This document shows positions 1 to 64,000 of a stretch of DNA of 64,000 nucleotides, piece after piece. The DNA lies in the IMG/VR virus record IMGVR_UViG_3300042885_000900; one strand, given 5' to 3'. A program made the position numbers and the translations under genes. The notes below the pieces were generated by a model. It made no database searches, had not been told where the DNA came from, and worked only from the letters and a program-made list of their open reading frames with translations. This DNA is from a virus (Duplodnaviria > Heunggongvirae > Uroviricota > Caudoviricetes). Numbering within the stretch: position 1 is the first letter of the stretch; the number at the start of each line of letters is the position of its first letter.

Positions 1-383
1 CTATCATAAGCTAAATCGTCAGCAATGAAGGATTCCTGAATATTAATATTAAGTTTTTCTCTAATTGGTAAAATAAGAACACCATCAGAATTTCTTAACA
101 TAAATTCACCCTCATATCTACCAACACGATTGGTGTCTTTTGATGTGAATTGGTAATATATGTAATATTCTGGTTCGGCATTGGGGTCCATTGAGGTTTT
201 CTCAACAAATCCGCCCGGTCTTGAAGTGATTTTTGGTATCCCCGTTTCAACATCCACCATTGAGAAGAAAATGGAAGATACCTCTATCATATCCATAAAA
301 TTATTATAATCGTTTCTTCCGTTTTTTACGACTTCTAATTTAATTACCGGTAATGTAGAATTTTTTTTGATATAGAAATTCAT
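1..383 (-). CDS. Partial virion/baseplate protein (BppU N-terminal-like); runs off the window start
   Basis: Not in the ORF track. Manual translation from ATG at 383: MNFYIKKNSTLPVIKLEVVKNG...YYQFTSKDTNRVGRYEGEF, open to the window edge; preceded by the TATTTATA motif. Confidence 0.6.
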   Translation of the reverse strand, partial: MNFYIKKNSTLPVIKLEVVKNGRNDYNNFMDMIEVSSIFFSMVDVETGIPKITSRPGGFVEKTSMDPNAEPEYYIYYQFTSKDTNRVGRYEGEFMLRNSDGVLILPIREKLNINIQESFIADDLAYD

Positions 384-428
384 TTAAAGTTTTTATTATA
401 AATAGTTGGGTTTTTAAAAATAAATGAT

Positions 429-2105
429 TTAACTCTCTTTTCTTAATGAACCATCGTAATGTTCAAATCTATCGTGTTCTGTTGGTGTTAGTAATAGTAA
501 TCCTGGTTTAACGTTACCTTTAATTGTTTCTTGATAAGAGTACGACATAAGAGTTTGTTCGTGAGGATGAGCCCATTTTGTTTCCAAATAACATTTATAA
601 TTACCTTCTTTTGTTAATACAATCGGCCAATTCGATAAATGGGATTCACCTGTTATATATGGTAACCCTTTATGAATATGTATTTCATCAAATTTTGTTT
701 TAGGTGAATTGGGGTCTAAACCTTGAACCGGTAATTTAGGGTTGTTTGGCCAATGTTTTTGTCTAAAATCTTGTGGGACGTTATACCAACTCCACTGCAC
801 ACTATGGTCACCAAAAAACTCACTAAAATTTAACTTTAAAAAATCAAAATTCTCTTTTTGAATAATTCCTAAAGATTTTTGATATAAATTGTCGACAAAT
901 CTTGGGAATCCATTTCTACACACCTCACCTTTTTTAGGGTAAAACGCCATGTCATCTTCAAAAAAGTAATAAAAATCCAAATCAGTTTCATCGAAATGTT
1001 CAGCAACAAATACCCTACCACCAACAATTCCAATATTATCTTTTTTAATATGTTCAAAACCATATTGTTCACATAGTTCAATATATCTCGGTGTTGTGGT
1101 TAAATCAGTTGAATTATCTAATAAGAATTTCTTTGGTTTCTCCACAAAATCTTTATCGTAGTCCAACATAGATTGGATAAGAACCTCTAATTGTTTTGGT
1201 GAGTTAAATGTGATTACATAAAGAGCTACTTTTGAAGTGTCCAAATTATTCACAACAACATCTTTAGACACTTCCGATTTAACCTCAACCGTCATATCTT
1301 TTAAATCCTCAAAGAATTTACCCATTAACCCATTACCCTCAATTTCCGAGTAAGTAATTAAGTTTGGGTATTTGTATGTCATAATTGTAAATAATGACTC
1401 TTCAGTACCCATTGACCCATTTGAAAGTGTTTCATTCATTAATCCGTAATAAATGGTATTAATTTCCGATATAACATCTTTTTTTCCACCAAAGAAACCT
1501 GCTCTAGCAACCATATTAACAGGTTTACCGGCTAAATCACATAATTCTTGATACTTGAATCCGTGAATTTCGTTATTGGTTTCATAAGGAAAACAAACAA
1601 AGTGAAAGTTCTTAACTAACTGGGGTAATTTATCTAAAACTTTATCATGGGTAAAGTACCCAGGGTGGATTGTGTTGGTTAACCCAGCATCAATCCAAAA
1701 CATATATTCTGACTCAAACTTATCTAAAATTTTTGCATCGTGTAATAAATAAACTTTTGACATAACCAAAGGGTTATACATTTCTAATTTGGCTTGTGTC
1801 GAATCTGTTAACCAACCAACTTGGTTATACCAATCAGGGTTGGTTCTTATTTTTTGAATTTTATCGTAAAATTCACTATTTTTAAACCAAGATAAACTTC
1901 TACGAACAAATTGAGTGTTTTCGGAGCGTCTATTATCTAACACAAATTTTTCTAATTCTTCATCACCAAAAATTATCATATTTACATCAACTTGTAATAG
2001 TTGTTGGAATTTATCTAAATAATGTTGGAATGAGCGAGACCACCCTTCTTGAAGGTCACCTCTTCCAATATCCCATAATCCTGTTACTAATGTTACTTTA
2101 TTCAT
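429..2105 (-). CDS. HtrL/YibB-like domain fused to a GT-A glycosyltransferase-like domain
   Basis: N-terminal TLVTGLWDIGR, WIDAG and GGFFGG-like motifs; C-terminal half with FFEDD (DxD-like). Confidence 0.6.
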   Translation of the reverse strand: MNKVTLVTGLWDIGRGDLQEGWSRSFQHYLDKFQQLLQVDVNMIIFGDEELEKFVLDNRRSENTQFVRRSLSWFKNSEFYDKIQKIRTNPDWYNQVGWLTDSTQAKLEMYNPLVMSKVYLLHDAKILDKFESEYMFWIDAGLTNTIHPGYFTHDKVLDKLPQLVKNFHFVCFPYETNNEIHGFKYQELCDLAGKPVNMVARAGFFGGKKDVISEINTIYYGLMNETLSNGSMGTEESLFTIMTYKYPNLITYSEIEGNGLMGKFFEDLKDMTVEVKSEVSKDVVVNNLDTSKVALYVITFNSPKQLEVLIQSMLDYDKDFVEKPKKFLLDNSTDLTTTPRYIELCEQYGFEHIKKDNIGIVGGRVFVAEHFDETDLDFYYFFEDDMAFYPKKGEVCRNGFPRFVDNLYQKSLGIIQKENFDFLKLNFSEFFGDHSVQWSWYNVPQDFRQKHWPNNPKLPVQGLDPNSPKTKFDEIHIHKGLPYITGESHLSNWPIVLTKEGNYKCYLETKWAHPHEQTLMSYSYQETIKGNVKPGLLLLTPTEHDRFEHYDGSLRKES

Positions 2106-2110
2106 TGTTT

Positions 2111-3034
2111 TTATATTTTAAAATTTTTTATATCATGCCACATCATATAGAAAGGTTTTAATGGATTTTTTTCTTTATCCCACATTTTATAGTGATAATC
2201 ATCGTGTTCTCCGGATGCAAATGTGTTAAAAATAAATGTAATTTTTTCGTCTTCACTGATTAAATCATAAGATGGTTTCATAATTACTTCTTCTGTACAA
2301 AGTATATTTTTTTCTAATATTTTTTCAGTAAATTCCCAAAATAAATTTATGTATTTTTTTAATATTTGAGTATCACCCCCAAACATACCACCGACCGGAT
2401 AGGGTGATTCAAAAGGTTTGTCTAATATTCCGTGTTGTAAAAAAGGATAACTTATTTGAGGACCATATGAACAAACAAACATTATTTTATTTTCACATAT
2501 TTTATTTAATTTATTATATATTTCGCTATCAATTATTTTTGAAAAATTAAACACATCTAAATGAGCCCACCAATCTGTTGGTACGCCTAAATTTTCATAA
2601 TCCGTATTATAAACTTTAGAGTACATCCAAGGGAATATTCCCGGGTGTTGCAAACCAACATCAACCCAATAAACTTTATCAAACCCATCAAGTTCTCTTT
2701 CCATAACATCAAATTTTCCCCACATTATTTCAGGACCTCTTCCATCTAAATCGGTATCAAAATTATTATTTCTAATTTTTTTAATTTCATTATGGTATTT
2801 TACATCAGATAGTTCTAATATTTTTAACTCTAAATTAGTTAAATCATATCTTACTTTAATATCGTTAAGTTCGTCGTAATTTTTACTATGAGTATAGCAG
2901 ATAACCGGTAAACTACTACCAATACAATGAGAAATTAATGACCCTTGATATCTTATTTTTCTAATTGGGGAGACTCCTTGATATGGATATCCTTCAACAT
3001 CCATCCAATATGTGGTAACAATTTTAGTTTTCAT
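2111..3034 (-). CDS. HtrL/YibB-like glycosyltransferase-related protein
   Basis: WVDVG, GGMFGG and TEE motifs paralogous to the N-terminal domain of 429..2105. Confidence 0.55.
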   Translation of the reverse strand: MKTKIVTTYWMDVEGYPYQGVSPIRKIRYQGSLISHCIGSSLPVICYTHSKNYDELNDIKVRYDLTNLELKILELSDVKYHNEIKKIRNNNFDTDLDGRGPEIMWGKFDVMERELDGFDKVYWVDVGLQHPGIFPWMYSKVYNTDYENLGVPTDWWAHLDVFNFSKIIDSEIYNKLNKICENKIMFVCSYGPQISYPFLQHGILDKPFESPYPVGGMFGGDTQILKKYINLFWEFTEKILEKNILCTEEVIMKPSYDLISEDEKITFIFNTFASGEHDDYHYKMWDKEKNPLKPFYMMWHDIKNFKI

Positions 3035-3061
3035 AATTTTTTTTATTTATATTTTTTTATT

Positions 3062-3814
3062 TTAAAATCTAATATACAATTGTTCTGATTTATTGTAAAA
3101 TTGGAAACATTGTTGTAGGAAATGATTAAAAGCGTTATCAAAATGCCATTTCATTCCGGCCTCTAAAGCTGATATACCAATTTCAAATCCTTCGGCATAA
3201 TTTCTAATTTTATTTTCAATACTGTACCATAAAAATTGTTCCCATCTTTGGACAAAAAATCTAAATTTATATGAATTTTTAAATATCATAAATTGTTCAT
3301 TAACACAATGAGCTTCATCCCATTTATCGTATTCTAACATATCATAATCTATTAATTTTTGCATAAAAAAACTACCTTCAGGATGGGCTCTACTATCACC
3401 AATTCTTGCTGGTCTCTCAAATACAAAATCATAATCGTTTTCTTTAGTCCAATTTAACATATTTAAAACTTTTTTTTCTGAAAAATGTTCAAACATTGTC
3501 CAATCACCATCTGAAAAAATTATAAATTCATATCCTTCAGAATTAGGGTTATTTTTTTCATACTCTAAAATATGTTTTAGAGATAATACTTTTAAATTAT
3601 AATGAAAACTTGTTGTACCAACCGCTTCGTGATGTAATGATGGAGGGTTAATTACTTTAATTTTAAATCTATCACCTAAATCGGGGAAATTTTCATTTGT
3701 TGTTGTTATGAAAAAATCGCAGTTAGATGTTCTTGACGCTAAATCAGAATAAAATTGAATTGTTTTCTTTTCGTATTCTTCACCAATCGATAATGTTGTA
3801 AAACAATATTTCAT
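3062..3814 (-). CDS. Putative GT-A nucleotide-sugar transferase
   Basis: IFSDGD DxD motif; located within the glycan operon. Confidence 0.5.
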   Translation of the reverse strand: MKYCFTTLSIGEEYEKKTIQFYSDLASRTSNCDFFITTTNENFPDLGDRFKIKVINPPSLHHEAVGTTSFHYNLKVLSLKHILEYEKNNPNSEGYEFIIFSDGDWTMFEHFSEKKVLNMLNWTKENDYDFVFERPARIGDSRAHPEGSFFMQKLIDYDMLEYDKWDEAHCVNEQFMIFKNSYKFRFFVQRWEQFLWYSIENKIRNYAEGFEIGISALEAGMKWHFDNAFNHFLQQCFQFYNKSEQLYIRF

Positions 3815-3815
3815 A

Positions 3816-4496
3816 TTATAAGTTAAGGTCTTTTAAATAATTCAAAGCTTGTATTGCACTTGGAACTAATGGTTTATCATTCTCGTCAATTTGCATTCCT
3901 ATAAAAAAATCTTTATTATCTCTATGGATATAGTTTTCTTCACTATCATATCCACAATAGAAGATATTGTTTTTATCAATATTTTCCATATATAATTGTA
4001 GTATTGTTTGGTCGGAACCCCAAACTAATTCATTGTTTTTAATAAATTCATTGAAGTGTTCCTCAAATAAATTTATTTTACGTTTAATTCCAAATAGCCC
4101 ACTTGGTACTGGTGAATGCCAAGGATGGTCTCTTATTATAAAATAATCATTATCTGTTTTTAACCAACTATTAATATAACTAACTTCTCGATGACTAAAT
4201 CTACTATCTAAATCTCTAACAATTGATGGAGTATCCTCTAAAAAACTCAAGAATCTCCAAAAATATGGGAAATGAATTGATTCTAACCCACCTATAGTTA
4301 AATCTTTAACATTAATTAAGTTGGCACCTAATTCAGATAAAATTTTAATGTATTCTGTTAGGATAAAGTCACTATGATAATAAATTCTAATTTCCCAATC
4401 AGGTAATAAAGAATTAACCTCGACGGTATTTTTAACTGCACCAATATAATATTTCATATTGGTTCCAAATAATGTGAATGATACGATTGGTCTCAT
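3816..4496 (-). CDS. Putative glycosyltransferase
   Basis: SFTLFG...Y..GA..N, WRFL, VRDLDSR, IRDHPWH and DQ motifs. Confidence 0.55.
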   Translation of the reverse strand: MRPIVSFTLFGTNMKYYIGAVKNTVEVNSLLPDWEIRIYYHSDFILTEYIKILSELGANLINVKDLTIGGLESIHFPYFWRFLSFLEDTPSIVRDLDSRFSHREVSYINSWLKTDNDYFIIRDHPWHSPVPSGLFGIKRKINLFEEHFNEFIKNNELVWGSDQTILQLYMENIDKNNIFYCGYDSEENYIHRDNKDFFIGMQIDENDKPLVPSAIQALNYLKDLNL

Positions 4497-5344
4497 TTTT
4501 CATAAATATTTTTTACGTTTATATTTGAATATCTTTCTTCGTCATCAACAATTAAATTAACGTAAGTGTTGTAAACAGGGTTATCTGAATTCATTCCCGA
4601 GTTTGGGCCGTCATTGGTTAAAGGCCAATATATTTTTTCAGCATTTGATAAAAAACAAGCCCAAAAAGAAAAAGTTCCTTGTGCCGCAATTATTTTATTA
4701 AAAGACGTGATTTCTGAAAAAACATCAAGTATATCACCATCAATTAATTTAGGGTTATATTTTTCTAATTTATTAATTAATGATTGATGTTTATTTATGT
4801 GGTCAAATGAAATATATAAATTATCAAAAGTTTCTTGAGATATTATATTAAGGTAATAACTATCCGGTAAAACAAAACTCCCATCGTGATTACTACTCCT
4901 TAACATAATCACTAAATCATTACTACCCCTTTTATCTTTAACAATACTTTTAAAATATTCTTTAACTTTAATTTTATATGGTTTGATGTAATCATATTTT
5001 GAAAAATATGATTGGTTTATAAATCCGTGATTTGGGTAGGATTGTATTAAATTTTCAATACTACCTAATTGTATAATATCACCATCTTGAATAACTTTAA
5101 TTGGGTTATCCACAATATTTCCTTTAACACCTTTAAATGGAAACATAATTTCATTGTATTGTCCGTTTTTAGTGTCTTCTCTTCTTATTAAGGCATTTTC
5201 CGGAGATATTAACTCGTACCCTAGTAGTTCGCTAATTATTCTACAAGCGGAATATATAAACAATTTATTACCCAAATTTTTTCTTGGAGATGAAAAATAA
5301 CCACCCTCTAAATATGAATCGTATTCATCATAAATTTTAACCAT
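4493..5344 (-). CDS. GT11 (alpha-1,2-fucosyltransferase)-like protein
   Basis: NLGNKLF, LRSSN (variant of HxRxxD), YY and GTFSFWACFLS motifs. Confidence 0.6.
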   Translation of the reverse strand: MVKIYDEYDSYLEGGYFSSPRKNLGNKLFIYSACRIISELLGYELISPENALIRREDTKNGQYNEIMFPFKGVKGNIVDNPIKVIQDGDIIQLGSIENLIQSYPNHGFINQSYFSKYDYIKPYKIKVKEYFKSIVKDKRGSNDLVIMLRSSNHDGSFVLPDSYYLNIISQETFDNLYISFDHINKHQSLINKLEKYNPKLIDGDILDVFSEITSFNKIIAAQGTFSFWACFLSNAEKIYWPLTNDGPNSGMNSDNPVYNTYVNLIVDDEERYSNINVKNIYEK

Positions 5345-5347
5345 TTT

Positions 5348-6595
5348 TTATAAATTACCCGTTATTCTTTCACACCAACCTTTTGACGTACTAAACGGCC
5401 AAACAACCCAGTATTTTGGTTTATGAACTGTTTGAAATTCTCTCCAAACTTTACAATACCCATCAGGGTCTCTCATCATATTATTAATTTCATTAATGTC
5501 AGCGTCTCTTCTATTTAAAGTTTCATCATTCTCGTCGTGGAAAGCAACTACCCAAAACTCATAATCCTTCTCCGGTACTTGAGTAAATCCAATATCAATA
5601 CAATGTTTGAAGATGCTAGCATAACTCGCCAACCATTCTTCTTCTGTTTCATAAATTGTTGGATTGGGGGCGTAATGTTTGTCTAATGTATATTGTTGAA
5701 CCGCTCTATTTGAAAATTTAAGACCTGAATAAATTTCATAATCCCTTAAAGTTCTTTCAGTTCCAAAACCATAATAACTAAAATCCATAGTGACCTCTTC
5801 ACCATCCATACCAAATAATTGACGATTTTTTAAATGAGATAATTCGTTTTTCTTACCCCACTCTTTATCATCATCCCATTGTTTGGTTCTACCCTTACGA
5901 GTATATTCGTGCCAAATAACGGTTTTATGTGGGTGGAATAAATCATATCCGTGAGTATATGCTCTAACGGCAATTGATATTTCTTCACCGTGAAAATAGA
6001 ACTCAGGGTCGTGTTGAACCTCGACACTAAATTGTCCTACTGTAAATGCCATATGGGCGGAGTAAAATCTTGAGGTAACGGGTTCTTTAAGGTTTTCCCA
6101 CCCCGGAATTGTTTCAGGTAAGAAGAAGACGGCACCTTCTGGTATAAATCTATCAAACGACATTCTCCATGGGTCTCTAACTCTCCCTGCCGGGTCATTG
6201 TCAGGGTCAAATGAAGAAACATACCCTGTCAATAAAGGTTTCTTAAATCCTTTCTTTTGAAGTTGTTTAACCATTTTGATTAAGGTGTCATCCCAATCTT
6301 TCTCAAATCTCATGTGAGAGTCAATTTGTAGGGTATATTCTTCACCTTTATATAATTGTTGTACTTGGTTTCTTGCCCAACAAACACCTTTGGATTCGGT
6401 GTATAAAACGTCAACAACTCTAAATCTTTTATCTTTTGCGTATTCAGATAAATCATCAAACCCGTCTTCCGGGTGATATTGACGACATATTCCAATTACC
6501 AAATTTTTAGGTTTTTTCGCATTCTCCAACATTGACTTAATTGTTGGAATAAGTTGGGGGTCACGATAGGACGCGATTTGTACAAAAATTTTCAT
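5348..6595 (-). CDS. GT60-like polypeptide GlcNAc-transferase (Skp1 GlcNAcT/Gnt family)
   Basis: IFVQIASYRDP, GVCWAR, LQIDSHMRF..WD and FHGEE..R.YTHGYD motifs. Confidence 0.75.
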   Translation of the reverse strand: MKIFVQIASYRDPQLIPTIKSMLENAKKPKNLVIGICRQYHPEDGFDDLSEYAKDKRFRVVDVLYTESKGVCWARNQVQQLYKGEEYTLQIDSHMRFEKDWDDTLIKMVKQLQKKGFKKPLLTGYVSSFDPDNDPAGRVRDPWRMSFDRFIPEGAVFFLPETIPGWENLKEPVTSRFYSAHMAFTVGQFSVEVQHDPEFYFHGEEISIAVRAYTHGYDLFHPHKTVIWHEYTRKGRTKQWDDDKEWGKKNELSHLKNRQLFGMDGEEVTMDFSYYGFGTERTLRDYEIYSGLKFSNRAVQQYTLDKHYAPNPTIYETEEEWLASYASIFKHCIDIGFTQVPEKDYEFWVVAFHDENDETLNRRDADINEINNMMRDPDGYCKVWREFQTVHKPKYWVVWPFSTSKGWCERITGNL

Positions 6596-6670
6596 ATTTA
6601 CCTTAATTTATTTAAAAAATAATATTTAAACGAAAAAGATAAATATGAAAATAATTTATTGTGGATTAAT

Positions 6671-9253
6671 TTATGGGTAAATCATAATTAGTTCTAAATA
6701 ACCGGTAGATTGTTGTCCGTATAATTTATTACCAATTGCAAATATTAAATTATATTCCGTTGTAAATGATTGGAAGACCGTCCCATCGGAATTTAAAATT
6801 ATCCAATTTAATGATGGTGTACCATTATATGAAGTAAAAGTACCCCAAAGTAATAATTTATTTGTCCATATTATTGTACAGTAAGAACTAAGGTCTGCTG
6901 TTCCACCTGATAATCCGGTACCACTATTAAAACTAGGGTCAATAGTTCCATCAGACATTAATTTAAGAATTCTGTTGACAGGTGTTCCATTGTACATAGT
7001 AAATCCTCCACCATTGTAATTAGTACCAACAACATAAAAGGATGTTTCTCCGGATATTCGAAAAGTATTAATTGCTTCCTCTCCGTAACTATTAAACCCT
7101 GTACCATAATTAAAACTATCGTCTTTATATCCATTAGATTGTAATTTAATAATATGGTTTGCAGAAATACCACTAAACGACGTGAAATACCCCGTAACAT
7201 ACATAGAATCATCAGGATTAACTAACACACCTTGAGGGATAGTAGGTGCTCCGGCAAATCCTGTTGTTGCTGAGAAAGTCATATCCATAGTACCACCACT
7301 ACTTAGTTTTGCTAAACCATAGATAGGGGTAGTAACTCCATTATATGTCGAAAAATATCCCGGAACTATAATATTACCCAATGAATCAATTCCCGGTACC
7401 GCCGTATAAAAACCGTTAAATCCTGAACCCATAACAAAAGTGTTATCAATACTACCATCAACATTTAATCTAACGATTCTATTTTTGGATACACCACTAT
7501 ATGATGTTAAAAATCCTGTCGCAATTATCTTACCGTCAGGTTGTTGTATGATTGATTCACCATTGTAAAAATAGTCATATGGACCAGCAAATCCTGTACC
7601 ACCAGTAAATGAATAATCAATTGTTAAATCTTGATTTAATTTTATTATACCTCCAGCAGGAACCACATTATTTTCACTATAACCTGTATATGCACCATAG
7701 AAATATCCGCTAGTGGAATTATCAATAAAATCAATTAAATAGGCTGAGTCGTTAGGTTCAAATCTATATTGAGGTGTTGGTGACGGTGTCATTGTTTGAG
7801 TTGGAGTTATTGTTGGTGTCAAAGTCGGAGTTTGTGTTGGTGTTTGACTCGGTATGGGTAACGAACCACTAATGTCAAAAGGACAAGTAAGATTAAAAGC
7901 CGATATAGTGTGAGGAGTATTTGCATAATAACTACTAATATATCCTTTATATCCGTCTTTAAACAGTATTCTAGGCCCACTACCCATATTAATACTTCCA
8001 CTAAGGTTGAGTGTTTGAGTTGAGGTTATACCCGTTATATTATAAGGACTTGATAAAGTATATCTAATTAGATTATTACCACTATTAAACGTAAATAGAT
8101 ACAAACCGTTATTTTGAAAATTAAAATCAGAGACAAATCCGGTCGCAGAGGTAGAGGTTAACGTACCACCAATTATATCCCAAGCACTTGTTAATGTGTA
8201 TTTCTTTAAACCTCCGGTCCCTAATAATACCATAGTTAACCCATCAGGAGTAAATTTAACAACACTTAAACTTGTGCCATATGTTGTAGCTGACGCACTA
8301 AGACTCATTGTGGTTATATCCCAAGGAGTACTTACCGTAAATTTTCTTAAAACACCTGAACTAGCATTACAAACAAATATTTTTGTACCATCAGGTGAAA
8401 AACAGTGTCCTTGAGCACTACTTACAATAGTGTCGGTATTTATAGATACCGCTGCCGGTATTGCATATACTCCAGATGCAGCCGATTGAAAACCATTTGC
8501 AATTATAGTCGATACATCCCAAGGGGTACCTAAATTATACATTATAATTGGGTCATATCCTGTACTTGAACCTACTCCAGTATTATGTCGTGTGAAATAT
8601 ACTTTTGTACCATCCGGATAAAAAGATGAATAACTATTTTGCATCAAAACAGTATACTTTTCATTATTGTAAATTGTTTGTGGAATACATGCAGATACAT
8701 CAGTCGGAGTTACCGTTGGTGTCAGAGTATTTGTTGGCGTAATTGTTGGTGTTTGAGTATTAGTCGGAGTTGGAGTTATTTCGGATGTTGGACAACTATT
8801 ATCAACACAGACACCATTAATTGAGATTATTACATTTTCATCTGCAAACGGTAATTTACCACAAACATAAAAAGTTGTTGATTGAGGGATAACACCTGTA
8901 AATATAGTTTCGTCACATAGAATATAACCAAAATTTAAATTTCCGGTTCCAACATTAATAAAGGCGATGCAACTACAAGAAAGATTTGTTGGTGTTATTG
9001 TTGGTGTTGGTGTTAGTGTTGGGGTGGGTGTAGGTGTAAAACAGTTAATGTAATTTATTGTTTCACATCCTTTACTGTCGGTAATAACTACTAATAATTG
9101 GTTAACCCCATTTAGTTGTGTAGGTGGCGTTATTGTTATGGGTGCTGAAGTCACACCACTAATCGCAAAATAACAATAAGTATATGTAATATCACATATT
9201 GTGATACTAAATGGTGGATGCCCTACTAAACTAGTTATTTCTATTGATTGCAT
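6671..9253 (-). CDS. Virion/surface protein with Thr-Pro linkers, beta-propeller repeats and delta-60-like repeats
   Basis: Three (TP)n tracts; Y.L.T.WD repeats; QPDGKIIATG...NRIVRLNVDGSIDNTF repeats. Confidence 0.65.
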   Translation of the reverse strand: MQSIEITSLVGHPPFSITICDITYTYCYFAISGVTSAPITITPPTQLNGVNQLLVVITDSKGCETINYINCFTPTPTPTLTPTPTITPTNLSCSCIAFINVGTGNLNFGYILCDETIFTGVIPQSTTFYVCGKLPFADENVIISINGVCVDNSCPTSEITPTPTNTQTPTITPTNTLTPTVTPTDVSACIPQTIYNNEKYTVLMQNSYSSFYPDGTKVYFTRHNTGVGSSTGYDPIIMYNLGTPWDVSTIIANGFQSAASGVYAIPAAVSINTDTIVSSAQGHCFSPDGTKIFVCNASSGVLRKFTVSTPWDITTMSLSASATTYGTSLSVVKFTPDGLTMVLLGTGGLKKYTLTSAWDIIGGTLTSTSATGFVSDFNFQNNGLYLFTFNSGNNLIRYTLSSPYNITGITSTQTLNLSGSINMGSGPRILFKDGYKGYISSYYANTPHTISAFNLTCPFDISGSLPIPSQTPTQTPTLTPTITPTQTMTPSPTPQYRFEPNDSAYLIDFIDNSTSGYFYGAYTGYSENNVVPAGGIIKLNQDLTIDYSFTGGTGFAGPYDYFYNGESIIQQPDGKIIATGFLTSYSGVSKNRIVRLNVDGSIDNTFVMGSGFNGFYTAVPGIDSLGNIIVPGYFSTYNGVTTPIYGLAKLSSGGTMDMTFSATTGFAGAPTIPQGVLVNPDDSMYVTGYFTSFSGISANHIIKLQSNGYKDDSFNYGTGFNSYGEEAINTFRISGETSFYVVGTNYNGGGFTMYNGTPVNRILKLMSDGTIDPSFNSGTGLSGGTADLSSYCTIIWTNKLLLWGTFTSYNGTPSLNWIILNSDGTVFQSFTTEYNLIFAIGNKLYGQQSTGYLELIMIYP

Positions 9254-9332
9254 ATTGATAAATATAATTATAACCCATTTTAATTAAATTGTTTTTCTTG
9301 ACAAACATATTCATTTTGTTATTTTTATATCT

Positions 9333-12050
9333 ATGAAAAAAGTTTTAATTATAACCCCCCATTTAAGTACTGGTGGAGCACCACAAGTAACACTTAATAA
9401 GATAAAGTTATTAAAGAACGATTATATTATTAAATGTGTTGAATATTCTTTGGTTGCGTGGAACTATGTGGTTCAACGAAATCAAATTGAAAATATGTTA
9501 TTAGATAATTTCCACCCATTAGGAGATAATAAATCTGAACTTATTAATATTTTAAAAGATTTTAATCCTGATGTTGTTAGTATGGAAGAATTCCCTGAAT
9601 TCTTTATGGACGATGAAATAACAAAAGAAATATATAAGCAAGACCGTAGATACACTATTTTTGAAACTACCCACGATTCTAGCTTTCCTGTTACATCAAA
9701 AAGATTTTTTCCTGATAAATTCATATTTGTAAGTGCGTTTAACGCCTTTAGATATTCTATCTTTGATATTCCATATGAAATAATAGAATATCCTGTAGAT
9801 GTCAAAATAAAAAACCAAAAAGAGAATCAAGAGAAATTAGATTTAAACCCTAATTGGAAACATGTGGTTAATGTTGGTTTATTTACCGCTAGAAAAAACC
9901 AAAAATATCTTTTTGAGATTGCCGAATACTTAAAGAATTATAAAATTAAATTTCATTTTATTGGGAATCAAGCGGACAACTTTAAAGATTATTGGGGACC
10001 ATTGATAACTAACAAACCAAAGAATGCCATTATATGGGGTGAAAGAAATGATGTGGGTAGTTTTATTCAAGCATCCGATGTATTTTTCTTTTCATCAAAA
10101 GGTGACCGAAATAATAAGGAATTAAACCCTATCGCCATTAAAGAGGCTTTAGAGTATAAGATACCGATGATGATGTATAATTTGGAGGTTTATTGTGATA
10201 AATACAATGATAAAGAATCAATAATCTTTTTAACCGGAGATATAAAACAAGATTCCGAAAACTTATTAAACATATTAGGTCTTGAGATTGACAATAATTT
10301 AATCTCATCCATAAATGATGATGAAGTAATTATTATCAGTACTTACCCCGACACCATTAAACGCAAAAATCTAACGATTGAGTGTATAGAAAGTTTCAAA
10401 AAATTAGGTAGAAAAATTATATTAGTTTCTCATTATCCGGTACCAAATGAAATACAGGAGATGGCGGATTATTATATATTTGACTCAAATAATTTAATGA
10501 TACCTCATTCATATTATACTCACTTCTATAATAATACAGACCAATATAATACTCAAATAAACATCAATGGGTTATCAAATTCAAATCAATCTTTGGCGGT
10601 ACACATGAATTTTATGAATGGTGCTAAATTGGCTAAAGATATTGGTGCAACCAAATTTATGATAATCACTTATGATGTTATTCTAAATGATTTAGACATA
10701 CCATTAATTGAAGAATATTTTAATAAATTAACAACTTGGAACTGTTGTTTATCCTATATGGATAATGGTATTGAAACGACATCAATGGTGTTTAAAACCA
10801 GTTATTTTCTAAATACTTTTTTAGATATTAATGATGAAGTTACCTTTAATAATCATTGTTTAGAATTAAAATGTCACAATTTTTTAGAAAATTACTATAT
10901 GAAAATTTTAGAAGGTAAAGAAAATATTTGGATTGAATATAATAATAAAAAAACAATATTACCGAATTCAGGTTTGGGGGTATCATCTAATTCTGAATAT
11001 TATTCAATTTTACCAGTTAATGATACTAAAAATAGGTGGGTGTTTTATTTTTATACATATAATATTGATAATCGTAGATTGGAATTATCAATTAATAAAT
11101 CGGGTAAAAACATCTTTAATGATTCTATAATTATTTCCGAACATAAGTTAGATTTAGTAACCAATAGAGCAAAATATTTTAAACATATCGATTATGATGG
11201 AGAACCTATTGAAATTATCATTTCATTTTATGATGGAAATAATTTACATAAAACAGAAACTTACGAATTAAATGATGTAACAATTCACGAATATCGTAAT
11301 AACGGGTTCTTTAAAGAAATTAATATTAACCAATCTTTAAAATATAATGTTAAAGTATTACATTTACAAACAACCATAGACGACAGTAGAGAGCAACTAT
11401 CAAGAGAATCTGTTAAAAGAGTTTGTGATTTTGGGTTTAATTATGTATTACATCAAAATGAGGTGTTTTCATCATTACCACCATCACATAATTGTTTAAG
11501 ACCTCATAATGTTAGATTAGAAAAATATACTAATATTAACGACCCTGAATACGGGAATGCTTTAACCCCAACTCATTATGGATGTTTTGAATCATTCAAA
11601 TTGGGGATTATGTCTGAATTTGATAAAGATTTAGATTTTCTAATTGTGTGTGAAGGAGATTGTATAATTGAGGTCCCTATGGAGGAATTTGTAAATAAAG
11701 TCAATCAAGTTTGTGAAATCATTAATAATGAAGATATATCTTATTTCTCATTTGGAGATACTAAAACATTAGATTTTGGGTGGCATCAATCTGATGTGGT
11801 TAGAGAAATACCTAATCAAGATTTACTTTTTATTACTGATAAAATAATTGGTTTGCAATGTATCATGTTTCCAATAAAAACTAAAGAATACCTTATCAAT
11901 AAATTAAGAACCGAAAAATGGGATTGTATGGACACATTTTTTAATATAATTTTTTCAGGTAAAAATATGGGGATACTAAAAAATAGAATAACAACTCAAT
12001 CAGACGGATATTCTTTAATTGATAAAGAATTAAAAACATTTATAAAATAA
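9333..12050 (+). CDS. Multidomain glycosyltransferase (GT4-like N-terminus, central domain, GT25-like C-terminus)
   Basis: PHLSTGG, VG...RKNQ and ELNPIAIKEA motifs; C-terminal GCFESF...IVCEGD. Confidence 0.7.
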   Translation: MKKVLIITPHLSTGGAPQVTLNKIKLLKNDYIIKCVEYSLVAWNYVVQRNQIENMLLDNFHPLGDNKSELINILKDFNPDVVSMEEFPEFFMDDEITKEIYKQDRRYTIFETTHDSSFPVTSKRFFPDKFIFVSAFNAFRYSIFDIPYEIIEYPVDVKIKNQKENQEKLDLNPNWKHVVNVGLFTARKNQKYLFEIAEYLKNYKIKFHFIGNQADNFKDYWGPLITNKPKNAIIWGERNDVGSFIQASDVFFFSSKGDRNNKELNPIAIKEALEYKIPMMMYNLEVYCDKYNDKESIIFLTGDIKQDSENLLNILGLEIDNNLISSINDDEVIIISTYPDTIKRKNLTIECIESFKKLGRKIILVSHYPVPNEIQEMADYYIFDSNNLMIPHSYYTHFYNNTDQYNTQININGLSNSNQSLAVHMNFMNGAKLAKDIGATKFMIITYDVILNDLDIPLIEEYFNKLTTWNCCLSYMDNGIETTSMVFKTSYFLNTFLDINDEVTFNNHCLELKCHNFLENYYMKILEGKENIWIEYNNKKTILPNSGLGVSSNSEYYSILPVNDTKNRWVFYFYTYNIDNRRLELSINKSGKNIFNDSIIISEHKLDLVTNRAKYFKHIDYDGEPIEIIISFYDGNNLHKTETYELNDVTIHEYRNNGFFKEININQSLKYNVKVLHLQTTIDDSREQLSRESVKRVCDFGFNYVLHQNEVFSSLPPSHNCLRPHNVRLEKYTNINDPEYGNALTPTHYGCFESFKLGIMSEFDKDLDFLIVCEGDCIIEVPMEEFVNKVNQVCEIINNEDISYFSFGDTKTLDFGWHQSDVVREIPNQDLLFITDKIIGLQCIMFPIKTKEYLINKLRTEKWDCMDTFFNIIFSGKNMGILKNRITTQSDGYSLIDKELKTFIK

Positions 12051-12054
12051 TAAA

Positions 12055-13218
12055 ATGGAAATAACTGGAAGTCATATTTATAAAAATTTAAAAATATCCC
12101 AACATGATTCAATATCGGAAAGTTTTGAAGAACTAATCATTTCTCTCAAACCTAGTCAAATTTTAGAAATAGGTACTTTTGGGGGTGGATTAACTTTATT
12201 AATTAGAGATTTATTAGATAATAACGGATTAAAAAATACTAGATTAATAACCTACGATATTAACACACCTTCCCATCTTATGGATTATGTGAGAGAAGGT
12301 TCAAAGATAGATGTTAGAGTTAAAAATATTTTCAATTCCGATTATAATGGTTTAATTGATGAACAGGAGATAATAGATATTATACAATCAAATGGGACAA
12401 CATTAGTTTTATGTGATGGGGGTAATAAAATAAATGAATTTAAAATATTGTCAAATTATTTAAAAGTTGGTGATGTAATTATGGCACATGATTACTCCCC
12501 AAATGAAGAACATTTTCAAAAACATATTAATAATCAAATATGGAATTGGTTTGAAATACAAGATTCAGATATTATTGACTCTTGTATTAAAAATAGTTTA
12601 ATCTCTTATATGGAAGAAAAATTTAGAAATGTTGTTTGGGTTTGTAAAATCAAATCACAAGTTTTGTTATCTATTTTAGTATGTTCTTTACTTGAGAGAA
12701 ATAATACATTTTTAAATAAATTAATTAATTCGGTTGAATCTCAAATCGGTGATAATCCGGTAGAATTTTTAGTATTTTCGGATAACGCGAAAAGGTCTAT
12801 TGGTGCAAAAAGAAATGATTTATTAAGATTATCAAAAGGAAAGTATGTTTCATTCATTGATGATGATGACCGAATTTCCGATACATACATTAAAGATATT
12901 CTTAACGAAATTGTTAATTGGTCACCAGATGTTATCGTTTTTGATGCGGAAATTTCATTTAATGGTTCTAACAATAAATTAGTTAAATATGGTAGGGAAT
13001 ACGATTATTGTGAAAAATCCGATGCGTATTATAGACACCCAAATCATTTAATGGTTCATAAAAAAGAAAATATTACCGAATTTTTTAACAACATTAATTT
13101 TGGTGAAGACGATGAATGGGCGTCGAGAATGTTACCAAGAATCGTAACACAGTCAAGAATAAATAAAATTTTATATTTTTACGATTACAACACCTCAACT
13201 AAAAAAATAATTAAATGA
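12055..13218 (+). CDS. Class I SAM methyltransferase fused to GT2 glycosyltransferase
   Basis: LEIGTFGGG, CDGG and AHD motifs, then IGAKRN...GKYVSFIDDDD and GED. Confidence 0.75.
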   Translation: MEITGSHIYKNLKISQHDSISESFEELIISLKPSQILEIGTFGGGLTLLIRDLLDNNGLKNTRLITYDINTPSHLMDYVREGSKIDVRVKNIFNSDYNGLIDEQEIIDIIQSNGTTLVLCDGGNKINEFKILSNYLKVGDVIMAHDYSPNEEHFQKHINNQIWNWFEIQDSDIIDSCIKNSLISYMEEKFRNVVWVCKIKSQVLLSILVCSLLERNNTFLNKLINSVESQIGDNPVEFLVFSDNAKRSIGAKRNDLLRLSKGKYVSFIDDDDRISDTYIKDILNEIVNWSPDVIVFDAEISFNGSNNKLVKYGREYDYCEKSDAYYRHPNHLMVHKKENITEFFNNINFGEDDEWASRMLPRIVTQSRINKILYFYDYNTSTKKIIK

Positions 13219-13844
13219 TGGAAAGATTTAATATTATAAATTACTTGATAGAAAACAATAATTATAAAAGTTTTTTGGAAATTGGGACTCAGGAGCGTAT
13301 CAATTTATCCAAAATAATTATTGATAAAAAAATTAGTGTTGACCCAGACCCAAATGTTAATAGTGATTTTAATATATCTTCCGATGATTTTTTTAAACAA
13401 AATATGGATAAATTTGATATTATTTTTATAGATGGACTACATCATGCCGATTTTGCGTATAGAGATATAATAAATTCATTAAAAATATTAAATAAAGACG
13501 GTTGCATTGTTGTTCACGATGTTATACCACATTCATATGAAAGCCAACTAATCCCGTTAGAAAAAACATTGTTAAACGGTACATCAATATGGAATGGTGA
13601 TGTTTGGAAAACATGGATTAAATTAAGAACTGAAAGAAAAGATTTAATGATGAAAGTTGTGAATACCGACCACGGATGTGGTATCATACATTTAACAAAC
13701 TATAATAACGGAGATTTTTTAGAATCTTACAATAATGGCTATTATGAATATAATAAAGAACTTATATTATCATCATTAAATCTAATTTCTTCTGACAAAT
13801 TTTTAACATTATTTAAAACCCCAATTTCTAAACAATATGATTAA
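13215..13844 (+). CDS. SAM-dependent methyltransferase (Methyltransf_24-like)
   Basis: LEIG, DIIFIDGLH and IVVHD motifs. Confidence 0.8.
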   Translation: MMERFNIINYLIENNNYKSFLEIGTQERINLSKIIIDKKISVDPDPNVNSDFNISSDDFFKQNMDKFDIIFIDGLHHADFAYRDIINSLKILNKDGCIVVHDVIPHSYESQLIPLEKTLLNGTSIWNGDVWKTWIKLRTERKDLMMKVVNTDHGCGIIHLTNYNNGDFLESYNNGYYEYNKELILSSLNLISSDKFLTLFKTPISKQYD

Positions 13845-16698
13845 TAATATTTTTAACATAGATAAAAATACCATATCTATTGATGTGATTTGTTTATCAA
13901 ACACTAAAGATAAAAGTTTTTATAATTTAACAAAACAGACATTAGACACCCTTTTACTAACCAAAGGGGGGTATGTTTTTAACATAAAATTAATAGAATC
14001 TAATATTGAATCTAAATTTATTTATGATTATCCGAATTTAAATGTTATCACACCAAATGAAAAATTTAATTATAATAAATTCTTAAATATTGGGTTGTCA
14101 TATTGTGAAAGTGAATGGATATTAATTATCAATAATGATTTAATATTTACTGAAGATTGGTTAAATAACATATTAATTGAATATTCTTTAAATCCTAACA
14201 TAAAATCTTTTTCACCCTTTGAACCTGAATGGGTTCAAAATTATTATAATGGTTCATTTAAAGAGGGTAATGTTTTTTTAGGTTATAATCCTTGTGTTGA
14301 GTTATACGGGTGGTGTATATTAGTTAAGAAAGAAGTAATAGATTTAATAGGCGGGTTTGATGAACAATTTGAATTTTATTATCAAGATAATGATTATGGT
14401 TTAACTTTACAAAAGCACAATATTCCACATGCTTTAATTAAAAATTCTATAGTTTATCATTTAGTATCTAAAAGCCATGAATTAATACCGAATGATAAAC
14501 ACAAGTCAAACACAAGAATAATGGAAAAATTATTTAGAAATAAATGGGAAAAATGGGAAAAAATAAATAACTATATGAGAATAACACAAGTAACTCCGGG
14601 AGTAATCCCAATACCCCCTAATGGATGGGGAGCCGTCGAAAAAATATTATGGTGCTACCATAACGAATTTAATTCTTTGGGTCACGAATGTACTATAAAA
14701 TATTTAAATGAGGCGTCTACCGATAATTCGGATATTATACATATCCATATTGCCAATTTAGCATTAGATGCTGCGGAAAGAGGTGTCCCTTACATCTTTT
14801 CATTACACGACCATCATGTTGTTCATTATGGAAAAGATTCATTTAACTATCGTCAAAATTTAGAAGCAATACAAAAATCCGTAATTTCATTTTGTCACGC
14901 AGAATATTTAGTTGATTACTTTGAAGGGACTGATAAATTATTCTATCTATCTCATGGAGTGGAAGTTGATTATTTTAAAGTCGATAATTTATATAGAGAA
15001 GAACATAAATTACTTTGTATTGCTAATAATGGTATTGGAGGTGACTCCTCGTTTGATAGAAAAGGGTTTAGATACGCAATAGAATCTGCAAAAAAATTAA
15101 ATCTTCCAATAACAATTGCCGGACCGGAAAACAATAAATTATTTTTTCAACACCACCCTGACTTATTAGAATACGAAAAATTAACGCTATTATTAACCAA
15201 TTTAAGTGAAGATGAAATTTTAGAGTTATATAAATCACACTCAATATTTTTACACCCATCCATATTGGAAGCTGGTCACCCAAATTTAACATTATTAGAG
15301 GCTGTCTCTTGTGGACTTCCTGTTGTTGGAACTTACGAGGGGTCTCAAAAGATTGACGGTATGATTATATCCGAAAGAAATTCTGATTTAGTTGCGAATG
15401 CTATCTCGGAAATAATAAATCAATATAAACATTATGTTGATTTAACCCAAAACAATAGAACTAAATTTGATTGGACAACTATTTGTAAAAGAATGGTTAA
15501 AATGTATGAGGTGGTTACCTCAATAAAAAAGGAATACTCATCTGAAGAAACCAAAAATTTATTTATAAAAAATTTTAACAATATAACGAAAACAATGGGA
15601 TTAATAAACTCAAATAACCAAAATGTAAAACCAGATGTAAAATATAATTTTCATTTTGTTAATCAACCTTTTTTTGAAATATTAGGTGATAGTGATAAAA
15701 AATTTAATGTTGAATTTTATGATAGTAGTGGATTGCATCATCACACAGAATTATCGTCAAATATGTGGACTAAAGTAAGTCGAGAATACTTTACAAATTG
15801 GTATATCAAAGTTTCTTGTGATAATGATATTGTTTTTGAATATAACCTTGATTTAACAAATAGAAGAGTTTTCATTTCTTTTGAATCTAGTTCATTGGGA
15901 GATAGTATTGCTTGGATACCTTATGTTTTAGAATTTAAAAAACAACATAATTGTATTGTAATTGTCTCAACTTTTTGGAATAAATTATTTAAAAAATCCT
16001 ATCCTGAATTAGAGTTTATTGAACCGGGTTCAACGGTACATAATTTATTTGCCTTATACAGAATTGGGTGGTTTGAAAACGAAACAAAAGAACCGTTTTA
16101 CCCTAATACAATACCATTACAAAAAACAATCACAAATCTTTTAAAATTAGAACATTCCGAAATTAAAGCAACACTTGATTTTACACCTAAAGTAAAACCT
16201 ATGGTTGAGAAGTATATAACAATTGCCGATGAATCAACCGCAGGATTAAAACTATGGAATAACCCAAAAGGGTGGCAAGAACTTATTGATTATTTAACTG
16301 GATTAGGTTATAAAATTATTAATATATCTAAACACGGTGGAAATTATAAAAATGTTACAAAATTAAAAGACACATCAATAGAGAATACAATGAACTATAT
16401 TCACCATAGTGAATTCTTTATTGGGTTATCAAGTGGATTGTCTTGGCTTTCATGGGCGTTAGGAAAACATGTTGTTATGATTTCTAATTTTACCGAATCT
16501 AACCATGAATTTACCACAAACTGTACTAGAATTACAAATGATTCTGTATGTAATGGATGTTGGAATAAGTCAGAATTTAGATTTGACCGTGGTGATTGGA
16601 ATTGGTGTCCCGAAAATAAAGGAACACCTCGTCAGTTTGAGTGTCACAAATCAATAACCTCTGAAATGGTGATAAAACAGATACAACATTTATTATAA
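13837..16698 (+). CDS. GT2 + GT4 + TibC/Aah-like autotransporter O-heptosyltransferase fusion
   Basis: GT2 INND motif; GT4 PP.GWGAVE and E...LTLLEA; C-terminal SLGDSIAW, FIGLSSGLSW and CNGCW...WCP...FECHKSI. Confidence 0.75.
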   Translation: MINNIFNIDKNTISIDVICLSNTKDKSFYNLTKQTLDTLLLTKGGYVFNIKLIESNIESKFIYDYPNLNVITPNEKFNYNKFLNIGLSYCESEWILIINNDLIFTEDWLNNILIEYSLNPNIKSFSPFEPEWVQNYYNGSFKEGNVFLGYNPCVELYGWCILVKKEVIDLIGGFDEQFEFYYQDNDYGLTLQKHNIPHALIKNSIVYHLVSKSHELIPNDKHKSNTRIMEKLFRNKWEKWEKINNYMRITQVTPGVIPIPPNGWGAVEKILWCYHNEFNSLGHECTIKYLNEASTDNSDIIHIHIANLALDAAERGVPYIFSLHDHHVVHYGKDSFNYRQNLEAIQKSVISFCHAEYLVDYFEGTDKLFYLSHGVEVDYFKVDNLYREEHKLLCIANNGIGGDSSFDRKGFRYAIESAKKLNLPITIAGPENNKLFFQHHPDLLEYEKLTLLLTNLSEDEILELYKSHSIFLHPSILEAGHPNLTLLEAVSCGLPVVGTYEGSQKIDGMIISERNSDLVANAISEIINQYKHYVDLTQNNRTKFDWTTICKRMVKMYEVVTSIKKEYSSEETKNLFIKNFNNITKTMGLINSNNQNVKPDVKYNFHFVNQPFFEILGDSDKKFNVEFYDSSGLHHHTELSSNMWTKVSREYFTNWYIKVSCDNDIVFEYNLDLTNRRVFISFESSSLGDSIAWIPYVLEFKKQHNCIVIVSTFWNKLFKKSYPELEFIEPGSTVHNLFALYRIGWFENETKEPFYPNTIPLQKTITNLLKLEHSEIKATLDFTPKVKPMVEKYITIADESTAGLKLWNNPKGWQELIDYLTGLGYKIINISKHGGNYKNVTKLKDTSIENTMNYIHHSEFFIGLSSGLSWLSWALGKHVVMISNFTESNHEFTTNCTRITNDSVCNGCWNKSEFRFDRGDWNWCPENKGTPRQFECHKSITSEMVIKQIQHLL

Positions 16699-16699
16699 C

Positions 16700-16727
16700 A
16701 AAAAACCCCAATTAAGGGGTTTTTTTA
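16700..16727. terminator. Bidirectional intrinsic terminator
   Basis: aaaaaacccc-aatta-aggggttttttt between convergent genes. Confidence 0.75.
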
Positions 16728-17600
16728 TTGTTTTCTAATTGAATCTATAATTTGATTTACATCAAAAATTTCATTTAAATCATTATACGGAATACTTGTC
16801 ATATCTTGGAATAATAAATATTTAGAATAATGACTATGGTCTAACATAATCTCTTTTGTTGGGGTATTTGCCGTTATATTTGTATTGGTGTGATATCCGA
16901 AAACATTGGGGTTAGTTCCAACCCAAGTAACAACCGATGGTAAATTTAATGCCATCGCAATGTGCATAACGCTTGAATCTATTAACAATCGTTTTTTAGA
17001 TAAACTTAATAGAATTGCTATACTCCTAAAATCGTCTAACGCTTGTAATGTATCTTCATAAACAAATTGGTCTTCCCTTTTAATGTGGAGAATTACGTAA
17101 TCATTTTTAAAATATCTAATCACTTCCTCTATTGTTGGTTGAGGTATATCACGAGTCCAACTATATTTTAATGGTTGTCCAGCCGCTCCACCGTTTGGTT
17201 GGATAACCATAATTGGTTTATCCACTTTATAGAATTGCGTGAAGTATTGTTTTTCAGCTTCAGATATAAAAATTTCAGGTAATTCTCCTCTATATTCAAC
17301 CTTGAACATTTCACACCAAATTTGAATTAAATGTTTGGATTCTGTAATGTAATCTGATGTTTGATATGGTTCACCAACAAACACTTTAGATTCTTGGTTC
17401 ATAATGTATTTAGCGTAAATACCCGATAATTGACCGTGATTTAATACCTTGTTCATATTTGGATTGTTAATAAAAATATCCGGAAAACCAGTTACTACAA
17501 TTATATAATCGTCAGGGTATTGTCTTCTAATGGCTTTTAATACGGCGGTTCCCATTACACTTTTTCCGAGACCACCTTCTATTGAAAATATTATATTCAT
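16725..17600 (-). CDS. GT9 (ADP-heptose transferase)-like glycosyltransferase
   Basis: EGGLGK, IDSSVMHIAMAL and PSVVTW motifs. Confidence 0.7.
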   Translation of the reverse strand: MNIIFSIEGGLGKSVMGTAVLKAIRRQYPDDYIIVVTGFPDIFINNPNMNKVLNHGQLSGIYAKYIMNQESKVFVGEPYQTSDYITESKHLIQIWCEMFKVEYRGELPEIFISEAEKQYFTQFYKVDKPIMVIQPNGGAAGQPLKYSWTRDIPQPTIEEVIRYFKNDYVILHIKREDQFVYEDTLQALDDFRSIAILLSLSKKRLLIDSSVMHIAMALNLPSVVTWVGTNPNVFGYHTNTNITANTPTKEIMLDHSHYSKYLLFQDMTSIPYNDLNEIFDVNQIIDSIRKQ

Positions 17601-17610
17601 CTTTGTTTTT

Positions 17611-18057
17611 TTAATTGTTTAATATTTTTTTTATACATTCATTAACCCCAATGTTTGTGGTGTCAATATTAATAAAGTTTTCTGTAGGTGATTCATAATC
17701 ATCAACAAACAAATTCTCTCTACCTCTAATTTCTGATGTGTGAACATAAATCTCTGTGATTTTTCTACCCATCTTTTTCTTAAATTCTTCTCTTTGGTCT
17801 TTATAAGGTGATACTAATGAAACAACGACATGAACACTTTTAGAATTAAGGTATTGAGACATTTGTTGAGCGAGTTGTATATTTTTTCTTCTACCCTCTT
17901 CAGAATAATCTTTATTATCAAATAAATCTCTAATATCATCACCATCAATATGGAAACATAATTCTCTTTTAGAATCAACAATTGATGAACATAATTCTTT
18001 CGCCATTGTTGTTTTACCGGCTCCCGGCTGACCTGTTATCCAAAATATATTAGACAT
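17611..18057 (-). CDS. cysC: Adenylylsulfate (APS) kinase
   Basis: WITGQPGAGKTT, IDGDDIR, DYSEEGR..N, SLVSPY and YESP. Start moved from 18138 to ATG 18057, which overlaps the upstream stop. Confidence 0.85.
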   Translation of the reverse strand: MSNIFWITGQPGAGKTTMAKELCSSIVDSKRELCFHIDGDDIRDLFDNKDYSEEGRRKNIQLAQQMSQYLNSKSVHVVVSLVSPYKDQREEFKKKMGRKITEIYVHTSEIRGRENLFVDDYESPTENFINIDTTNIGVNECIKKILNN

Positions 18058-18871
18058 ACCCAAAATAATCATAAAACCATTTATAGTGATTCTTAATATT
18101 GGTGGATAATTCATAACCCAATATATCCAAATAATCATCCGGTAATTTTCTAAATTCTTTTCTCAATACATGGTCACCATATATACCGTGAACAACATCA
18201 TTTTCGTTTGTCACCTGTTCGATATATTCAAAATTGTGTCCTTGATACATTGGTTGTCCAACATAGTCGTAAAATCGTTTTAATTCTCTTTCAGGGTTAT
18301 CCATTAAATCCTCATATCTAATAAATAAAATTTTAGTATGAAGTCCTTGTTGGAAGATATCTTGTAGTCGGTCTAATGTGACACCAACCGGTGGTCCACT
18401 AGCCCAAATATCAATTCGTTTATTTACAGTTGTTCCAACCAATTCGTTTGGGTTCTGTACATGACTTTCTTTGTGGGGGTTTTTTCTAAAGTTCTTTTCC
18501 ATTGAGGAATAGACACATCTGATGTCTCTAACCATACAAACAATCTTTGGGTCTTCTTTGAATAAACTCAATAGATTGTAATTAATACCCCACCCTCGAC
18601 TCTTATCTAACACATAGGGTTTATCTGTTAATTCCTCAAAGAATCCTTGAATCCCTTTTCTACAAAAATTAATGAATGCTTTTTCCATTAATTTAGGGTC
18701 TTGTGCTCTAATTTCTTGAGAACCATTATAATGATTTTTTGCTCCTGACACCAACTCAATTAATCCTGATGTTGGGGTTACGTAAAATTGGGGGTTTTGT
18801 CCGATTAAATTTTGAAATAGGGTTGAACCTGCTCTAGGTAGAGAAGAGTTAAAAAAGATTATCTTATCCAT
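18050..18871 (-). CDS. PAPS-dependent sulfotransferase
   Basis: 5'-PSB motif SLPRAGSTL; 3'-PB motif VRD....SS; RYEDL. Confidence 0.85.
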   Translation of the reverse strand: MDKIIFFNSSLPRAGSTLFQNLIGQNPQFYVTPTSGLIELVSGAKNHYNGSQEIRAQDPKLMEKAFINFCRKGIQGFFEELTDKPYVLDKSRGWGINYNLLSLFKEDPKIVCMVRDIRCVYSSMEKNFRKNPHKESHVQNPNELVGTTVNKRIDIWASGPPVGVTLDRLQDIFQQGLHTKILFIRYEDLMDNPERELKRFYDYVGQPMYQGHNFEYIEQVTNENDVVHGIYGDHVLRKEFRKLPDDYLDILGYELSTNIKNHYKWFYDYFGYV

Positions 18872-19012
18872 AAATTATAACATATATTTGTGTTAATAAT
18901 AAACGGATATTGAATTGTTGTAAACCCTATTGAAGTAATTTTTAATAGGGTTTATTCGAAAAAATAAAGTGGTCTTGTCCTCTCCGACCAGCTAATTCCC
19001 GTAGCAACCACC

Positions 19013-19276
19013 TTATAGCAATATCGTTCCGATGATAGCTCCTAAGGTTGTGAAGGCGATGTCATAGTAATCAAAAGGGGCTTCGTGATATTTTCCATGG
19101 TACCATTCCCAAACAAATCCTATTACATATCCAAATAGACCTGCCACTATAAGTTGACCTATTTTCCCTATATCAAAGGAGGGGTCAAATTTGATTAGTA
19201 GCCAAATAATCGGCGTTACTGTTAAAATACCACCAAGTATGTGTAAGTGATATCGTTGTTTAAAAAAATTATTCAT
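19013..19276 (-). CDS. Small membrane protein
   Basis: Three hydrophobic segments; HLH...WE...D.YD...T..G pattern. Confidence 0.6.
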   Translation of the reverse strand: MNNFFKQRYHLHILGGILTVTPIIWLLIKFDPSFDIGKIGQLIVAGLFGYVIGFVWEWYHGKYHEAPFDYYDIAFTTLGAIIGTILL

Positions 19277-19280
19277 AATT

Positions 19281-19454
19281 TTAATTATTATTGTTTATAT
19301 AAGGTTGTTCATTATACCAAGTCCATCCTTCAACGGGGTAGGTGTAAGTATCTTTTAATTCTTTTACTAATGTGAAATCGGGGGCGTATACAAAGTTAGG
19401 TGCGTATAGCCAATAATTGTCTTCAAATTTATAAAATCCTGATGTATCTTCCAT
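19281..19454 (-). CDS. Small hypothetical protein (57 aa)
   Basis: Below the ORF-track cutoff. MEDTSGFYK...YAPNFVYAPDF...YPVEGWTW, filling the gap between co-oriented genes. Confidence 0.65.
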   Translation of the reverse strand: MEDTSGFYKFEDNYWLYAPNFVYAPDFTLVKELKDTYTYPVEGWTWYNEQPYINNNN

Positions 19455-19469
19455 ATTTTTTTATTTATT

Positions 19470-21644
19470 TTATCCTGTTACCGTCCAACCTTTTCCGGTT
19501 GCGATACTTCTTGTACAAGTTGATGCTCCTGAACATCCTGTTATATTAATTGTTTTTGTTGTTACTGTTGTTAAATCACCAAATAAAGTGTTTAATGCTG
19601 CTGCAGATAAATCAGTGTACGATACGTTTATTTGTGGTGAAGTTCCTGTCCATTGTCCGGCACCTGTATTAAGAAGTCTTAAACCACTTAATTTACTAAA
19701 GTTTGTTGCACTGGAACCATTAATCGCTAATGCCGAGAAGGGACAACTAAAACTTAACGATGGTAATTTGTTAGATTGAGTAATGGCTGTAGCACCTACT
19801 AACGGTGTCGCAGTTAGACTACCTAATTTATCTAAATTATTTATTGTTGTTAAATTAGGGCATTGGGCAAAAACCGATGTTAATACAGTTAATAGTGATG
19901 TTTGAGTTGTTGGTAATGTCAATGTTTGTAAATTAACACATTGTAAGAATGCCGATGAAAAGGTTGTTAAAGATGTAGAAACTGTTACTGGCATTGTTAT
20001 GGAAGTTAATAACCAACAACCATTAAAGGTACTAGCAAAAGTTGTACAAGCGTTCATACTAGTTGGCATTGTAACTGAGGTTAGAGATTCACAAGTATTA
20101 AAGCAGTTAGTGGCGGTAGTTACCAAATTCATTGTTGATGGAAAAGTTACACCAGTGAGTGATAAACAATTCTGAAATGTTCCTGATAATGAAGTGGCTG
20201 CGGTCATACTAGTCGGTAGAGTTATTGATTCTAATTTAGTACATCCATTACACATTGATGTCATTAAAGTAATGCTGTTTTGAGTGTTATTTGGAAGAAC
20301 TATCGTTTTTAAATTAACACAATCTACAAAAGCACTATTCAAACTAGTTATTGTCCATCCAGATGGTATTGTTATTGATTCAAGAGAAATACAACTATCA
20401 AACATTAACACCATTGTTATTGTTGCACCAACTGTTGTTGGTAAAGTAAGTGATGTTAATCTATAACAATTAACGAAACAACTGGTTAAAACAGTTAAAT
20501 TCGGCATCGCCGATTGAAAAGTAACATTTGTTAATGAATAACACCCACTAAAGGCTGTTGACATTGTTGAAGCATTAAAACTTGTCGGAAAAGTTATGTT
20601 TTTTAAATTATTACATCCCTGAAATGAGGTTGTTCCATTATATACCGCATTACCAGAACAAGTGGGTGGAAAATATACGTTTTGTAAACTGTAACTAGAA
20701 GCAAAACAGTTAGTAATATCAACAGCTACACTACTCACTGGTGATGGTAATGCTGTGAATTTAACCCACTGCAGTGAGCGACAAGACTCAAATGCGCTCT
20801 CTAAACTTGTTAATAAGTTAATACTAGGTAAGGTAATATTTTTTAAACTATCACAGTTTTGAAATGCTGTTAGTAGGGTTGTACAACTATTCAATGTTGT
20901 TGGGAAGGATATTGTCCTAAGATTTTTACAATTATTAAATGTTAGAGTTAAGTTGGTTATGGTAGTGGCGTTTGATGGTAGTACTATATCTCGTAGATTA
21001 GTACAACCATTACACATGCTTGTTAAATTAGTTAATGAATTGGCGGATGTTGGCATCACAATTTTGTATAAACCACCACAATTCATAAACATAGCAGTCA
21101 TTTGAGTTGTCCAAGCAACTGAAGAAGGAAGTTTTACATATTCCAATAATTCAAAAGTGGAAACTGAAGTTGTACCACCAGCAGAAGAAAAATAAGTACC
21201 GGTTAATTCTGTTGTATTACAAGTGTTATCCCCAAAATACACCTCTAACAATCCAACATTATAGTAAACACCACCTCCGGTAACTGTAAAATTAGATAGA
21301 TGTTTGGTATTAGTTATGACACAGGTTGCGTCTCCATATATTCTTATTTTAAATGTGTTATACCCTCTAGAACAAGGTGTACCTCCGGTTGAATAGACAT
21401 GTTCGGTTGTTACAGAAGTAGTGGTTGATATTGTATCTACAGTACCATCACCCCAATCTATATAAATATTTCCTGATGTTCTTGTGAATGTTGTTTGAAT
21501 GGCGAACGCCTTTGCCCCTGTATCGGCAACTAAAAACTGAACCTCATTTGCGGTGTCAGTAATTGTTATCCAATCAGGTGGTCTTACCCAATCAGAAGGT
21601 GTGTCAATTGGTGCTATTGAATTTATTGGTACGTTAAAAGCCAT
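19470..21644 (-). CDS. PKD-like domain plus BspA/LRR_5 leucine-rich repeat protein
   Basis: IDWGDGT, then many F..C..L..I.LP repeats of about 25 aa. Confidence 0.75.
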   Translation of the reverse strand: MAFNVPINSIAPIDTPSDWVRPPDWITITDTANEVQFLVADTGAKAFAIQTTFTRTSGNIYIDWGDGTVDTISTTTSVTTEHVYSTGGTPCSRGYNTFKIRIYGDATCVITNTKHLSNFTVTGGGVYYNVGLLEVYFGDNTCNTTELTGTYFSSAGGTTSVSTFELLEYVKLPSSVAWTTQMTAMFMNCGGLYKIVMPTSANSLTNLTSMCNGCTNLRDIVLPSNATTITNLTLTFNNCKNLRTISFPTTLNSCTTLLTAFQNCDSLKNITLPSINLLTSLESAFESCRSLQWVKFTALPSPVSSVAVDITNCFASSYSLQNVYFPPTCSGNAVYNGTTSFQGCNNLKNITFPTSFNASTMSTAFSGCYSLTNVTFQSAMPNLTVLTSCFVNCYRLTSLTLPTTVGATITMVLMFDSCISLESITIPSGWTITSLNSAFVDCVNLKTIVLPNNTQNSITLMTSMCNGCTKLESITLPTSMTAATSLSGTFQNCLSLTGVTFPSTMNLVTTATNCFNTCESLTSVTMPTSMNACTTFASTFNGCWLLTSITMPVTVSTSLTTFSSAFLQCVNLQTLTLPTTQTSLLTVLTSVFAQCPNLTTINNLDKLGSLTATPLVGATAITQSNKLPSLSFSCPFSALAINGSSATNFSKLSGLRLLNTGAGQWTGTSPQINVSYTDLSAAALNTLFGDLTTVTTKTINITGCSGASTCTRSIATGKGWTVTG

Positions 21645-21721
21645 TTAATTACGTTGTTTGTGTTGTTAATGATTTGTCAGTTATTGTTAAATATTTTTTA
21701 ATATAAATTATATCGTTTAAT

Positions 21722-24700
21722 TTAGTCACAAATAGTTAAAATGTTTCCTATAACTCCTAGATTATTAATTGGATAACCACTCGTAATACTTGTTCCGATA
21801 TTAATGACGTTATTACCAACGTCCAATGGGGTAGTTAACGTAATATCGGAGTAAACGGTAATTCCTGGTTCAAAAACTGATGAGAGTGAATAACCTGTAT
21901 AGATGTTACCACCACAATTTGATAAAATAAGTGTAGTTGCTCCCAAATTTGTTGATGTTATTACTATATCTACCGTCATATTCGCGTCAGGCGGAAATTG
22001 AGAATAAAATGTTGCCACTCCTGACGCTACTCCCACATATGGTAATACTTGTGCGTTATACGCTGTTAGATAACTTGCGTTTTGTGGTGTAACAGATACA
22101 TCACAATTTGCGGTAATATTTACATTACTAAATGAATATGTGTAATATCCTGACACTAATGTCCACGATGCTGCGGTTAATGTTTGACCTGTAAGTTTAA
22201 TTGGTGTTGAACCTCCACCACCTGAACTTGTTCCGCTAGTACCTGCCATTCCTGATGTTCCGCTAGAACCAGAACCACCGGCAGTTGTTGTAACTAGTAA
22301 ACCATTTGAACCAACACAGATTGAACATCCTGATGAACTTGCGAAACTACATACAGATAAGTCATTAACAAATGTTGTGCAAGCTCTATTTGCTGTTATA
22401 TTACTACCTATGATATTGGTACATGTAAAACTTGATGATATAGTGTTATTTCTACCACCAAGTATTGATGAATAAAGTGAACAAGCACTATTACATAAAC
22501 CACCAGCAATCGTTGAAGAACTCCCTTGATTAATATTACAATACCCTCCACCAATTGATGAAAAGAAACCTTGAGCATTATTTTTAGACCCCCCACCAAT
22601 TGTTGAACAAGCACCTGTTGCGCAGTTTCTATATCCACCACCAATGGTTGATAATCTACCCGAATCACAGCAAACAATTGTTCCGGTTAATAAACCTCCT
22701 GTTGAGAATGTTCCTCCTGATGTGTTGTGTCCAATACCTCCACCAATTGTCACCCCTAAAGAACAATATTCATTTGTTGGTGATTGGATAATATTTCTAT
22801 GTCCCCCACCTATAGATGCCATTCTAGTATTTGTTATATTACAATAACCACCATTAACGCTAATAAACGAACCACATGTGCAGTTACATTTTCCTCCACT
22901 AATGACTGAATTACAACTTACAGTAGAACCATACGCACCTCTTACTTTATTTTGACTACCACCACCAATAGTTCCAAATATGTTATTACCAAAACTACAA
23001 TTCAGACATCCACCACCAATGAATATATATGATGTTTGACCATAATTTAATTTTCCGCCTACAACAGATGTGTAACAACTAGAAACACAGTTTCTACATC
23101 CTCCACCAATAAATGAACGAGTTCCTGACGATATATTACATTGACCACCAACAATTGTTGAAAAACATGTTGATACGGTATTTCCGCTACCCGCTAATGC
23201 CGCTGAGAAACACGATGTTGCAGTATTACTGACACCACATCTAATAGTTGAATTAACACCTGTTCCGGTAATGATTATACCACCCCCTCCTGCAGTTGTT
23301 GTAACTAGTAAACCATTTGAACCAACACAGATTGAACATCCTGATGAACTTGCGAAACTACATACAGATAAATCATTAACAAATGTGGTACATGCTCTGT
23401 TTGCGGTTATATTACTACCAATAATATTGGTATTTGTAAACGCTGATGATATAGTATTAAGACAACCACCAAGGATTGATGAACAACTACCATTAACGGT
23501 ATTTCTTGTACCACCACCGATAAACGATGTTGTTCCTGATGCTATATTACCTATACCACCACCAATGGTGCTACCACAACCACCGGCAGTATTTCTAATA
23601 ACAGAAATTGAATAAGAATCACTTAATACACACATTCCACCTCCACCAATTGTCGAATAATTACCTTTGGCGTAATTTCCTTGACCCCCACCAATTGTTG
23701 AGTAAAGTCCACAAGCAACATTATTACATATTACATAAGAACCTATATTAACTGTGTCTTCTATAACTCGACTTTTACCACCACCAATTGTCGAGCCATT
23801 TCCTAACGCTTTATTTCCACCACCACCACCAATAGTTGAAAAATCCCCTATGGCTTCATTAGTCGTTCTTCTTGTGTATCCATAACCACTGTTAATCCTT
23901 ATCTCACCACCCCCACCAATAGTGCTTAAATATCCAATAGCTTTATTACATCTACCACCACCAATTGTAGATGTATGTCCTGATGCAAAATTTATAATAC
24001 CACCACCGATTGTTGAATGATTACCTTTAGCGTAATTTCCACCACCACCACCTATAGTTGATAAACACCCTATGGTTTTATTATTACACATTGTTAAGGT
24101 ATTTGGTTGATAATCGTCGACTTGCCAAACAAATACACCACCACCACCAATTGTTGATGTATGTCCTGATGCATAATTTCCTCCACCTCCACCTATGGTT
24201 GAGAACTGTCCTGAAGCTATATTATATTTAACTATATTAGAACAATAAGAGTTTCCTGAACAAGAAAATCTTCCACCACCACCAATTACAGAATAACAAC
24301 TGGTTATAGTATTTAAATAACCACCACCAATTGTTGAGTAAGTCGCATTAACACAAAGTTTATTACCATAACCACCCGATATAGTTCCTAGTCCAGATAA
24401 AACACGATTACAATAACCACCACCAATGAATGACCTACTACCTGAAATTATATTATCAACACCACCACCAATAAATGAGATACTTCCAAACTCACAAATT
24501 ACATTACCTATACCACCAACAATTGATGATGTACTTCCTGATACACTATTAAGAGTACCACCAACAATTGATGAGGCACCTCCTGATACGGTATTATTTT
24601 TACCCCCAACAATTGATGAACAACTACCACTTAAAGTGATTGTATTTCCACTACCACCTAATGCTGCCGAAAAATTTCCTGATGCGGTATTTCCAACACC

Positions 24701-26416
24701 ACATCTAATAGTTGAATTAACACCTGTTCCTGTAATGATTATACCACCCCCACCTATTGGACTTGTTCCACTTGTTCCAGCAATTCCGTTTGCTCCTGAG
24801 GTTCCTGAAGAACCGCTAGAGCCATAAACAGCTCCAAGAGTTGTTACCACATAAGAATAATACTGTATCCCTTCCGTATACCAAGTAACTGGATGATTAC
24901 CACTTGATTGGTCAACCACATATATTTTAACAATCATTCTATCGGTAGGAAGAATATAAAATGATGTTGGTATTACTAAATCTACATATACTTCAACAGG
25001 TAGGACAGAACTAATCCAAGGAATTAACACTTGATTAGTTTGTAATGGACTACCACTATATGGTGTTCCTGTAGAATCGGCTAATTGTATTGTACAGAAT
25101 GTGTCTGTATTAAATCCTTGACCTCCCTTTAAGAAATGTAAATGAAATCTTTGTAGTCCAGGTGGAATAACAGTAACATCCAATCCTGACGCATTGGTGA
25201 TAAATTCTTGAACTAATACAGGTGTTGCCCCATTAGTTGTTCTTGTTATTGTTTCTCCGGTTGATGATGTTGGTAATATATCAATCTGTTTATACGATAA
25301 AGGTGTTTGGGTTACAGATTCATTAAAATAGAATATTTGACCTGATGAAACTCCACTAACACCTGAAGAACCACTAGTACCTGAAGAACCACTAGTGCCT
25401 GAAGAACCGCTAGTACCTGATGTTCCGTCAATACCGCTAGTACCTGATGAGCCTGATGTTCCATCTATACCGCTAGTACCTGATGAGCCTGATGTTCCTG
25501 AAGAACCGCTAGTACCTGATGAGCCTGATGTTCCATCTATACCGCTAGTACCTGATGAGCCTGATGTTCCTGAAGAACCGCTAGTACCTGATGAGCCTGA
25601 TGTTCCATCTATACCGCTAGTACCTGATGAGCCTGATGTTCCGTCTATACCGCTAGTGCCTGAAGAGCCTGATGTTCCATCTATACCATTGGTACCGGAT
25701 GTCCCACTAGACCCTGAAGAACCACTGGTTCCATCAACTCCGCTAGTTCCTGATGTACCATCAATTCCGGTCGCTTCGATAGATACTGTCGCCCCATCAT
25801 TCCTATATAAATCTAAAGTAGATGTTGCTGAAAAATAAGTTCCTCCCGTAACATATACATCTTGTATTGCTGTTGCAAACTTTCTCCATCTAGCATTAAT
25901 TCTAATAACTCCATCAACACCCTCAATTGTTGACCCCGTCCAAGTATCAATAAATAATTGACCTTCTGTTGAGTTATTTTTAACTGTTGTACCAAAATCA
26001 GAAACAACAACAGTGTTACCACCAGGTCCTGAAGCTCCTAAAGCGTCAGACCATAATGTATTATAATTATCTATCGAAAATTGATATACTTGGTCTGTTT
26101 CATATACATAAACCAACATACCCAATCTTCTTCTACCTGATGAGATATTATCAGAATTTAATGTTAGCGTGTCAAATGAAAACGAAGAATTAATCCCTTT
26201 ATAAAATTGGATAGGAATAGTATTACCCGAAAATTCAATATCACCATTATCACCAAAAGGTATTGTGTAAATTAAATCATTTAAGGTGTAAACCTCCATA
26301 AAACCACCCGTATTTAAAACACTAAATGTTGTTCCAAATGTGCTAGTTCTTAATGAAGATTGACTCCCTAAGGCTATTATTGGTGATAACGGATTTTTAT
26401 AATTTAAGTTAGACAT
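21722..26416 (-). CDS. Large tail-fibre-like protein with a collagen-like G-X-Y tract and STIGGG repeats
   Basis: RRLGMLVYV N-terminal motif; 47 G-X-Y triplets; dozens of S.IGGG..N repeats. Confidence 0.7.
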   Translation of the reverse strand: MSNLNYKNPLSPIIALGSQSSLRTSTFGTTFSVLNTGGFMEVYTLNDLIYTIPFGDNGDIEFSGNTIPIQFYKGINSSFSFDTLTLNSDNISSGRRRLGMLVYVYETDQVYQFSIDNYNTLWSDALGASGPGGNTVVVSDFGTTVKNNSTEGQLFIDTWTGSTIEGVDGVIRINARWRKFATAIQDVYVTGGTYFSATSTLDLYRNDGATVSIEATGIDGTSGTSGVDGTSGSSGSSGTSGTNGIDGTSGSSGTSGIDGTSGSSGTSGIDGTSGSSGTSGSSGTSGSSGTSGIDGTSGSSGTSGSSGTSGSSGTSGIDGTSGSSGTSGIDGTSGTSGSSGTSGSSGTSGSSGVSGVSSGQIFYFNESVTQTPLSYKQIDILPTSSTGETITRTTNGATPVLVQEFITNASGLDVTVIPPGLQRFHLHFLKGGQGFNTDTFCTIQLADSTGTPYSGSPLQTNQVLIPWISSVLPVEVYVDLVIPTSFYILPTDRMIVKIYVVDQSSGNHPVTWYTEGIQYYSYVVTTLGAVYGSSGSSGTSGANGIAGTSGTSPIGGGGIIITGTGVNSTIRCGVGNTASGNFSAALGGSGNTITLSGSCSSIVGGKNNTVSGGASSIVGGTLNSVSGSTSSIVGGIGNVICEFGSISFIGGGVDNIISGSRSFIGGGYCNRVLSGLGTISGGYGNKLCVNATYSTIGGGYLNTITSCYSVIGGGGRFSCSGNSYCSNIVKYNIASGQFSTIGGGGGNYASGHTSTIGGGGVFVWQVDDYQPNTLTMCNNKTIGCLSTIGGGGGNYAKGNHSTIGGGIINFASGHTSTIGGGRCNKAIGYLSTIGGGGEIRINSGYGYTRRTTNEAIGDFSTIGGGGGNKALGNGSTIGGGKSRVIEDTVNIGSYVICNNVACGLYSTIGGGQGNYAKGNYSTIGGGGMCVLSDSYSISVIRNTAGGCGSTIGGGIGNIASGTTSFIGGGTRNTVNGSCSSILGGCLNTISSAFTNTNIIGSNITANRACTTFVNDLSVCSFASSSGCSICVGSNGLLVTTTAGGGGIIITGTGVNSTIRCGVSNTATSCFSAALAGSGNTVSTCFSTIVGGQCNISSGTRSFIGGGCRNCVSSCYTSVVGGKLNYGQTSYIFIGGGCLNCSFGNNIFGTIGGGSQNKVRGAYGSTVSCNSVISGGKCNCTCGSFISVNGGYCNITNTRMASIGGGHRNIIQSPTNEYCSLGVTIGGGIGHNTSGGTFSTGGLLTGTIVCCDSGRLSTIGGGYRNCATGACSTIGGGSKNNAQGFFSSIGGGYCNINQGSSSTIAGGLCNSACSLYSSILGGRNNTISSSFTCTNIIGSNITANRACTTFVNDLSVCSFASSSGCSICVGSNGLLVTTTAGGSGSSGTSGMAGTSGTSSGGGGSTPIKLTGQTLTAASWTLVSGYYTYSFSNVNITANCDVSVTPQNASYLTAYNAQVLPYVGVASGVATFYSQFPPDANMTVDIVITSTNLGATTLILSNCGGNIYTGYSLSSVFEPGITVYSDITLTTPLDVGNNVINIGTSITSGYPINNLGVIGNILTICD
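25346..25768 (-). repeat. Tandem 9-nt-unit repeat with higher-order 36/72-nt units, encoding (GTS/GSS/GID)n
   Basis: Directly visible repeats such as ccgctagtacctgatgagcctgatgttcc. Confidence 0.9.
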
Positions 26417-26433
26417 ATTTTGATAATTATTTG

Positions 26434-27435
26434 TTACGAAGAAACAGTATTTCCTCTGAAATAAATACTTTGGTTATTGTTTAATGCAAAGATTCTATTT
26501 GGAAAAGTTGTGTAAACTTTATATGTTGTTGGTGGAATTGTGCCACCACTATATGTGAAAGTATAAGTGTTAATTGCTCTTTCTGTATTCACCGTAACTA
26601 ATGAATTAGGGTCACCATCACTATTCACATCAATCGCCGTTTGTGTTTCATTATTTGTTAATGAAATTGGTATTATCCAAGTATACCAAGCCGATACCGG
26701 AATTGTCTGTTCAAATACTTCTGTTGTTAAGAAATTGTATCTAACAATTGGATTACCAAAAGTGTCGAATCCACCACTTTGTTGTGGAACTGATTGTCTA
26801 ATAACTGACGGGAATAAACCGCTAGTCCAACCACTAAAATCAACATAACGATTCATATCAATGTTGAATTGTGTTTGGTTTTGATTTGGCTGACTATTAT
26901 TTGTGAAACCAAAGAAATTAGAACCACCATCAAACATCCATTGACCTATATTAGTTGCTCCCGATATTGGCTCAATAAATAAATGAGCAAAATAAACAGG
27001 TGTTGGTGTTGGTGTTGGTGTTTGAGTCGGAGTTTGAGTTGGTGTTCTTGTTGGTGACGCTCCTGGCGTATGTGTAATTGTTGGTGTTGGTGTTCTTGTC
27101 GGTGTTTGAGATGGAACCGGACAAGGGTCGTAAGTTGGTGTAACCGTTGGTGTTGCTGTGGGTGTTGGAGTTTGAGTTTTTGTGGTTGTAGGTGTAGGTG
27201 TTACCGTAGGTGTTGGCATTGGAACATTTAAAATGTTTGGGCAATCACTATCCAATACTAATATAGTATAAGTTCCATATACACCTCTAGGTGGTGTTAA
27301 TAATCCGGGAACAAATAAATAAGGTAACTCTTGATTACCCAAATTAATAACAACAATTTCGTTATAAGGTTTGAATAAAATATTTGCTACTTCTCCATCG
27401 TAATTAACACTTTTTATCGTTATTGATTGTGACAT
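26434..27435 (-). CDS. Thr-Pro-rich virion protein
   Basis: About 70-aa (TP)n tract; structural gene context. Confidence 0.6.
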   Translation of the reverse strand: MSQSITIKSVNYDGEVANILFKPYNEIVVINLGNQELPYLFVPGLLTPPRGVYGTYTILVLDSDCPNILNVPMPTPTVTPTPTTTKTQTPTPTATPTVTPTYDPCPVPSQTPTRTPTPTITHTPGASPTRTPTQTPTQTPTPTPTPVYFAHLFIEPISGATNIGQWMFDGGSNFFGFTNNSQPNQNQTQFNIDMNRYVDFSGWTSGLFPSVIRQSVPQQSGGFDTFGNPIVRYNFLTTEVFEQTIPVSAWYTWIIPISLTNNETQTAIDVNSDGDPNSLVTVNTERAINTYTFTYSGGTIPPTTYKVYTTFPNRIFALNNNQSIYFRGNTVSS

Positions 27436-27446
27436 TTATAATATGT

Positions 27447-28025
27447 TTACGAAATTGTACTGATTGTTATTGCAACTCCAGGTGTTACGGGTCTATTATA
27501 TGGGGATGTAATGGATGGAACAGATTTGATAAATACGGTATCATCTGATGATGCAAAAACAAATTCAACATATTGACCAGCAGTTAAAACATATGAGTAT
27601 GGTATAAAGGGTAATTGTTCGTTATTGTTATTAAGTAAAACTAACTCACCAGTAGTTCTATCTGCATCAACACCATCAACTCTAGTCCAAAAATATACCG
27701 TTGCGTTTGCTGGAGATAATGTGTTTTTATCCAATTGGAATGACACCCCAAATAAGTATGTTCCATCCTGTAATGCCGTGAATTTTGAATTATCAACAAG
27801 GTCAAACCCCACTTGACCTTCTATGGTATCAACCAATATAACAGTTGGAGTATTTGAACCTGACACTGTTTGACTTATTGTTGATGTGTATGAAGCATTT
27901 GGTTTTGATAAAATTTGAGAGTAGTTAATATGGTAAGTTACACCACTTAATTCCACTGGAGCAACCATATTTGGATTTGGTGTTGATAATAATGGTAATT
28001 CGCTAATTGTTTTTCCTGTTAACAT
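27447..28025 (-). CDS. Fibre-associated protein, possibly with a C1q/BclA-like C-terminal domain
   Basis: KTISELP N-terminus; F.....GTYLF...Q pattern; upstream TATTTATA. Confidence 0.45.
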   Translation of the reverse strand: MLTGKTISELPLLSTPNPNMVAPVELSGVTYHINYSQILSKPNASYTSTISQTVSGSNTPTVILVDTIEGQVGFDLVDNSKFTALQDGTYLFGVSFQLDKNTLSPANATVYFWTRVDGVDADRTTGELVLLNNNNEQLPFIPYSYVLTAGQYVEFVFASSDDTVFIKSVPSITSPYNRPVTPGVAITISTIS

Positions 28026-28056
28026 AATTTTGTTTTATTTATAAATATTGTTATTT

Positions 28057-31000
28057 TTAATTAAATTTTAAATATTCCTGATTACCTACCGATAAATATT
28101 CGTTATCGTTAATTAAAAGAACATCATTAATAATTTGTTCGGGGATTGTCGGTGTGGGAGTAGGTGTTTGAGTTATTGTTGGGGTAAGTGTGATTGTAGG
28201 TGTTATTGTAGGGGTTATTGTAGGAGTAGGTGTGGGAGTTGCGGTATATTCAGTGATTTCATATTCAAAATCATCAACTAAACAAACATTAGTATTACAA
28301 TCCGGACAATCCGGATTAAACATTTTGAAAGTATCTTTTAATAATTTAAAGTTATGTTTTATTTCAGGTGCTGATAATGGTGAAACATACATTCTAAATT
28401 GAGAGATTCCCCCATCAAAAGTTCCAGCAAAATTCTGTTCTATTAATATATTGGTATTTAAACCTGAAAATGTTGTTCCACTTAAATCATTAATTGGAAG
28501 ACATTCTGGGTCTTGAATATATGGGCCTAATGGAGATGTAGATGAAGAGAATGTTAAATTTTCTCTTAAACCTTGAGTACCTCCACCCCACGAAACATTA
28601 AAGGGAACACCAACTTGTTTTTCTTTATCTGTATTTAATCCCCTTGGGATAATCTCTTCAAAATCCTCAATAGTATAAAATAACTTACCATTAATATAAA
28701 TTTTTAATCTACCTTTTCTGTAGTCTTTATCTAATAACCATTTTTCGTTTAAATTAACTAATTCTATTTGTTCTGGCGTACGACCATTTGTATGTGTGTA
28801 AGGTATTGTGATTAACGATACCGTATTATTGGCTAATGATTCTAAATATTTTCTTTCTGTAATATCACCAAGTCCCCCGCGATACCATAAATCACAAGTG
28901 TCTAACCAAGTATATCTTTCCCAAACAGCATTTAACTGAAACCAATGTTCCTCTTCTAAATAAGCTGGATTAATTAATTCACAATCCGGATATATTCCAC
29001 CAGGTGAACAATATTCGGTAATGGTATATCCTGTTGTATAAGTGATTCCGGTTGTTTCACAACTACCTGTTGTTTCACATCCTCCGGTGAATCGTAATAC
29101 TTTTACACCAATTTGGGGATTCTTTGGGTCACCACAAAGTTTAAATGATAATGCGTTGGACATTGAATCATATAATGGGTCAACCTCACAAGTATTTTCT
29201 ATTGATGTAAATCCTGTGGTAGCACAAGTGTCGCAAGTATCACAAGTGGTACAATTACTACAAGTTGGAGTACATACTGGAGTTGATAAACAATTAGATT
29301 GGGTGGATGTTAGTGTAGAAGTTGGTATTTCTATTATTACCGCATCATTATTAGCTTGTAAATACTGAATATCTCCATCTGGAGAGCCAACATCACAAGT
29401 CATAAGAGCCGCTGGTATTGTTAGTGTTATTATGTTTCCTGTAATATTATAAAACACAATATCATCTCCAACTGTTCCACCTAAATCTGTACAAGCAGGT
29501 AAACTTATTGTTGTTAAGGATGTACAATTATAGAAAAAACTATCACCCGCACTTATTAATTGAGGTAAATCTATTGTTGTTAGTGAATAACAATTTGTAA
29601 AACAATAACTACCAGCGTTAATCAACTGAGGTAAATTAATTGTTGTTAATGATACGCAATTAGAAAAAGAATGGTTTCCGGCAGTGGTTAAATTAGGTAA
29701 ATCAATTGTTGTGAGTGATGTACAATTACTAAAACATTGATTATCTATCGCAATTAACTTTGGAAAATACATTGATGTTAATGATAATAATCCGTAAAAA
29801 GCTCCCCCATCAAAATAACCACCTCCTGTTATATCAAGACATTCAGGAAATGAAATTTCGGTAATATTTTCACAATAACTAAATGAATCAGTATAGATTG
29901 AAGTTACACACCCTACTGAATCAATTACTTTTATAATATTATTATTGGATATAAAAGTATTCTCCTTTATAGTTATATCACTACCACCAATTAATCTCAC
30001 TTCATTCCCAACAATATCAACACTTGTAAATGGATTACCATAAGTAGGTAAATCAAAAAATGTATTCCAATCTATTACTGATGATGCATCTCCTACAAGA
30101 GCATTAGCATTAGCTATATCATCAAATGTTAATTTTAATGATGATGGTAATTGTGTTGGGGTTGGTGTTGGTGTCGGTGTTTTTGTAGGTGTTGGTGTTG
30201 ATGTTGGTATTTCTATTATTGTTACTGTATTGTTTGCTTGTAAGTATTGAATGTCTCCATCAGGTGAACCTACATTACAAGTCATAAGTGCGGCTGGTAT
30301 TGTTAGTGTTATTGTCTTACCTATTATATTATAAAATACATTATTATTACCTGTTGTTAATCCTAGATTAGTACATGATGGTAAACTTACACTTGTTAAT
30401 GAAGTACATAGAAAAAAACATGAATCCCCTATAGTAATTGCTGATGGTAGGTCAATATTTACTAATACTCCAGACTGTTTAAAACACGCAACACCTATGT
30501 TTATAGATGATGGTAAATAAACTGTAGTTAATGAATTACAGTAAGAAAAACACCCATTTCCTTTAATACCTACTGTAATAAGATTAGGTAAACTAACACT
30601 AATTAAAGATGTACAAGCAAAAAAACATTCGTCTATAATATAGGCAATACATGAACCACTAAATGATAATATATTATTATTATTTAAAAATATATCTCTC
30701 ACGGCAATGTTCTCACCACCTATTAATGTAACTTCATTAATGTTAACAACTACACTTGTAAATTGGGTTGACCAATTTGGTAAATTAAAAAATAAATTCC
30801 AATCCAAAACTGAACTTGAATCACCTACTAATAAATTAGCATTAGTTATATCATCAAAATCAATAACTAAATTACCTGAATATCCAATAAATGGTTGATA
30901 AGGTGAATTATTAATAATTAAATCATTATCAAATGATAAACGAATAATATCATCATCTAATATAATAGATTCATCAATAGTTAATGTTATATTGTTTCCT

Positions 31001-32853
31001 ACTATACCAACAAATACATAATCATATCCTATTGTTCCACCTAAATCTGTACAAACTGGAATATTTATTGTTGTTAATGAAGTACAAACACCAAAACAAC
31101 CACTTCCTGCAATAGTTAAGTTAGGTAAATTTATTGTTGTTAATGAATTACAATTATCGAAACAATAATCACCTGCAGTAGCTAATAAAGGCAATTCTAA
31201 TATTGTTAATTCAGAATAACCATAAAAACAATAATTACCTGCCGTAGTTAAGTTAGGTAAAGATAAATTAGTTAATTGGCTAGCACCATAACTACCTGTA
31301 GTATCATCACCAAAACACTGTACTCCAGCAGTTTCCAAAAGAGGTAAATTAAATAATGTGACTTTTGGTGTAATATCAAAACAATAGTCACCCGCAGTAA
31401 CTAATGATGGTAAATTTACCGTTGTTAAATTTAATGCAAATACAAAAGTAAATCCTTCTAATGATATTATACTATTGGCATTATCAATAATGCTTATTAA
31501 ATTTATATTATCACTAAATAACCTATCTTTTATAGTTATATTACTACCACCAAATAATTGTACTTCGTTTCCAATAACTATAACTGATGTAAATGGATTA
31601 CCATAAGCAGGTAAATCAAAGAATGTATTCCAATCATTAACATCTGATGAATCTCCTACAAGAGCATTAGCATTAGCTATATCATCAAATGTTAATTTTA
31701 ATGATGATGGTAATTGTGTTGGGGTTGGTGTTGGTGTCGGTGTTTGAGTGGGTGTTTTAGTAGGTGTTGGTGTAGGTGTTACATTAATAATTGTTTCACA
31801 GATGTGGTTTTGACATTCCCACCCACAAGTTGCGCAAGAACTTTCATTACAACCACAACCACAACTAGTTTTAGTTTCGGGATTCCCCCCACATAAATCA
31901 CAACCATAACTAACACGAGTATCGTGTTGATTATTAACGGACCTAGGTGGATAAACATATATACAACGACTATTAGTTATTGTATTATCACAACAAGCGC
32001 AAGTTGTAACACCGGTTAATTCAGATGTTATTCTCGTATATCCTGTAAAACAATTTGGAGTACCATTTGCGTGATGATAAAATTTATTTTCCGCCCTTGT
32101 ACCTAAATAAAAGAATGTGTTCTTATTTTGGGGATATATCTCGTTAAGAGTTGTTTCACCTGAACTTGGTGTGTATTCATCAATTAAACGAGGTTTTAAA
32201 ACCATCTCAACGCTCCACCCTTTATTTACTCGTTCAGGGAAAATTTCATAATCATATCCAAATAATTTATAAAACCCTTGATAAAATCCACCATATAATT
32301 CGTGGTATTTACCTTCCGATAATCCTTCTTTACTTACAACCTCATATAGTATGGTTTTATCAAACCCTGAAAATCTAACATTAGGTGATTGGGTGTTACC
32401 AGTAACTTGGAACAATTTTAATCTTCTATCAAACGATAATCTATCAAATTTAATAAAATCTGAATATATTCCTTTTGTAAAATTAATGGTTTCTCCACTC
32501 ATTTTATCAACCAAACCATTATCAATCCCTGTTAATCCAATATCACAAGATGTTGATGATGAAAAACAAGAAAAATCTTCGTTATTTGGGTTATAATAAT
32601 TTTGAGAAACAAAAATATTGTTAACATTATAATTTTTATAAGTTAATGTTTGGTCTTGAGCTGTGAGAGGATTATTTATGTCAAAATAGAATGGTAATCT
32701 ATTGCCATATGTTTGAGCAATCAAATATGGTGAGAAAATTACTTCCTCATTATAGTCTCGTTCATCGTTGGTTAACGACATATCTTGTGAGTCTAAACTC
32801 AACTTTAGAGACCAATTTGACTTATAATATTGATTTATATTTTGACTCGCCAT
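28057..32853 (-). CDS. Large virion protein with three inserted LRR_5 modules and a LamG-like C-terminus
   Basis: Cys-rich stretches, TP linkers, F..C.SLTTI.LP repeats; LKIYING...FDGGISQFRMY..PL. Confidence 0.65.
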   Translation of the reverse strand: MASQNINQYYKSNWSLKLSLDSQDMSLTNDERDYNEEVIFSPYLIAQTYGNRLPFYFDINNPLTAQDQTLTYKNYNVNNIFVSQNYYNPNNEDFSCFSSSTSCDIGLTGIDNGLVDKMSGETINFTKGIYSDFIKFDRLSFDRRLKLFQVTGNTQSPNVRFSGFDKTILYEVVSKEGLSEGKYHELYGGFYQGFYKLFGYDYEIFPERVNKGWSVEMVLKPRLIDEYTPSSGETTLNEIYPQNKNTFFYLGTRAENKFYHHANGTPNCFTGYTRITSELTGVTTCACCDNTITNSRCIYVYPPRSVNNQHDTRVSYGCDLCGGNPETKTSCGCGCNESSCATCGWECQNHICETIINVTPTPTPTKTPTQTPTPTPTPTQLPSSLKLTFDDIANANALVGDSSDVNDWNTFFDLPAYGNPFTSVIVIGNEVQLFGGSNITIKDRLFSDNINLISIIDNANSIISLEGFTFVFALNLTTVNLPSLVTAGDYCFDITPKVTLFNLPLLETAGVQCFGDDTTGSYGASQLTNLSLPNLTTAGNYCFYGYSELTILELPLLATAGDYCFDNCNSLTTINLPNLTIAGSGCFGVCTSLTTINIPVCTDLGGTIGYDYVFVGIVGNNITLTIDESIILDDDIIRLSFDNDLIINNSPYQPFIGYSGNLVIDFDDITNANLLVGDSSSVLDWNLFFNLPNWSTQFTSVVVNINEVTLIGGENIAVRDIFLNNNNILSFSGSCIAYIIDECFFACTSLISVSLPNLITVGIKGNGCFSYCNSLTTVYLPSSINIGVACFKQSGVLVNIDLPSAITIGDSCFFLCTSLTSVSLPSCTNLGLTTGNNNVFYNIIGKTITLTIPAALMTCNVGSPDGDIQYLQANNTVTIIEIPTSTPTPTKTPTPTPTPTQLPSSLKLTFDDIANANALVGDASSVIDWNTFFDLPTYGNPFTSVDIVGNEVRLIGGSDITIKENTFISNNNIIKVIDSVGCVTSIYTDSFSYCENITEISFPECLDITGGGYFDGGAFYGLLSLTSMYFPKLIAIDNQCFSNCTSLTTIDLPNLTTAGNHSFSNCVSLTTINLPQLINAGSYCFTNCYSLTTIDLPQLISAGDSFFYNCTSLTTISLPACTDLGGTVGDDIVFYNITGNIITLTIPAALMTCDVGSPDGDIQYLQANNDAVIIEIPTSTLTSTQSNCLSTPVCTPTCSNCTTCDTCDTCATTGFTSIENTCEVDPLYDSMSNALSFKLCGDPKNPQIGVKVLRFTGGCETTGSCETTGITYTTGYTITEYCSPGGIYPDCELINPAYLEEEHWFQLNAVWERYTWLDTCDLWYRGGLGDITERKYLESLANNTVSLITIPYTHTNGRTPEQIELVNLNEKWLLDKDYRKGRLKIYINGKLFYTIEDFEEIIPRGLNTDKEKQVGVPFNVSWGGGTQGLRENLTFSSSTSPLGPYIQDPECLPINDLSGTTFSGLNTNILIEQNFAGTFDGGISQFRMYVSPLSAPEIKHNFKLLKDTFKMFNPDCPDCNTNVCLVDDFEYEITEYTATPTPTPTITPTITPTITLTPTITQTPTPTPTIPEQIINDVLLINDNEYLSVGNQEYLKFN
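30088..30182. repeat. 95-bp exact direct repeat, copy 1 (copy 2 at 31651..31745)
   Basis: Identical atctcctacaagagc...gtgtcggtgttt in both places. Confidence 0.85.
31651..31745. repeat. 95-bp exact direct repeat, copy 2
   Basis: Identical to 30088..30182. Confidence 0.85.
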
Positions 32854-32864
32854 CTTTTTTAATG

Positions 32865-32892
32865 ATAAATACTCTAAAACGAAGTATTTATA
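32865..32892. promoter_or_regulatory. Back-to-back putative late promoters (TATTTAT on each coding strand)
   Basis: ataaata at 32865-32871 serves the minus gene; tatttata at 32885-32892 serves the plus gene. Confidence 0.55.
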
Positions 32893-32904
32893 TGAAAAAG
32901 TTAT

Positions 32905-33735
32905 ATGATAAATTTTAACACGGAGTACTTCAGTAATAATTATTACTTCTTTTTAAAAGATAGAGGAGATAAAATATCCCTATATTATTCTGTTGCGGAT
33001 ACTTTAACCGAATCAAGAAAAAAAGATGACAAGATTGACTTTGATAAAAAAGATACAAAAAAAATTAAAGATGTTATGTCTAAAGTTTTAAAGTCAAAGA
33101 AAAAGGTGTCAAAAGACGATTTAACTAAAACTTTAAAAAATGTTAAATCCAAAACAGAAATAGAAGAATTTGTTGATGAGGATGGAACAATGTTAACATC
33201 TAGAATACCATATATTAATACCGCCTTATCTCCACGAAAAACGATGGACCAGACCGTTCCTATGGCAAGAACAACTAACGACCCTGTTACTAGAGGTTAT
33301 AGAGTTTATTATGGTGAGAGTGAAGAAAAGGGTGATGAGATGATAAATGAAGTTGATTATTCAGAAGCATTTGGATATGCTGAAACTGAAAATATGGATT
33401 ACGATAATACGGTTAAAACTCTCGCTAAAATGGGTGTTGAGAATCCGGAAGAAAGAGCTCAAGAATTTGGAAAACTTCCAAAACAAAAAAAACACGACGG
33501 TAAGTTAAAACAAAGATTATCTGAAAAAGATACAATAGAAGAACAACAGAAACAACAAATGACCAAAATGGTTGAGGATATTTTAACCAAAAAATCAAAA
33601 GACGATTCTGGTGTTATCAAAAATAATGGTATCAGTAAAATATTAATGAAAAATCTTCAATCTATTAAAAAAATTGCTGAAAAAGAAGGTATTAGTATTA
33701 ATATGTTAATTAAATCACTAAAATCAAATGAATAA
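32905..33735 (+). CDS. Hypothetical protein (possible head-associated protein)
   Basis: Long ORF with upstream TATTTATA; charged; several [LI]-x-E motifs. Confidence 0.6.
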   Translation: MINFNTEYFSNNYYFFLKDRGDKISLYYSVADTLTESRKKDDKIDFDKKDTKKIKDVMSKVLKSKKKVSKDDLTKTLKNVKSKTEIEEFVDEDGTMLTSRIPYINTALSPRKTMDQTVPMARTTNDPVTRGYRVYYGESEEKGDEMINEVDYSEAFGYAETENMDYDNTVKTLAKMGVENPEERAQEFGKLPKQKKHDGKLKQRLSEKDTIEEQQKQQMTKMVEDILTKKSKDDSGVIKNNGISKILMKNLQSIKKIAEKEGISINMLIKSLKSNE

Positions 33736-34198
33736 GGATTTATACGGAAAATCTTTTGCTATCCCCCAAGATGTCATTGAATATTTACATCAATGCAATC
33801 AAGCTGTTGGTGAAGTGGATGAAACAACCGAAGGGTTTAAAAGAAATAAAGATTTAAGAGATAAGAAAGAAATTACATACCAACAATTAAAACGAATGAA
33901 AAATTGGTTTGATAATTTTGATGGTCACGAAAATGATACCACACATATTTTAAATGGTGGACATTATGTGAAAAATTGGGTCAATGACACATTAAATTCT
34001 ATGAGAGATAATGTTGAGAATACTAAACAGAATAAGTCTGAAGTATTACCAAATCAATTCATCCAACCTCACGAAAAAAATGATATGACAAAGATGAATA
34101 GACCAACTCAATCACATAAGTCAGCCGTGAATAGATATGATTCAGCAATTGTTGAGAATTTACAAAGAATAAACGATTTAATAAAAAAAATAATTTAA
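33728..34198 (+). CDS. Hypothetical protein
   Basis: Operonic ORF overlapping the upstream stop. Confidence 0.65.
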   Translation: MNKDLYGKSFAIPQDVIEYLHQCNQAVGEVDETTEGFKRNKDLRDKKEITYQQLKRMKNWFDNFDGHENDTTHILNGGHYVKNWVNDTLNSMRDNVENTKQNKSEVLPNQFIQPHEKNDMTKMNRPTQSHKSAVNRYDSAIVENLQRINDLIKKII

Positions 34199-34201
34199 GT
34201 T

Positions 34202-34495
34202 ATGGCAAATTTAGACCCAATAGACTTGGCTCAACCAGAAAATAAGTTGTCGTCTATCGCGACAGCACAAAGAGCAATATTATTCCCAAAAAACGATTAT
34301 AAAACAACTAACCAATATTCTTCGGTTAATCCTGACGCATTGGCGGATGGAGATACTAAAGGTAAAGGGACTGGTGGTGATTTAGATGTTTATAATCAAG
34401 GTGCCGGAGCAATCCAAGACATTTTAGAAAGAAAATCTGAAATAGTTGTGAATACCTTTAAACCAAACGCACCTTACACCACACCAAGCGCTTAA
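34202..34495 (+). CDS. Hypothetical protein
   Basis: Operonic ORF; TAATG coupling to the next gene. Confidence 0.65.
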   Translation: MANLDPIDLAQPENKLSSIATAQRAILFPKNDYKTTNQYSSVNPDALADGDTKGKGTGGDLDVYNQGAGAIQDILERKSEIVVNTFKPNAPYTTPSA

Positions 34496-34911
34496 TGAAA
34501 CTTTACAATACATTTAAGTCCCTTATTTTAGAAGTAGCGTCAGTTGACTCAATAGTCAATGCTATAAAAAATAAAGACAAGATAATAATTTACTACGATG
34601 GTGATGAACCTGGTGGTCGTGGATTAAGGGAGATAGAACCTGTATGTTTTGGATACAGTAAAGCCGATAACCCTGTTCTACGAGCTTGGGATACTCAAGG
34701 AGCGTCTCACACCGGTTATAAAGGAGAACAACCTCTACCAGGATGGAGACTTTTTAGAGCAGATAAAATTCTCTCTTTTAAACCATCCGGAGAAAAGTTT
34801 GACACACCAAAACCCGGCTATAATACAGCCGGAGATAAAAGTATGACAAGAGTTATCATAAATGCGGTTTTTAATGAGCAACCAACTCAAACAGAACCAA
34901 CACAATATTAA
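34495..34911 (+). CDS. Stand-alone WYL-domain protein
   Basis: I.IYY...R.IEP..G......LRAW...WRLFRADKI pattern. Confidence 0.75.
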   Translation: MKLYNTFKSLILEVASVDSIVNAIKNKDKIIIYYDGDEPGGRGLREIEPVCFGYSKADNPVLRAWDTQGASHTGYKGEQPLPGWRLFRADKILSFKPSGEKFDTPKPGYNTAGDKSMTRVIINAVFNEQPTQTEPTQY

Positions 34912-34917
34912 AACATT

Positions 34918-35529
34918 ATGACAAACGAAAATAGTTTAATGGAAAAATTAATGGTGTCTAAAAAAATGATAGACATTCATAACCAAACACCAAGAGGGGG
35001 ATTACCTTCTATGAATTCATATAATTCACCTGAAGTAGAATCATACGATGCTCCACAAGCAAAGTATTCATTACCTCAAGAGTTTTTACAAGAAAATTCA
35101 ACAACAAATGAACCTTATTTATCGTCAATACCTAAAACACCAACGATGCCACAACCTCTTACAAGTGATAGAGTTATGTCATCTAAATTACCTGACGAAA
35201 TAAAACGATTAATGATAGAACACCCAATTAACCAACCAAGTTCTATGGGTGGTGGTTCAGTTTTATCTGATGAATTAGTTGAAAAAGCGTCAAAATTAAT
35301 GAATTTAAAAGGTAATCAACAACCAACCCAAGTTGTTAAAGAACAATCATCTCAACCAAATTTTAATAACAAACAATTAAAGGAAATGTTAAAAGAAGTT
35401 GTTGAGGAAGTTTTATTAGAAAATGGTGTGATTGCCGAATCAACACAAAAATCAAACGAACTCTTCTCTTTTAAAGTTGGAAAACATGTTTTTGAAGGTA
35501 AGGTAACCAAGATTAAAAAATTATCTTAA
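34918..35529 (+). CDS. Hypothetical protein
   Basis: Operonic ORF followed by a terminator. Confidence 0.65.
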   Translation: MTNENSLMEKLMVSKKMIDIHNQTPRGGLPSMNSYNSPEVESYDAPQAKYSLPQEFLQENSTTNEPYLSSIPKTPTMPQPLTSDRVMSSKLPDEIKRLMIEHPINQPSSMGGGSVLSDELVEKASKLMNLKGNQQPTQVVKEQSSQPNFNNKQLKEMLKEVVEEVLLENGVIAESTQKSNELFSFKVGKHVFEGKVTKIKKLS

Positions 35530-35549
35530 CTTTATTTACTCTCAAGATT

Positions 35550-35580
35550 AACCCTCATCTACCAAGTTGGGGGTTTTTTT
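35550..35580 (+). terminator. Intrinsic terminator
   Basis: aaccctca...tgggggtt stem followed by a T run. Confidence 0.6.
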
Positions 35581-35637
35581 ATTTAAAAAACTTTCCTTTT
35601 GATTAAACCGGTATATTTATATAATAAAGATAAAGTT

Positions 35638-36552
35638 ATGGATATTAAAACTGAAAAAAAAATTATCTCCGAATATAAAAAGGGGAAAAGTAGTTTAGAA
35701 ATTGTTAAAATTGTTGGATTATCAAAACCAACAATTCTTAAAGTACTACACAAACATAATTTAGTTAGAAAAAGAGATAGATGTTCTTCTTTAAATATTA
35801 AAAAAGATGGGGAAAAATACTATATTATTCGTAAATGTCCAAAATGTGGTCAAGACATAAAAACTACATCAAAAGATAGAACAATTGCTTGTCGGAATTA
35901 TTTTAATTCCATAAATAAAAATAGTAATTGTGTTAAATGTATGTCAGAATCTTTTATTGGTGAGGGAAATCATTTTTTTGGTAAAACTCACAAAAAAGAA
36001 AGTTTAGAAAAAATATCCAAAAGTAAAAAAGGTCAAAATTCAGGGGATAAAAATCATATGAAACAAGAAAAATATCGTCAAATGAGTAGAGATATTATGA
36101 GGTCAAATTGGGATAACGGTATATTAGATAGGGGTGTAATTTCTGAGCAAATGAAACAAACTCAACGAAGTGGTAAAATTAAATCAACTATTGTTTCAAA
36201 AAAAGAAAAAGAGATTGTTAAAGAATTGAGAAAATTAGGTTATAAAATAATTCATTCATATCGGGTTGATAGTAAAGTGTGTGATGTATATATCCCATCA
36301 TTAAATTTAATTATAGAGTATTTTGGAGATTATTGGCATTGTAATCCAAAAAAATATGAACCAAATTATTTTAATCAGAAAAAAAATAAATTTGCTTGGG
36401 AATTATGGGATTATGATAAAAAGAAACTTGAATTAATTAAAAGTTATGGTTATAATTTAGAAGTTGTGTGGGAGGGAGACCTAAAACTCAACAATAAATT
36501 AATAGAAATCATAATAGAATCCTATGTCACAAAACTCACTTCAACGCCCTAA
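35638..36552 (+). CDS. Free-standing homing-type endonuclease (HTH, Zn ribbon, NUMOD3, Vsr/DUF559-like PD-(D/E)xK)
   Basis: CPKC; NHFFGKTHKKES; CDVYIPSLNLIIEYFGDYWH. ATG 35638 preferred because it follows TATTTATA at 35614. Confidence 0.75.
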   Translation: MDIKTEKKIISEYKKGKSSLEIVKIVGLSKPTILKVLHKHNLVRKRDRCSSLNIKKDGEKYYIIRKCPKCGQDIKTTSKDRTIACRNYFNSINKNSNCVKCMSESFIGEGNHFFGKTHKKESLEKISKSKKGQNSGDKNHMKQEKYRQMSRDIMRSNWDNGILDRGVISEQMKQTQRSGKIKSTIVSKKEKEIVKELRKLGYKIIHSYRVDSKVCDVYIPSLNLIIEYFGDYWHCNPKKYEPNYFNQKKNKFAWELWDYDKKKLELIKSYGYNLEVVWEGDLKLNNKLIEIIIESYVTKLTSTP

Positions 36553-37783
36553 CGGTCAAGAAAAGATTAGCGTACTCGTACTGCCATCTGACCGCTCGGG
36601 CGTTGGTTAACAAAACGGTAAATTTCGCTCAGTCGACCCCCATGTATTCCTACAAAATCAATATCCCGATGATTTTCATGTGGATATTGATTACGACCCA
36701 AAGATAGATGATATTAATTATTGGAAAAAATATCAGATAATTCACGCACATAGAACTATTGGTAATAACTACGATGTGTCGGCACAAATAATTAAAGGGT
36801 TAAAAGAATTAGGGATTATTGTTATTGTTGATATTGATGATTATTGGTTACCAACAGTAGACCACCCAATCCATAGTATTATTGTAAAACATAAAATCCA
36901 CGAAAAAATAGTTGCAAATTTAAAAGAAGCCAGTTATGTTACAACAACAACTGATTTATTTGCAAACGAAATTCGTAAGCTTAATAAAAATGTACTAGTT
37001 TTACCAAACGCTATAAATCCAAAAGAGGGTCAATTTAATCAACCAACACCACCATCAGAAAAAATTAGAGTCGGATGGCTTGGAGGTAGTTCTCACATTG
37101 AGGATTTAAATTTGTTGGGGAATTTTGTTCAAAAAAATCAAGACATAAATGATAAATTACAATATGTTATTTGTGGTTTTGATATTAGAGGTACCGTAAC
37201 GGAAATGAATCCACAAACAGGTGAAGAAAGAAAAAGAGATATATTACCTCACGAAACTGTTTGGACTAAATATGAAGATATTTTCACTAACAAGTATAAA
37301 ACCATAGATGAGAACTATAAAAAACATTTATTAGAGTTCAAAGAAAGAGAATTTTTATCAACAAGTGATTTACCATATGTTAGAGTTTGGACAAAACCTG
37401 TTACAACTTACGCTATGAATTATTCAAAATTTGATATATCTTTGGCACCAATTAAAAATCATATATTCAATAGGATGAAATCTCAATTAAAGGTGATTGA
37501 GGCTGGGTTTTATAAAAAAGCGTTAATTGCTTCAGAAATCGGACCTTACACCATTGATTTAAAACATTGTTTGAAAAATGGTAATTTTACAGATGGTAAC
37601 GCAATTTTAATACCCGAGAATAGAAATCATAGTGATTGGTCTAAATCAATTAAAAAATTGGTTCAAAACCCTGAAATGATTACTGAATTAGGCGAGAGAT
37701 TATTTGAAACTGTTAAAGACAAATATGATTTAAAAAATGTGACCGTTACAAGAGCAGAATTTTACAAATCTTTAATTAAATAA
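36524..37783 (+). CDS. GT-B glycosyltransferase with an in-frame TAA at 36608 (candidate 12-nt translational bypass, or pseudogene)
   Basis: ATG 36524 is in frame with ORF 36680..37783: MSQ...ISVLVLPSDRSGVG*QNGKFRSVDPH...; body has DIDDYW, GWLGGSSH and FNRMKSQLKVIEAG. Confidence 0.7.
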
Positions 37784-37786
37784 AAA

Positions 37787-38488
37787 ATGATAAACATACC
37801 TTTAACCAAAATATTGTTTCTTGATATTGAAACAGTTGGTGGATGTAAAAACTATACCGAGTGTAAAGTTAACAATCCTAATGTGGCAAAACAATTTGAA
37901 AAATATTTTGATTGGTTTCAAAAAAGATTTCCGGAAGATGTTGGTCGGTCATTTGACTATGTCTTTGAAAAACGAGCGGCATTAGTTCCCGAGTTTGCAA
38001 AAATTGTTTGTGTTAGTGTTGCTTTCGTTATGGATAATGGAGATATTAAAAAACAATCATTCTCCGGAGATGATGAAAAAAAATTACTAAAAGATTGCCA
38101 AACATTACTTAATCGTTGTGGTAAATTAGATTTTTATCTATGTGGACATAATCTTAAAAATTTTGACATCCCAATGTTGGCAAAAAGAATGATAATTAAC
38201 GGATTAAAACCATCCTCAATACTACCGTCTTACAATACAAAACCGTGGGAGATTAAAGCCATTGACACCAAAGAAATTTGGCAATACGGAGCTTACACCG
38301 CAATTGGTTCATTGGACTTAATGTGTTCTTGTATGGATGTTCCATCACCAAAGGAAGGTGATGTTACTGGAGATAAAGTTCACGACGCGTATTGGAATAA
38401 AAATATGTTATCAGAAATCACTGCTTATTGTGAGCGTGATGTGTTAGTATTAATTGATGTAATAAAAAAATTAAAAGAATTAGAATAA
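37787..38488 (+). CDS. DEDD 3'-5' exonuclease (PolB-exonuclease-like)
   Basis: FLDIET, GHN..NFDIP and YCERDV motifs. Confidence 0.85.
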   Translation: MINIPLTKILFLDIETVGGCKNYTECKVNNPNVAKQFEKYFDWFQKRFPEDVGRSFDYVFEKRAALVPEFAKIVCVSVAFVMDNGDIKKQSFSGDDEKKLLKDCQTLLNRCGKLDFYLCGHNLKNFDIPMLAKRMIINGLKPSSILPSYNTKPWEIKAIDTKEIWQYGAYTAIGSLDLMCSCMDVPSPKEGDVTGDKVHDAYWNKNMLSEITAYCERDVLVLIDVIKKLKELE

Positions 38489-39084
38489 TGGAATATAATA
38501 ATTTAGATTTTTTAGAGGAAAAGGCTAAAGAATTAAGACAAAGATTAGAGGGTGATTTTGAAGATTTAGATATGACCGAAATGATGAATGAATTGGGTGT
38601 TGATATTAAAGATTTAGAGGATAAAATGTTAAATCATAGAACTAAATTACCTTTACAATTTAATAAATTACATCCCGATGCCGTAACACCTAAATACAAT
38701 TACGAAGGTGATTCGGGATTTGATTTACATTCTATTGATGAGATAATTATACCCCCATTTGGAAGAGCTTTAGTCCCAACAGGATTATCCTTTGACATTA
38801 AAGATGGTTATGAAATTCAAGTTAGAACCAAAAGTGGGTTAGCCATTAATCAGGGTCTTATGATATTAAATTCTCCCGGAACAGTAGATTCCTCATACAC
38901 AGGAGAAATAAAAGGAATTATTTTTAACACTAACCCTTTTGAGTTTACAATACCTAAAGGTATGAAAATAGGACAAGCTGTTCTATGTCCTGTTGTAAAT
39001 GGGGGGTGGGTTGACTTAATTGAGGTTAACAAAATAAACGAAAAAGATAGAGGTGAGAATGGATTTGGAAGTACAGGAATATAA
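38488..39084 (+). CDS. dut: Trimeric dUTPase with an acidic N-terminal extension
   Basis: GFDL, RTKSG, GTVDSSYTGEI and RGENGFGSTG motifs. Confidence 0.95.
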   Translation: MEYNNLDFLEEKAKELRQRLEGDFEDLDMTEMMNELGVDIKDLEDKMLNHRTKLPLQFNKLHPDAVTPKYNYEGDSGFDLHSIDEIIIPPFGRALVPTGLSFDIKDGYEIQVRTKSGLAINQGLMILNSPGTVDSSYTGEIKGIIFNTNPFEFTIPKGMKIGQAVLCPVVNGGWVDLIEVNKINEKDRGENGFGSTGI

Positions 39085-39106
39085 CTCAACAAATTTAAAA
39101 GTGGTC

Positions 39107-39634
39107 ATGAGACCTTATGAATCAGAACACGAATTAAGATTGTTTTGTCAAGAATTAAGAGAAACTTTAGGAGATTCTCCTACAATTGTTGAGCTTGGTT
39201 CATACATGGGAGAAAGTAGTTTAATTTTTTCACAAGAATTTCCGAATGGAAAAATTATATGTATTGACTCGTGGGAAGGAGGTTTTGATGATTCTGATTC
39301 TGCTAGCCACGCTGATTATATTGATGTTGAAGAACAATTTGATTTAAGATTATCGTCTGTAAATAACATTACAAAATTAAAAGGGTATTCAACAGACTTT
39401 ACAATAGAATGTGATATGGTTTATATTGACGCTTGTCATAAATATGAGTGTGTTATGAACGATATTAAACATTGGAACCCATTGACTAAAAAAGTTATCT
39501 CTGGTCATGATTATAATACAGATGAATTTATTGTGGTTCATTCACATATAGCCGGAGTTAAAGTGGCAATAAACGAATCATTAGGAGTTCCGGATAAAAC
39601 ATTCGGAGATGGCTCTTGGTTTAAATTAAAATAA
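39107..39634 (+). CDS. SAM-dependent methyltransferase (Methyltransf_24-like)
   Basis: VELGSYMGES, YIDACH.YE.V..D and GHDY; start uncertain (track gives 39053). Confidence 0.75.
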   Translation: MRPYESEHELRLFCQELRETLGDSPTIVELGSYMGESSLIFSQEFPNGKIICIDSWEGGFDDSDSASHADYIDVEEQFDLRLSSVNNITKLKGYSTDFTIECDMVYIDACHKYECVMNDIKHWNPLTKKVISGHDYNTDEFIVVHSHIAGVKVAINESLGVPDKTFGDGSWFKLK

Positions 39635-39635
39635 T

Positions 39636-40184
39636 ATGAAACATTTTTATATAGAGATTGATGGGTTTGCCGCGGATGAGGAACAAGGAGAATTACTTAG
39701 AACGATATTAACTAAAATTGATACCAAAACAAGTATAAATATTGCTGAAATTGGTGTTTATAAAGGAAGAGGAACCTCATTATGGAATATAGAATTAATG
39801 AACCATAATGTTGAATACACTTATTACGCGATAGACCATTTCATGGGGTCTAATGAACATGATAAATCGGTAGATTATTATAATATAACATTAAATAATT
39901 TACGACCAATACTTAATAAAATACATTTAATAAAAAATGATTCAGTTTCTGAATCGCAAAATTACCCTGATAATTTTTTTGATATTGTCTATATTGATGC
40001 GTCTCATGAATATGAATATGTCCTTGAAGATATTAAAAAATGGTTACCAAAAGTTAAAGATGGTGGTATAATTTGCGGAGATGATTACATTAGTGGATGG
40101 GACGGGGTAATAATAGGGGTAAATGAAGTATTCCAAGATAAAGTGAATATTGTTGGGAAACAACAATGGTGGGTTAAAAAATAA
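39636..40184 (+). CDS. SAM-dependent methyltransferase (Methyltransf_24-like)
   Basis: EIGVYKG, YIDASHEYE and GGIICGDDY motifs. Confidence 0.8.
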   Translation: MKHFYIEIDGFAADEEQGELLRTILTKIDTKTSINIAEIGVYKGRGTSLWNIELMNHNVEYTYYAIDHFMGSNEHDKSVDYYNITLNNLRPILNKIHLIKNDSVSESQNYPDNFFDIVYIDASHEYEYVLEDIKKWLPKVKDGGIICGDDYISGWDGVIIGVNEVFQDKVNIVGKQQWWVKK

Positions 40185-40188
40185 TAAT

Positions 40189-40920
40189 ATGAGAGTAGCA
40201 TTAGTTTGTATTGCAAAAAATGAAGATAATTACATCCAAGAATGGGTTGATTATAATAAAAAATTGGGGTTTGACGACATTTTTATTTATCAAAACAATT
40301 GGAGATGTTCTATTGATGAACCAAATGTAATTAAAATAGAATACGATGGGACAACAAGACAAGTACCCTGTTATAATGAATTTATTAAAAATTATAAAAA
40401 AGATTATGATTGGGCAGCATTTTTTGATGTTGATGAGTTTTTGGTCTTAAAAAAACATAAGAATATTAAAGAATTCATTTATGACTATAAAGACCATAAT
40501 GGTATTGGTGTTAATTGGGTTCTGTTCGGGGATAATGGTTTATCTGAAATTAACAACGAATATAGTATGGTTAAAAGATTCACAAAATGTCAATCAAAAC
40601 CAAATGAACACATTAAAACAATTCTTAATTTAAAAGAACCTAATTTTATGAATGTTCACTCTCCAGACAGAGAAATTGTTGACACTAATCATGTAAAATT
40701 TAGAGGACCCTTTAACTATAAAGGGTTAACAGACATTGCACAACTCAATCATTACTTTTGTAAAACGAAAGAAGAGTTCATTCTTAAATGTAGTAGGGGG
40801 AGAGCAGATTACACTATTAGTAGGTCAATTAAAGAGTTTGATTCACATAATTTTAATGAAATTACAGATTTAACAGCATACAATTTTTTCTATGGTAACA
40901 ATAATATACTCAACACATAA
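40189..40920 (+). CDS. GT92/GT2-like glycosyltransferase
   Basis: CIAKNE..YI.EW, FFDVDEF and LNHY..K motifs; ATG 40189 preferred. Confidence 0.75.
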   Translation: MRVALVCIAKNEDNYIQEWVDYNKKLGFDDIFIYQNNWRCSIDEPNVIKIEYDGTTRQVPCYNEFIKNYKKDYDWAAFFDVDEFLVLKKHKNIKEFIYDYKDHNGIGVNWVLFGDNGLSEINNEYSMVKRFTKCQSKPNEHIKTILNLKEPNFMNVHSPDREIVDTNHVKFRGPFNYKGLTDIAQLNHYFCKTKEEFILKCSRGRADYTISRSIKEFDSHNFNEITDLTAYNFFYGNNNILNT

Positions 40921-42415
40921 AGACGAAACATGCAATAACAAATTTAGACAACATTTGTTACAAAGTTCAGGTTTAAAAGATATTCAAATATTAGAATATA
41001 TTAACCACAATCAATATAGTTTATCCGAATTATACAATAGAGGTATTTCTGAATCAGAGAATGATATTATTGTATGTTGTCATAACGATATTAAACTTGA
41101 AAATGGTTGGGGTAAGAAATTATTAAAAGATTTTGACGAAAACCCTGATTATGGTATTATAGGTAAAGCAGGTTCTTGTTATTTTCCGGAATCAGGGGTT
41201 TACTGGGAAAAAATGAATGAAACAATGGTTGGGCAAGTTTATCACCACCCTAAAGGACAGAATAAGTGGTTAAGTACTTATTCATCAAAATTACCTTATT
41301 TAATACCTGTCGTGACTATTGACGGGTTATTCATATCATTTAATAAGTTAAAAGTTAAACATCAATTTGATGAGACAATAGGTAAATTTCATTTTTATGA
41401 CCATTTATTTTGTGTCCCAAATTACTTAGATGGTATTAAAATTGGTGTTACCTCATCTTTTGAAATTACTCACGAATCCGTTGGTAAACCTAATATAGAA
41501 TTTTATCAATCAAAAGATATGTTCATTAAAAAATGGGGTAATAAATTACCTTTGGATTTAAAACCTTTGGAGGTTCATATACCAATTATAAAAGAAAAAC
41601 AATTAAAAAATATTGGTAGAGTCGCTGTAATTATACCAACAAAAGGTAAGACAGACTTATTATTTTCCTGTGTAAACTCTTTTATAAAAAATTGTAATCC
41701 CCAATTATTTGATGTATTTATTGCCGACACTGGGTCGTCAGATTTTGAAAAAAAAGAAATTAAAGAATTTATATTAGATAACCAAACTAATATTAGGATA
41801 ACCTTAATTGAGTATGATTATTATAATTTTGCAAAAATTAATAATGATGTGGTTAAAAATCATATAACCGATGAATACGAATTTTTATTATTTTGCAATA
41901 ACGATATTAAAATCCTTAACAACGTTATTTACGGGATGTTAAAACATTTTAAAGAAAATCCAAAAATTGGGACTGTTGGATGTAGATTACATTACGGAAA
42001 TAACACAATACAACATAATGGTATTGTCGCCAATTTTGATTCTGTTGGTAATTTTGGAGTAGGTCATATAGACTTAAATAAATACTATTCTAAAACATAT
42101 AAAGTTAATGATGTTATCGGTTCAACGGGTGGACTACTGATGATTAAAAAAATTATTTTTGAAAAATTAGGTTATTTTAACGAAAATTACATTTCTTGTT
42201 TCGAGGATGTTGAATTAAATTTAAAATCCACTTTATTATGTTATCGGAATATTTGCGACACTAGCTTAGTGGCGTATCATTTTGAAAGTCAAACTCGAAA
42301 TGATGACCCTGAAAATTTAAAAAAATTACAACTTGATTTTAAGAACACTTTATTCCCATTTGTTTCTAATAATATAGAAAGACTACACAAACATATTTTA
42401 ATGATTAAAACATAG
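40892..42415 (+). CDS. Tandem GT2-family glycosyltransferase
   Basis: CCHND and FHFYD in domain 1; IIPTK, FCNND, FEDV and HFESQTR in domain 2. Confidence 0.8.
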   Translation: MVTIIYSTHKDETCNNKFRQHLLQSSGLKDIQILEYINHNQYSLSELYNRGISESENDIIVCCHNDIKLENGWGKKLLKDFDENPDYGIIGKAGSCYFPESGVYWEKMNETMVGQVYHHPKGQNKWLSTYSSKLPYLIPVVTIDGLFISFNKLKVKHQFDETIGKFHFYDHLFCVPNYLDGIKIGVTSSFEITHESVGKPNIEFYQSKDMFIKKWGNKLPLDLKPLEVHIPIIKEKQLKNIGRVAVIIPTKGKTDLLFSCVNSFIKNCNPQLFDVFIADTGSSDFEKKEIKEFILDNQTNIRITLIEYDYYNFAKINNDVVKNHITDEYEFLLFCNNDIKILNNVIYGMLKHFKENPKIGTVGCRLHYGNNTIQHNGIVANFDSVGNFGVGHIDLNKYYSKTYKVNDVIGSTGGLLMIKKIIFEKLGYFNENYISCFEDVELNLKSTLLCYRNICDTSLVAYHFESQTRNDDPENLKKLQLDFKNTLFPFVSNNIERLHKHILMIKT

Positions 42416-42461
42416 ACATTTAAATTAAAAGAAGTATTCTTATAAAATAAAAAACAATCAT

Positions 42462-43205
42462 ATGATGGCTGAACAACGAAAAAAAAAACCAACCACCACC
42501 CCTATCCCTGAACCAACAGGTAAACCGGTAAGTAAAAAAGAGTTAATTGGGCAAATAATTAAGAGAAAAACTAAAGAAAAGTTTTTAACTTTAAATCAAA
42601 AAAAGTATTACGACACCTTAATTGAAAGTGAGATTACTGTTTGTTCCGGTCCCGCCGGAACAGGCAAAAGTTACATCTCAATGAAAGCCGCTATTGATTT
42701 ATTATCCGACCCCGAAACACCATATGAAAAGATTATGATTGTTCGTCCTGCGGTTGAAAGTAGTTCATCTACGTTAGGGAGTCTTCCCGGTGATTTACGA
42801 GAAAAAATGGGACCATATGTTTATTCATCACTATCGTTATTACATAAAATAATCGGTAAAGAAACTACAGAGAAATTGGAACAGTCGGGTGTTTTGGAAA
42901 TAATGTCTTTATCATTTCTTAGAGGGTTTAACGCCGACAATATGATTTTAATTTTAGAAGAAAGTCAAAATTCTACACCGTCTGAAATGAAAATGTTGTT
43001 AACAAGGATTGGGTTTAACGCTAAATTTTTCATAAGTGGAGATATTGAACAATCAGACAAATTTAAAAAAAAGGAGTTATCGGGTTTATACGACGCAATC
43101 AAAAGATTATCCGATGTTAAAAATATTGGGATATTTGAATTTAATAATGATGATGTCGTTAGAAACCCTATTATTAAAATAATCTTACAAAGATATGAGG
43201 ATTAA
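42462..43205 (+). CDS. phoH: PhoH-family ATPase
   Basis: GPAGTGKS, RPAVE, LPGD, LRG, EESQN, GD..QSD and VRNP motifs. Confidence 0.92.
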   Translation: MMAEQRKKKPTTTPIPEPTGKPVSKKELIGQIIKRKTKEKFLTLNQKKYYDTLIESEITVCSGPAGTGKSYISMKAAIDLLSDPETPYEKIMIVRPAVESSSSTLGSLPGDLREKMGPYVYSSLSLLHKIIGKETTEKLEQSGVLEIMSLSFLRGFNADNMILILEESQNSTPSEMKMLLTRIGFNAKFFISGDIEQSDKFKKKELSGLYDAIKRLSDVKNIGIFEFNNDDVVRNPIIKIILQRYED

Positions 43206-44200
43206 TTTTTAATTCTTTGTAAATTAACCAATAGATGGTTTAGTTTATTTTTTTTAACATAAGAATAAGTACCAAAATCATTAGTGATTAATTCATTAAG
43301 GTATTGGTACTTATTTATTTTTTCAATAACTTCACCCAATTCTCGTTTTTTTCTTCTACAACACATATGTTTAGTTAATTCATCAATTAAACCTAATTTT
43401 GATATTTTAACATAAATTGGACGCTCATTTTTATAAAACTCAGCAAATGAATTATATGTGTTAGTAATCTTAATTAAATCGTCAATATCATATACTTCAG
43501 AATAAGGGTTACCAATAATAACATTATTAATTTCATTAACCGATATGTTAATTTTTAAATCTTCAAGTTTTAATATTAATTGATTTTTTATATCTGTTTC
43601 ATAATCTCTATTATTTTCGTTAAGAGTTATTAATGTGATGTTTTTTAATAATGATAAATTATTTTTTAACTTATCCCGTTCGTTATCAATATGCCATCCC
43701 TTACCGTTATATTCAAACCCAAGATTATAGTCTGGTAAATATACATCAATTTCATATGGTTTTAATGTTCTTCTATCATTATAGACTATATTATCAGTGT
43801 TATATAATTTAGAAATAATATCTTTAAGAATTAATTGTGGAATACTAAACGACTTTGAAATCATATGGGAACAGATATCATTTAAAACACCATTTCGTCT
43901 TGAAGAAGAGTATGCTGACGGGTCATTCTTTTGAAATTCCGATTTTGTTTTATATTTTTTTGCAATTAATGATAATGTTTCGTAATTCAAATCCCTACCA
44001 ACCATTTTATTTCTTTTAGAGATACATTTTGATTTATGAGAGTTTGATTTATGTAACCCTAATTTATTTGCTTTAACATAAATAGATAGTTTAGTTCTAT
44101 CCAGAATTTTACACAATTCAGAATTAAACATATTTGAATAATTTTTCACTAAATAATTAATTTCGTCTTCCGACCAAACTTTTCTTTTATTTTCTTCCAT
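43202..44200 (-). CDS. Free-standing homing-type PD-(D/E)xK endonuclease
   Basis: W...E..YL helical repeat; PYEIDVYLPDYNLGFEYNGKGWH; inserted antisense to the surrounding operon. Confidence 0.7.
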   Translation of the reverse strand: MEENKRKVWSEDEINYLVKNYSNMFNSELCKILDRTKLSIYVKANKLGLHKSNSHKSKCISKRNKMVGRDLNYETLSLIAKKYKTKSEFQKNDPSAYSSSRRNGVLNDICSHMISKSFSIPQLILKDIISKLYNTDNIVYNDRRTLKPYEIDVYLPDYNLGFEYNGKGWHIDNERDKLKNNLSLLKNITLITLNENNRDYETDIKNQLILKLEDLKINISVNEINNVIIGNPYSEVYDIDDLIKITNTYNSFAEFYKNERPIYVKISKLGLIDELTKHMCCRRKKRELGEVIEKINKYQYLNELITNDFGTYSYVKKNKLNHLLVNLQRIKN

Positions 44201-44284
44201 ATATTATATAAATACCCTAATTTTTCTTAAAAGTCAAATATTTACAAAAAAAAATATATAATTATTTTAATATAAAACAAATAA

Positions 44285-44887
44285 ATGAGAATAGCAATTG
44301 AGATTAATGGAGTATTAAGAAATACGATAGATAAAATAGTACAGACATATCAAAAATATATGATAGATAAGACGGAGGGTTTAGAGGATGAAGAATCTTT
44401 TAAATATGAGATATCATTACCGGTTGATAGTTTAAACCTTAGAAACCATTTTAAATTTCAAAATGATGATGAATTATTTTCATTTTTATATGAAGAATTT
44501 CCAATGGAAATATTTGGTCATTCACAATCTTCGGAATATTCAACTTTCACCGATTTAAATGAAGTGTATGTAAATTTGAGAGACAACCACGAATTATTAA
44601 TTGTGTCTGACGAAATTGGTAGGTCTAAACCAGCATCATTATTTTTCTTATCAAAATTTGGTTGTTTATTAGAAAAAGTGAAATTTTATAGTAATTCCAC
44701 AATAAATTCTATGTGGAACGAAATTGATGTTTTACTTACATCAAATCCTACCTTATTATTAGAACATCCTTCAGATAAAATATTAATAAAATTTGAGACG
44801 GAGTACAATAAAGAGATTAACACAATCCATTCAATAACATCAATTAAAGAATTGGACGATAAATTAAAAAAAATTATAGAATGTTAA
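44285..44887 (+). CDS. HAD-like 5'(3')-nucleotidase-related protein
   Basis: RIAIEINGVLRN, a degenerate DxDGVL motif. Confidence 0.45.
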   Translation: MRIAIEINGVLRNTIDKIVQTYQKYMIDKTEGLEDEESFKYEISLPVDSLNLRNHFKFQNDDELFSFLYEEFPMEIFGHSQSSEYSTFTDLNEVYVNLRDNHELLIVSDEIGRSKPASLFFLSKFGCLLEKVKFYSNSTINSMWNEIDVLLTSNPTLLLEHPSDKILIKFETEYNKEINTIHSITSIKELDDKLKKIIEC

Positions 44888-45156
44888 AAGTATTAGGTGA
44901 AAATTATTATTTGGATTTAGATAAAATTGATGCTTATGTTCAAATAGAAGAGAAAGTATCGTCATCCGGAGAAACAGAGGGCACGGCAATTAGTATTATA
45001 AAATACGAAACAATTAAATTAATGTTAGAAATTATAATGGACGAGCAGGAAGAAATTGATGATAAATTAGGTATTAAAGGTATTAGTCAATTATCAATTC
45101 CGTTTAAATTAGCCTTTAACACTTTATTATATAAAAATTTACTAAATAAATTATAA
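44881..45156 (+). CDS. Hypothetical protein
   Basis: Operonic ORF. Confidence 0.65.
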   Translation: MLKVLGENYYLDLDKIDAYVQIEEKVSSSGETEGTAISIIKYETIKLMLEIIMDEQEEIDDKLGIKGISQLSIPFKLAFNTLLYKNLLNKL

Positions 45157-45160
45157 CACA

Positions 45161-46222
45161 ATGACACAAGAACAAATTTCAAAAATAGAGAAATCTATAG
45201 AGAACATGAAAGATAAGAAATCAAGAATTTATCTTTTGGTTCAAGACACTAAAGGTAATGCAAAAGCTTCCTTATCTTATATCTATAATTTAGGTATATC
45301 ATTATTAAACGAAGGTTATAATGTAATTATGTTACACGAAAAATCTGACTACACAGGAGTTCAAAGTTGGTTAGGTCAAGAGTACATGGATTTATTACCT
45401 CATAAACCAATTGAAGGTGAAAATTTAGAAGTTTCTCCTGAAGACTTTATTATTTTACCAGAACTTTACGGATTTGTAATGAGTCAAATCTCCAAGTTAC
45501 CTTGTGGTAAAATAGTATTATGTCAAGCATATGACCACATATTAGAAACTTTACAACCAGGTCAAACTTGGTCACAATTAGGGTTTTTTAAATGTATAAC
45601 AACATCAGAGATTCAAAAAGAATATTTAGAAAATATTATGAGAAATGTATCATTTGATATATTAAAACCTTTTATCTCCGATGAATTTACTCCAAACACA
45701 TTACCATCAAAACCAATAATTGCAATACATGCGAGAGACCAAAGAGATTCCACTAACATAATAAAATCTTTTTATATTAAATTCCCCCAATATAGATGGG
45801 TAACATTTAGAGATATGAGAGGGTTATCAGAAACTGAATTTGCTAAAGCATTAAAAGAATGTTTCCTTTCTGTGTGGATTGATGAAACAAGTTCATACGG
45901 TACTTTCCCTTTAGAATCTATGAAATGTAATGTTCCGGTTTTAGGGTTAGCACCTAATTTAGTACCTGAATGGATGAATGAAGATAATGGTGTTTGGATT
46001 AATAATAAAATACAAATTGTTGATTATATTTCTGACTTTTTACAAAATTGGTTAGAAGATAGTATTAACGAAAATTTAGAAGGTGAAATGTTAAAAACCG
46101 TTGGAACTCTATCTACCAAAGAAACTTTCAACTCTGAAGTTATAAACCTTTTTGAAAGATACTTGTCTGTTAGATTAGAATCATTTGAAGAACAATTATC
46201 TAAACTAGAAACAATAGAATAA
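45161..46222 (+). CDS. GT-B glycosyltransferase-like protein
   Basis: IILPE and SSYGTFPLESM.C.VPV motifs. Confidence 0.65.
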   Translation: MTQEQISKIEKSIENMKDKKSRIYLLVQDTKGNAKASLSYIYNLGISLLNEGYNVIMLHEKSDYTGVQSWLGQEYMDLLPHKPIEGENLEVSPEDFIILPELYGFVMSQISKLPCGKIVLCQAYDHILETLQPGQTWSQLGFFKCITTSEIQKEYLENIMRNVSFDILKPFISDEFTPNTLPSKPIIAIHARDQRDSTNIIKSFYIKFPQYRWVTFRDMRGLSETEFAKALKECFLSVWIDETSSYGTFPLESMKCNVPVLGLAPNLVPEWMNEDNGVWINNKIQIVDYISDFLQNWLEDSINENLEGEMLKTVGTLSTKETFNSEVINLFERYLSVRLESFEEQLSKLETIE

Positions 46223-46223
46223 T

Positions 46224-47036
46224 ATGGAAGAAACTAAAACATTTGATGTATCCGTAATATTACCAATAAAATCAGGTAAAACATTAGGATTTGCAGAGTA
46301 TTTTGAAAAATGTATACTATCATTACAAAATCAAAAAGTAGAAATAAATGAACTAATAATTGTTCATACTAACGAAAGTTATTTGACCGATTATTTAAAT
46401 GAGTTTGACTTTGGAAGTTTAACGGTTAAAAAATATGAATGGACTAAAGACCCTAACTACGCCGACCAAATAAACTATGGTGTTAGAAATTCAAATTCAG
46501 AATGGGTCTCATTGTTTGAATTTGATGATGAGTATTCCAGTATTTGGTTTAAAAATGTTAACCTTTACAGTGAGGTGTATCCCGATGTAAATGCGTTTTT
46601 ACCAATCGTTGTAGATACTGACGAATCAGGTAAATTTGCCGGATTCACAAATGAAGCAACTTTTGCGGCCAATTTTACTGAAGAAATGGGTGTATTAACT
46701 AATGAAACATTACTTGACTATCAAAATTTCCAAACATCAGGTATGGTGATTAAAAAATCATCATTTATTGATTTTGGATTAATTAAGTCATCATTTAAAT
46801 TAACCTTTGGTTATGAATTCTTTTTAAGAATGACACATAACTCGGTAAAAATTATATCAATCCCAAAAATAGGTTATAAACATACAAATTTAAGACAAGG
46901 GTCTATTTTTTGGAATTATAAAAATGGTGAAAATGTGTTAACCGATGATGAGATTAAGTTTTGGATTGATTCAGCAAAAAAAGAATATTTCTTTATTAAT
47001 GATAGAAACATAAAATACGAACCTCAAGAAGTTTAA
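46224..47036 (+). CDS. GT2 glycosyltransferase
   Basis: VSVILPI; N.G......WVSLFEFDD. Confidence 0.7.
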   Translation: MEETKTFDVSVILPIKSGKTLGFAEYFEKCILSLQNQKVEINELIIVHTNESYLTDYLNEFDFGSLTVKKYEWTKDPNYADQINYGVRNSNSEWVSLFEFDDEYSSIWFKNVNLYSEVYPDVNAFLPIVVDTDESGKFAGFTNEATFAANFTEEMGVLTNETLLDYQNFQTSGMVIKKSSFIDFGLIKSSFKLTFGYEFFLRMTHNSVKIISIPKIGYKHTNLRQGSIFWNYKNGENVLTDDEIKFWIDSAKKEYFFINDRNIKYEPQEV

Positions 47037-47785
47037 TGAGTGAAATAGTTAATTTAACAGGAGATACCGTTGTTGAGTTAAAAAAGAAAGGTAGAAAACC
47101 AACTCAATTAAATTACTTTGATGTTCGGGAAGAATTAGCGGTTGTTAGATTTCTAGCAACCGATAATTATGAAGAAAGAAATAAAATTTATAATGAGTTT
47201 TTAAAACAACCTTTAGATAAGATGATATCCTCGATTATTCGTAGATATAAATTATATAGAAAAGATATGGATTTCACAGAAATTCATGTAGATACTCATT
47301 CATTTTTAATGACCAAGATTGAAAAATTTAAACCTTCCAGAGAAAAGAAGGCGTATTCTTATTTTGGTACCATATGTAAAAATTATTTAATGGGTCAAAT
47401 CATTAAAGACCAAAAAGAAACAAATAGAAAAATATCATACGAGGATATTTCAACAAGTATTGAAAATAATGAAATGTTTTCATATAGCATAGAAAACGAT
47501 GGATTAGACCCCGAAAGAATTATCAGACATTTTTTGTTAGATTTAGAAAAATTTATTAAAGATGGTAACCTGTCAGAAAATGAAGTTAAACTAGGTCATG
47601 CATTATACGAAATATTTGAGAATTACGATAAAATTTTTGTAGGAAATGATAATAATAAATTTAACAAAAACATTATTTTATTATCGTTGAGAGAGATGAC
47701 AAACTTAACAACAAAAGAAATTAGAGGGTCTATGAAAAAATTTAAAAATATGTATTTGGTGTTAATTCAAAATATGGTTAAATAA
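47036..47785 (+). CDS. Putative late-transcription sigma factor (T4 gp55-like)
   Basis: KIEKFKP...KAYSYFGTICKNYL resembles sigma region 2 of gp55-like proteins. Confidence 0.55.
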   Translation: MSEIVNLTGDTVVELKKKGRKPTQLNYFDVREELAVVRFLATDNYEERNKIYNEFLKQPLDKMISSIIRRYKLYRKDMDFTEIHVDTHSFLMTKIEKFKPSREKKAYSYFGTICKNYLMGQIIKDQKETNRKISYEDISTSIENNEMFSYSIENDGLDPERIIRHFLLDLEKFIKDGNLSENEVKLGHALYEIFENYDKIFVGNDNNKFNKNIILLSLREMTNLTTKEIRGSMKKFKNMYLVLIQNMVK

Positions 47786-47810
47786 ATTACACACCTAAAT
47801 ATTTATCATT

Positions 47811-48191
47811 ATGGGAAGACCGAAAAAAAACGAAATTAATTTATCAAAAGAATCAATGTTATCATTGATGCAAGAAATCTATAATGAATTAGTTGAACAG
47901 AGAAATACCGCAATTAGAATTCAAAATAAAATGTTAACAATGATGAAGGAACCGGAAGATATGACTATCATAGGGCCTGTGATTGAGAAACAACAAAAAA
48001 TAATTAATGATTGTGTTGAGAAAAAATTAACTCTTTCTAAACTCCAATCCGGTATGTGGGAAAAATCTAATAACAATAATAATAACGAAAGTTTTTCTAT
48101 TACTGATTTAGGTGATGACGACGATTTATTAAAAACCTTAATTGAAAAAGACATATCCAAAAGTTCTGATTCTTATAAAATGAAAAAATAA
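47811..48191 (+). CDS. Hypothetical coiled-coil protein
   Basis: ORF with upstream TATTTAT. Confidence 0.6.
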   Translation: MGRPKKNEINLSKESMLSLMQEIYNELVEQRNTAIRIQNKMLTMMKEPEDMTIIGPVIEKQQKIINDCVEKKLTLSKLQSGMWEKSNNNNNNESFSITDLGDDDDLLKTLIEKDISKSSDSYKMKK

Positions 48192-48197
48192 TTTAAA

Positions 48198-50120
48198 ATG
48201 GGATTAGATTTAAACTTTGACTATAATTCTGTTCAAAATAAAATAAATGCAACAAAATCATATACCGATTTAAAAGGTCAGTATGATGATACTACTAAAA
48301 AAGCGGGTGAATCATTTGAGAAAGCAAAATCAGACGTTACCGGTCAAATCCAAAATTTAAAAAATCAATCTAAAAGATATCAAAAAGAGATTAAAACTCA
48401 ACTTGAACAACTATTAGATATTAACAAAATCACTGGTGGTAAGGGAGGGAATTCAACTAAATATGTTAAAAGATTATTTTTAACAGCCCTTAAAAATATT
48501 GAACCTAAAATCGCTAAAATTTTATCTGAAGAGGCTTTAAATGCTGTTGGATGTGACCAACAGCAATCTTTTAGTGCTCAAACTATCTATATTAAAGTTA
48601 AGTCCATTGATTTAATCAATCTTTTAAAATTATCACCAACTGAAGATGATGGAAAACCATTGTACGAAAAACAACCAATATCTGTACAAAATTATCCATT
48701 TGCAATGAATAAAGAATTATACGAATTAATTCAAAATGGTAATCCATATTCAACTACTAATGGTCAATTATATAAAGGACAATCGGGTAAAGATTTATTT
48801 GATATTCAATATGTTGAACAAAACAATTTAGGTCTTACTGGACCTTGGTACAAAGTAACTTTAAAAGACCGTATTGGGATTGGGGGCGGAACACCAAATA
48901 AAGTCGGTGAATTTATGGTAGATTATTTCAAAACAATTAGAGTTGTTGATACCACAAATATAATGGCAAATATTATGGAAGCCTTATCAGGGGCGGTTTC
49001 AATAAAAGCCAACGCTGGTATTGGTCAAATTGGTGACCAAACTAAATTTGGAGCAATTGTTCAAAGAATATTAGGGTTATGTTTTGATAATAGAAAAGAA
49101 ATTGATGTTAGTGGAATTGCCAAATTAGCCGATTTAGATGGTGTTGATGAATCATTTTTTGAATTTAATGAAATTGATTTAAGAAAAATAGAACAGACAA
49201 TCACAAATATAAAAAATGGGGTTATAGAATTTGAAGGATGTGATAACATTAAAGTTCCTGTGAATGCAAATGCAATTTTTGAAGATTTAAATAATTTAAA
49301 TTTTGTATCCGATAATGATTTGGTTGATGCGATGGATAATTTAACCAATTCGTTAATTAATGACCCTGTTTGGGGTTTATCACCTCAAATAGATGTGCAA
49401 GCGGCGGTTGATTTTAATTTTATAAAATTAATGTGTCAAGGAATTGCGTCATCATTATTATCTCCAAAAATATTATTGCCAATTTACATTATGTTAAAAT
49501 CTTTAGGTCAATCAGCGGTTGATTTAATTAATTCTTTTATGACTTTTATTAAAGAATTTAAAAAATTTGCAATTAATGTTATCTCAAAAGTTGGTGCGAT
49601 TTTTATTGAAGAATTATTTGAATTGATTAAAAGAGACATTATGGTATTAATTCAGAAAGTAGTTACTGATTTAATAAAAGAAAAAATTAATAAAAGATTA
49701 ACGATGATTTTAAAATTAGTACAATTATTATTAATTGTGTCAAGTTTTATTAGTGATTGGAGACGATGTAAAAGCGTTGTTGATGAAATATTATCAATGT
49801 TATCGTTAATAACATCATCAATACCTGGTCTTGGTGGTGGAATACCATTACCATTATTATTCGCCTCACAATTATTGGACGGGTATTCAGCATCAAGAGC
49901 TTTTATTGGTTCTATTGAGGAATTCCAAAAAATTGGGGTCCCAACAGGTGCATTACCAGATGGGAGTCCAAATTTAGACATATTATCAAAATTTGGACAA
50001 ATGAAAGCTATGGCAAATGAAGAAGATTCAAATGGTAAATTAGAGATAGCTATAGGACCATTAACAATGACACCAGCAGGTTTAACTATCCCATCTAAAG
50101 CCTCCGGAAAAAAAATATAA
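48198..50120 (+). CDS. Large hypothetical protein, probably baseplate/tail associated
   Basis: 640-aa ORF upstream of the gp5-like gene. Confidence 0.55.
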   Translation: MGLDLNFDYNSVQNKINATKSYTDLKGQYDDTTKKAGESFEKAKSDVTGQIQNLKNQSKRYQKEIKTQLEQLLDINKITGGKGGNSTKYVKRLFLTALKNIEPKIAKILSEEALNAVGCDQQQSFSAQTIYIKVKSIDLINLLKLSPTEDDGKPLYEKQPISVQNYPFAMNKELYELIQNGNPYSTTNGQLYKGQSGKDLFDIQYVEQNNLGLTGPWYKVTLKDRIGIGGGTPNKVGEFMVDYFKTIRVVDTTNIMANIMEALSGAVSIKANAGIGQIGDQTKFGAIVQRILGLCFDNRKEIDVSGIAKLADLDGVDESFFEFNEIDLRKIEQTITNIKNGVIEFEGCDNIKVPVNANAIFEDLNNLNFVSDNDLVDAMDNLTNSLINDPVWGLSPQIDVQAAVDFNFIKLMCQGIASSLLSPKILLPIYIMLKSLGQSAVDLINSFMTFIKEFKKFAINVISKVGAIFIEELFELIKRDIMVLIQKVVTDLIKEKINKRLTMILKLVQLLLIVSSFISDWRRCKSVVDEILSMLSLITSSIPGLGGGIPLPLLFASQLLDGYSASRAFIGSIEEFQKIGVPTGALPDGSPNLDILSKFGQMKAMANEEDSNGKLEIAIGPLTMTPAGLTIPSKASGKKI

Positions 50121-50122
50121 TT

Positions 50123-50338
50123 ATGACAAAAATAGAAGAATCAGAAAAGGCGTTAGATATTATAAAAAATTATAAATCTTCATCAAACAAAGATTTAATT
50201 TTTGTTATGGATTTTATCCAAGAAGATTTTAAATTAACAAAAGAAACTATTATCAAATTAACAGAACATTTAGATAAGGTTGAGGTTACCTATAACACAA
50301 TTTTAAAAGAATATCAAAAAAGAACAAATACTAAATAA
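50123..50338 (+). CDS. Small hypothetical protein
   Basis: Operonic ORF with TAATG coupling. Confidence 0.6.
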   Translation: MTKIEESEKALDIIKNYKSSSNKDLIFVMDFIQEDFKLTKETIIKLTEHLDKVEVTYNTILKEYQKRTNTK

Positions 50339-51912
50339 TGCAAATAGATAGTCAAAATAAGTATCAAATATTATTTGCCGGTAGAGTATATGATAACCAA
50401 GACCCCACTATGCTTGGTCGTTTACGTGTTTTACCTGAAAGTAAAGATTATTCGGCCATAATAGGAGCTGTCCCAAATTGGTCTGAAGAGACTGATAAAT
50501 GGACAAGTAAAGACCCAATTGTTTTTATACCATTATTACCTTTCTACATTAGTCAAACACCTAAAATTGATGAATATGTTCATATCATTTATATGAACAA
50601 ACAATTCCCAAATCAAAATCAATTTTACATTCAAGGACCATTTTCTTCGCCAACAAAAACATCATTTGAGCAATTTAATGGTGCTCAAAAATTTTTAGCG
50701 TCAGGTGATAAAATAAAAGAGGGGATATCAATTAAAAATCAAAATGGTGAATATAGAAACCCAACTTTAAATAAGGGTATTTATCCTGAACCAGGAGATA
50801 ACGCTTTATTGGGTAGAGGTTCAGCTGATGTCGTTGTAAAACAAAATGAGGTGTTAATTCGCGCTGGTAAATCAAAACCTCTTACCGGAGCATTACCTGA
50901 AGTTAACACAAAAAGAGGGTTTTTACAATTATCTAATTTCTCAACACAAGAAATTCCTGGTACACCAACAATGGACACTAGGTTTGAGGAAGTTGTTGAT
51001 ATGGTTAAAAAAATGATAATATGGGATGTGTCATCAACATTAGAAAGTAATTCTAATTTTACTGGAACCGTTAGTTTACATAATGTAATACCAAGTATTT
51101 CTGTTAATACTAAAAATTTTAAACCGGAAAGTATTACATCTTTAAGTGTTGGTACTAACTATACAAATGCCGTTGAGAGTTATTCTTTTGTTGGTGATGA
51201 CTTTGATACTTGTATCAATAAAATTAATAAATTTATTTCTTCCGTTTTTGATGGTCATATTGATATTCCGGGATATGCGGTTAAAAACCCCCAAAATTTT
51301 GTAAAGGGGGCTAATTTACCTTTAATTGTTACTCCATCAAAATTATCCTATGAAATAGGTAATAACACTAACCCAAACACTACAAATATAACCGCTATCA
51401 CAAATTACATTAAATTTTACTCTAAAATTAAATGTAATTCAACTCAAACAAAAACCGGTTTTTTCCTAATATCCACAACAAATTCAAAAGGAGCACCATT
51501 TATTGGTCCACAATTTGATAAAAAAGAAGAGATTTCAATATTAAATGATTTCAATAATTCTGATATAACTTATGGAATATTGGGTAGTCAAAGAGTTTAT
51601 TTATTGTCTCACGATTCAACAGGACCAAAAGGTTTAATTGATTTATCTGACACTCTTTATGGTATTCCCCAAGATAGATTTGTTAGAGGTGAGGGAAGTA
51701 TTCTTAATAAAACTTACCCTGTTGTTAGAGGAGACCAATTGATGATATTACTCCGAAAAATGTTTGCTTTTGTTACGGGTCACGTACACCCAACGGCGAC
51801 AATGGCTCCGGTTCCGGTGGCATCTGGTAATGGACAAACTAGTTTTGAGGTAGAAAGTATTTTAGCCAATGCGGAAAATGACATACTAAATCAAAATATT
51901 CGAATTAATTGA
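50338..51912 (+). CDS. Baseplate hub/spike (gp5/VgrG-like OB-fold N-terminus, HxH tip motif)
   Basis: GRVYDNQDPTMLGRLRV...PKIDEYV; C-terminal GHVHP. Confidence 0.65.
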   Translation: MQIDSQNKYQILFAGRVYDNQDPTMLGRLRVLPESKDYSAIIGAVPNWSEETDKWTSKDPIVFIPLLPFYISQTPKIDEYVHIIYMNKQFPNQNQFYIQGPFSSPTKTSFEQFNGAQKFLASGDKIKEGISIKNQNGEYRNPTLNKGIYPEPGDNALLGRGSADVVVKQNEVLIRAGKSKPLTGALPEVNTKRGFLQLSNFSTQEIPGTPTMDTRFEEVVDMVKKMIIWDVSSTLESNSNFTGTVSLHNVIPSISVNTKNFKPESITSLSVGTNYTNAVESYSFVGDDFDTCINKINKFISSVFDGHIDIPGYAVKNPQNFVKGANLPLIVTPSKLSYEIGNNTNPNTTNITAITNYIKFYSKIKCNSTQTKTGFFLISTTNSKGAPFIGPQFDKKEEISILNDFNNSDITYGILGSQRVYLLSHDSTGPKGLIDLSDTLYGIPQDRFVRGEGSILNKTYPVVRGDQLMILLRKMFAFVTGHVHPTATMAPVPVASGNGQTSFEVESILANAENDILNQNIRIN

Positions 51913-51934
51913 TATTTATAAGTAAAACACTTAA

Positions 51935-53410
51935 ATGTCAATTAATAACTCATATTTTAGCAAGAACAATACCCTTACTTCAAATAGCTTTGTAAATACT
52001 GGAAGAAATCCGGTTACCGAGCTTTTTTATGGTTCAGTTATTAGTTCTCAATACCCAAACGGGTATAGTAGATTTATCTTTGATTTAGATTTAACCTTAT
52101 TAACTCAAAAAGTTTCTGATGGTACAATAAGTTTAAATTGTGGTGAACTTCCAACACATACTTTAAGAATGGTGAATACCTCATCATTTAATGAAGAACT
52201 ATTAAATACTACCACATCTCAAGGTAGAATGAGAGCCACTTCATTTGATTTAATTTTATTTAGAATACCATATATTGATAATGACCCTGACCAACCCCAA
52301 GTTTGGGATGAAGGTGTTGGGTATGATTTTGCCGATTTAATTTACGATTATAGTCCATCAGATAAAAACTTTTCTGATAGAGCATCAAATTGGTTTCAAA
52401 CAACCACTATTGGTACTTGGGAAGAAGAAGGTATATATAATAATCAAAACATTGGTAATGTTCCTTATAGTGGGTTAACCATTGTTGATACCCAACATTT
52501 TGAATTTGGTAATGAAAATGTTAGTTTTAATATGTCGGACGAAATTAATGCTATATTAACCGGTCAATTAACTAATGTTTCAGGATGGGGAATTGCTTAC
52601 AAACCACAAGTTGAGAACATAACAGGTATTACCGATAACTACGAAGTTCAATTTTTTACTCGTCATACACAAACATTTTACGAACCATTTTTAGAAACAT
52701 CTTACGATGATTTAATTCAAGATGATAGAAATTTATTTAGTTTGGGAAAAGTAAATAAATTATACCTATATCTTTTTGATAATGGTAATCCGATTAATTT
52801 AGATAATAATCCAATGGTGGATATTTTAGATTCGACAGGTACTGAAATATCTGGTCTAATTGGTCTTAGTACTTGTCAAAAAACTAAAGGTGTGTATGAA
52901 GTTATTATCCCTCCTCTTTTAGGTTATAAAACACCTTGCACATTTTCTGATAGATGGTATAATTTAAATTTAAACGGATTTGGATTACCTCAAATGACTA
53001 ACGATTTTGTTATATACCCATTAAAAAATTCAATTCAAATGGGGGTTGTTTCATCTGAACCTAAATTATATGGTTTTGACTTTTATGGTTTAAAACAAGA
53101 TGAAAAAATATATAATACCGACATGAGAAAAGTTGGTGTGGTTATTAAACAAGCATATTCTACACAAAAATTATTGCAAAATGTTAGTGCGTATTATAGA
53201 ATTTATGTTAGAGAAGGTCAAACAGAAGTTCAAGTACAAGATTGGACAAAAATTAATCGAACACCAAATGAATATTATTTTATGTTCGACACAAGAGATA
53301 AAATACCAAATGAATATTACATAGATATAAAAGTCGAAAGTAGTGGGGAAATAAACACTTACAAAAAACAAATCAAATTTCAGATTGTTAATGTAAAATA
53401 TTCAGAATAA
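51935..53410 (+). CDS. Virion structural protein
   Basis: YSRFIFDLD, WDEGVG and FFTRHT..YEPFLE motifs; upstream TATTTATA. Confidence 0.55.
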   Translation: MSINNSYFSKNNTLTSNSFVNTGRNPVTELFYGSVISSQYPNGYSRFIFDLDLTLLTQKVSDGTISLNCGELPTHTLRMVNTSSFNEELLNTTTSQGRMRATSFDLILFRIPYIDNDPDQPQVWDEGVGYDFADLIYDYSPSDKNFSDRASNWFQTTTIGTWEEEGIYNNQNIGNVPYSGLTIVDTQHFEFGNENVSFNMSDEINAILTGQLTNVSGWGIAYKPQVENITGITDNYEVQFFTRHTQTFYEPFLETSYDDLIQDDRNLFSLGKVNKLYLYLFDNGNPINLDNNPMVDILDSTGTEISGLIGLSTCQKTKGVYEVIIPPLLGYKTPCTFSDRWYNLNLNGFGLPQMTNDFVIYPLKNSIQMGVVSSEPKLYGFDFYGLKQDEKIYNTDMRKVGVVIKQAYSTQKLLQNVSAYYRIYVREGQTEVQVQDWTKINRTPNEYYFMFDTRDKIPNEYYIDIKVESSGEINTYKKQIKFQIVNVKYSE

Positions 53411-53434
53411 ATGGATATTTATAAATAAAAAATT

Positions 53435-53800
53435 ATGGCAAATATATATTACTCAGGGACATCTTGTATTGATGATTCACCAATTGAACTTATTTCGGTT
53501 GAGGGTCTTTTAACCGGAAAAACATATCAAGATACTAATTTAAATTGTATTTCATTGGATTTTAGCGCGTCTACAACCGGAGAAACTAATACAACATTCG
53601 TATATGGTCCGTTCGACGATTGTACCGAGTGTAATGCTCCACTATCAGCAGGAACTGAATATAATGTATGTGTATTAGATTGTAGTGGTAACACTATATC
53701 TATAATACCCCCTCATCCGACTTATACAAATGGATTAGGTAAAGCGGTAGTTCAATTAAACGCAATTGCGTTAGGAGGAATAAACGGATTAAACAATTAA
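53435..53800 (+). CDS. Small Cys-containing virion protein
   Basis: Upstream TATTTATA; six [ST]-[GA]-x-[TS] motifs in 121 aa. Confidence 0.55.
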   Translation: MANIYYSGTSCIDDSPIELISVEGLLTGKTYQDTNLNCISLDFSASTTGETNTTFVYGPFDDCTECNAPLSAGTEYNVCVLDCSGNTISIIPPHPTYTNGLGKAVVQLNAIALGGINGLNN

Positions 53801-53815
53801 AAATAAATAAAAATT

Positions 53816-54157
53816 ATGTTATACGCACAAATTACACCGGCAGCTGAAAAAACAACACAAGTAACCCCTTTCTCAGCAATTACTGAATCCGCAGACTTAA
53901 TGTTTGCTGTGGCAAGACCATACACATTAGGAGCTTCAAGAGTTAACTTCCAAGTAACTTTCGGAAATGGAACTATCGCCGACGGTTTAGTTTCTAACTT
54001 TCAAGAATTATTATCGTCAAATGTTACTCTAACGAGTGATGAACTTTCAAATTGGGGTACTGATGATTCCGTTGTATTAGGAACTATCGCAACCAAATTA
54101 GGAACAACATCTTTAGGTGTTTATACCTCAGCTCCACAACAAGGAAACAATTTTTAA
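53816..54157 (+). CDS. Hypothetical virion protein
   Basis: Operonic ORF; WG.DD motif. Confidence 0.6.
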   Translation: MLYAQITPAAEKTTQVTPFSAITESADLMFAVARPYTLGASRVNFQVTFGNGTIADGLVSNFQELLSSNVTLTSDELSNWGTDDSVVLGTIATKLGTTSLGVYTSAPQQGNNF

Positions 54158-54197
54158 TTAAAAGTTTAATTTTTCTTTTTTATATCATTTTTATTAT

Positions 54198-54205
54198 TAT
54201 CTTTG
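54198..54205 (+). promoter_or_regulatory. Bacteroidota-type -7 promoter element (TATCTTTG)
   Basis: Matches TAnnTTTG, 21 nt before ATG 54227; no clear -33 element. Confidence 0.5.
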
Positions 54206-54226
54206 TAGAATAATCTAAAAATAAAA

Positions 54227-54637
54227 ATGATGAAAATTTTAAGGAGATTAAGGAAAAAAATTAATTATAAGATTGTTAAATTCTTCAGAAATCTAACAAG
54301 TAATGATAGACCAATACTTGAGGATAATGAAAGAATATGTACATCTGTATGTAGAAAATTAATTAATCACCCAAATTCTAAATTTTTAATCGCCCCCCTT
54401 TCAATGAAGAGGTACATTAAGAATAGCGAATTAGAATTATTTATTGTTTTACAAGATAGACAAATTAGTATCACTAACCATGTATATCATTATGATGTTG
54501 TTATTAGTAATAGAAATTGGGAAAGAGTTACAACTATGTACGATAATAAAACCGAGAAGATTAGACAAGAATTTGAAACTGAAATGAGTTCTCAAATAAA
54601 ACATTCTTTATCAACAATACTGTCTAAATTAGATTAG
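54227..54637 (+). CDS. Hypothetical protein
   Basis: ORF with its own host-type promoter element. Confidence 0.65.
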   Translation: MMKILRRLRKKINYKIVKFFRNLTSNDRPILEDNERICTSVCRKLINHPNSKFLIAPLSMKRYIKNSELELFIVLQDRQISITNHVYHYDVVISNRNWERVTTMYDNKTEKIRQEFETEMSSQIKHSLSTILSKLD

Positions 54638-54664
54638 TGTTTTTCAGATAAAACCTTTTTAATT

Positions 54665-54696
54665 AAATCCCTTAACGATTCGTTTTGGGATTTTTT
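54665..54696. terminator. Putative terminator between convergent genes
   Basis: aaatccc...gggatttttt. Confidence 0.45.
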
Positions 54697-54699
54697 ATT

Positions 54700-55695
54700 T
54701 TAAAACATATCTTCTAATTTATCTAAATGTTTTTTAACAACATCTAAATCACTTATGTCGGTATAAGTCATACCTTGTTTTTTTAATATTTGAACTTGGT
54801 TATGTAATTGTGTCATCATCTGTTTAACCATAGAAGACATCATAGGGTAGTTTGTAATCATTTGGTCTAATTGATAATACTCATTAGGTAGTCCTAAACC
54901 TTTCCCAATTTTATTAACCCAATCTTTACCATAATTATCAGCATCCATTTCCATATCCCAATAAATTTGGTAGAACTCTTCAAAGTCCTCAATATCCCCC
55001 ATATAGGAATCTGCTAAACCAAAATCTATCATTTGTTGTTCGTGTTTTAATTCGTGAAATAAAACATAAACGAACCCCGCTAAATTAGGTATTGTATCCG
55101 GAGAACATAAAATAATTGAATCTCTTGTACGAACACCTCTATATCCTGTCTGACATCCATTAATAACTTTTATGTTAAATCCTCGGTCTTGTATAAACTC
55201 CTTTACCTTATTAAACATAACATCAAGTTTATGATGATACTCTTGTGGTATCTTACTTTTAAATTTGTTAATTACTCTATCGTAATTAGAGGGTGTTTTT
55301 AGACCGTTTGGGGTAATATCTTCTAAAATGGTGTCTTTGGTTATCTCAAACCATTCCGTTACAATAGGGACTATCTCCTTCTTCTTACCGGGGGTTTGAT
55401 TAATATTATTTCCGTCCTCATCACTTGATGTTAACTCCGGATGTTTTTCCATATACTTGGAAATTTTTTTAGATTTAGACTCAATCTTTTTGATTTGTTT
55501 TTTTGGTTCATCCATAGACCCATCATAACTATCGTACTCCAACATTGCGTCATCATATTTAGAAACAGGGATGTTAAACGGTTGCATATCAGATTTTTTA
55601 AATATTCTAATTCCCGGTTGCATTGGCCCAACATAAGAACCTCTTCCCCCACCATCACTTGTTCCCTCGTTAATATGTATTTTATTATTTTTCAT
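54700..55695 (-). CDS. HExxH zinc-metallopeptidase-like protein
   Basis: VLFHELKH...EMDAD.Y. Confidence 0.55.
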   Translation of the reverse strand: MKNNKIHINEGTSDGGGRGSYVGPMQPGIRIFKKSDMQPFNIPVSKYDDAMLEYDSYDGSMDEPKKQIKKIESKSKKISKYMEKHPELTSSDEDGNNINQTPGKKKEIVPIVTEWFEITKDTILEDITPNGLKTPSNYDRVINKFKSKIPQEYHHKLDVMFNKVKEFIQDRGFNIKVINGCQTGYRGVRTRDSIILCSPDTIPNLAGFVYVLFHELKHEQQMIDFGLADSYMGDIEDFEEFYQIYWDMEMDADNYGKDWVNKIGKGLGLPNEYYQLDQMITNYPMMSSMVKQMMTQLHNQVQILKKQGMTYTDISDLDVVKKHLDKLEDMF

Positions 55696-55727
55696 AGTAT
55701 AATTATAAATATCTTATATAATTAAAT

Positions 55728-55961
55728 ATGGAACAACAACCTGAAATATTCGGAAAACTATTTGAATCAATCCCCCTACACACTGAAGAGCACTTAGATA
55801 TTCTTTTAGATACTATGGATAATGATAGAGCAAACTACTTTTTAATACAAGCCGTTAAATACGCCTTCCATTCTGGAATATACTCTTTGGGTGAAGCCGA
55901 AGTGATTTCTAAATCAATTAGGGTTTTATCTAAAAAAGAAAAAGAGACCGAAGTCTCTTAA
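55728..55961 (+). CDS. Small hypothetical protein
   Basis: 77-aa ORF in an otherwise unoccupied gap. Confidence 0.6.
   Translation: MEQQPEIFGKLFESIPLHTEEHLDILLDTMDNDRANYFLIQAVKYAFHSGIYSLGEAEVISKSIRVLSKKEKETEVS
55941..55960. terminator. Hairpin at the junction of convergent genes
   Basis: aagagac-cgaa-gtctctt. Confidence 0.55.
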
Positions 55962-56560
55962 TATTTTATTTTTTTTCTACAATTATCACACATCCATATT
56001 GATTCATTATCAATTGTTGAACCCTTCCCCTTCGCATCATTCATAACACACTTTTTATTGTGATTACAGTGGGGGACACCTAAAGTATGTCCTATTTCGT
56101 GGATAACGACTTTTTCTAATTTACCGTAATAATTGGTTCTCATTCTTTTATTAGAAACAACACAGGATTTAGTTCCTAATAACGAAAGACCTATTACCCC
56201 CCAATTTTTAAATGTTTTACCGTTTAATTGTCTGTTAGTACAAATATCTAATTGAGTTAATGCAACTACTTTACCATTAGTATTATTAAATTTAGTATTA
56301 AGTAGTTTCACTATTTTAACCGATGAATACTTTGATAATCCTTTTATTTTACATTCTACAGGTACATCAATTCTTGGTAGAATATTAACTTTACAGTTAT
56401 AAAACTTTTTAAGATTGTTTTGAACAAATACTACATCATTCTTGGGAAAATCCCCAATAACCACTATAGATATTTCTTTTGTTTTTGATGTTAATCCTAC
56501 ATAACTTGTTGAAGTTAATAGAATTATCAAGACAATGATTATTTTATATAAATTTTTCAT
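55958..56560 (-). CDS. Archaemetzincin (M54)-like zinc protease with an N-terminal signal/anchor
   Basis: HEIGHTLGVPHC....CVM...C..C; hydrophobic N-terminus. Confidence 0.8.
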   Translation of the reverse strand: MKNLYKIIIVLIILLTSTSYVGLTSKTKEISIVVIGDFPKNDVVFVQNNLKKFYNCKVNILPRIDVPVECKIKGLSKYSSVKIVKLLNTKFNNTNGKVVALTQLDICTNRQLNGKTFKNWGVIGLSLLGTKSCVVSNKRMRTNYYGKLEKVVIHEIGHTLGVPHCNHNKKCVMNDAKGKGSTIDNESIWMCDNCRKKIKY

Positions 56561-56564
56561 ACCG

Positions 56565-56595
56565 CAAAGATACGAAATTTAATTAATTAACCAAA
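56565..56595 (-). promoter_or_regulatory. Bacteroidota housekeeping promoter TTTG-N19-TATCTTTG
   Basis: Minus strand reads tttg gttaattaattaaatttcg tatctttg cggt ATG. Confidence 0.7.
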
Positions 56596-56598
56596 AAA

Positions 56599-57825
56599 TT
56601 ACGCAACTCCCGTATTGTTTTCTCCTATACTTTGAGCCAACATAATTGGGTCTACACATTGTTGTCCATCTCCGTGTAATTTATCAAAAAATTCTGTAGA
56701 ATTTTGAACTAAAAAACTACCTTTAGTTTCTCCCATAACAAAAAGTCTAGCATTTTGAGCCAATTTTTTAACATTAGGGTTATCAATAAATTTAGCGGGA
56801 ACCCCAACACACCCAAAACTTTGATTTGCGTATGCTATAGATTTTGCCGAATCTAAATATTCTTGGGGTACTTTCCCTGATGAAATTTGTTTTTTTAATA
56901 AAGATTCTAAATCCGCACTTGCAGTTAATCTATCCGGTAATCCAGCCGGTATTCCGTGAATTGCACCAACAATGTTTTTACCACCACTATCTTTTAAATG
57001 AAGAACATTTTTACCTTTTCCCACATAACCTTTATCACTACTTAAACTACTAATACTATAAATCCCTTTAGGTAAAAATCTAGCAGCAATTTTAGTTAAA
57101 CTTGAATAGATTGGTTCTGATGGTTTACCTGTTGTGGGGTCAGTACATTTATATGGTTCAGATAATAAAAACTTACCATCTTTTTTACTAACTTTACACC
57201 AATCCTCAATTGTAAACGGTTGAGCATCTTTTTGGACATCAGCACCGTCAACCACTGAAGTATAATCAACTAAAGTTGGTGGTGAAAACCAACCGGTGGA
57301 TGGTGCAAATAAATAAATTAAATTTTCTTTAGGGTCATAAATAAAAAATGGTTTATTATCCATATCTCTATCTACGATATATTTAAGTTCTTGGTCAATT
57401 CTTGGAGTGTAATTGTATTTAGAAATTTTTTTAATTTTTTCTTTTTTGGATTGTTCTGTGTTTTTAACTGTTGGGACAACTTTAGAGACCTTATTTTTTT
57501 TAGGTACATCAACGGTTGTTTTGGGGGAAGCACCATAAATTTTAGTTTTAATAGCTTCAACACCTTTAGGTGTCTTTACTTCAGTCCAATTGGGGTTTTT
57601 ACCTGTATTTTTTTTTGCGTACCAAAATTTATCACTCCATTTCATATATTGATATGGGTCACCCTCTGGTCCTTGAACTATAGTGTCCTTTATAGGTGTG
57701 GTCATCCCTAATGGGTCGTTTAAATTAACACCCTGTTCTGATAAGTATTGTCTCTTTGTTGCACTCTCGTGAAGATTTAAAATCCTATCTTTTTCCTCTC
57801 CATCCAAGAAATATAAATTTTTCAT
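56599..57825 (-). CDS. L,D-transpeptidase (YkuD)-like protein with an N-terminal leader
   Basis: P.GIY, AIHG and SFGCV catalytic-type motifs. Confidence 0.6.
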   Translation of the reverse strand: MKNLYFLDGEEKDRILNLHESATKRQYLSEQGVNLNDPLGMTTPIKDTIVQGPEGDPYQYMKWSDKFWYAKKNTGKNPNWTEVKTPKGVEAIKTKIYGASPKTTVDVPKKNKVSKVVPTVKNTEQSKKEKIKKISKYNYTPRIDQELKYIVDRDMDNKPFFIYDPKENLIYLFAPSTGWFSPPTLVDYTSVVDGADVQKDAQPFTIEDWCKVSKKDGKFLLSEPYKCTDPTTGKPSEPIYSSLTKIAARFLPKGIYSISSLSSDKGYVGKGKNVLHLKDSGGKNIVGAIHGIPAGLPDRLTASADLESLLKKQISSGKVPQEYLDSAKSIAYANQSFGCVGVPAKFIDNPNVKKLAQNARLFVMGETKGSFLVQNSTEFFDKLHGDGQQCVDPIMLAQSIGENNTGVA

Positions 57826-57858
57826 AAAATTCTTTTAATATAAATATCCAATAATTTA

Positions 57859-59568
57859 TTATAATTCTAATCGATATTTAAATAACCCACAATCCCATAT
57901 TTTGTCATAACCCAATTCAGATGTGAGTTCTTTTTCCGTTTTATTATAGTCTAAATCCGGAAATCTTTTTTTAAGATTATTTTTACCAAATCCAAATTTA
58001 TGAAATCTTTTGTATTTACTAATTTTTGAATTATAATAATAATAATTTGGTTTTGTTATTGATACTAAATTAAACCCCAAATTAGTATATAGATTATTTT
58101 CCGGATTAATTGTCCATCTTCTATCCGCAAAACTAATTATTGATGTTGGGTTATACTCATTAATAAAATGTTTAATAAATTTAGAGGCTAACCCCCTAAT
58201 TAAATAATTTTGTTTTGTTGCGTATCGACTTAATTCAAATTCACCGTCATTATTTTTAGTCATATTTCTACGACCATTAAATGTTATAACACCAACTAAT
58301 TCATTATTATAATATGCCCCGTAATATATGTTTGACTTATCGGTGCCTTGTATATGATTATTATTTAAAAAAAATGTTTTATCTTCTAAATTTATTTTTT
58401 TAATGACAACATTTCTACCACCAATTTTAACACCATCATTTACATTTAATAAATGTTTTAATTTTGATTTAACTAATTCGGTATTAATAACCCATTCATC
58501 CTCAAAAATATGTATTAATTTATATCCTATTTGATTACACTCTATTGTTTTATTTAGATGATATGATGAAGTTTTTCCCATTTTTTCTGTGTGATAATAT
58601 AATCCATCATACTCAATACAAATATTGGTACCATCAACAATCAAATCAATTTCTTTACCATCTAATAATTTACGATTTTTACCTTTATTAACCATAAATC
58701 CAACACTTTCGATAAACTCTTTAATCTCCGTCTCACCTTTTGATGTCCAAGTAGGTATCATATTAATATTTGTTAGTTTCGCTAAATCACTTAAACATTC
58801 AGAAATAGATGTTGAAACTATTTTTTCATTAGGATATTTTAATTTATATTCTAATGTTGTGATATTATGTTTATTTTTTAAATGAGTGTTTGATATACTT
58901 TTCATTTTTTCACCACAAATTTTACAAATAACATAATTTTTACTTTTAGATAAAAATTTGGTTAATTCTGTTTTTTTTATGTAATTTGGGTGATGTTTAA
59001 TATCTTCAGGGAATTTTAATAAATAATCATCTAATGTTATTTTATGAGATTTACTTATATGTGTCTCAAAACAACCTGTTTTATTTGAAGTGTCTTCTGT
59101 TACCCACTCACATAATTTACATTTTCTTGTAGGAGAATTTTCAATCTTAATTATGTTGAAATACTCCTCAAACCACTTTTTGTTGTTAATTAATTCGTAT
59201 TTTTTTCTTTGGTAAGTATTGGATGGAATCCATACATCTCCATATAACTCAATAATATGTTTGGTTAATTTACCGGATAAATTATTGGGGTCTTTAATTA
59301 CCATATTAGTTTTTTTACATTGAGCAATTAATTCGTGGGTATCTGAAGTTGTATATAAGTTAGATTTTGTGGTTTCAATTTCAAAACTATTCCCCATTTG
59401 GGTTTGACCACCTTTTTTATTAATCACAATATTATTTTCCTTTAATATTTGACTAATTTTTTTATGACCAACCTTAAATTTTTCGGCTAATTTATGAGTA
59501 CTCGGAATTTCAGTTTGATATAATTCAATAATGTTAATTATAATTTCAGGTGTTAATTTGGTTTTCAT
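57859..59568 (-). CDS. Free-standing endonuclease (HTH, Zn fingers, PD-(D/E)xK, C-terminal GNAT-like domain)
   Basis: CKLC and CKIC...H...H; EIDL...IEYDGLYYH; HIFEDEW; ELSRYA...SFADRRW...IWDCG. Confidence 0.75.
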   Translation of the reverse strand: MKTKLTPEIIINIIELYQTEIPSTHKLAEKFKVGHKKISQILKENNIVINKKGGQTQMGNSFEIETTKSNLYTTSDTHELIAQCKKTNMVIKDPNNLSGKLTKHIIELYGDVWIPSNTYQRKKYELINNKKWFEEYFNIIKIENSPTRKCKLCEWVTEDTSNKTGCFETHISKSHKITLDDYLLKFPEDIKHHPNYIKKTELTKFLSKSKNYVICKICGEKMKSISNTHLKNKHNITTLEYKLKYPNEKIVSTSISECLSDLAKLTNINMIPTWTSKGETEIKEFIESVGFMVNKGKNRKLLDGKEIDLIVDGTNICIEYDGLYYHTEKMGKTSSYHLNKTIECNQIGYKLIHIFEDEWVINTELVKSKLKHLLNVNDGVKIGGRNVVIKKINLEDKTFFLNNNHIQGTDKSNIYYGAYYNNELVGVITFNGRRNMTKNNDGEFELSRYATKQNYLIRGLASKFIKHFINEYNPTSIISFADRRWTINPENNLYTNLGFNLVSITKPNYYYYNSKISKYKRFHKFGFGKNNLKKRFPDLDYNKTEKELTSELGYDKIWDCGLFKYRLEL

Positions 59569-59650
59569 AGTATCATATTTATATAAATATAATAATAATT
59601 ACTTAAAAGTCAAATTATAATCCATTTATTTTTAACCCATTCTATAAATA

Positions 59651-59678
59651 AAAAAAGAGGACATATAGTCCTCTTTTT
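59651..59678 (-). terminator. Intrinsic terminator after the major capsid gene
   Basis: aaaaaagaggac-atata-gtcctcttttt. Confidence 0.85.
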
Positions 59679-59701
59679 GTTAAATATAATAAGATTTTTG
59701 A

Positions 59702-61567
59702 TTATCTCAATTCTCTTAAGTCAAATGTTCTTACACCATCTACAGTGATACGTGCGTAAAAACGGTTATTTACCATTTTCTTCGCGTATCTCGTCATAAT
59801 CCCTTTAATTGGTGTAAAATTAAATGGGTTATACATTGTAGGTGTTAATTGTAACGGTACGTATGGTGCGTAGATGTATCCTGTGTCTAACAATGATGTT
59901 CCTTTATGTCCAATTAACACTGTGTTAGCTGGGAAGTAAGGGTCACGGTAAACTTGGTAACGACCTGCTAATGTTCCAACTCTTTCAATACCCATGTTAT
60001 ATTGGTCTTGTTCAGGAGAAGCATTAGATACGTGGAAGTACTCTAAATCATCAAAGATAGCAGAAACCTCAGAAGATACAACAATCCAGTTTGCTCCACC
60101 TCTTAAAGTAGATTTGTGGATTTGTGCAGACAATTGGTTGATTGCTGTAATTAATGTTTGGTTCCAATCTTTTTGAGTATAAGAAGTTGTCAAAGATAAA
60201 CGTTTCCAACCATTGTAATCCCATCTCAAGTTCCAAGCAGCACCTTTACGTAAATCTCTTAAGATTTCACGGTCAATTTCAGCAGCAACTTGTTCAGATA
60301 ATAAAGCTGTTAATTCAGCTTCAGCATCGATGTTGTGGAAAGCAGCAACGTCTTGAGCTAACTCAGGAGACCATTGTGCTCTTAATTTTCTTTCTGTAAC
60401 AGTAACAGTAACTGAATCTAATTCGAAAGAAACCTCACCGATTTTATCTTCAAATTCTAATTCTTTATATCTTCTGAAAACAGCAGTAAAGTCATTATTT
60501 GCTAATGTTCCGATTGTTGTTCCTGTGTAACCGTCTAAAGAGTCAGCACCACATGAAATACATACAGGACAAGATAAATCAACTTCTAAGTAAATAGTAC
60601 CTTCGATATCACAGATATCATTGTAGTTACCATTATTACCTTGAGAAGCCCAAGGAGCTTGTGATTGACCACCGTAAGATACGATACCTTTACCATATTG
60701 TTGAGTAACAACTCTAAACAATAAAGAATTAGGATTACCAGCCGCGTTAAATACTACATCACAAGGAGAATCTCCTGACCAAGTACCGTCTGTTGCAGTA
60801 CCGTTAGCGTAAATTTTCAAATCAGATAAGAAAGTTTCAGAATCATATTCGTTACCATCAGGTCCGATTAATTTACCAGCACCAGTGTTAGCGAAATTTA
60901 TCATTTTAACGATTACTTTTCTAACGTTAGAATCATTATATGCTCCATCAGCATCAATTAATCCACCATTAGACCATTTTTGAACTAATGTTGTAGCAGT
61001 AACTGCAGACCATTGTCCTTTAGAATAATCAAACAATCCTGGAGGGTCTAATTGACCTTCATTTCCTTCATAGAATAAATCATAAAGATTTTTCTTGTAA
61101 GCTCCTGCACTGTTTCCGTAACCAGAACCAACTTCAGTTGCGTTAGAGTTTGGTGCTCCGTATGGAGAATAATGCTCTCCTGATTCACCTGCATAACCAT
61201 TTTCAGGTGTTTGTGCTGTTCCATTATCATACCCTTGAATTTTAGGTACAAAGAAGAATAATTTACCGATTGGTAAATTCATTGCTTGTACAGATACGAT
61301 TTCATTCGCTAATAATTTAGAGAATACTCTTCTTACGATAGGGAATACAACAGTTTCGAATGAACCTGAAGACCCGTCAGAAGTAGCTTCGTTGATTAGG
61401 AAAGACGCTTGGTTCTCATATAATTGAGCTACGTTTTCTTTTAAGTGACCTTTAAGTCCTTCTAGGAATCCTAATTTATCCCATTTGTTAATTGTGTCTT
61501 CTTTAATAACTTTAAGGTGTTTTAACCCTATGTTACCAACTAGACCTGATTCTAATAATGCTCCCAT
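59702..61567 (-). CDS. gp23: Major capsid protein (T4 gp23-like)
   Basis: PIVRRVF...VSVQAM..P.G, RKLRAQWSPELAQD...DAEAEL..EIDRE, YAPYVPL and F.P..G..TRY. Confidence 0.95.
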   Translation of the reverse strand: MGALLESGLVGNIGLKHLKVIKEDTINKWDKLGFLEGLKGHLKENVAQLYENQASFLINEATSDGSSGSFETVVFPIVRRVFSKLLANEIVSVQAMNLPIGKLFFFVPKIQGYDNGTAQTPENGYAGESGEHYSPYGAPNSNATEVGSGYGNSAGAYKKNLYDLFYEGNEGQLDPPGLFDYSKGQWSAVTATTLVQKWSNGGLIDADGAYNDSNVRKVIVKMINFANTGAGKLIGPDGNEYDSETFLSDLKIYANGTATDGTWSGDSPCDVVFNAAGNPNSLLFRVVTQQYGKGIVSYGGQSQAPWASQGNNGNYNDICDIEGTIYLEVDLSCPVCISCGADSLDGYTGTTIGTLANNDFTAVFRRYKELEFEDKIGEVSFELDSVTVTVTERKLRAQWSPELAQDVAAFHNIDAEAELTALLSEQVAAEIDREILRDLRKGAAWNLRWDYNGWKRLSLTTSYTQKDWNQTLITAINQLSAQIHKSTLRGGANWIVVSSEVSAIFDDLEYFHVSNASPEQDQYNMGIERVGTLAGRYQVYRDPYFPANTVLIGHKGTSLLDTGYIYAPYVPLQLTPTMYNPFNFTPIKGIMTRYAKKMVNNRFYARITVDGVRTFDLRELR

Positions 61568-61599
61568 TTTTTTGGTTTTTATTAATTTTTAGTTTATTT

Positions 61600-63057
61600 T
61601 TATTTTAATTTACTCATTAAATCTTTCATTCTAAGGAATTGAGGATTTTCATAAGTTTTTGATTCAATTAAGTTAATCGCTGAACCTGATACCGGAGCTT
61701 TTTGAATTGCTCTTTCCATCGATTCGTTCATTGGTTGACTTGTATTAACTGAAAGTTCATCTTTAAGATTTTGATATAAATTTTTAGATTCTTTGATAGT
61801 TTCAACACCATCAAATCTTCTTAAGATATTTATTTTTTCTTGTTTAGATGTTGAGTGTTCTGTAAACAAACGAGTAGCGTAAGCTAAGTTTGAATTAAAT
61901 ACTGCAACCTCATTCAATTTATTTCTAAATACATTAAGAGCTTTTCTATACTCTTCATTCTTTTCTCTAAGAATTGTTAATTCATTTGATTCTGTATTTT
62001 CAAATGTTAGATTTCTGTTAGGAGTAATTCCTTTTCTTAATCCTCTACCTGATTTAGAACCATTTCCGTATGTGTGAGCAGCTTCTTTAGTTTCTACTTT
62101 TTTAACGGACGCTTTTTTAACCGGTGCTTTTTTAATGGCTTTAAATTCACCATCAAGATTTTCACCTTCTTTGTATTCAAATTTAGCTTTACCTGTTCCA
62201 ACTGATTTTGGTGCTTCTTTTTTCTTCACATCAAATCCTTTTCCTTGGTTTGGTTTAGCATCGTATTTGAATTTAGGACTTCCGATTCCAGTACCTTTAG
62301 GTTTTACAGACATTTTAGATTCCATAACAGGCTCCTCTTCGTCACCCATATCGTCATCTTCATTCATCTCTTCTTCCTCATCGTCTTCTTCTTCGTCTTC
62401 TTCGTCCATTTCAATTTCATAAACTAATTCTTCAGACTCATCGAATTCTTCAAAATCTTCTTCATCGTCAAAACTTTCTTCTTCGTCATCAAAAGAAAAT
62501 TCCTCTTCTTCGTCGTTGTCGTTTCCAAAAATTCTTTCAACAATAGATTCGATAGATTCATCTGATTCATCAAATTCTCCCGATTCATCAAATTCACCGT
62601 ATCCATCTTCACCTTCTGTAACAATCATATATTCAGCGTCAGTTTCGTTGTCTTTAATATTAATGTTACCAGAATCATCTTTAGTAACAACAATATTATC
62701 GTCAGGACCCATTAATTTGAATACACGCAAGATTTCTTCATCATCTTTAATGTTAGTTAGGTCGATAACATCTTCATCTTCATCATCTGAATCGTCATCG
62801 TCCATATCAAGGTTATCCATATCCATTTCATCACCTTCTTCATCGTCAGACTCTTCGTCATCCATGTCAGGTAATTCCATGTCAATGTCAGTTTCAATCT
62901 CATCTTCTTCTTGTTCAGTTAGAGATTCTTTTACTAGTTCGTTGATTTCTTCCTTCATAGTAGAAGCAAGTATTCCTTTTGCATTTTCAGCTACCGCTTC
63001 TTCCAAATTTTTCATTTGGATGATAGCTTCTTCAACTAAAGATTTTTCTTTTGCCAT
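61600..63057 (-). CDS. Prohead core scaffold protein (gp22-like)
   Basis: Extremely acidic coiled-coil protein between the protease and capsid genes. Confidence 0.75.
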   Translation of the reverse strand: MAKEKSLVEEAIIQMKNLEEAVAENAKGILASTMKEEINELVKESLTEQEEDEIETDIDMELPDMDDEESDDEEGDEMDMDNLDMDDDDSDDEDEDVIDLTNIKDDEEILRVFKLMGPDDNIVVTKDDSGNINIKDNETDAEYMIVTEGEDGYGEFDESGEFDESDESIESIVERIFGNDNDEEEEFSFDDEEESFDDEEDFEEFDESEELVYEIEMDEEDEEEDDEEEEMNEDDDMGDEEEPVMESKMSVKPKGTGIGSPKFKYDAKPNQGKGFDVKKKEAPKSVGTGKAKFEYKEGENLDGEFKAIKKAPVKKASVKKVETKEAAHTYGNGSKSGRGLRKGITPNRNLTFENTESNELTILREKNEEYRKALNVFRNKLNEVAVFNSNLAYATRLFTEHSTSKQEKINILRRFDGVETIKESKNLYQNLKDELSVNTSQPMNESMERAIQKAPVSGSAINLIESKTYENPQFLRMKDLMSKLK

Positions 63058-63171
63058 TTGTTTTATGTTATTTTAATATATAAATATATGAAATTATGAA
63101 AAAAGCACATTTGTACTAATATTCATAACATCTTTTTATTTATTAATAAATATCACAAAAATGTAAAAAAC

Positions 63172-63199
63172 AAAAAAAGGAGACAAAATGTCTCCTTTT
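63172..63199 (-). terminator. Intrinsic terminator
   Basis: aaaaggagaca-aaa-tgtctcctttt. Confidence 0.8.
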
Positions 63200-63221
63200 A
63201 GTTTAATCAATTAAAATTTTT

Positions 63222-63431
63222 TTATTCTATAACTTCGTTAATTTTACTCTCAACGATTGCGGTTATTCTCCACTCCATAGAATAATTTTCAAATACTTTA
63301 GTGACTTTCGCCTCTACGTCGGTGGGATTGTAACCACTAACTAATTTTTCTTCTCTTAACTTTTTAAGTTTTCCTGTTTCAGTATCTACTGAATCCAATG
63401 TAATTTTTGCGATGAAATACTTTTCGTCCAT
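63222..63431 (-). CDS. Small conserved phage protein (DUF4494-like)
   Basis: YF.AKI......TGK.KK..EE.LV....T..EAKV...I..I.ESKI.EV. Confidence 0.55.
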   Translation of the reverse strand: MDEKYFIAKITLDSVDTETGKLKKLREEKLVSGYNPTDVEAKVTKVFENYSMEWRITAIVESKINEVIE

Positions 63432-63447
63432 AATGTTTAATTTTTTT

Positions 63448-63999
63448 TTAGTATCCTAAATAATCGTTTAATTTTTTCATTAAGTCAAGCGATTTGTTTC
63501 CAGATTCGCCAACTTGTCTTTCTACTTTCATTTTTTTCTCTTCTTCCAAATTCTCATCAAAATTAAACCTATCATCAGGATTTTGAAAAAGGTATGCTCC
63601 TGGTGTTGATGGTGATGAAACTAAGTCAAAACAGATTAATTCAAAATCATCTTGTACTTCATTTTGTTCACCCACTTTTTTAAGAGACCCCACACCTCTT
63701 GAAGATATACCCAATGTAACACCTTGTCTAAGATAGTTTGCCGCCAAATCACCTTTGGTTGATACAATCCCTCTTTCGTGGAAACCAGGAGATGTTAATA
63801 GTTTTATTTTACCCATTAAAACGGGTCCTTCCCACCATATCTCTGTAATTGCGTGAGATACTCTATCTAAATCAATTAACGATGATTCAGGATGATTTAA
63901 TTCTGAAAGGGCTGTTCCTTTGTTAATCATCTTTTTATAATTCTCGGCCTCTCTTTTTAAGATTCTCTCAGGATACAATCTACCATTTCTATTTGGTGT
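63448..63999 (-). CDS. gp21: Prohead protease (T4 gp21-like); 5' end beyond the window
   Basis: NRNGRLYP, ELNHP, SH.I, GISSRGVGS and FDLVSSPSTPGA. Confidence 0.92.
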   Translation of the reverse strand, partial: TPNRNGRLYPERILKREAENYKKMINKGTALSELNHPESSLIDLDRVSHAITEIWWEGPVLMGKIKLLTSPGFHERGIVSTKGDLAANYLRQGVTLGISSRGVGSLKKVGEQNEVQDDFELICFDLVSSPSTPGAYLFQNPDDRFNFDENLEEEKKMKVERQVGESGNKSLDLMKKLNDYLGY

Positions 64000-64000
64000 A

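Follow-up and report, generated by a model that had tools for sequence, protein, structure and literature searches.

The 64,000-nucleotide window analysed here (IMG/VR record IMGVR_UViG_3300042885_000900) comes from a large uncultured T4-like lake phage and carries a set of glycosylation, methylation and sulfation genes amid fibre-like genes. Set beside hundreds of contigs from related phages, they suggest that the phage sugar-coats its own fibres, and it appears rather probable that soluble phage enzymes O-glycosylate, in the cytoplasm, fibrous and probably virion-borne phage proteins whose glycans would be methylated and, on one fibre, sulfated. The original prediction had been an O-glycan on the phage's own virion, with a putative role as shield or host mimic; comparative genomics favours fibrous-protein acceptors for the first two of the three gene clusters. 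Pfam, PHROG and PDB searches supported glycosyltransferase (GT) assignments, at the HMM or PDB level, for 12 ORFs of the window (three of them weak) with at least 14 GT domains; among the roughly 15 GT-like ORFs claimed earlier, one further ORF is a GT-like lead and two have no assignable family (Table 1). The four SAM-methyltransferase domains, the APS kinase and the PAPS-type sulfotransferase that had been anticipated were all recovered by Pfam.

Table 1. Coordinates of the enzymes, candidate acceptors and other elements in the window
Feature	Position	Strand	Match or description
558-aa HtrL/YibB-like protein	429..2105	-	Pfam PF09612 (HtrL_YibB), E 7e-20
Variable four-ORF tailoring cassette	2111..5344	-	
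HtrL-like lead	2111-3034	-	
ORF without assignable family	3062-3814	-	
ORF without assignable family	3816-4496	-	
GT ORF	4493-5344	-	Weak GT11 / PHROG GT match
GT60-family glycosyltransferase	5348..6595	-	Pfam PF11397, E 1e-69, 236 bits
860-aa mucin-like protein	6671..9253	-	DUF5122 propeller, TP linkers
905-aa multidomain GT	9333..12050	+	Pfam GT4 plus two more domains
CmcI-type methyltransferase + GT2 fusion	12055-13218	+	Pfam
MT24 methyltransferase	13215-13844	+	Pfam
953-aa GT2 + GT4 + TibC/Aah-type (BAHT) domain	13837..16698	+	PDB 4rap, E 1e-49
Symmetric A-run / stem-loop / T-run	16700..16725	.	
291-aa GT9-like protein, zero cysteines	16725..17600	-	Weak Pfam GT9, weak WaaC match
APS kinase	17611..18057	-	Pfam PF01583, E 5e-20
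PAPS-type sulfotransferase	18050..18871	-	Pfam PF13469 + PF00685, E 1e-14
724-aa BspA-type LRR protein	19470..21644	-	S+T 30%
1564-aa fibre	21722..26416	-	
Three fibre-region ORFs, same direction	26434..32853	-	
GT phrog_7162	36524..37783	+	PHROG E 1e-45 over 36680-37783
MT24 methyltransferase	39053-39634	+	Pfam
MT24 methyltransferase	39636-40184	+	Pfam
GT2_4 / GT92-like GT	40150-40920	+	Pfam
507-aa protein, two GT2-type domains	40892-42415	+	Pfam
Weak GT1-like ORF	45161-46222	+	Pfam
GT2 ORF	46224-47036	+	

The modules map to the morphogenesis region of this T4-like phage, and the window also encodes a major capsid protein of Gp23 type, a gp5-like N-terminus (read by eye) and a collagen-type fibre. 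Ser and Thr account for 20-30% of residues in six window ORFs, whereas in the proteome of a complete relative the median is 12% and the 95th percentile 22%. The predicted clustering of enzymes among Ser/Thr-rich structural genes holds for module 1 (429-9253, minus strand) and module 2 (9333-32853), but not for module 3 (36.5-47 kb).

The GT60 enzyme of module 1 scores far above the Pfam cut-off of PF11397 (21 bits), which bears out the resemblance first proposed, shows ASYRD and DSH motifs in its translation and has 430 relatives among viral contigs. CAZy family GT60 (PF11397) comprises polypeptide alpha-GlcNAc-transferases of protists (Dictyostelium, Trypanosoma cruzi mucins; Skp1 Gnt1), and to our knowledge the family has no characterised member from phages or bacteria. 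The phage enzyme shares with these a strong family match, the DSH metal-binding motif and a linked Thr/Pro-rich, mucin-like acceptor candidate, but is soluble, lacks a Golgi anchor and comes from a bacterial virus. Judged by sequence, it is a candidate initiating polypeptide HexNAc-transferase, with the 860-aa mucin-like protein as its candidate substrate. The N-terminal region of this protein (154 aa, Cys-rich) is conserved and carries an invariant (TP)n linker whose Thr positions are unchanged in 20 variants; the protein has further TP linkers as well. The gene directly upstream of GT60 shares this N-terminal domain in 42 of the 64 related loci with sufficient upstream flank, although such locus counts are not independent events because the compared loci come from related phages. 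The body of the upstream partner (165 to 2641 aa) is swapped between loci yet still Ser/Thr/Pro-rich, and 37 of 43 distinct GT60-upstream proteins fall within the top 5% for Ser plus Thr. The GT60 homologue of Xanthomonas phage XacN1 lies amid replication genes, with no Ser/Thr-rich or mucin-like neighbour, and other Ser/Thr-rich fibre genes of the complete relative are far from any GT.

That the glycosylated proteins are not part of the virion, the mucin-like protein for example being intracellular or released and its glycan serving solubility or protease protection, seems very unlikely. Neither the 860-aa protein nor its N-terminal domain has a PHROG or PDB match, as such a role would allow, but a conserved N-terminus with a swapped distal body is the usual layout of phage fibre and decoration proteins, neither a signal peptide nor an N-terminal membrane segment was found in this protein, its gene sits in the morphogenesis region, and collagen-like partners in other phages (see below) have tail-fibre S74 chaperone domains. 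On the preferred reading of fibrous virion acceptors, for which we infer acceptor, sugar, order of steps and virion location, GT60 would place the first HexNAc on Thr of the (Thr-Pro)n linkers of the upstream-encoded protein while virions assemble.

A strain-variable GT cassette would then extend and tailor the linker glycan, with participation of the conserved HtrL-like enzyme. The latter, whose HtrL/YibB-like domain is N-terminal and whose remaining ~300 C-terminal residues match no family, has a homologue in 71 of 80 GT60-centred loci and is the conserved gene that bounds the variable island distally. Between the two flanks, 65 loci hold 53 GT/methylase protein families in 35 architectures, the cassette ORFs of the window belonging to the families numbered 13, 12, 6 and 1 in this comparison; a close relative (G002) has different genes in place of the entire block. 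Eight of the ten largest cassette families matched GT (GT25, GT7C/GT2, GT34, GT10, GT2) or methyltransferase families, and the other two gave no Pfam match; methylases also occur in relatives' cassettes. In the first of the two ORFs without assignable family, a DxD-like motif (D102-G-D104) is invariant over 19 homologues.

Module 2 would comprise two convergent operons with one shared terminator, the symmetric element between them being likely bidirectional by its sequence. The plus-strand operon opens with the 905-aa GT, in which GT4 (residues 1-320) precedes a middle domain (331-563); its C-terminal domain (669-905) is a standalone gene in other phages. Both this GT and the TibC-like gene are present in 16 of 26 loci. 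The methyltransferase block between these two genes (12055..13844) is missing from the close relative. The expected TibC/Aah likeness of the 953-aa protein is well founded. TibC-TibA and Aah-AIDA-I of E. coli are bacterial autotransporter heptosyltransferase (BAHT) systems (PDB 4rap; PMC4358343), and ~300 residues of the phage catalytic domain align with roughly 45% identity (by eye). Residue mapping against PMC4358343 showed that the catalytic D110, the four iron-finger cysteines (C339/342/358/370), T226, K230 and W305 are kept, with three of the four donor-binding residues conserved in all. At position 300 the phage enzyme has Ser, like Aah, and R286, which touches the donor adenine in TibC, is replaced by Thr. 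LPS heptosyltransferases in the PDB gave no match to this domain at E < 0.1. Unlike TibC and Aah, the phage domain follows GT2 and GT4 domains in a single fused protein, its N-terminal barrel aligns at the tail only, and the beta-hairpin 'thumb' required for the TibC dodecamer (PMC4358343) is not conserved; in the complete relative, moreover, searches found no ADP-heptose pathway. The likely acceptor is, as in those systems, Ser/Thr of Gly-rich repetitive solenoid-type proteins modified in the cytoplasm, but in place of an autotransporter the candidates are collagen-like or UspA1-like phage fibres. In four other phage lineages a collagen-like fibre gene neighbours the TibC-like one, and two of these fibres have an S74 tail-fibre chaperone domain; this pairing is limited to 4 of 26 loci, and in further lineages the gene adjoins tail sheath, or terminase and portal genes. 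In the proposed scheme, Ser/Thr residues in the collagen-like or beta-solenoid repeats of fibres would be the targets of the TibC-like and the tri-domain GT4 enzymes.

The opposing operon combines fibre genes with a sulfation module at its end. The sulfotransferase, with both PAPS-binding motifs and more than 1800 relatives in metagenomes, is followed by an APS kinase with P-loop, DGDxxR and SPY motifs, which likely starts at ATG 18057 with 8 nt overlap with the sulfotransferase stop. In 80 sulfotransferase-centred loci the GT9-like gene is the most constant neighbour (71), while the APS kinase is present in 56. A UspA1/YadA-like 'STIGGG'-repeat fibre likewise occurs in 56 of these loci, with 504 nt as the median distance, and in 44 cases it lies immediately upstream in the same orientation; by comparison, it occurs in 0 of 80 GT60-centred and 0 of 26 TibC-centred control loci. 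One sulfotransferase-linked repeat protein matched UspA1_rep (E 4e-9). The 1564-aa fibre of the window contains collagen-like (Gly-Ser/Thr-Ser/Thr)n runs and two UspA1/YadA-head-like 'STIGGGxxNxAxG' repeat blocks and is a candidate acceptor for both the GT9-like/sulfation module and the TibC-like domain. The three ORFs upstream encode a 333-aa protein (S+T 24%, Pro 12%), a 192-aa protein and a 1598-aa LRR protein, an LRR cassette (29325-31744) being missing in the close relative. In the predicted scheme, the APS kinase would convert host APS to PAPS and, with the GT9-like enzyme and the sulfotransferase, serve to modify the 'STIGGG'-repeat fibre.

Remodelling of the host envelope is an unlikely alternative by comparison with fibre glycosylation. 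In this scenario, the phage GTs, methylases and sulfotransferase would work through the host lipid carrier, flippase and ligase to rebuild LPS, O-antigen or capsule in the course of infection or pseudolysogeny, blocking superinfection or altering surface properties. GT2, GT4, GT9, GT10/11, GT25 and HtrL are typical of LPS/O-antigen loci, where similar cassette polymorphism is seen; LPS-core GTs are likewise soluble, and soluble GTs could use host undecaprenyl-linked intermediates or LPS core. Jumbo cyanophages, which are aquatic and T4-like, also have polymorphic clusters of numerous GTs that vary among close relatives (13 GTs in S-SCSM2R); these have been read as host-surface diversification or DNA modification, but come with sugar-nucleotide genes (PMC7824862; PMC12801897). 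As predicted, no nucleotide-sugar synthesis or export genes were found within the window. No GT has a membrane segment, and in the complete 322-kb relative no ORF has more than five and no polytopic protein fit as priming transferase, flippase, polymerase or ligase was found, nor were lipid-carrier genes or matches to SIS_2 (GmhA family), NTP_transferase, PAPS_reduct (CysD family) or ATP-sulfurylase. Envelope remodelling also leaves both gene linkages unexplained, the genes lie in the structural region, and only protein acceptors are known for the families of the two enzymes with the best matches. Four results favour fibrous phage acceptors for clusters 1 and 2: the gene directly before GT60 encodes a modular protein rich in Thr and Pro, the sulfation module tracks the repeat fibre, no GT has a membrane segment, and the relative lacks lipid-carrier/export machinery. 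Unlike in the cyanophage reading, the protein-specific GT families and their conserved linkage to candidate acceptor genes speak for proteins as targets.

Virion O-glycosylation has been described for mycobacteriophages (Freeman et al. 2023, as cited in PMC12619734 and PMC12801897), whose phage-encoded GTs act in the cytoplasm on their own structural proteins, at the C-termini of capsid and tail-tube subunits. Those citing accounts mention no GT60 or BAHT types. The present phage has at least 14 GT domains, these two types among them, and candidate acceptors in fibres and linkers; to these it adds predicted methylation, a module for sulfation and a hypervariable cassette. Chloroviruses and Mimivirus also use virus-encoded, host-independent multidomain GT/methyltransferase enzymes on capsid or fibril proteins, from variable, clade-specific gene clusters (PMC9614988; PMC10117803); these are eukaryotic viruses, often with nucleotide-sugar synthesis, which the present lineage largely lacks while adding sulfation.

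Cluster 3 may perform further tailoring steps, perhaps in the same scheme. It has no Ser/Thr-rich genes beside it, its genes are intermingled with those for an exonuclease, a dUTPase/dCTP-deaminase-like protein, PhoH and two homing endonucleases, and a relative encodes a thymidylate-synthase-family gene, all of which would suit a mixed system in which clusters 1 and 2 modify phage proteins and cluster 3 glycosylates and methylates phage DNA or another non-protein target. We consider such a division decidedly unlikely: T4-type DNA glucosyltransferase families have no match in the window, the relative's ThyA-like gene (5-8 kb) scores as ordinary ThyA and lies ~210 kb from the cluster-3 equivalent (~218-229 kb), and at least five GT domains with two O-methyltransferase-type domains would be unusually many for DNA modification. 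A cassette is swapped in cluster 3 as well, as in the glycan islands: in place of 39632-40891, with methyltransferase and GT, the close relative has 2.9 kb including an NAD-dependent epimerase. At the 5' end of the phrog_7162 GT, a 12-nt insertion introduces an in-frame TAA, and the orthologue in the close relative is free of this insertion.

The gene content of the window tentatively points to an abundant lineage of freshwater jumbo phages with its own cytoplasmic, mucin-type protein O-glycosylation, a reading that we regard as quite possible while still somewhat short of probable, in which a GT60 initiator would act on a Thr/Pro-linker protein, a hypervariable island of glycosyltransferase (GT) and methylase genes would set a strain 'glyco-serotype', and PAPS-dependent sulfation would be dedicated to a UspA1/YadA-like repeat fibre. 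A giant-virus origin, at which collagen repeats, the GT60 gene and a GC content of ~30% had hinted, was dropped in view of the Gp23-type capsid protein, PhoH and the T4-like relatives. The nearest capsid relatives, at 40-46% identity, belong to an uncultured 484-kb phage, Microcystis phage Mel-JY01 and Flavobacterium 'immuto' phages, and one ORF begins with a gp5-like N-terminus (by eye from the sequence). The whole record of a relative, referred to as G002 (IMG/VR contig UViG_3300042482_000702, 322,477 bp, CheckV 100% complete), with 88-94% nucleotide identity across shared blocks, was used as a stand-in for the remainder of the genome.

Pfam, PHROG and PDB searches confirmed the inventory of GTs, methyltransferases, sulfotransferase and APS kinase listed in the original prediction, with GT support for twelve ORFs (three of these weak) carrying at least 14 GT domains, and four methyltransferase domains. 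The APS kinase displays P-loop, DGDxxR and SPY motifs and the sulfotransferase both the 5'-PSB and 3'-PB PAPS-binding motifs, each scoring above the family-model cut-offs, and their genes are adjacent with an 8-nt overlap. The four small ORFs of cluster 1 comprise one weak GT11/PHROG GT match, one HtrL-like lead (based on an ESM Atlas match and a collinear weak BLAST match) and two without an assignable family. PDB sequence and profile searches returned nothing credible for 2111-3034, 4493-5344 and 9333-12050, nor for alignments of the mucin-like N-terminal domain and the 3062-3814 family; hhalign of the latter alignment with two GT2-type proteins of the window likewise gave no match. Relaxed Pfam thresholds gained only the weak GT11 match, and single-sequence AlphaFold models of 3062-3814 and 3816-4496 (pLDDT 40 and 33) were unusable.

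Positions (window numbering), strands and content of the features discussed
Feature	Position	Strand	Content
Module 1	429-9253	minus	cluster 1 and mucin-like gene
Cluster 1	429-6595	minus	HtrL/YibB-like 558-aa protein, four small ORFs, GT60/PF11397 enzyme (E 1e-69)
HtrL-like gene	429-2105	minus	558 aa
GT60 gene	5348-6595	minus	
Mucin-like gene	6671-9253	minus	860 aa
Module 2	9333-32853		two convergent operons
Cluster 2	9333-18871		905-aa GT4-led tri-domain protein; methyltransferase+GT2 fusion; separate methyltransferase; 953-aa GT2+GT4+GT9 protein; weak GT9-like protein; APS kinase; sulfotransferase
905-aa GT	9333-12050	plus	
953-aa enzyme	13837-16698	plus	includes TibC-like domain
Symmetric terminator	16700-16725		ends the minus-strand array; common to the convergent GT operon 9333-16698
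Co-directional array	32853-16725	minus	in order: LRR giant (1598 aa), two small Ser/Thr/Pro-rich ORFs, 1564-aa fibre, LRR protein (724 aa), sulfotransferase, APS kinase, GT9-like gene
Small ORF	19013-19276		87 aa
Fibre gene	21722-26416	minus	1564 aa
Leucine-rich-repeat block	29325-31744		2.4 kb
NUMOD3 homing-endonuclease gene	35599-36552		absent in G002
Cluster 3	36.5-47 kb		PHROG GT; two MT24 methyltransferases; GT2_4/GT92-like protein; protein with two GT2-type domains; weak GT1-like protein; GT2
HNH/D5-like homing-endonuclease gene	43202-44200	minus	absent in G002
Block mostly unalignable with G002	54701-59648		
Metallopeptidase gene	55958-56560		M54-type
Fusion gene	57859-59568		569 aa
Major capsid gene	59702-61567		Gp23-type (Pfam E 1e-74)

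The window, as proposed earlier, encodes no sugar-nucleotide or export gene, and its GTs are devoid of hydrophobic segments in a hydropathy screen. In the same kind of screen, no ORF of the complete 322-kb relative had more than five such segments, so that none of them qualifies as a flippase, polymerase, ligase or polytopic priming transferase; the polytopic membrane proteins required by a lipid-carrier (Wzx/Wzy or ABC-type) polysaccharide pathway were accordingly not found in it by hydropathy. G002 also has no NTP_transferase, CysD-type or Sat-type sulfate-activation genes, or GmhA-type SIS domain, and its GT2 matches all lie inside the region corresponding to the window. Because export candidates and sulfate-activation genes are absent from G002, the enzymes must, judging from gene content, obtain their nucleotide sugars and APS from the host and find their acceptors in the cytoplasm, whether proteins, DNA or host lipid-linked intermediates reached from their cytoplasmic face. 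The last of these would allow the GT clusters to remodel the host surface, as soluble GTs could act on host intermediates, and polymorphic GT clusters of jumbo cyanophages have been interpreted as host-surface diversification or DNA protection (PMC7824862, PMC12801897). Glycosylation of phage DNA, of the T4 alpha/beta-glucosyltransferase type, finds no DNA-GT Pfam family among the window GTs, and the sole ThyA-family gene of G002, at 5-8 kb, is distant from the clusters.

Protein acceptors are favoured as the probable targets of clusters 1 and 2, cluster 3 being outside this argument, because the only acceptors known for the families of two of the enzymes are proteins, because conserved, control-tested linkages point to particular fibrous proteins, and because the genes are located in the morphogenesis region; all locus counts were drawn from related phages. 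The S+T content reaches 20-30% in six window ORFs, compared with a median of 12% and a 95th percentile of 22% for the G002 proteome. The GT clusters had been described as lying among Ser/Thr-rich genes, which holds for clusters 1 and 2 but not for cluster 3, whose neighbours are an exonuclease, a dUTPase, PhoH and two homing endonucleases. The idea that Ser/Thr-rich genes cluster only with GTs fails, as further Ser/Thr-rich fibre blocks occur in G002 well away from all GTs.

The first of the two enzymes, described earlier as GT60-like, proved strong at the family level, scoring 236 bits with the PF11397 model (cut-off 21). Its translation carries DSH at residues 92-94 and ASYRD at 8-12, which we take to be the defining motifs of GT60/PF11397, the former as the metal-binding DxH of GT-A enzymes; we know of no phage or bacterial member of the family that has been characterised. 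Among 430 IMG/VR relatives, the best 80 loci, 77-99% identical to the window protein, were analysed. The ~155-aa N-terminal region of the 860-aa mucin-like protein recurs directly upstream of GT60 in 42 of the 64 loci among these whose upstream flank is 3 kb or longer; the upstream gene typically ends 50-140 nt before GT60. Past this common region the bodies are entirely different, ranging from 165 to 2641 aa, but remain Ser/Thr/Pro-rich (S+T up to 0.45, Pro up to 0.19), and by S+T content 37 of 43 distinct proteins upstream of GT60 rank within the top 5%, an excess whose p-value is nominal since the loci come from related phages. Across 20 aligned variants, two small Cys-rich domains are linked by (Thr-Pro)n with invariant Thr positions, a pattern that is unusual in a linker and expected of modification sites. 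No signal peptide or N-terminal membrane segment was found in the 860-aa protein. The GT60 enzyme would, in the context of this adjacent Thr/Pro-rich ORF, be a putative transferase of GlcNAc to Thr, Ser or Hyp of a polypeptide. The GT60 homologue of Xanthomonas phage XacN1 has no Ser/Thr-rich neighbour.

Downstream of GT60, the gene for the HtrL-like protein is kept in 71/80 loci, and the interval between the two holds 53 protein families in 35 arrangements (65 loci). Eight of the ten largest cassette families scanned match a GT family (GT25, GT7C/GT2, GT34, GT10, GT2) or a methyltransferase family (MT24, FkbM, FtsJ-like, MT31), the other two having no Pfam match. Even G002, at ~90% nucleotide identity, carries a different cassette, and its mucin-like region spans 14 kb versus 2 kb. 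Module 1 may be read as a fixed candidate initiator that sits beside a candidate acceptor and precedes an exchangeable set of tailoring genes, an organisation that resembles O-antigen and flagellin glycosylation islands but differs from them in its attachment to a protein gene.

The second enzyme, predicted to be TibC/Aah-like, was substantiated by a phmmer match to PDB 4rap (E 1e-49) that aligned residues 643-945 of the 953-aa protein with TibC 62-379 (~300 residues), whereas no LPS heptosyltransferase in the PDB matched this C-terminal domain below E 0.1. Mapped in the TibC numbering of the structure paper (PMC4358343), the catalytic base Asp-110 and the iron-finger cysteines C339, C342, C358 and C370 are all identical, and T226, K230 and W305, which bind ADP-heptose, are kept, while R286 (adenine contact) is replaced by Thr and position 300 is Ser, as in Aah. 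The dodecamer thumb (beta-hairpin, F265/V266) is not kept, the 4rap alignment showing a gap and differing residues; for the N-terminal beta-barrel the alignment reaches TibC residues 62-97 only, and Pfam TibC_1st was not detected in the window protein and was weak in Mel-JY01. Because of the residue mapping and the 4rap match, the domain is, as far as sequence can tell, a genuine catalytic domain of the bacterial autotransporter heptosyltransferase (BAHT) type in a new architecture, with an uncertain donor sugar.

TibC and Aah systems comprise a cognate autotransporter; no such partner is encoded nearby, and collagen-like or UspA1-like fibres are the candidate acceptors. The TibC-like gene was found in 29 viral contigs, and also in Mel-JY01 and in huge phages of 636-735 kb, with a homologue of the 905-aa GT nearby in 16/26 loci; neighbours in other lineages include FkbM methylases, a DegT aminotransferase fusion, a PglD-like acetyltransferase and further GT9 enzymes. 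A giant collagen-like fibre gene adjoins it in four lineages, two of the fibres bearing an S74 tail-fibre chaperone domain, and since this concerns only 4/26 loci the pairing is suggestive. The neighbour in two lineages resembles a tail sheath (N-terminus, by eye), and in Mel-JY01 the gene lies near terminase and portal genes. The 1226-aa 'methyltransferase FkbM' of Mel-JY01 (PP395634.1, locus L131, 4750-8430) is really a GT4 + TibC N-terminal domain + GT9/TibC-like protein, encoded between a 'structural protein' gene and the terminase/portal genes, with a 639-aa cytidylyltransferase-like gene 3 kb downstream.

The 1564-aa fibre of module 2 combines collagen-like (Gly-Ser/Thr-Ser/Thr)n runs with two blocks of 'STIGGGxxNxAxG' repeats, and a homologous repeat protein of another phage matched the head repeat of the UspA1 adhesin (E 4e-9). 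In 80 sulfotransferase-centred viral loci (53-99% identity), the neighbourhood contains the GT9-like gene in 71, APS kinase in 56, the TibC-like gene in 34 and GT60 in only 12. Searches with the fibre's repeat region, under low-complexity masking, matched a protein in 56 of the 80; its median distance to the sulfotransferase is 504 nt, and in 44 loci its gene is the one immediately upstream, in the same orientation. None of the control loci has such a protein (0/80 GT60-centred, 0/26 TibC-centred). Therefore, the sulfation module with its GT9-like enzyme specifically tracks the STIGGG-repeat fibre type. More than 1800 metagenomic proteins match the sulfotransferase family (E ≤ 0.001), the longest of their contigs reaching 299 kb. 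In some IMG/VR relatives (L163, L178), three tandem paralogues of the repeat fibre precede the sulfotransferase and have in common a C-terminal motif, …GSNITADRACATFVNNLS…, that occurs twice inside the 1564-aa fibre. The leucine-rich-repeat block of the 1598-aa protein has no G002 counterpart, so that this array expands and contracts between close relatives, and the 600 nt that separate the sulfotransferase gene from the LRR gene contain the 87-aa ORF, which has one hydrophobic segment.

The GT clusters of other large aquatic phages are usually assumed to target the host surface or DNA, and to our knowledge self-glycosylation among phages has been demonstrated only in mycobacteriophages. Virion self-glycosylation is described for mycobacteriophages (as cited in PMC12619734) and giant viruses (PMC9614988); mycobacteriophage glycans are reported to have been located by mass spectrometry on capsid and tail-tube C-termini. 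The literature searched yielded no account of phage protein glycosylation that involves enzymes of GT60 or TibC type, a sulfation step or a hypervariable island of tailoring genes. The place of the acceptor proteins in the virion is putative. Stiffening and protease protection are known for glycosylated enzyme linkers, and by analogy such a role for the Thr/Pro linkers would be at least as likely as the shield or host mimic originally predicted. Three particular pairings of an enzyme with a candidate acceptor were seen repeatedly, in tens to hundreds of phage contigs from the environment. If the reading is true, we know of no earlier case of phage virions with sulfated glycoproteins, and their glycans would be diversified by selection in the way that bacterial O-antigens are. 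Its confirmation would mean that abundant lake phages bear strain-specific methylated and sulfated glycan coats, that viruses hold a large reservoir of protist-type (GT60) and pathogen-type (TibC/Aah) protein glycosyltransferases, and that O-antigen-like diversification acts on phage fibres, with a bearing on adsorption, protease and grazer resistance, and the engineering of glycosylated phage particles.

No candidate acceptor was found for cluster 3, and the one NAD-dependent epimerase of G002 lies inside its swapped cluster 3 cassette. Matches to the T4 late-promoter motif TATAAATA were not enriched in the window (21 versus 20 expected), and a sigma-70 promoter scan gave background levels. 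Within the block preceding the capsid gene, the metallopeptidase has a hydrophobic N-terminus, and a ROS/MucR + REase_MTES_1575 + GNAT fusion directly adjoins the capsid gene. The thymidylate-synthase-family gene of G002 (5332-7607, L116-L118) is divided into ORFs of 229 aa and 281 aa, in the manner of a gene interrupted by an intron or mobile element. Within 43181-44276, the HNH/D5-like gene separates PhoH from the next ORF. Within 35582-36680, the NUMOD3 gene is inserted just upstream of a GT gene whose first ~60 nt of coding region are synonymously recoded relative to G002, and the window has an extra 12 nt (~36608-36619) with an in-frame TAA between two GGT codons, an insertion lacking in G002; the arrangement recalls the T4 gene 60/mobA cassette.

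Follow-up and report, generated by a model that had tools for sequence, protein, structure and literature searches.

The glycosyltransferase gene of a lake jumbo phage was found to be interrupted after codon 28 by a stop codon and six further bases, and ribosomes probably cross this gap with peptidyl-tRNA-Gly hopping from the GGT codon in front of it to the GGT codon behind it. The gene lies in a window of 64,000 nucleotides, which is the whole stretch of DNA analysed (Caudoviricetes; IMG/VR record IMGVR_UViG_3300042885_000900). A mobile cassette has replaced the start of this GT4-type gene and brought four things with it: an endonuclease gene, an ATG of its own with the first 18 glycosyltransferase codons recoded behind a 10-codon extension, a hairpin, and a stop with six A/C bases placed between two GGT codons. 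We lean slightly towards the wider view that the site belongs to a natural family of very short bypass sites (hops of 6, 11, 12 and 13 nt and one of 44 nt), which would be independent of T4 gene 60, travel on a Vsr-like cassette and use the refolding of a 5' stem-loop as the push.

Layout of the locus and the homing-endonuclease cassette

The features of the locus, all on the plus strand, are the following:

35583..36616 (+), cassette-specific DNA, absent from the endonuclease-free relative G001
35638..36552 (+), free-standing homing endonuclease gene, 304 aa
36428..36456 (+), promoter-like site within the 3' end of the endonuclease gene (consensus match only: TTGAAT-17-TATAAT, 10/12)
36524..36607 (+), leader ORF of 28 codons from ATG 36524, sequence MSQNSLQRPNGQEKISVLVLPSDRSGVG
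36542..36605 (+), 5' stem-loop (fold and covariation)
36605..36607 (+), take-off codon GGT (Gly28)
36608..36616 (+), gap TAA-CAAAAC of 9 nt, putatively untranslated (stop TAA 36608-36610, then CAA AAC 36611-36616, A and C only)
36617..36619 (+), landing codon GGT, the first GG 3' of the take-off codon, followed by AAA TTT (Lys-Phe)
36617..36660 (+), short co-conversion tract 3' of the gap
36617..37783 (+), glycosyltransferase body of 388 codons plus stop, GT-B fold, GT4-like

The last 29 nt of the endonuclease gene overlap the leader, and the promoter-like site lies about 70 nt upstream of the leader ATG. Leader codons 1-10 (MSQNSLQRPN) are an N-terminal extension specific to the cassette, while in codons 11-28 strand beta1 and the Gly loop of the enzyme are spelled anew with synonymous codons rich in GC; from the landing GGT the frame stays open up to the TAA at 37781-37783. 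A preliminary description of the window had read the leader, the first GGT, the TAA, CAA AAC and the second GGT as a candidate bypass site, and all of these positions were correct when re-read from the sequence, as were the hairpin arms (36542-49 with 36598-605 and 36553-58 with 36589-94) and the length of the predicted hop product (415 aa). It had also pointed to atypical codons and to an unusual GC richness of the hairpin region; both were seen (45-52% GC over 36530-36650, compared to roughly 27% around it), and what it had missed is their context, since the stretch is part of a homing-endonuclease cassette and owes its odd codons and GC richness to that.

The insert did not arise in assembly. 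Each of 14 DNA runs from 2016-2024 contained 95% or more of the words sampled from the window, contigs from two of these runs span 35550-36747 and 35524-37432 with zero differences, and related cassette alleles were found in dozens of independent metagenomes, so that the check for assembly error proposed in the preliminary description came out in favour of the insert, which independent DNA runs carry unchanged. An error of assembly or sequencing is hardly credible, and neither is a loss of the insert from the RNA through a tiny intron or editing: no point in support of either was found, contigs from independent DNA runs of different years and studies have the same sequence, and 3-nt gaps among the relatives cannot be introns. 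A contig from an RNA library, a type of library that can hold DNA, was colinear over 35568-36778 with no change listed in 36524-36680 and retained the insert, and the locus gave no match to a group I intron, to another known RNA family (Rfam) or to an intron model.

The borders of the cassette were defined by comparison with G001, which matches the window over 35400-35582 (91%) and 36617-37899 (96%) and nowhere in between, and which has about 110 nt in place of the cassette, made up of the promoter region and the first 18 glycosyltransferase codons. Its glycosyltransferase is an intact protein of 405 aa (MKEKINVLVLPSDTSGVGKFRS...) that reads ...SDTSGVGKFRS... without interruption, which bears out the earlier claim of an insert of exactly 12 nt. 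Homologues start at MKEKINVL and not near 36680. The best protein match came from an uncultured phage of 735 kb, whose homologue is uninterrupted; at the DNA level, deposited phages gave only chance-level matches, to Lak phages.

In the endonuclease, an HTH at the N-terminus, a Zn ribbon and a NUMOD3 motif (scoring 26.3 bits, where the cut-off is 20.4) are combined with a predicted C-terminal Vsr-like nuclease of the I-Bth0305I type, and the protein matches the PHROGs families “homing endonuclease” and “HNH endonuclease”. In a structure model searched with Foldseek, the C-terminal domain matched 3r3p, the catalytic domain of I-Bth0305I (E 2.9e-3, TMt 0.77), and also Vsr (1cw0/1vsr, E 0.011); the I-TevI DNA-binding domain 1i3j matched the endonuclease with E 0.0026, and Pfam MTES_1575 with E 0.022, below its cut-off. 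Sixteen intact homologues (from 16 contigs, 38-88% identical) share an invariant D...NLxIExxGDYWHCNP, in which D216, E227, D231 and H234 lie. By predicted structure and motif, the enzyme may have a Vsr-like/I-Bth0305I catalytic fold.

The locus displays what is expected of a homing element, namely presence/absence polymorphism at one site, near-identical genomes with and without the element, and a co-conversion tract. In the first 42 nt after the gap we counted 8 differences from the relative L005 (19%) compared to about 4% in the rest of the gene, and the protein sequences across this tract are identical. On the glycosyltransferase tree the cassette is scattered: 12 changes have to be assumed for the insert in a tree of 14 rows, an indication of horizontal spread. 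The endonuclease is reduced to a remnant in four alleles (L034, L107, L071, L254) and gone in four others (L084, L085, L094, L259), and leader, hairpin, gap and glycosyltransferase persist in all eight. The insert sits at a highly conserved stretch of the target gene. If T4 mobA and gene 60 are taken as a guide, the target of the endonuclease is probably destroyed by the insert together with the synonymous recoding, which would protect the carrier; the gap may in this way confer immunity to cleavage, with a putative target in the endonuclease-free allele around GGTGTTGGAAAATTTCG.

Gap alleles, leader and hairpin among relatives

The preliminary description had proposed to look for relatives that keep the matched codons, the stop and a covarying hairpin, and such relatives exist. 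We found about 30 distinct cassette alleles, with gaps of 3 nt (17 alleles), 8 nt (8), 9 nt (2), 10 nt (2, in 4 contigs) and 41 nt (1), which between them cover all three frame relations between the leader and the glycosyltransferase body. In every allele the gap lies between glycine codons (take-off GGT or GGC; landing GGT, GGA or GGC) that can pair with the same peptidyl-tRNA, although some 3-nt alleles combine GGT with GGA or GGC (GGT..GGA, GGT..GGC), codons that agree in their first two positions only. TAA or TGA follows directly upon the take-off codon in all alleles except L071, where it comes one codon later, and gaps of 8 to 10 nt have no G outside the stop codon. In the relatives the gap is TAA or TGA alone, one of TAACAAAA, TAACCAAA, TAACTAAA, TAAATCAA, TAAAAAAA, TAACCAACA and TGAATTTAAA, or the single 41-nt form with a hairpin; near-identical cassettes can differ by one base in the gap (TAACAAAAC in the window, TAACAAAA in L131). 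The leader frame of L071 ends at 1315-1317, before the glycosyltransferase frame becomes open (after 1332-1334), so that the two cannot be joined by any single frameshift. Intact alleles have a single Gly codon at the site (SGVGKFRS), and therefore only a hop recreates the intact sequence.

Part of this allele set came from pattern searches in which the 3' arm and the sequence around the landing codon were fixed. One metagenome pattern, TCTGACCGNNNNGGNGTTGGT, proved too unspecific, as about 110 of 120 matches arose by chance and only 7 were glycosyltransferase leaders. A pattern search on the 5' inner arm returned, as new loci, unrelated phage genes only; an exact junction search in viral contigs, a set that may lack the record of the window itself, gave no match; and the search for further copies of the 41-nt gap gave L071 alone.

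The leader is, judged by its substitutions, evolving as a coding sequence: across the nine loop codons of 13 distinct leaders, pS was 0.48 and pN 0.13, and the constraint holds across cassettes whose endonucleases are only 38-88% identical. The stem-loop, a strong hairpin built from the extension and the Gly-loop codons, has an outer stem of 8 bp, an inner stem of 6 bp and a loop of 30 nt; the last base of its 3' arm is the first G of the take-off GGT. It folds with an MFE of -26.3 kcal/mol (z = -3.1; none of 200 shuffles folded as well), compared to -7.4 kcal/mol (z +1.0) in the endonuclease-free allele, which has no hairpin. A first covariance-model alignment (A4), which mixed reverse-strand and intact-allele matches, was replaced by a second (A5). 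In the alignments, 94-96% of cells were paired compared to 29-54% when the partner was slid. Among 25 distinct leaders, compensatory changes occurred at two base pairs (CG/AU/UA/UG/GC and CG/GC/UA); the covariation rests mostly on these two pairs, the others being invariant, and alignment A5 was fitted to the structure. The hairpin abutting the take-off codon is conserved by covariation and is lacking in intact alleles. Another possible pairing, between ACCG (36591-94) and a CGGT that includes the landing codon, was discarded: only the gap of the window has a C directly in front of the landing GGT, and the pairing is therefore not conserved.

The body behind the gap is that of a constrained enzyme. 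It matches the glycosyltransferase family phrog_7162 (E 1.4e-45) and, weakly, Pfam Glyco_trans_1_4 (E 0.028), and its model (pLDDT 80.5, pTM 0.79) has two Rossmann-like domains with beta1 (residues 5-10) followed by a Gly-rich loop (residues 11-24), as in GT-B/GT4-like enzymes, with MshA, GlgM, BshA, PimA and PglA as best Foldseek matches. In all complete cassette alleles the body is open (378-389 codons). The preliminary description had named relaxed selection on the downstream ORF as a sign of a pseudogene; we observed strong purifying selection instead, with dN/dS of 0.02-0.10 for cassette-bearing bodies compared to 0.11-0.125 for pairs of intact alleles, and of 0.026-0.035 for the window against its nearest intact alleles. 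Long vertical co-inheritance of gap and glycosyltransferase in the clade of L084, L085 and L094, which have the insert only, was considered as a further proof and rejected: L085 and L094 are 95-100% identical in backbone and leader, and 62-82% in the glycosyltransferase body. The body has therefore been exchanged by recombination at the landing site, and the low dN/dS there is not assignable to a cassette-bearing history. Many invasions may also be recent, which weakens the open frame and low dN/dS as proof that the glycosyltransferase works with the gap.

The proposed ribosome hop and its alternatives

In the mechanism that we propose, a ribosome started at ATG 36524 would reach GGT 36605 with the TAA, a slow codon directly after take-off, in its A site. 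Peptidyl-tRNA-Gly would then unpair, the mRNA would slide by 12 nt, and the tRNA would re-pair at GGT 36617, so that decoding resumes at AAA and yields the 415-aa protein with a normal ...SGVGKFRS... junction. The slide may be driven by the hairpin refolding behind the ribosome. A tRNA-Gly gene of the phage was looked for in the window and none was found. Comparison among alleles suggests that the hop occurs, at an efficiency presumably sufficient to make the enzyme, and the hop may also play the regulatory role over the glycosyltransferase that the preliminary description had envisaged. That description had left a choice between a minimal hop and stop readthrough, either one aided by the hairpin; the comparative data favour the hop, and readthrough fails for part of the family, since the glycosyltransferase body lies in another frame than the leader where the gap is 8, 10 or 41 nt long, and readthrough is no remedy there.

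An alternative explanation is that the cassette kills the glycosyltransferase, being a selfish element that spreads faster than its cost, and that the invaded genes are young pseudogenes which have not yet decayed. We regard this as unlikely, even though several observations fit it: the spread is horizontal and recent in several lineages, with the insert scattered on the tree; the glycosyltransferase of the window shares 98% of its amino acids with intact alleles; L085 and L094 have exchanged the body at the landing site; and the MobA element is itself possibly parasitic, with mostly recent insertions (Manning & Atkins, bioRxiv 10.1101/2022.08.31.505936). Loss of the gene leaves unexplained, however, why diverged cassettes keep an ATG and a leader encoding beta1 and the Gly loop with pS well above pN, why the GGN codon is duplicated, why the gaps are free of G and why the hairpin ends on the take-off codon. 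The leader features and the open glycosyltransferase moreover outlast the loss of the endonuclease, no cassette allele carries a second lesion, and 160 loci chosen by glycosyltransferase similarity alone showed no other kind of disruption.

It is more doubtful still that the full-length enzyme is made without any hop, by readthrough of the in-frame gaps (9 nt and 3 nt), which would add 2-4 residues to the Gly loop, and by -1 or +1 frameshifting at those of 8 or 10 nt. The gap of the window is in frame, which by its own sequence would allow TAA readthrough and makes the evidence for a hop at this copy indirect; no stop interrupts the -1 frame at gaps of 8 nt or the +1 frame at that of 10 nt, so that such shifts are formally possible; and the site falls in a lower-confidence loop of the model that might tolerate insertions. 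Three mechanisms would however be needed in near-identical cassettes one base apart, and none of them can work in L071, whose two frames are not joinable by standard decoding or a single shift. UAA is an efficient terminator, which speaks against readthrough; frameshifting would have to do without a slippery heptamer, and tRNA-Gly would pair poorly with the codons that it would meet after a shift (UGG, GCU). Neither the invariant second GGN codon nor the absence of G in the gaps is explained in this way. Very improbable, finally, is a truncated enzyme made from GTG 36680, the start chosen by the automatic ORF call, with an irrelevant leader. This GTG opens an ORF of 367 aa, but a GTG is found at that position in 4 of 14 cassette alleles and in a similar share of intact ones (7 of 39), the first 60 codons of four cassette alleles are free of ATG, GTG and TTG, and the 21 codons between the landing site and the GTG differ from those of a relative by synonymous changes only. 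The N-terminal Rossmann domain of such a product would also be incomplete, with beta1 and the Gly loop missing. If the hop is accepted as the preferred reading, truncated ORF calls beside homing endonuclease genes, such as the one from GTG 36680, may hide recoded full-length genes.

Comparison with known systems

Efficient bypassing in a phage is established only for T4 gene 60, where, as Huang in 1988 and Bonocora in 2011 reportedly described, the bypass is carried by the MobA homing-endonuclease element. The two systems have in common a mobile endonuclease gene combined with an insert in the coding sequence of the neighbouring target (probably untranslated here), recoded flanks, matched Gly codons, a stop after take-off and a cassette-encoded N-terminal extension, as well as mostly recent insertions in which the endonuclease is progressively lost and the gap is kept. 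They differ in the target, which is a GT4 glycosyltransferase here and the large subunit of topoisomerase II in T4, and in the endonuclease, which is Vsr-like with NUMOD3 here and the HNH enzyme MobA there; the gene 60 element and the present one showed no similarity in sequence that was noticed. The endonuclease gene here lies upstream of the glycosyltransferase gene, which it does not split into two ORFs, whereas the T4 topoisomerase gene is split at a fixed site. Most gaps here are of 3-10 nt without a take-off stem-loop or an internal SD, compared to about 50 nt in T4; that of the window is 9 nt and unstructured, and only L071 (41 nt with a hairpin) resembles the gene 60 form. Membership in a homologous gene 60/MobA cassette family was therefore rejected, as target, endonuclease, position and gap all differ. 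Bypassing in T4 gene 60 was proven by protein sequencing, while the hop here is proposed from sequence comparison.

T4 mobA and the gene 60 gap form one mobile element in which the insert blocks self-cleavage, and a survey of gene 60 homologues from 2022 described the cassette as unique and confined to one gene, with VSR-type endonucleases in some metagenomic copies (bioRxiv 10.1101/2022.08.31.505936). The 5' stem-loop, which is not conserved in the gene 60 family (Manning & Atkins), is strongly conserved and covarying here. Our literature search found no publication of the present cassette or gap family.

Stop-hops have been made synthetically in E. coli (Weiss et al. 1987, reviewed in PMC5009743); they had matched codons flanking a stop, with 9 nt decoded as one amino acid, and were engineered constructs of low efficiency without stimulators. 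The same form is seen in the 3-nt alleles (GGT-TAA-GGT), to which the window adds six bases; the sites described here are natural, conserved and preceded by a dedicated hairpin. In 2016, no natural in-frame stop-hop was known, and shorter natural counterparts had long been expected (Atkins et al. 2016, PMC5009743). If our reading is correct, the present sites would be the first natural stop-hops, and their variants could be used for working out the minimal requirements of bypassing, with a natural series of gap lengths and hairpins for testing take-off, sliding and landing.

Mitochondrial byps of Magnusiomyces, reportedly described by Lang in 2014 and Nosek in 2015, resemble the present gaps in being many short mobile inserts in coding sequences that are skipped between matched codons (a skipping that is probable here); they differ in that they are GC-rich hairpins of 27-55 nt inside the gap, have no link to an endonuclease and belong to mitochondrial translation. 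The endonuclease of the window is also comparable to I-Bth0305I and to free-standing T4-type endonucleases with I-TevI-like DNA-binding modules: its modelled C-terminal domain matches the catalytic domain of I-Bth0305I and Vsr, it has NUMOD3 and similarity to the DNA-binding domain of I-TevI, and its gene stands between genes, with presence/absence polymorphism and a co-conversion tract. I-Bth0305I is intron-encoded in a recA gene, whereas the endonuclease here is free-standing. Next to T4 gene 60, the locus would represent a second, unrelated endonuclease-plus-gap cassette in a different gene, with gaps down to 3 nt and a covarying 5' hairpin, and it would make the combination of a gap insertion that protects the target with a ribosome hop a recurrent solution for selfish endonucleases.

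The interrupted glycosyltransferase gene

All coordinates of the bypass site proposed in the preliminary description, which lies within a glycosyltransferase (GT) gene, were confirmed on rereading 36300-38100. The gene is divided into a leader and a body by a gap (36608-36616), with the following features:

35638-36552, + strand: endonuclease ORF of 304 aa, directly 5' of the GT leader
36524-36607, + strand: leader frame of 28 codons, from ATG 36524 to GGT 36605-07 (MSQNSLQRPNGQEKISVLVLPSDRSGVG)
36605-07, + strand: take-off GGT, the last leader codon, followed by a stop
36608-10, + strand: stop TAA, next to the take-off GGT and followed by CAA AAC
36617-19, + strand: landing GGT, the second GGT, beginning an open frame of 388 codons that ends at 37783

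The GT body matches the phage glycosyltransferase family phrog_7162 (E 1.4e-45), and structure comparison of a model derived from 27 uninterrupted homologues (pLDDT 80.5) indicated a GT-B fold as in the GT4 enzymes MshA, GlgM, BshA and PimA, with strand beta1 at residues 5-10 and the interruption in the Gly-rich loop next along. GC content is 45-52% at 36530-36650 compared to roughly 27% for the genome region around it, and no Rfam family matched at the locus. Contigs from two runs (35550-36747 and 35524-37432) showed zero differences from the window, and at least 95% of its sampled words were present in 14 DNA runs from many studies (2016-2024); the insert is real sequence, and an artefact is excluded as its source. 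A metatranscriptome-library contig is colinear over 35568-36778 with no listed change in leader or gap, which argues weakly against removal of the insert at the RNA level, as the library may contain DNA. Taken together, artefact or RNA-level removal has a negligible probability.

A cassette with a homing endonuclease gene

The endonuclease ORF carries a NUMOD3 motif scoring above the Pfam cut-off, matches PHROG homing-endonuclease families and is similar to the I-TevI DNA-binding domain. For the C-terminal domain, the closest matches of the structure model are the catalytic domain of the homing endonuclease I-Bth0305I and Vsr. In sequence comparison with the nearest virus record (G001), identity was 91% through 35582 and 96% from 36617 on, with no counterpart of 35583-36616; the place of this segment is taken in G001 by some 110 nt, where an intact 405-aa protein begins in ordinary, AT-rich sequence (MKEKINVLVLPSDTSGVGKFRS...). 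This comparison indicates that the window carries a cassette, made up of the endonuclease gene, a new start codon, a 10-codon extension, recoded GT codons and 12 extra bases. In the cassette leader, the first 18 GT codons are copied with synonymous recoding, and the first 42 nt past the landing codon contain eight differences from the relative, all protein-silent (roughly 4% in the rest of the gene), marking a short co-conversion tract. The codon usage noted earlier as departing from the AT-biased norm was indeed seen, and is explained by cassette origin, as a recoded copy and co-conversion tract. Since the cassette replaced the upstream region of the GT gene, it may bring its own promoter; a sigma-70-like consensus match (TTGAAT-17-TATAAT) lies at 36428-36456 in the endonuclease 3' end, about 70 nt upstream of the leader ATG. 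Further upstream (34495-35529), genes of 138 aa and 203 aa, without Pfam or PHROG match, keep their order in all relatives examined. In RNA-library run X15, one contig passes directly from 35579 to 36719 and lacks the 1139 nt between; its most likely source is an endonuclease-free allele from this phage group that shared the sample with a cassette-bearing allele.

Relatives were collected via GT protein similarity and via DNA patterns. Several hundred were obtained, on contigs of freshwater phages that reach about 320 kb in length. Most have an intact start, such as the SGVGKFRS alleles, and these, like G001, are the uninterrupted homologues sought by the preliminary description. Roughly 30 distinct alleles combine a cassette-type leader with an interruption at exactly the same codon.

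Gap classes among cassette alleles
3 nt: GGT or GGC, then TAA or TGA, then GGT/GGA/GGC; 17 distinct alleles
8 nt: TAACAAAA, TAACCAAA, TAACTAAA, TAAATCAA, TAAAAAAA; 8 distinct alleles
9 nt: the window, and TAACCAACA; 2 distinct alleles
10 nt: GGC-TGAATTTAAA-GGA; 2 distinct alleles, in four contigs
41 nt: contig L071, with its own 10-bp hairpin immediately after GGT-GCT-TAA; 1 allele

With these lengths, leader and body stand in each of the three possible frame relations. The gap of contig L131 is one base apart from that of the window. Apart from the stop codon, the 8- to 10-nt gaps contain zero G, so the landing codon is always the first GG past take-off, and the single Gly codon of intact alleles is always two in cassette alleles, flanking the gap. 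In L071 (1240-1365), the gap hairpin has a U5 loop and conceals a second in-frame GGT in its 3' arm, an A-rich tail precedes the landing GGT, and a 5' stem (GACGCC/GGCGTC) abuts take-off; no further copies of this gap were found among viral contigs. Seven more distant intact alleles (L135, L157, L179, L122, L151, L184, L098; MSKINVLV.PSDR.GVGKFRS), from metagenome contigs, some of them marine, already use the GC-richer codons typical of the cassette (CCATCTGACCGTACAGGTGTTGGT) and may represent the lineage where its leader arose.

Evidence for a proposed hop across the gap

The hairpin proposed upstream of take-off folds at -26.3 kcal/mol (z = -3.1); it is absent from intact alleles (-7.4 kcal/mol, z +1.0). 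In a gapless alignment of 16 leaders, 94% of cells were paired compared to 31-51% with the 3' partner slid, and pairing reached 96% in leaders of the TGA subclass, which was collected by protein similarity and is free of DNA-pattern bias. When 25 distinct leaders were aligned with a covariance model, 95.7% paired, with one pair in five forms (CG, AU, UA, UG, GC), another in three (CG, GC, UA), and 19 double-change cells compared to 4.3 +/- 1.9 in shuffles. The covarying hairpin anticipated in relatives was thus found, with compensatory changes at two pairs; its signal is real but narrow, because all other pairs are invariant and the alignment was fitted to the model. Where Gly-loop codons had changed synonymously, pairing was in some cases kept at the price of an amino-acid replacement in the extension (Arg to Pro, Pro to Leu), suggesting that the N-terminal extension exists for RNA structure. 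L310, of the 10-nt class, has a mostly different outer stem (CCAACTCCAG with CTGGAGTTGG) in the same place, and in every case the 3' arm runs just up to the take-off codon.

We consider it probable that peptidyl-tRNA-Gly hops across the gap, a single process that would cover all alleles. While the A site holds the stop codon, the tRNA would unpair from GGU or GGC, the mRNA would slide, and the peptidyl-tRNA would re-pair at the next GGN, decoding restarting at AAA; in the window, a 12-nt hop would yield a 415-aa product with a normal junction. A ribosome whose P site is occupied by GGU must already have opened both stems at their 3' arms, and we infer that the stems refold at the mRNA exit side and drag the message forward by about the observed distances. 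Wills et al. (bioRxiv 10.1101/2024.12.09.627546) discuss such an effect for the 5' stem-loop of gene 60. In MobA the bypass insert prevents nicking of its carrier (Manning & Atkins, bioRxiv 10.1101/2022.08.31.505936), and by analogy the gap and recoding here probably shield an allele with the cassette from the endonuclease that it encodes. In intact alleles, the target region ranks with the best-conserved stretches. Regulation of the enzyme by the hop, as suggested earlier, is possible but unsupported.

An alternative explanation is that a selfish element simply inactivates the GT. The body is open (378-389 codons) in every cassette allele with complete downstream sequence, no stray stops or frameshifts other than the gaps occurred in 160 loci from two samples picked by GT similarity alone, and pairwise dN/dS, with the first 20 codons left out, was 0.02-0.10 for pairs with cassette alleles compared to 0.11-0.125 between intact alleles, so the relaxed selection that would count against a bypass was not seen. 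These observations alone are not proof of a working GT, because the insert requires 12 changes among 14 rows of the GT tree and so spreads horizontally, and many invasions may be young: L085 and L094 are 95-100% identical in backbone and leader, with GT bodies at 62-82%. Stronger arguments come from the cassette itself. Every cassette has an ATG and a leader encoding (K/R)I(S/R/N/K)(V/I)L(V/C)(L/I/V/T)PSD(R/Q/K/T)(S/T)GVG, although the endonucleases have diverged (38-88% identity), and nine hairpin-loop leader codons, free of constraint from any search pattern, gave pS 0.48 vs pN 0.13; a 28-residue peptide of beta1 and Gly loop makes sense only if joined to the remaining enzyme. Moreover, leader, hairpin, gap and body are intact in all eight contigs where the endonuclease is a C-terminal remnant (L034, L107, L071, L254) or absent (L084, L085, L094, L259), which makes inactivation unlikely.

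Stop readthrough in the window combined with frameshifts in other alleles is less likely still, as the leader frame of L071 is shut at 1315-1317 and its GT frame opens only past 1332-1334, which no single frameshift can join. A truncated GT starting at GTG 36680 is very improbable: GTG stands at this position in 4 of 14 cassette alleles and 7 of 39 intact ones, so that homologues show no conserved start there, and in four cassette alleles none of the first 60 codons is a start codon.

L085 and L094, compared over a stretch that begins some 680 nt 5' of the gap and runs to the GT end, keep 95-100% identity through the leader and resume it past the GT stop; the GT body has therefore been exchanged with a breakpoint at the landing site, which suggests a recombination hot spot there. 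In the 10-nt class, L312, L319 and L322 carry a full-length endonuclease (about 315-322 aa), and a 157-aa open stretch is left of it in L310, which has the same leader, gap and GT; this looks like decay under way.

Comparison with known bypass systems

A literature search found no description of the GT cassette. The 3-nt-gap alleles correspond exactly in form to the synthetic stop-hops that Weiss et al. reported in 1987, as summarised in a 2016 review (PMC5009743) according to which none was known from nature. The closest known system is T4 gene 60 with MobA, which shares with the GT cassette an endonuclease and untranslated insert, matched Gly codons, a stop past take-off and an extension carried by the cassette, and in which the gap is likewise kept as the endonuclease decays; the MobA element decays in the same order, endonuclease first (Manning & Atkins, bioRxiv 10.1101/2022.08.31.505936). 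L071 is far nearer in gap form to gene 60 than the other alleles, most of which, unlike gene 60, have no take-off stem-loop. The GT cassette is not a member of that family: its target gene, the fold of its nuclease and the length of its gaps are all different, and its 5' hairpin is conserved, whereas gene 60 relatives show none (bioRxiv 10.1101/2022.08.31.505936).

Follow-up and report, generated by a model that had tools for sequence, protein, structure and literature searches.

The locus examined here raises the question of how a glycosyltransferase (GT) gene can be expressed when a stop codon stands in its reading frame shortly after the start. In the window (the whole 64,000-nt stretch of DNA that was analysed), the GT frame runs from ATG 36524 through 28 codons to GGT 36605-07, meets TAA 36608-10 followed by CAA and AAC, and continues from GGT 36617-19 to 37786 in the same frame; ORF finders report the gene as 36680-37783 only. 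The interrupted start abuts the gene for a free-standing homing endonuclease (HEG), and the geometry given in a preliminary description of this DNA was confirmed: the HEG ORF (35638-36552) overlaps the GT start by 29 nt, its stop codon (TAA 36550-52) lies in a hairpin, as the 5' side of its internal loop, and the sequence aacggt occurs both at 36551-56 and at 36614-19, with accg at 36591-94. From the comparison of related alleles presented below, we consider it likely that this stretch is the right end of a homing-endonuclease cassette placed between the promoter region of the GT and its body, and that the cassette carries its own first 28 GT codons together with a hairpin-driven ribosome hop. 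The arrangement (Table 1) fits a single mobile cassette, composed of the HEG, the recoded GT start and the gap, in an uncultured lake jumbo phage.

Table 1. Positions of the cassette, its parts and the interrupted GT gene in the window.
Feature	Position	Strand	Description
Mobile cassette	35583-36616	+	Promoter-proximal leader, HEG, recoded GT 5' segment and coding gap
HEG, free-standing homing endonuclease (304 aa)	35638-36552	+	N-terminal HTH, Zn finger, NUMOD3 and C-terminal Vsr/EDxHD-type nuclease
Cassette-borne GT 5' segment	36524-36607	+	28 codons, including a 10-codon N-terminal extension; recoded first strand and Gly loop codons
5' stem-loop of the proposed hop	36541-36606	+	Outer helix 36541-49/36598-36606; second helix 36553-58/36589-94; weaker apical pairs
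Coding gap	36608-36616	+	Stop TAA 36608-10 and CAAAAC; putatively untranslated, G-free
Landing codon GGT	36617-36619	+	Matches take-off GGT 12 nt upstream; decoding predicted to resume at AAA 36620
Probable co-conversion tract	36617-36652	+	7 differences from the near-identical HEG-free L001-L003 cluster here
Main GT reading frame	36617-37786	+	GT-B fold, GT4-like glycosyltransferase; first in-frame start codon only at GTG 36680

The two proteins encoded at the junction can be assigned to known families. For the HEG, a TTG at 35599 was dropped as the start in favour of ATG 35638, the start in homologues. Its NUMOD3 motif matches Pfam at 6.8e-6, its profile matches 1i3j, the DNA-binding domain of I-TevI, at 3e-4 and has a weak match to Vsr, and its AF2 model (pLDDT 76) has the catalytic domain of I-Bth0305I as best Foldseek match (3r3p; TMt 0.70, prob 1.00, but E 6e-3), together with Vsr (1vsr). 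The residues C215 D216 ... E227 ... G230 D231 Y W H234 C N P are unchanged across 14 HEG homologues, and the model places the nuclease domain in a known homing-endonuclease family, with D216, E227, D231 and H234 kept. As in I-Bth0305I and the Vsr-like (EDxHD) homing endonucleases (PDB 3r3p), the C-terminal nuclease fold is alike and the protein is modular and free-standing, with separate DNA-binding modules; unlike them, the HEG joins HTH, Zn finger and NUMOD3 (I-TevI-like) modules, and its cleavage activity is putative. The family was first noticed in 'fractured genes' (PMC2677866). A megablast search of positions 35000-38500 against GenBank phages returned no match, and the best protein relative among these phages comes from a 735-kb uncultured phage (34.5%). 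The GT matches PHROG 7162 (glycosyltransferase) at 2.7e-45, and the ORF as called has no Pfam match. An AF2 model of the uninterrupted homologue L001 (pTM 0.81) has GlgM, PglA, MshA, BshA and PimA as its best structural matches, and puts the junction in the strand 1/Gly loop/helix 1 region of the GT-B fold, a position that may explain why extra residues are avoided there.

The limits of the cassette are defined by alleles that are free of HEG. When the window is aligned by blastn with L001/L003, whose flanks are 93-94% identical, homology stops at 35582 and restarts exactly at 36617, and the intervening cassette stands in for 110 nt of the HEG-free allele that comprise the promoter and the first 18 codons. 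In HEG-free alleles the GT starts 10 codons later and uses AT-rich codons, which the cassette has recoded (for example, Lys to Arg CGN). The GT protein of the window is 98% identical to that of HEG-free L001-L003, and its cassette is nearest to those of L014 and L010. Four of the seven differences in the 35 nt after landing are common to the cassette donors L014/L031, and past ~36652 the window again follows L001-L003. The recoded 84-nt GT 5' segment moves with the HEG: the hop state can be mapped on the HEG tree with only 3 changes but requires 14 on the GT tree, while the cassette state requires 12-14 changes on the GT tree and is present sporadically, at one site, among close relatives. Co-occurrence was also examined in 80 loci gathered via the GT alone, in which an HEG or a remnant accompanied 9/9 interrupted loci and 0/67 HEG-free loci were interrupted (Fisher p = 3e-9), a set that does not contain the HEG-free interrupted alleles L081/L082/L091, found later via a DNA-pattern scan. 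The tree changes and the co-occurrence fit the earlier proposal, in which the insert and the recoded codons go with the nuclease and bypassing rescues the gene.

To describe the interruption itself we used 27 distinct interrupted alleles, including that of the window (WIN), all of them interrupted at one Gly|Lys(Tyr) junction. In 27/27 the codon immediately after take-off is a stop (TAA, TGA or TAG), and the remainder of the gap is without G in all alleles but L146 (CG). Hop lengths are 5 nt (three alleles), 6 nt (13), 7 nt (one), 8 nt (two), 9 nt (one), 11 nt (five) and 12 nt (two), and 11 of the 27 gaps are frame-breaking. Gap length switches between 11 and 12 nt even within one cassette lineage (WIN, L010, L014 and L031), in which the 87-nt 5' segment is 95-97% identical and the sister cassettes L014 and L031 have the 11-nt gap. 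The flanking codons are matched, the landing codon being the same as that of take-off in 12 alleles, a U/C-wobble synonym in 10, GGA after GGT in three and a near-match in two (AGC to GGC in L137 and AGC to AGA in L146). [quoted passage not shown] A Shine-Dalgarno-like element ~6 nt before the landing codon is absent from the gaps, which are A/C/T-rich (CAAAAC, CCAACA, ATCAA, CTAAA and others) and contain neither GAG nor GGA. Also absent is a take-off stem-loop whose 5' strand would hold the take-off codon; such a structure cannot form because the gaps are too short and G-free; the take-off codon lies instead at the 3' end of the upstream hairpin.

This hairpin is the most stable local fold of the window, ranking first among 12,786 sliding 70-nt segments (-26.3 kcal/mol, as compared to a mean of -7.9 with sd 3.9), well outside chance expectation, and its GC content is 51% versus 30%, although a wider 141-nt fold gives z = -1.75 only. 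The HEG stop lies opposite 36595-97 in the internal loop, and the outer helix takes in the first two bases of the take-off GGT. The hairpin is present in 26/26 interrupted alleles that were folded (-24 to -36.5 kcal/mol), whereas 41 uninterrupted alleles gave -2.8 to -12.2 kcal/mol; the 27th interrupted allele, L146, outside the folded set, is a weak match to the hairpin model (E 0.018). Covariation was read from a pair table anchored on the take-off codon, plus a covariance-model alignment: the outer helices are 92% paired, 6/13 pairs have changes on both sides, and compensatory cells number 33 versus 9.8 +/- 2.6 in shuffles. These statistics, along with slid controls, back the two outer helices. 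MAFFT with RNAalifold on 20 raw 5' segments recovered 4 pairs only, because different cassette lineages have their 5' arms in different register, and was replaced. The 3' strand always stops at or within the take-off codon, and where that codon begins with A (L107, L137) its partner becomes T. The N-terminal extension of the GT shows conservation (P-x-N-G-R-E-K-I-R...), but its codons also make up the 5' strand of the hairpin, so that protein constraint, such as a nascent-peptide signal in the exit tunnel would impose, and RNA constraint on the extension are inseparable. Five alleles in which the HEG has been deleted, frameshifted or lost altogether (L031, L147 and L081/L082/L091) retain the hairpin and the gap, and where the gap is lost the hairpin is lost too, though the HEG remains (L123/L124, L142 and the short-type HEG clade); the hairpin thus appears to belong to the interruption and not to the endonuclease. 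Hop length and helix length show no relation by eye. The other very stable folds of the window lie inside ordinary stop-free ORFs (57241, 42616, 1636, 17161 and 49906) or are intergenic (43256), and none presents a second hop site. A scan for promoters and terminators gave 18 hits versus 14.2 expected, which is chance and therefore uninformative on a separate GT promoter, and found no terminator.

Both sides of the gap are under purifying selection. Among 22 of the interrupted alleles, the 17 codons that precede take-off have a dN/dS of 0.126 and the 22 codons that start at landing one of 0.060 (pS 0.62-0.73), and for the whole GT it is 0.06-0.21 between interrupted alleles versus 0.10 for an uninterrupted pair, the allele pairs behind these values being phylogenetically non-independent. 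The HEG-less clade L081/L082/L091, which has one common 11-nt gap, gives a GT dN/dS of 0.075-0.093 at pS 0.52-0.70. The GT 5' segment is far better conserved than the body of the GT, and recent lateral spread, not long maintenance, could therefore account for some of the apparent selection. The downstream GT ORF is intact in 19/19 interrupted alleles whose locus covers it (counting L068), and the exact window allele occurs in at least 14 lake DNA runs, dated 2016 to 2024. An RNA-library contig runs through HEG, hairpin, gap and GT without an indel; a 254-nt low-depth contig from the RNA library of run X16, which ends at 36611, was left out as evidence. Taken together, stop-led gaps between matched codons, the breaking of frame by many of these gaps, and purifying selection on both flanks and on the whole GT argue for a short ribosomal hop.

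The same data bear on other explanations of the interrupted frame. The GT could be broken, either as a young pseudogene or as a truncated protein that starts at GTG 36680 and is devoid of the first strand and Gly loop, as the ORF finders would have it, and the GT need not be essential. We nevertheless regard this as very unlikely, as the codons with low dN/dS include precisely those from landing to GTG 36680 as well as those before take-off, the GTG is not conserved as a start (ATT, ATA or GTT in other alleles), and the ORF remains intact, evolves at a whole-gene dN/dS equal to that of uninterrupted alleles and has persisted over the years of sampling. Termination followed by a restart just downstream, with a released 28-aa peptide and the remaining piece assembling non-covalently, has a parallel in the split phage enzymes held by added tails that are known around MobA/MobE insertions (bioRxiv 10.1101/2022.08.31.505936), yet it is highly improbable at this site: from the stop to the conserved KFRS, the GT frame of every allele is free of ATG, GTG and TTG, and re-initiation leaves unexplained the matched flanking codons and their joint switch to Ser codons. 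Since the 12-nt gap of the window is in frame, its TAA could also be decoded through readthrough, by a suppressor tRNA or under a variant genetic code, with four extra residues. This explanation is barely conceivable in view of the frame-breaking gaps, which include those of the sister cassettes L014 and L031, and of the use of all three stop codons; moreover, TAA is the ordinary stop of neighbouring genes, and there is no tRNA gene in the window.

Two further explanations concern the hairpin. The preliminary description had proposed that ribosomes terminating on the HEG inside the hairpin open or remodel it and so couple GT translation, or bypassing, to HEG translation. Every intact HEG ORF does overlap the GT ATG (inside the KKY[D/E] codons) and stop at the hairpin or within it, 14-68 nt past the GT start, and therefore HEG-translating ribosomes must melt at least the outer helix; HEG and GT also lie together on one RNA-library contig. 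As a general mechanism, however, coupling is unsupported and we judge it quite unlikely, because the stop takes six placements (14, 17, 29, 38, 47 or 68 nt past the GT ATG, by allele) that fall before the 5' arm, in the internal loop, just past the 5' strand of the second helix, in the apical region or in the 3' arm, and the internal-loop placement is confined to the WIN/L010/L014/L031 cassette lineage. In addition, hairpin and gap outlast loss of the HEG, with the GT still under purifying selection, and the GT start codon, at least 17 nt upstream of the hairpin, is not sequestered. The alternative aacggt/accg pairing suggested in the same description proved to be a chance 4-bp match unique to the window allele. 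The overlap of the HEG's 3' end with the extended GT start is all that brings this ORF into the hairpin; by this comparison, the exact site of the HEG stop has no conserved role, and its location in the hairpin appears incidental. Alternatively, the hairpin could serve the HEG or the transcript, as an mRNA 3' stabiliser, a processing site, an attenuator of GT/HEG expression or a DNA-level signal, and be tied to the gap by co-inheritance alone. Phage homing endonucleases are often hairpin-regulated, and hairpin, gap and long-type HEG are largely co-inherited, the 3 changes on the HEG tree therefore providing few independent contrasts. This role is unlikely, though, as the hairpin survives where the HEG was lost (three independent events) and is gone where the gap was lost (two or three independent events), its 3' strand is fixed to the take-off codon with a covarying partner, and no T-run follows it.

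In the ribosomal hop that we favour, the recoded codons and the extension would fold into a GC-rich hairpin of ~65 nt, its 3' strand extending into the take-off codon; this codon, for Gly, would be followed by a stop codon, a few non-coding bases and a second, matched Gly codon. A ribosome at GGU with UAA in the A site would pause, the peptidyl-tRNA-Gly would release its codon, the hairpin would re-form on the mRNA exiting the ribosome and pull the message forward, and decoding would restart at AAA to yield a normal 415-aa GT. Pairing of ribosome-exiting mRNA has been proposed as the driver of gene 60 bypassing (bioRxiv 10.1101/2024.12.09.627546). A point against the hairpin as driver is that its 3' strand would be inside the ribosome at take-off, such that the full outer helix needs ~12 nt moved out, more than a 5-6-nt hop supplies. 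Hopping in the original synthetic stop-hop work was reportedly inefficient, at about 1%. By analogy to T4 mobA/gene 60, in which the bypass insert guards against MobA (bioRxiv 10.1101/2022.08.31.505936), the gap and recoded codons probably leave the nuclease's own target disrupted, and carriers would thereby be shielded during homing. Eleven HEG-bearing alleles are uninterrupted; therefore, the insert is not the sole way to live with the nuclease, and immunity needs no gap.

To our knowledge, published natural programmed bypassing is essentially that of T4 gene 60 and its homologues and of the yeast mitochondrial byps. As T4 mobA/gene 60 is summarised in the accounts available to us (Bonocora et al. 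2011, via Manning & Atkins, bioRxiv 10.1101/2022.08.31.505936), a free-standing homing endonuclease there, too, travels with the rebuilt 5' end of a neighbouring essential-looking gene, this end has an N-terminal extension and a non-coding gap in a conserved Gly codon region (Gly take-off, stop and matched landing), the gap outlasts loss of the endonuclease, and the insertions are repeated and recent. As set against the same accounts, the nuclease described here is Vsr/EDxHD-like and not MobA-HNH, the target is a GT4-like glycosyltransferase and not the topoisomerase II large-subunit gene, the host gene is unsplit, and the gap is 5-12 nt and not 50, with neither a take-off stem-loop nor a Shine-Dalgarno-like element in the gap. 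Also different is the RNA element that is conserved and co-varies: in our alleles it is the 5' hairpin, whereas the 5' stem-loop is described as the non-conserved part in the gene 60 family. Overall, the comparison points to the cassette being a miniature relative of the T4 mobA/gene 60 cassette. The site further resembles the synthetic E. coli 'stop-hops' as outlined by Atkins et al. (2016, PMC5009743), in which a stop is flanked by matched codons and 9 nt are decoded as one amino acid. This exact form is found in 13 of our alleles (e.g. GGT TAA GGA and GGC TGA GGT), and +5 hops occur too; in contrast to the synthetic constructs as outlined there, this site occurs naturally, is conserved, comes linked with a large hairpin upstream and spans up to 12 nt. 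The 2016 review of recoding gives no natural in-frame stop-hop as known and calls shorter bypass counterparts "long presumed" (PMC5009743). Like the cassette, the byps of Magnusiomyces capitatus mitochondria (27-55-nt inserts) are, in the descriptions consulted (PMC5009743; 10.1101/2022.08.31.505936), short mobile coding inserts neutralised by bypassing, with a slow-to-decode A-site codon. Unlike the cassette, they are described there as GC-cluster-like, present in many genes, dependent on peculiar mitochondrial translation, and accompanied by neither an endonuclease nor a defined upstream hairpin.

A broader reading, to which we would give an even chance, is that these alleles are a natural series of minimal hops, tuned by evolution, that span 5-12 nt across a stop and have the re-forming exit hairpin as their sole dedicated cis-signal, and that this series moves from phage to phage as a Vsr-like homing endonuclease's means of immunity. 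If this reading is true, the series would be the first natural stop-hop and would provide direct natural evidence for the model in which pairing of the exiting mRNA is the driver, a point of continuing debate in the case of T4 gene 60. The cassette would also offer a far simpler bypass signal in dozens of natural variants that differ in gap length, codon pair and hairpin sequence, making the role of mRNA refolding at the ribosome exit directly testable with small reporters. For annotation, such a hop would mean that gene callers systematically truncate such genes; the GT of the window, called from GTG 36680, is missing the first strand and Gly loop. More generally, homing endonucleases may repeatedly exploit recoding to enter indispensable codons.

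The source of the window is an uncultured freshwater jumbo phage, most closely related to IMG/VR contigs of 308-322 kb, and its DNA is AT-rich (30.5% GC). The coordinates reported in the preliminary description were all correct when the ORF ends, the overlap, the TAA and the hairpin were re-checked in the window. The downstream gene encodes a GT-B, GT4-like glycosyltransferase (GT); it matches PHROG 7162 (2.7e-45), and a model of an uninterrupted homologue, L001 (pTM 0.81), has GlgM, PglA, MshA, BshA and PimA as its best matches. The GT family is very abundant, with >7,260 homologues, the best 120 of which are all uninterrupted and 405-406 aa long. The upstream ORF is predicted to be a modular free-standing homing endonuclease, as it contains NUMOD3 (Pfam) and a profile built from 14 homologues matches 1i3j, the I-TevI DNA-binding domain, at E 3e-4, with weak hits to the gamma-delta resolvase HTH and Vsr. 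The nearest structure to its AF2 model (pLDDT 76) is 3r3p, the catalytic domain of I-Bth0305I (TMt 0.70), with Vsr also matched, and residues D216, E227, D231 and H234 are invariant. The promoter-like site listed below lies ~70 nt 5' of the GT ATG, and the promoter scan overall was at chance level in this AT-rich DNA.

Positions of the genes, gap and structural elements in the window
Feature	Position	Details
Promoter-like site	36428-36456	TTGAAT, 17-nt spacer, TATAAT; 10/12 matches; within endonuclease 3' region
Endonuclease ORF	ATG 35638 to TAA 36550-52	304 aa; start set by homologues
GT frame, 5' part	ATG 36524 to GGT 36605-07	28 codons, then TAA 36608-10
Endonuclease ORF/GT frame overlap		29 nt
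Hairpin	36541-36606	outer helix 36541-49/36598-36606; second helix 36553-58/36589-94
Gap and landing codon	TAA 36608-10, CAA AAC, GGT 36617-19	in frame with 5' part
GT frame after landing GGT	end 37786	388 further codons; frame unchanged
GC-rich perfect hairpin	42630-42660	TGTTCCGG...CCGGAACA; Walker-A loop codons (SGPAGTGKS) of PhoH-like ORF

Homologous loci were gathered by three routes: by way of the GT, by a DNA pattern, and by way of the endonuclease, sought among viral and metagenome contigs. In most relatives the GT begins with 18 uninterrupted, AT-rich codons and has a non-coding promoter region upstream. The 27 distinct interrupted alleles share one common codon junction, which in the uninterrupted protein falls after Gly18 and before Lys19, where strand 1 and the Gly loop end and helix 1 starts. 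In all of them a stop codon (TAA, TGA or TAG) lies directly 3' of the take-off codon, and the hop to the landing codon would span 5 nt (3 alleles), 6 nt (13), 7 nt (1), 8 nt (2), 9 nt (1), 11 nt (5) or 12 nt (2), with the gap breaking the frame in 11 of the 27. The landing codon is the same as that at take-off in 12 alleles, a U/C-wobble synonym in 10 and changed from GGT to GGA in 3; only two have a mere near match (L137, AGC to GGC; L146, AGC to AGA). Where the GT carries Ser for Gly at the junction, both codons specify Ser (L107, AGC/AGC; L138, AGT/AGC). Gap length varies even within one cassette lineage whose 87-nt 5' segments are 95-97% identical, being 12 nt in the window and L010 and 11 nt in L014 and L031.

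The two near-match alleles (L137:1080-1180 and L146:423-520) are related and belong to a divergent (YYRS) GT subfamily, in which the take-off AGC is followed by TGA and the landing codon is GGC 7 nt downstream or AGA 8 nt downstream, respectively; the explanation is either tolerance of two-out-of-three re-pairing or decay of these copies. A further single sequence, L068 (1250-1360), has at the same junction GGT GCT TAA, a strong CCCCCAC...GTGGGGG hairpin, an A-rich tail and GGT AAA, such that take-off and landing are separated by a frame-breaking 44 nt. It retains the usual 5' hairpin upstream, a 43-aa endonuclease remnant and an intact 387-aa downstream ORF, and may be a long bypass resembling that of gene 60, or else an allele in decay.

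The GT reading frame is maintained on both sides of the gap. Read from landing onwards, the ORF reaches its full length in 19 of the 19 interrupted alleles in which the gene is covered (L068 counted), and in 22 interrupted alleles dN/dS is 0.126 over the 17 codons 5' of take-off (pS 0.62) and 0.060 over 22 codons starting with the landing codon (pS 0.73). Whole-GT dN/dS is 0.06-0.21 for interrupted pairs and 0.10 for one uninterrupted pair, these pairwise values being mutually non-independent. Recent spread may account in part for how strongly the 5' segment is conserved. From the stop to the conserved post-landing stretch the GT frame contains no ATG, GTG or TTG, and the GTG at 36680 is not a conserved start codon. 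As judged from sequence, the strongest case for a live GT despite the gap is the L081/L082/L091 clade, in which the endonuclease is absent, the intergenic region is homologous but diverged, one frame-breaking 11-nt gap is shared and GT dN/dS is 0.075-0.093 (pS 0.52-0.70). The exact window allele occurs in no fewer than 14 DNA runs on lake water, dated 2016-2024. A 1,226-nt contig from a metatranscriptome library (run X15) spans 35600-36778 with no indel, and therefore no gap removal was seen there, DNA carry-over and rare variants being possible. This library is labelled 'marine metagenome' (2025); the contig is ~99% identical to the window stretch, with 0 differences in 36524-36620, 8 across the endonuclease portion and several within the GT.

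The most economical reading of these alleles is that the gap would be crossed by a short programmed ribosomal hop. In the proposed mechanism, the ribosome would pause when GGU occupies the P site and the stop codon the A site, the peptidyl-tRNA-Gly would leave its codon, the hairpin would re-form stepwise on the mRNA exiting the ribosome, and the tRNA would re-pair 5-12 nt downstream, at the matched codon that comes next. The geometry is uncertain, as much of the hairpin 3' strand would be within the ribosome at take-off. The proposed hop fits the definition and precedents given for stop-hops and bypassing (PMC5009743), and agrees with the idea that pairing of the exiting mRNA acts as a driver in T4 gene 60 (bioRxiv 10.1101/2024.12.09.627546). 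Unlike gene 60, the cassette is missing a take-off stem-loop and an internal Shine-Dalgarno element, and its 5' hairpin is the conserved element, whereas in the gene 60 family this hairpin is the non-conserved part (bioRxiv 10.1101/2022.08.31.505936).

The hairpin is the most stable 70-nt fold in the window (-26.3 kcal/mol vs -7.9 ± 3.9, rank 1 of 12,786), and its segment has a GC content of 51%. The same two- or three-helix hairpin is present in all 26 interrupted alleles folded (-24 to -36.5 kcal/mol); the 27th, L146, lay outside the folded set and matches the hairpin model weakly (E 0.018). Uninterrupted alleles (n=41) fold at -2.8 to -12.2, including L123 and L124, the two that keep an N-terminal extension, and L142, the one from the divergent subfamily. 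With the take-off codon as anchor, the pairs show covariation: the first take-off base forms C-G in 13 alleles, U-G in 4 and U-A in 1 (codon AGC), position -4 is G-C, C-G or U-A, and position -7 takes six pair types. In a covariance-model alignment of 24 distinct sequences, which was fitted to the model and so is biased towards structure, the two outer helices are 92% paired with 6 of 13 pairs changed on both sides, and compensatory cells number 33 as compared to 9.8 ± 2.6 after shuffling (0/500 reach 33) and at most 18 in slid controls; pairing is weaker in the apical helices (68-69%). An N-terminal extension present only in cassette alleles codes for the 5' strand, and the 3' strand draws on codons of the conserved strand and loop that have been recoded (e.g. 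Lys AAA to Arg CGN). The hairpin in the PhoH-like ORF is also among the window's most stable folds, with no stop and no gap there.

The preliminary description held that the endonuclease stop is woven into the hairpin, so that terminating ribosomes could remodel it and couple the two genes. In the window the stop does form the 5' half of the internal loop, because the endonuclease tail overlaps the extended GT start, but this placing is confined to one cassette lineage. Depending on the allele the stop is 14, 17, 29, 38, 47 or 68 nt 3' of the GT ATG, and thus falls before, in or beyond the hairpin 5' arm. The alternative pairing once suggested between accg and the landing-site aacggt is absent from every other allele. 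Three independent losses or inactivations of the endonuclease are seen, namely an internal in-frame deletion (L031), frameshift and truncation (L147) and complete absence (L081/L082/L091), and hairpin and gap were kept each time. Conversely, the gap was lost two to three times with the endonuclease kept (L142, L123/L124 and a short-type clade with a 48-aa deletion), and the hairpin is gone every time. It follows that hairpin and gap go together, and these sequence patterns argue that the hairpin belongs to the proposed hop and not to endonuclease termination. L123 (2387-2480) and L124 (2393-2480) have a long-type endonuclease and the GT extension, with stop, gap and hairpin absent; they fold at -10.5 and -12.2 kcal/mol, respectively, their 3'-arm codons (GACCGTAC...) persist, and the 5' arm is decayed and AT-rich. 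They look like cases of precise gap loss followed by hairpin decay.

The cassette bears marks of mobility. Loci L001 and L003, which have no endonuclease, are 93-94% identical to the window in DNA and 98% in GT protein; homology ends at 35582 and restarts exactly at the landing codon (36617), so that 1,034 nt stand in place of 110 nt. The 35 nt after landing contain 7 differences from L001-L003, 4 of them common to the L014/L031 cassettes, beyond which the window agrees with L001-L003; this pattern looks like a co-conversion tract. Interrupted alleles are scattered on the GT tree (14 changes, at least 10 forced by well-supported branches), and on the endonuclease tree the hop state changes only 3 times. 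The co-occurrence of insert and endonuclease, put forward as a check in the preliminary description, was borne out: among 80 loci found via the GT alone, all 9 that are interrupted have an endonuclease or remnant, 4 have an endonuclease and no gap, and 67 have neither (Fisher p = 3e-9). One endonuclease clade (L022, L046, L047, L133 and L135) lacks the 48-aa stretch that separates the NUMOD3 module from the nuclease domain; the adjoining GT is always uninterrupted and without the extension, and in L022 and L047 its junction Gly is replaced by Ser (TCG). Target spacing, or the means of immunity, may differ in this short-type clade. By analogy with MobA, the gap and recoded codons probably shield carriers from their own nuclease, and since 11 endonuclease-bearing alleles are without a gap, solutions other than the gap exist.
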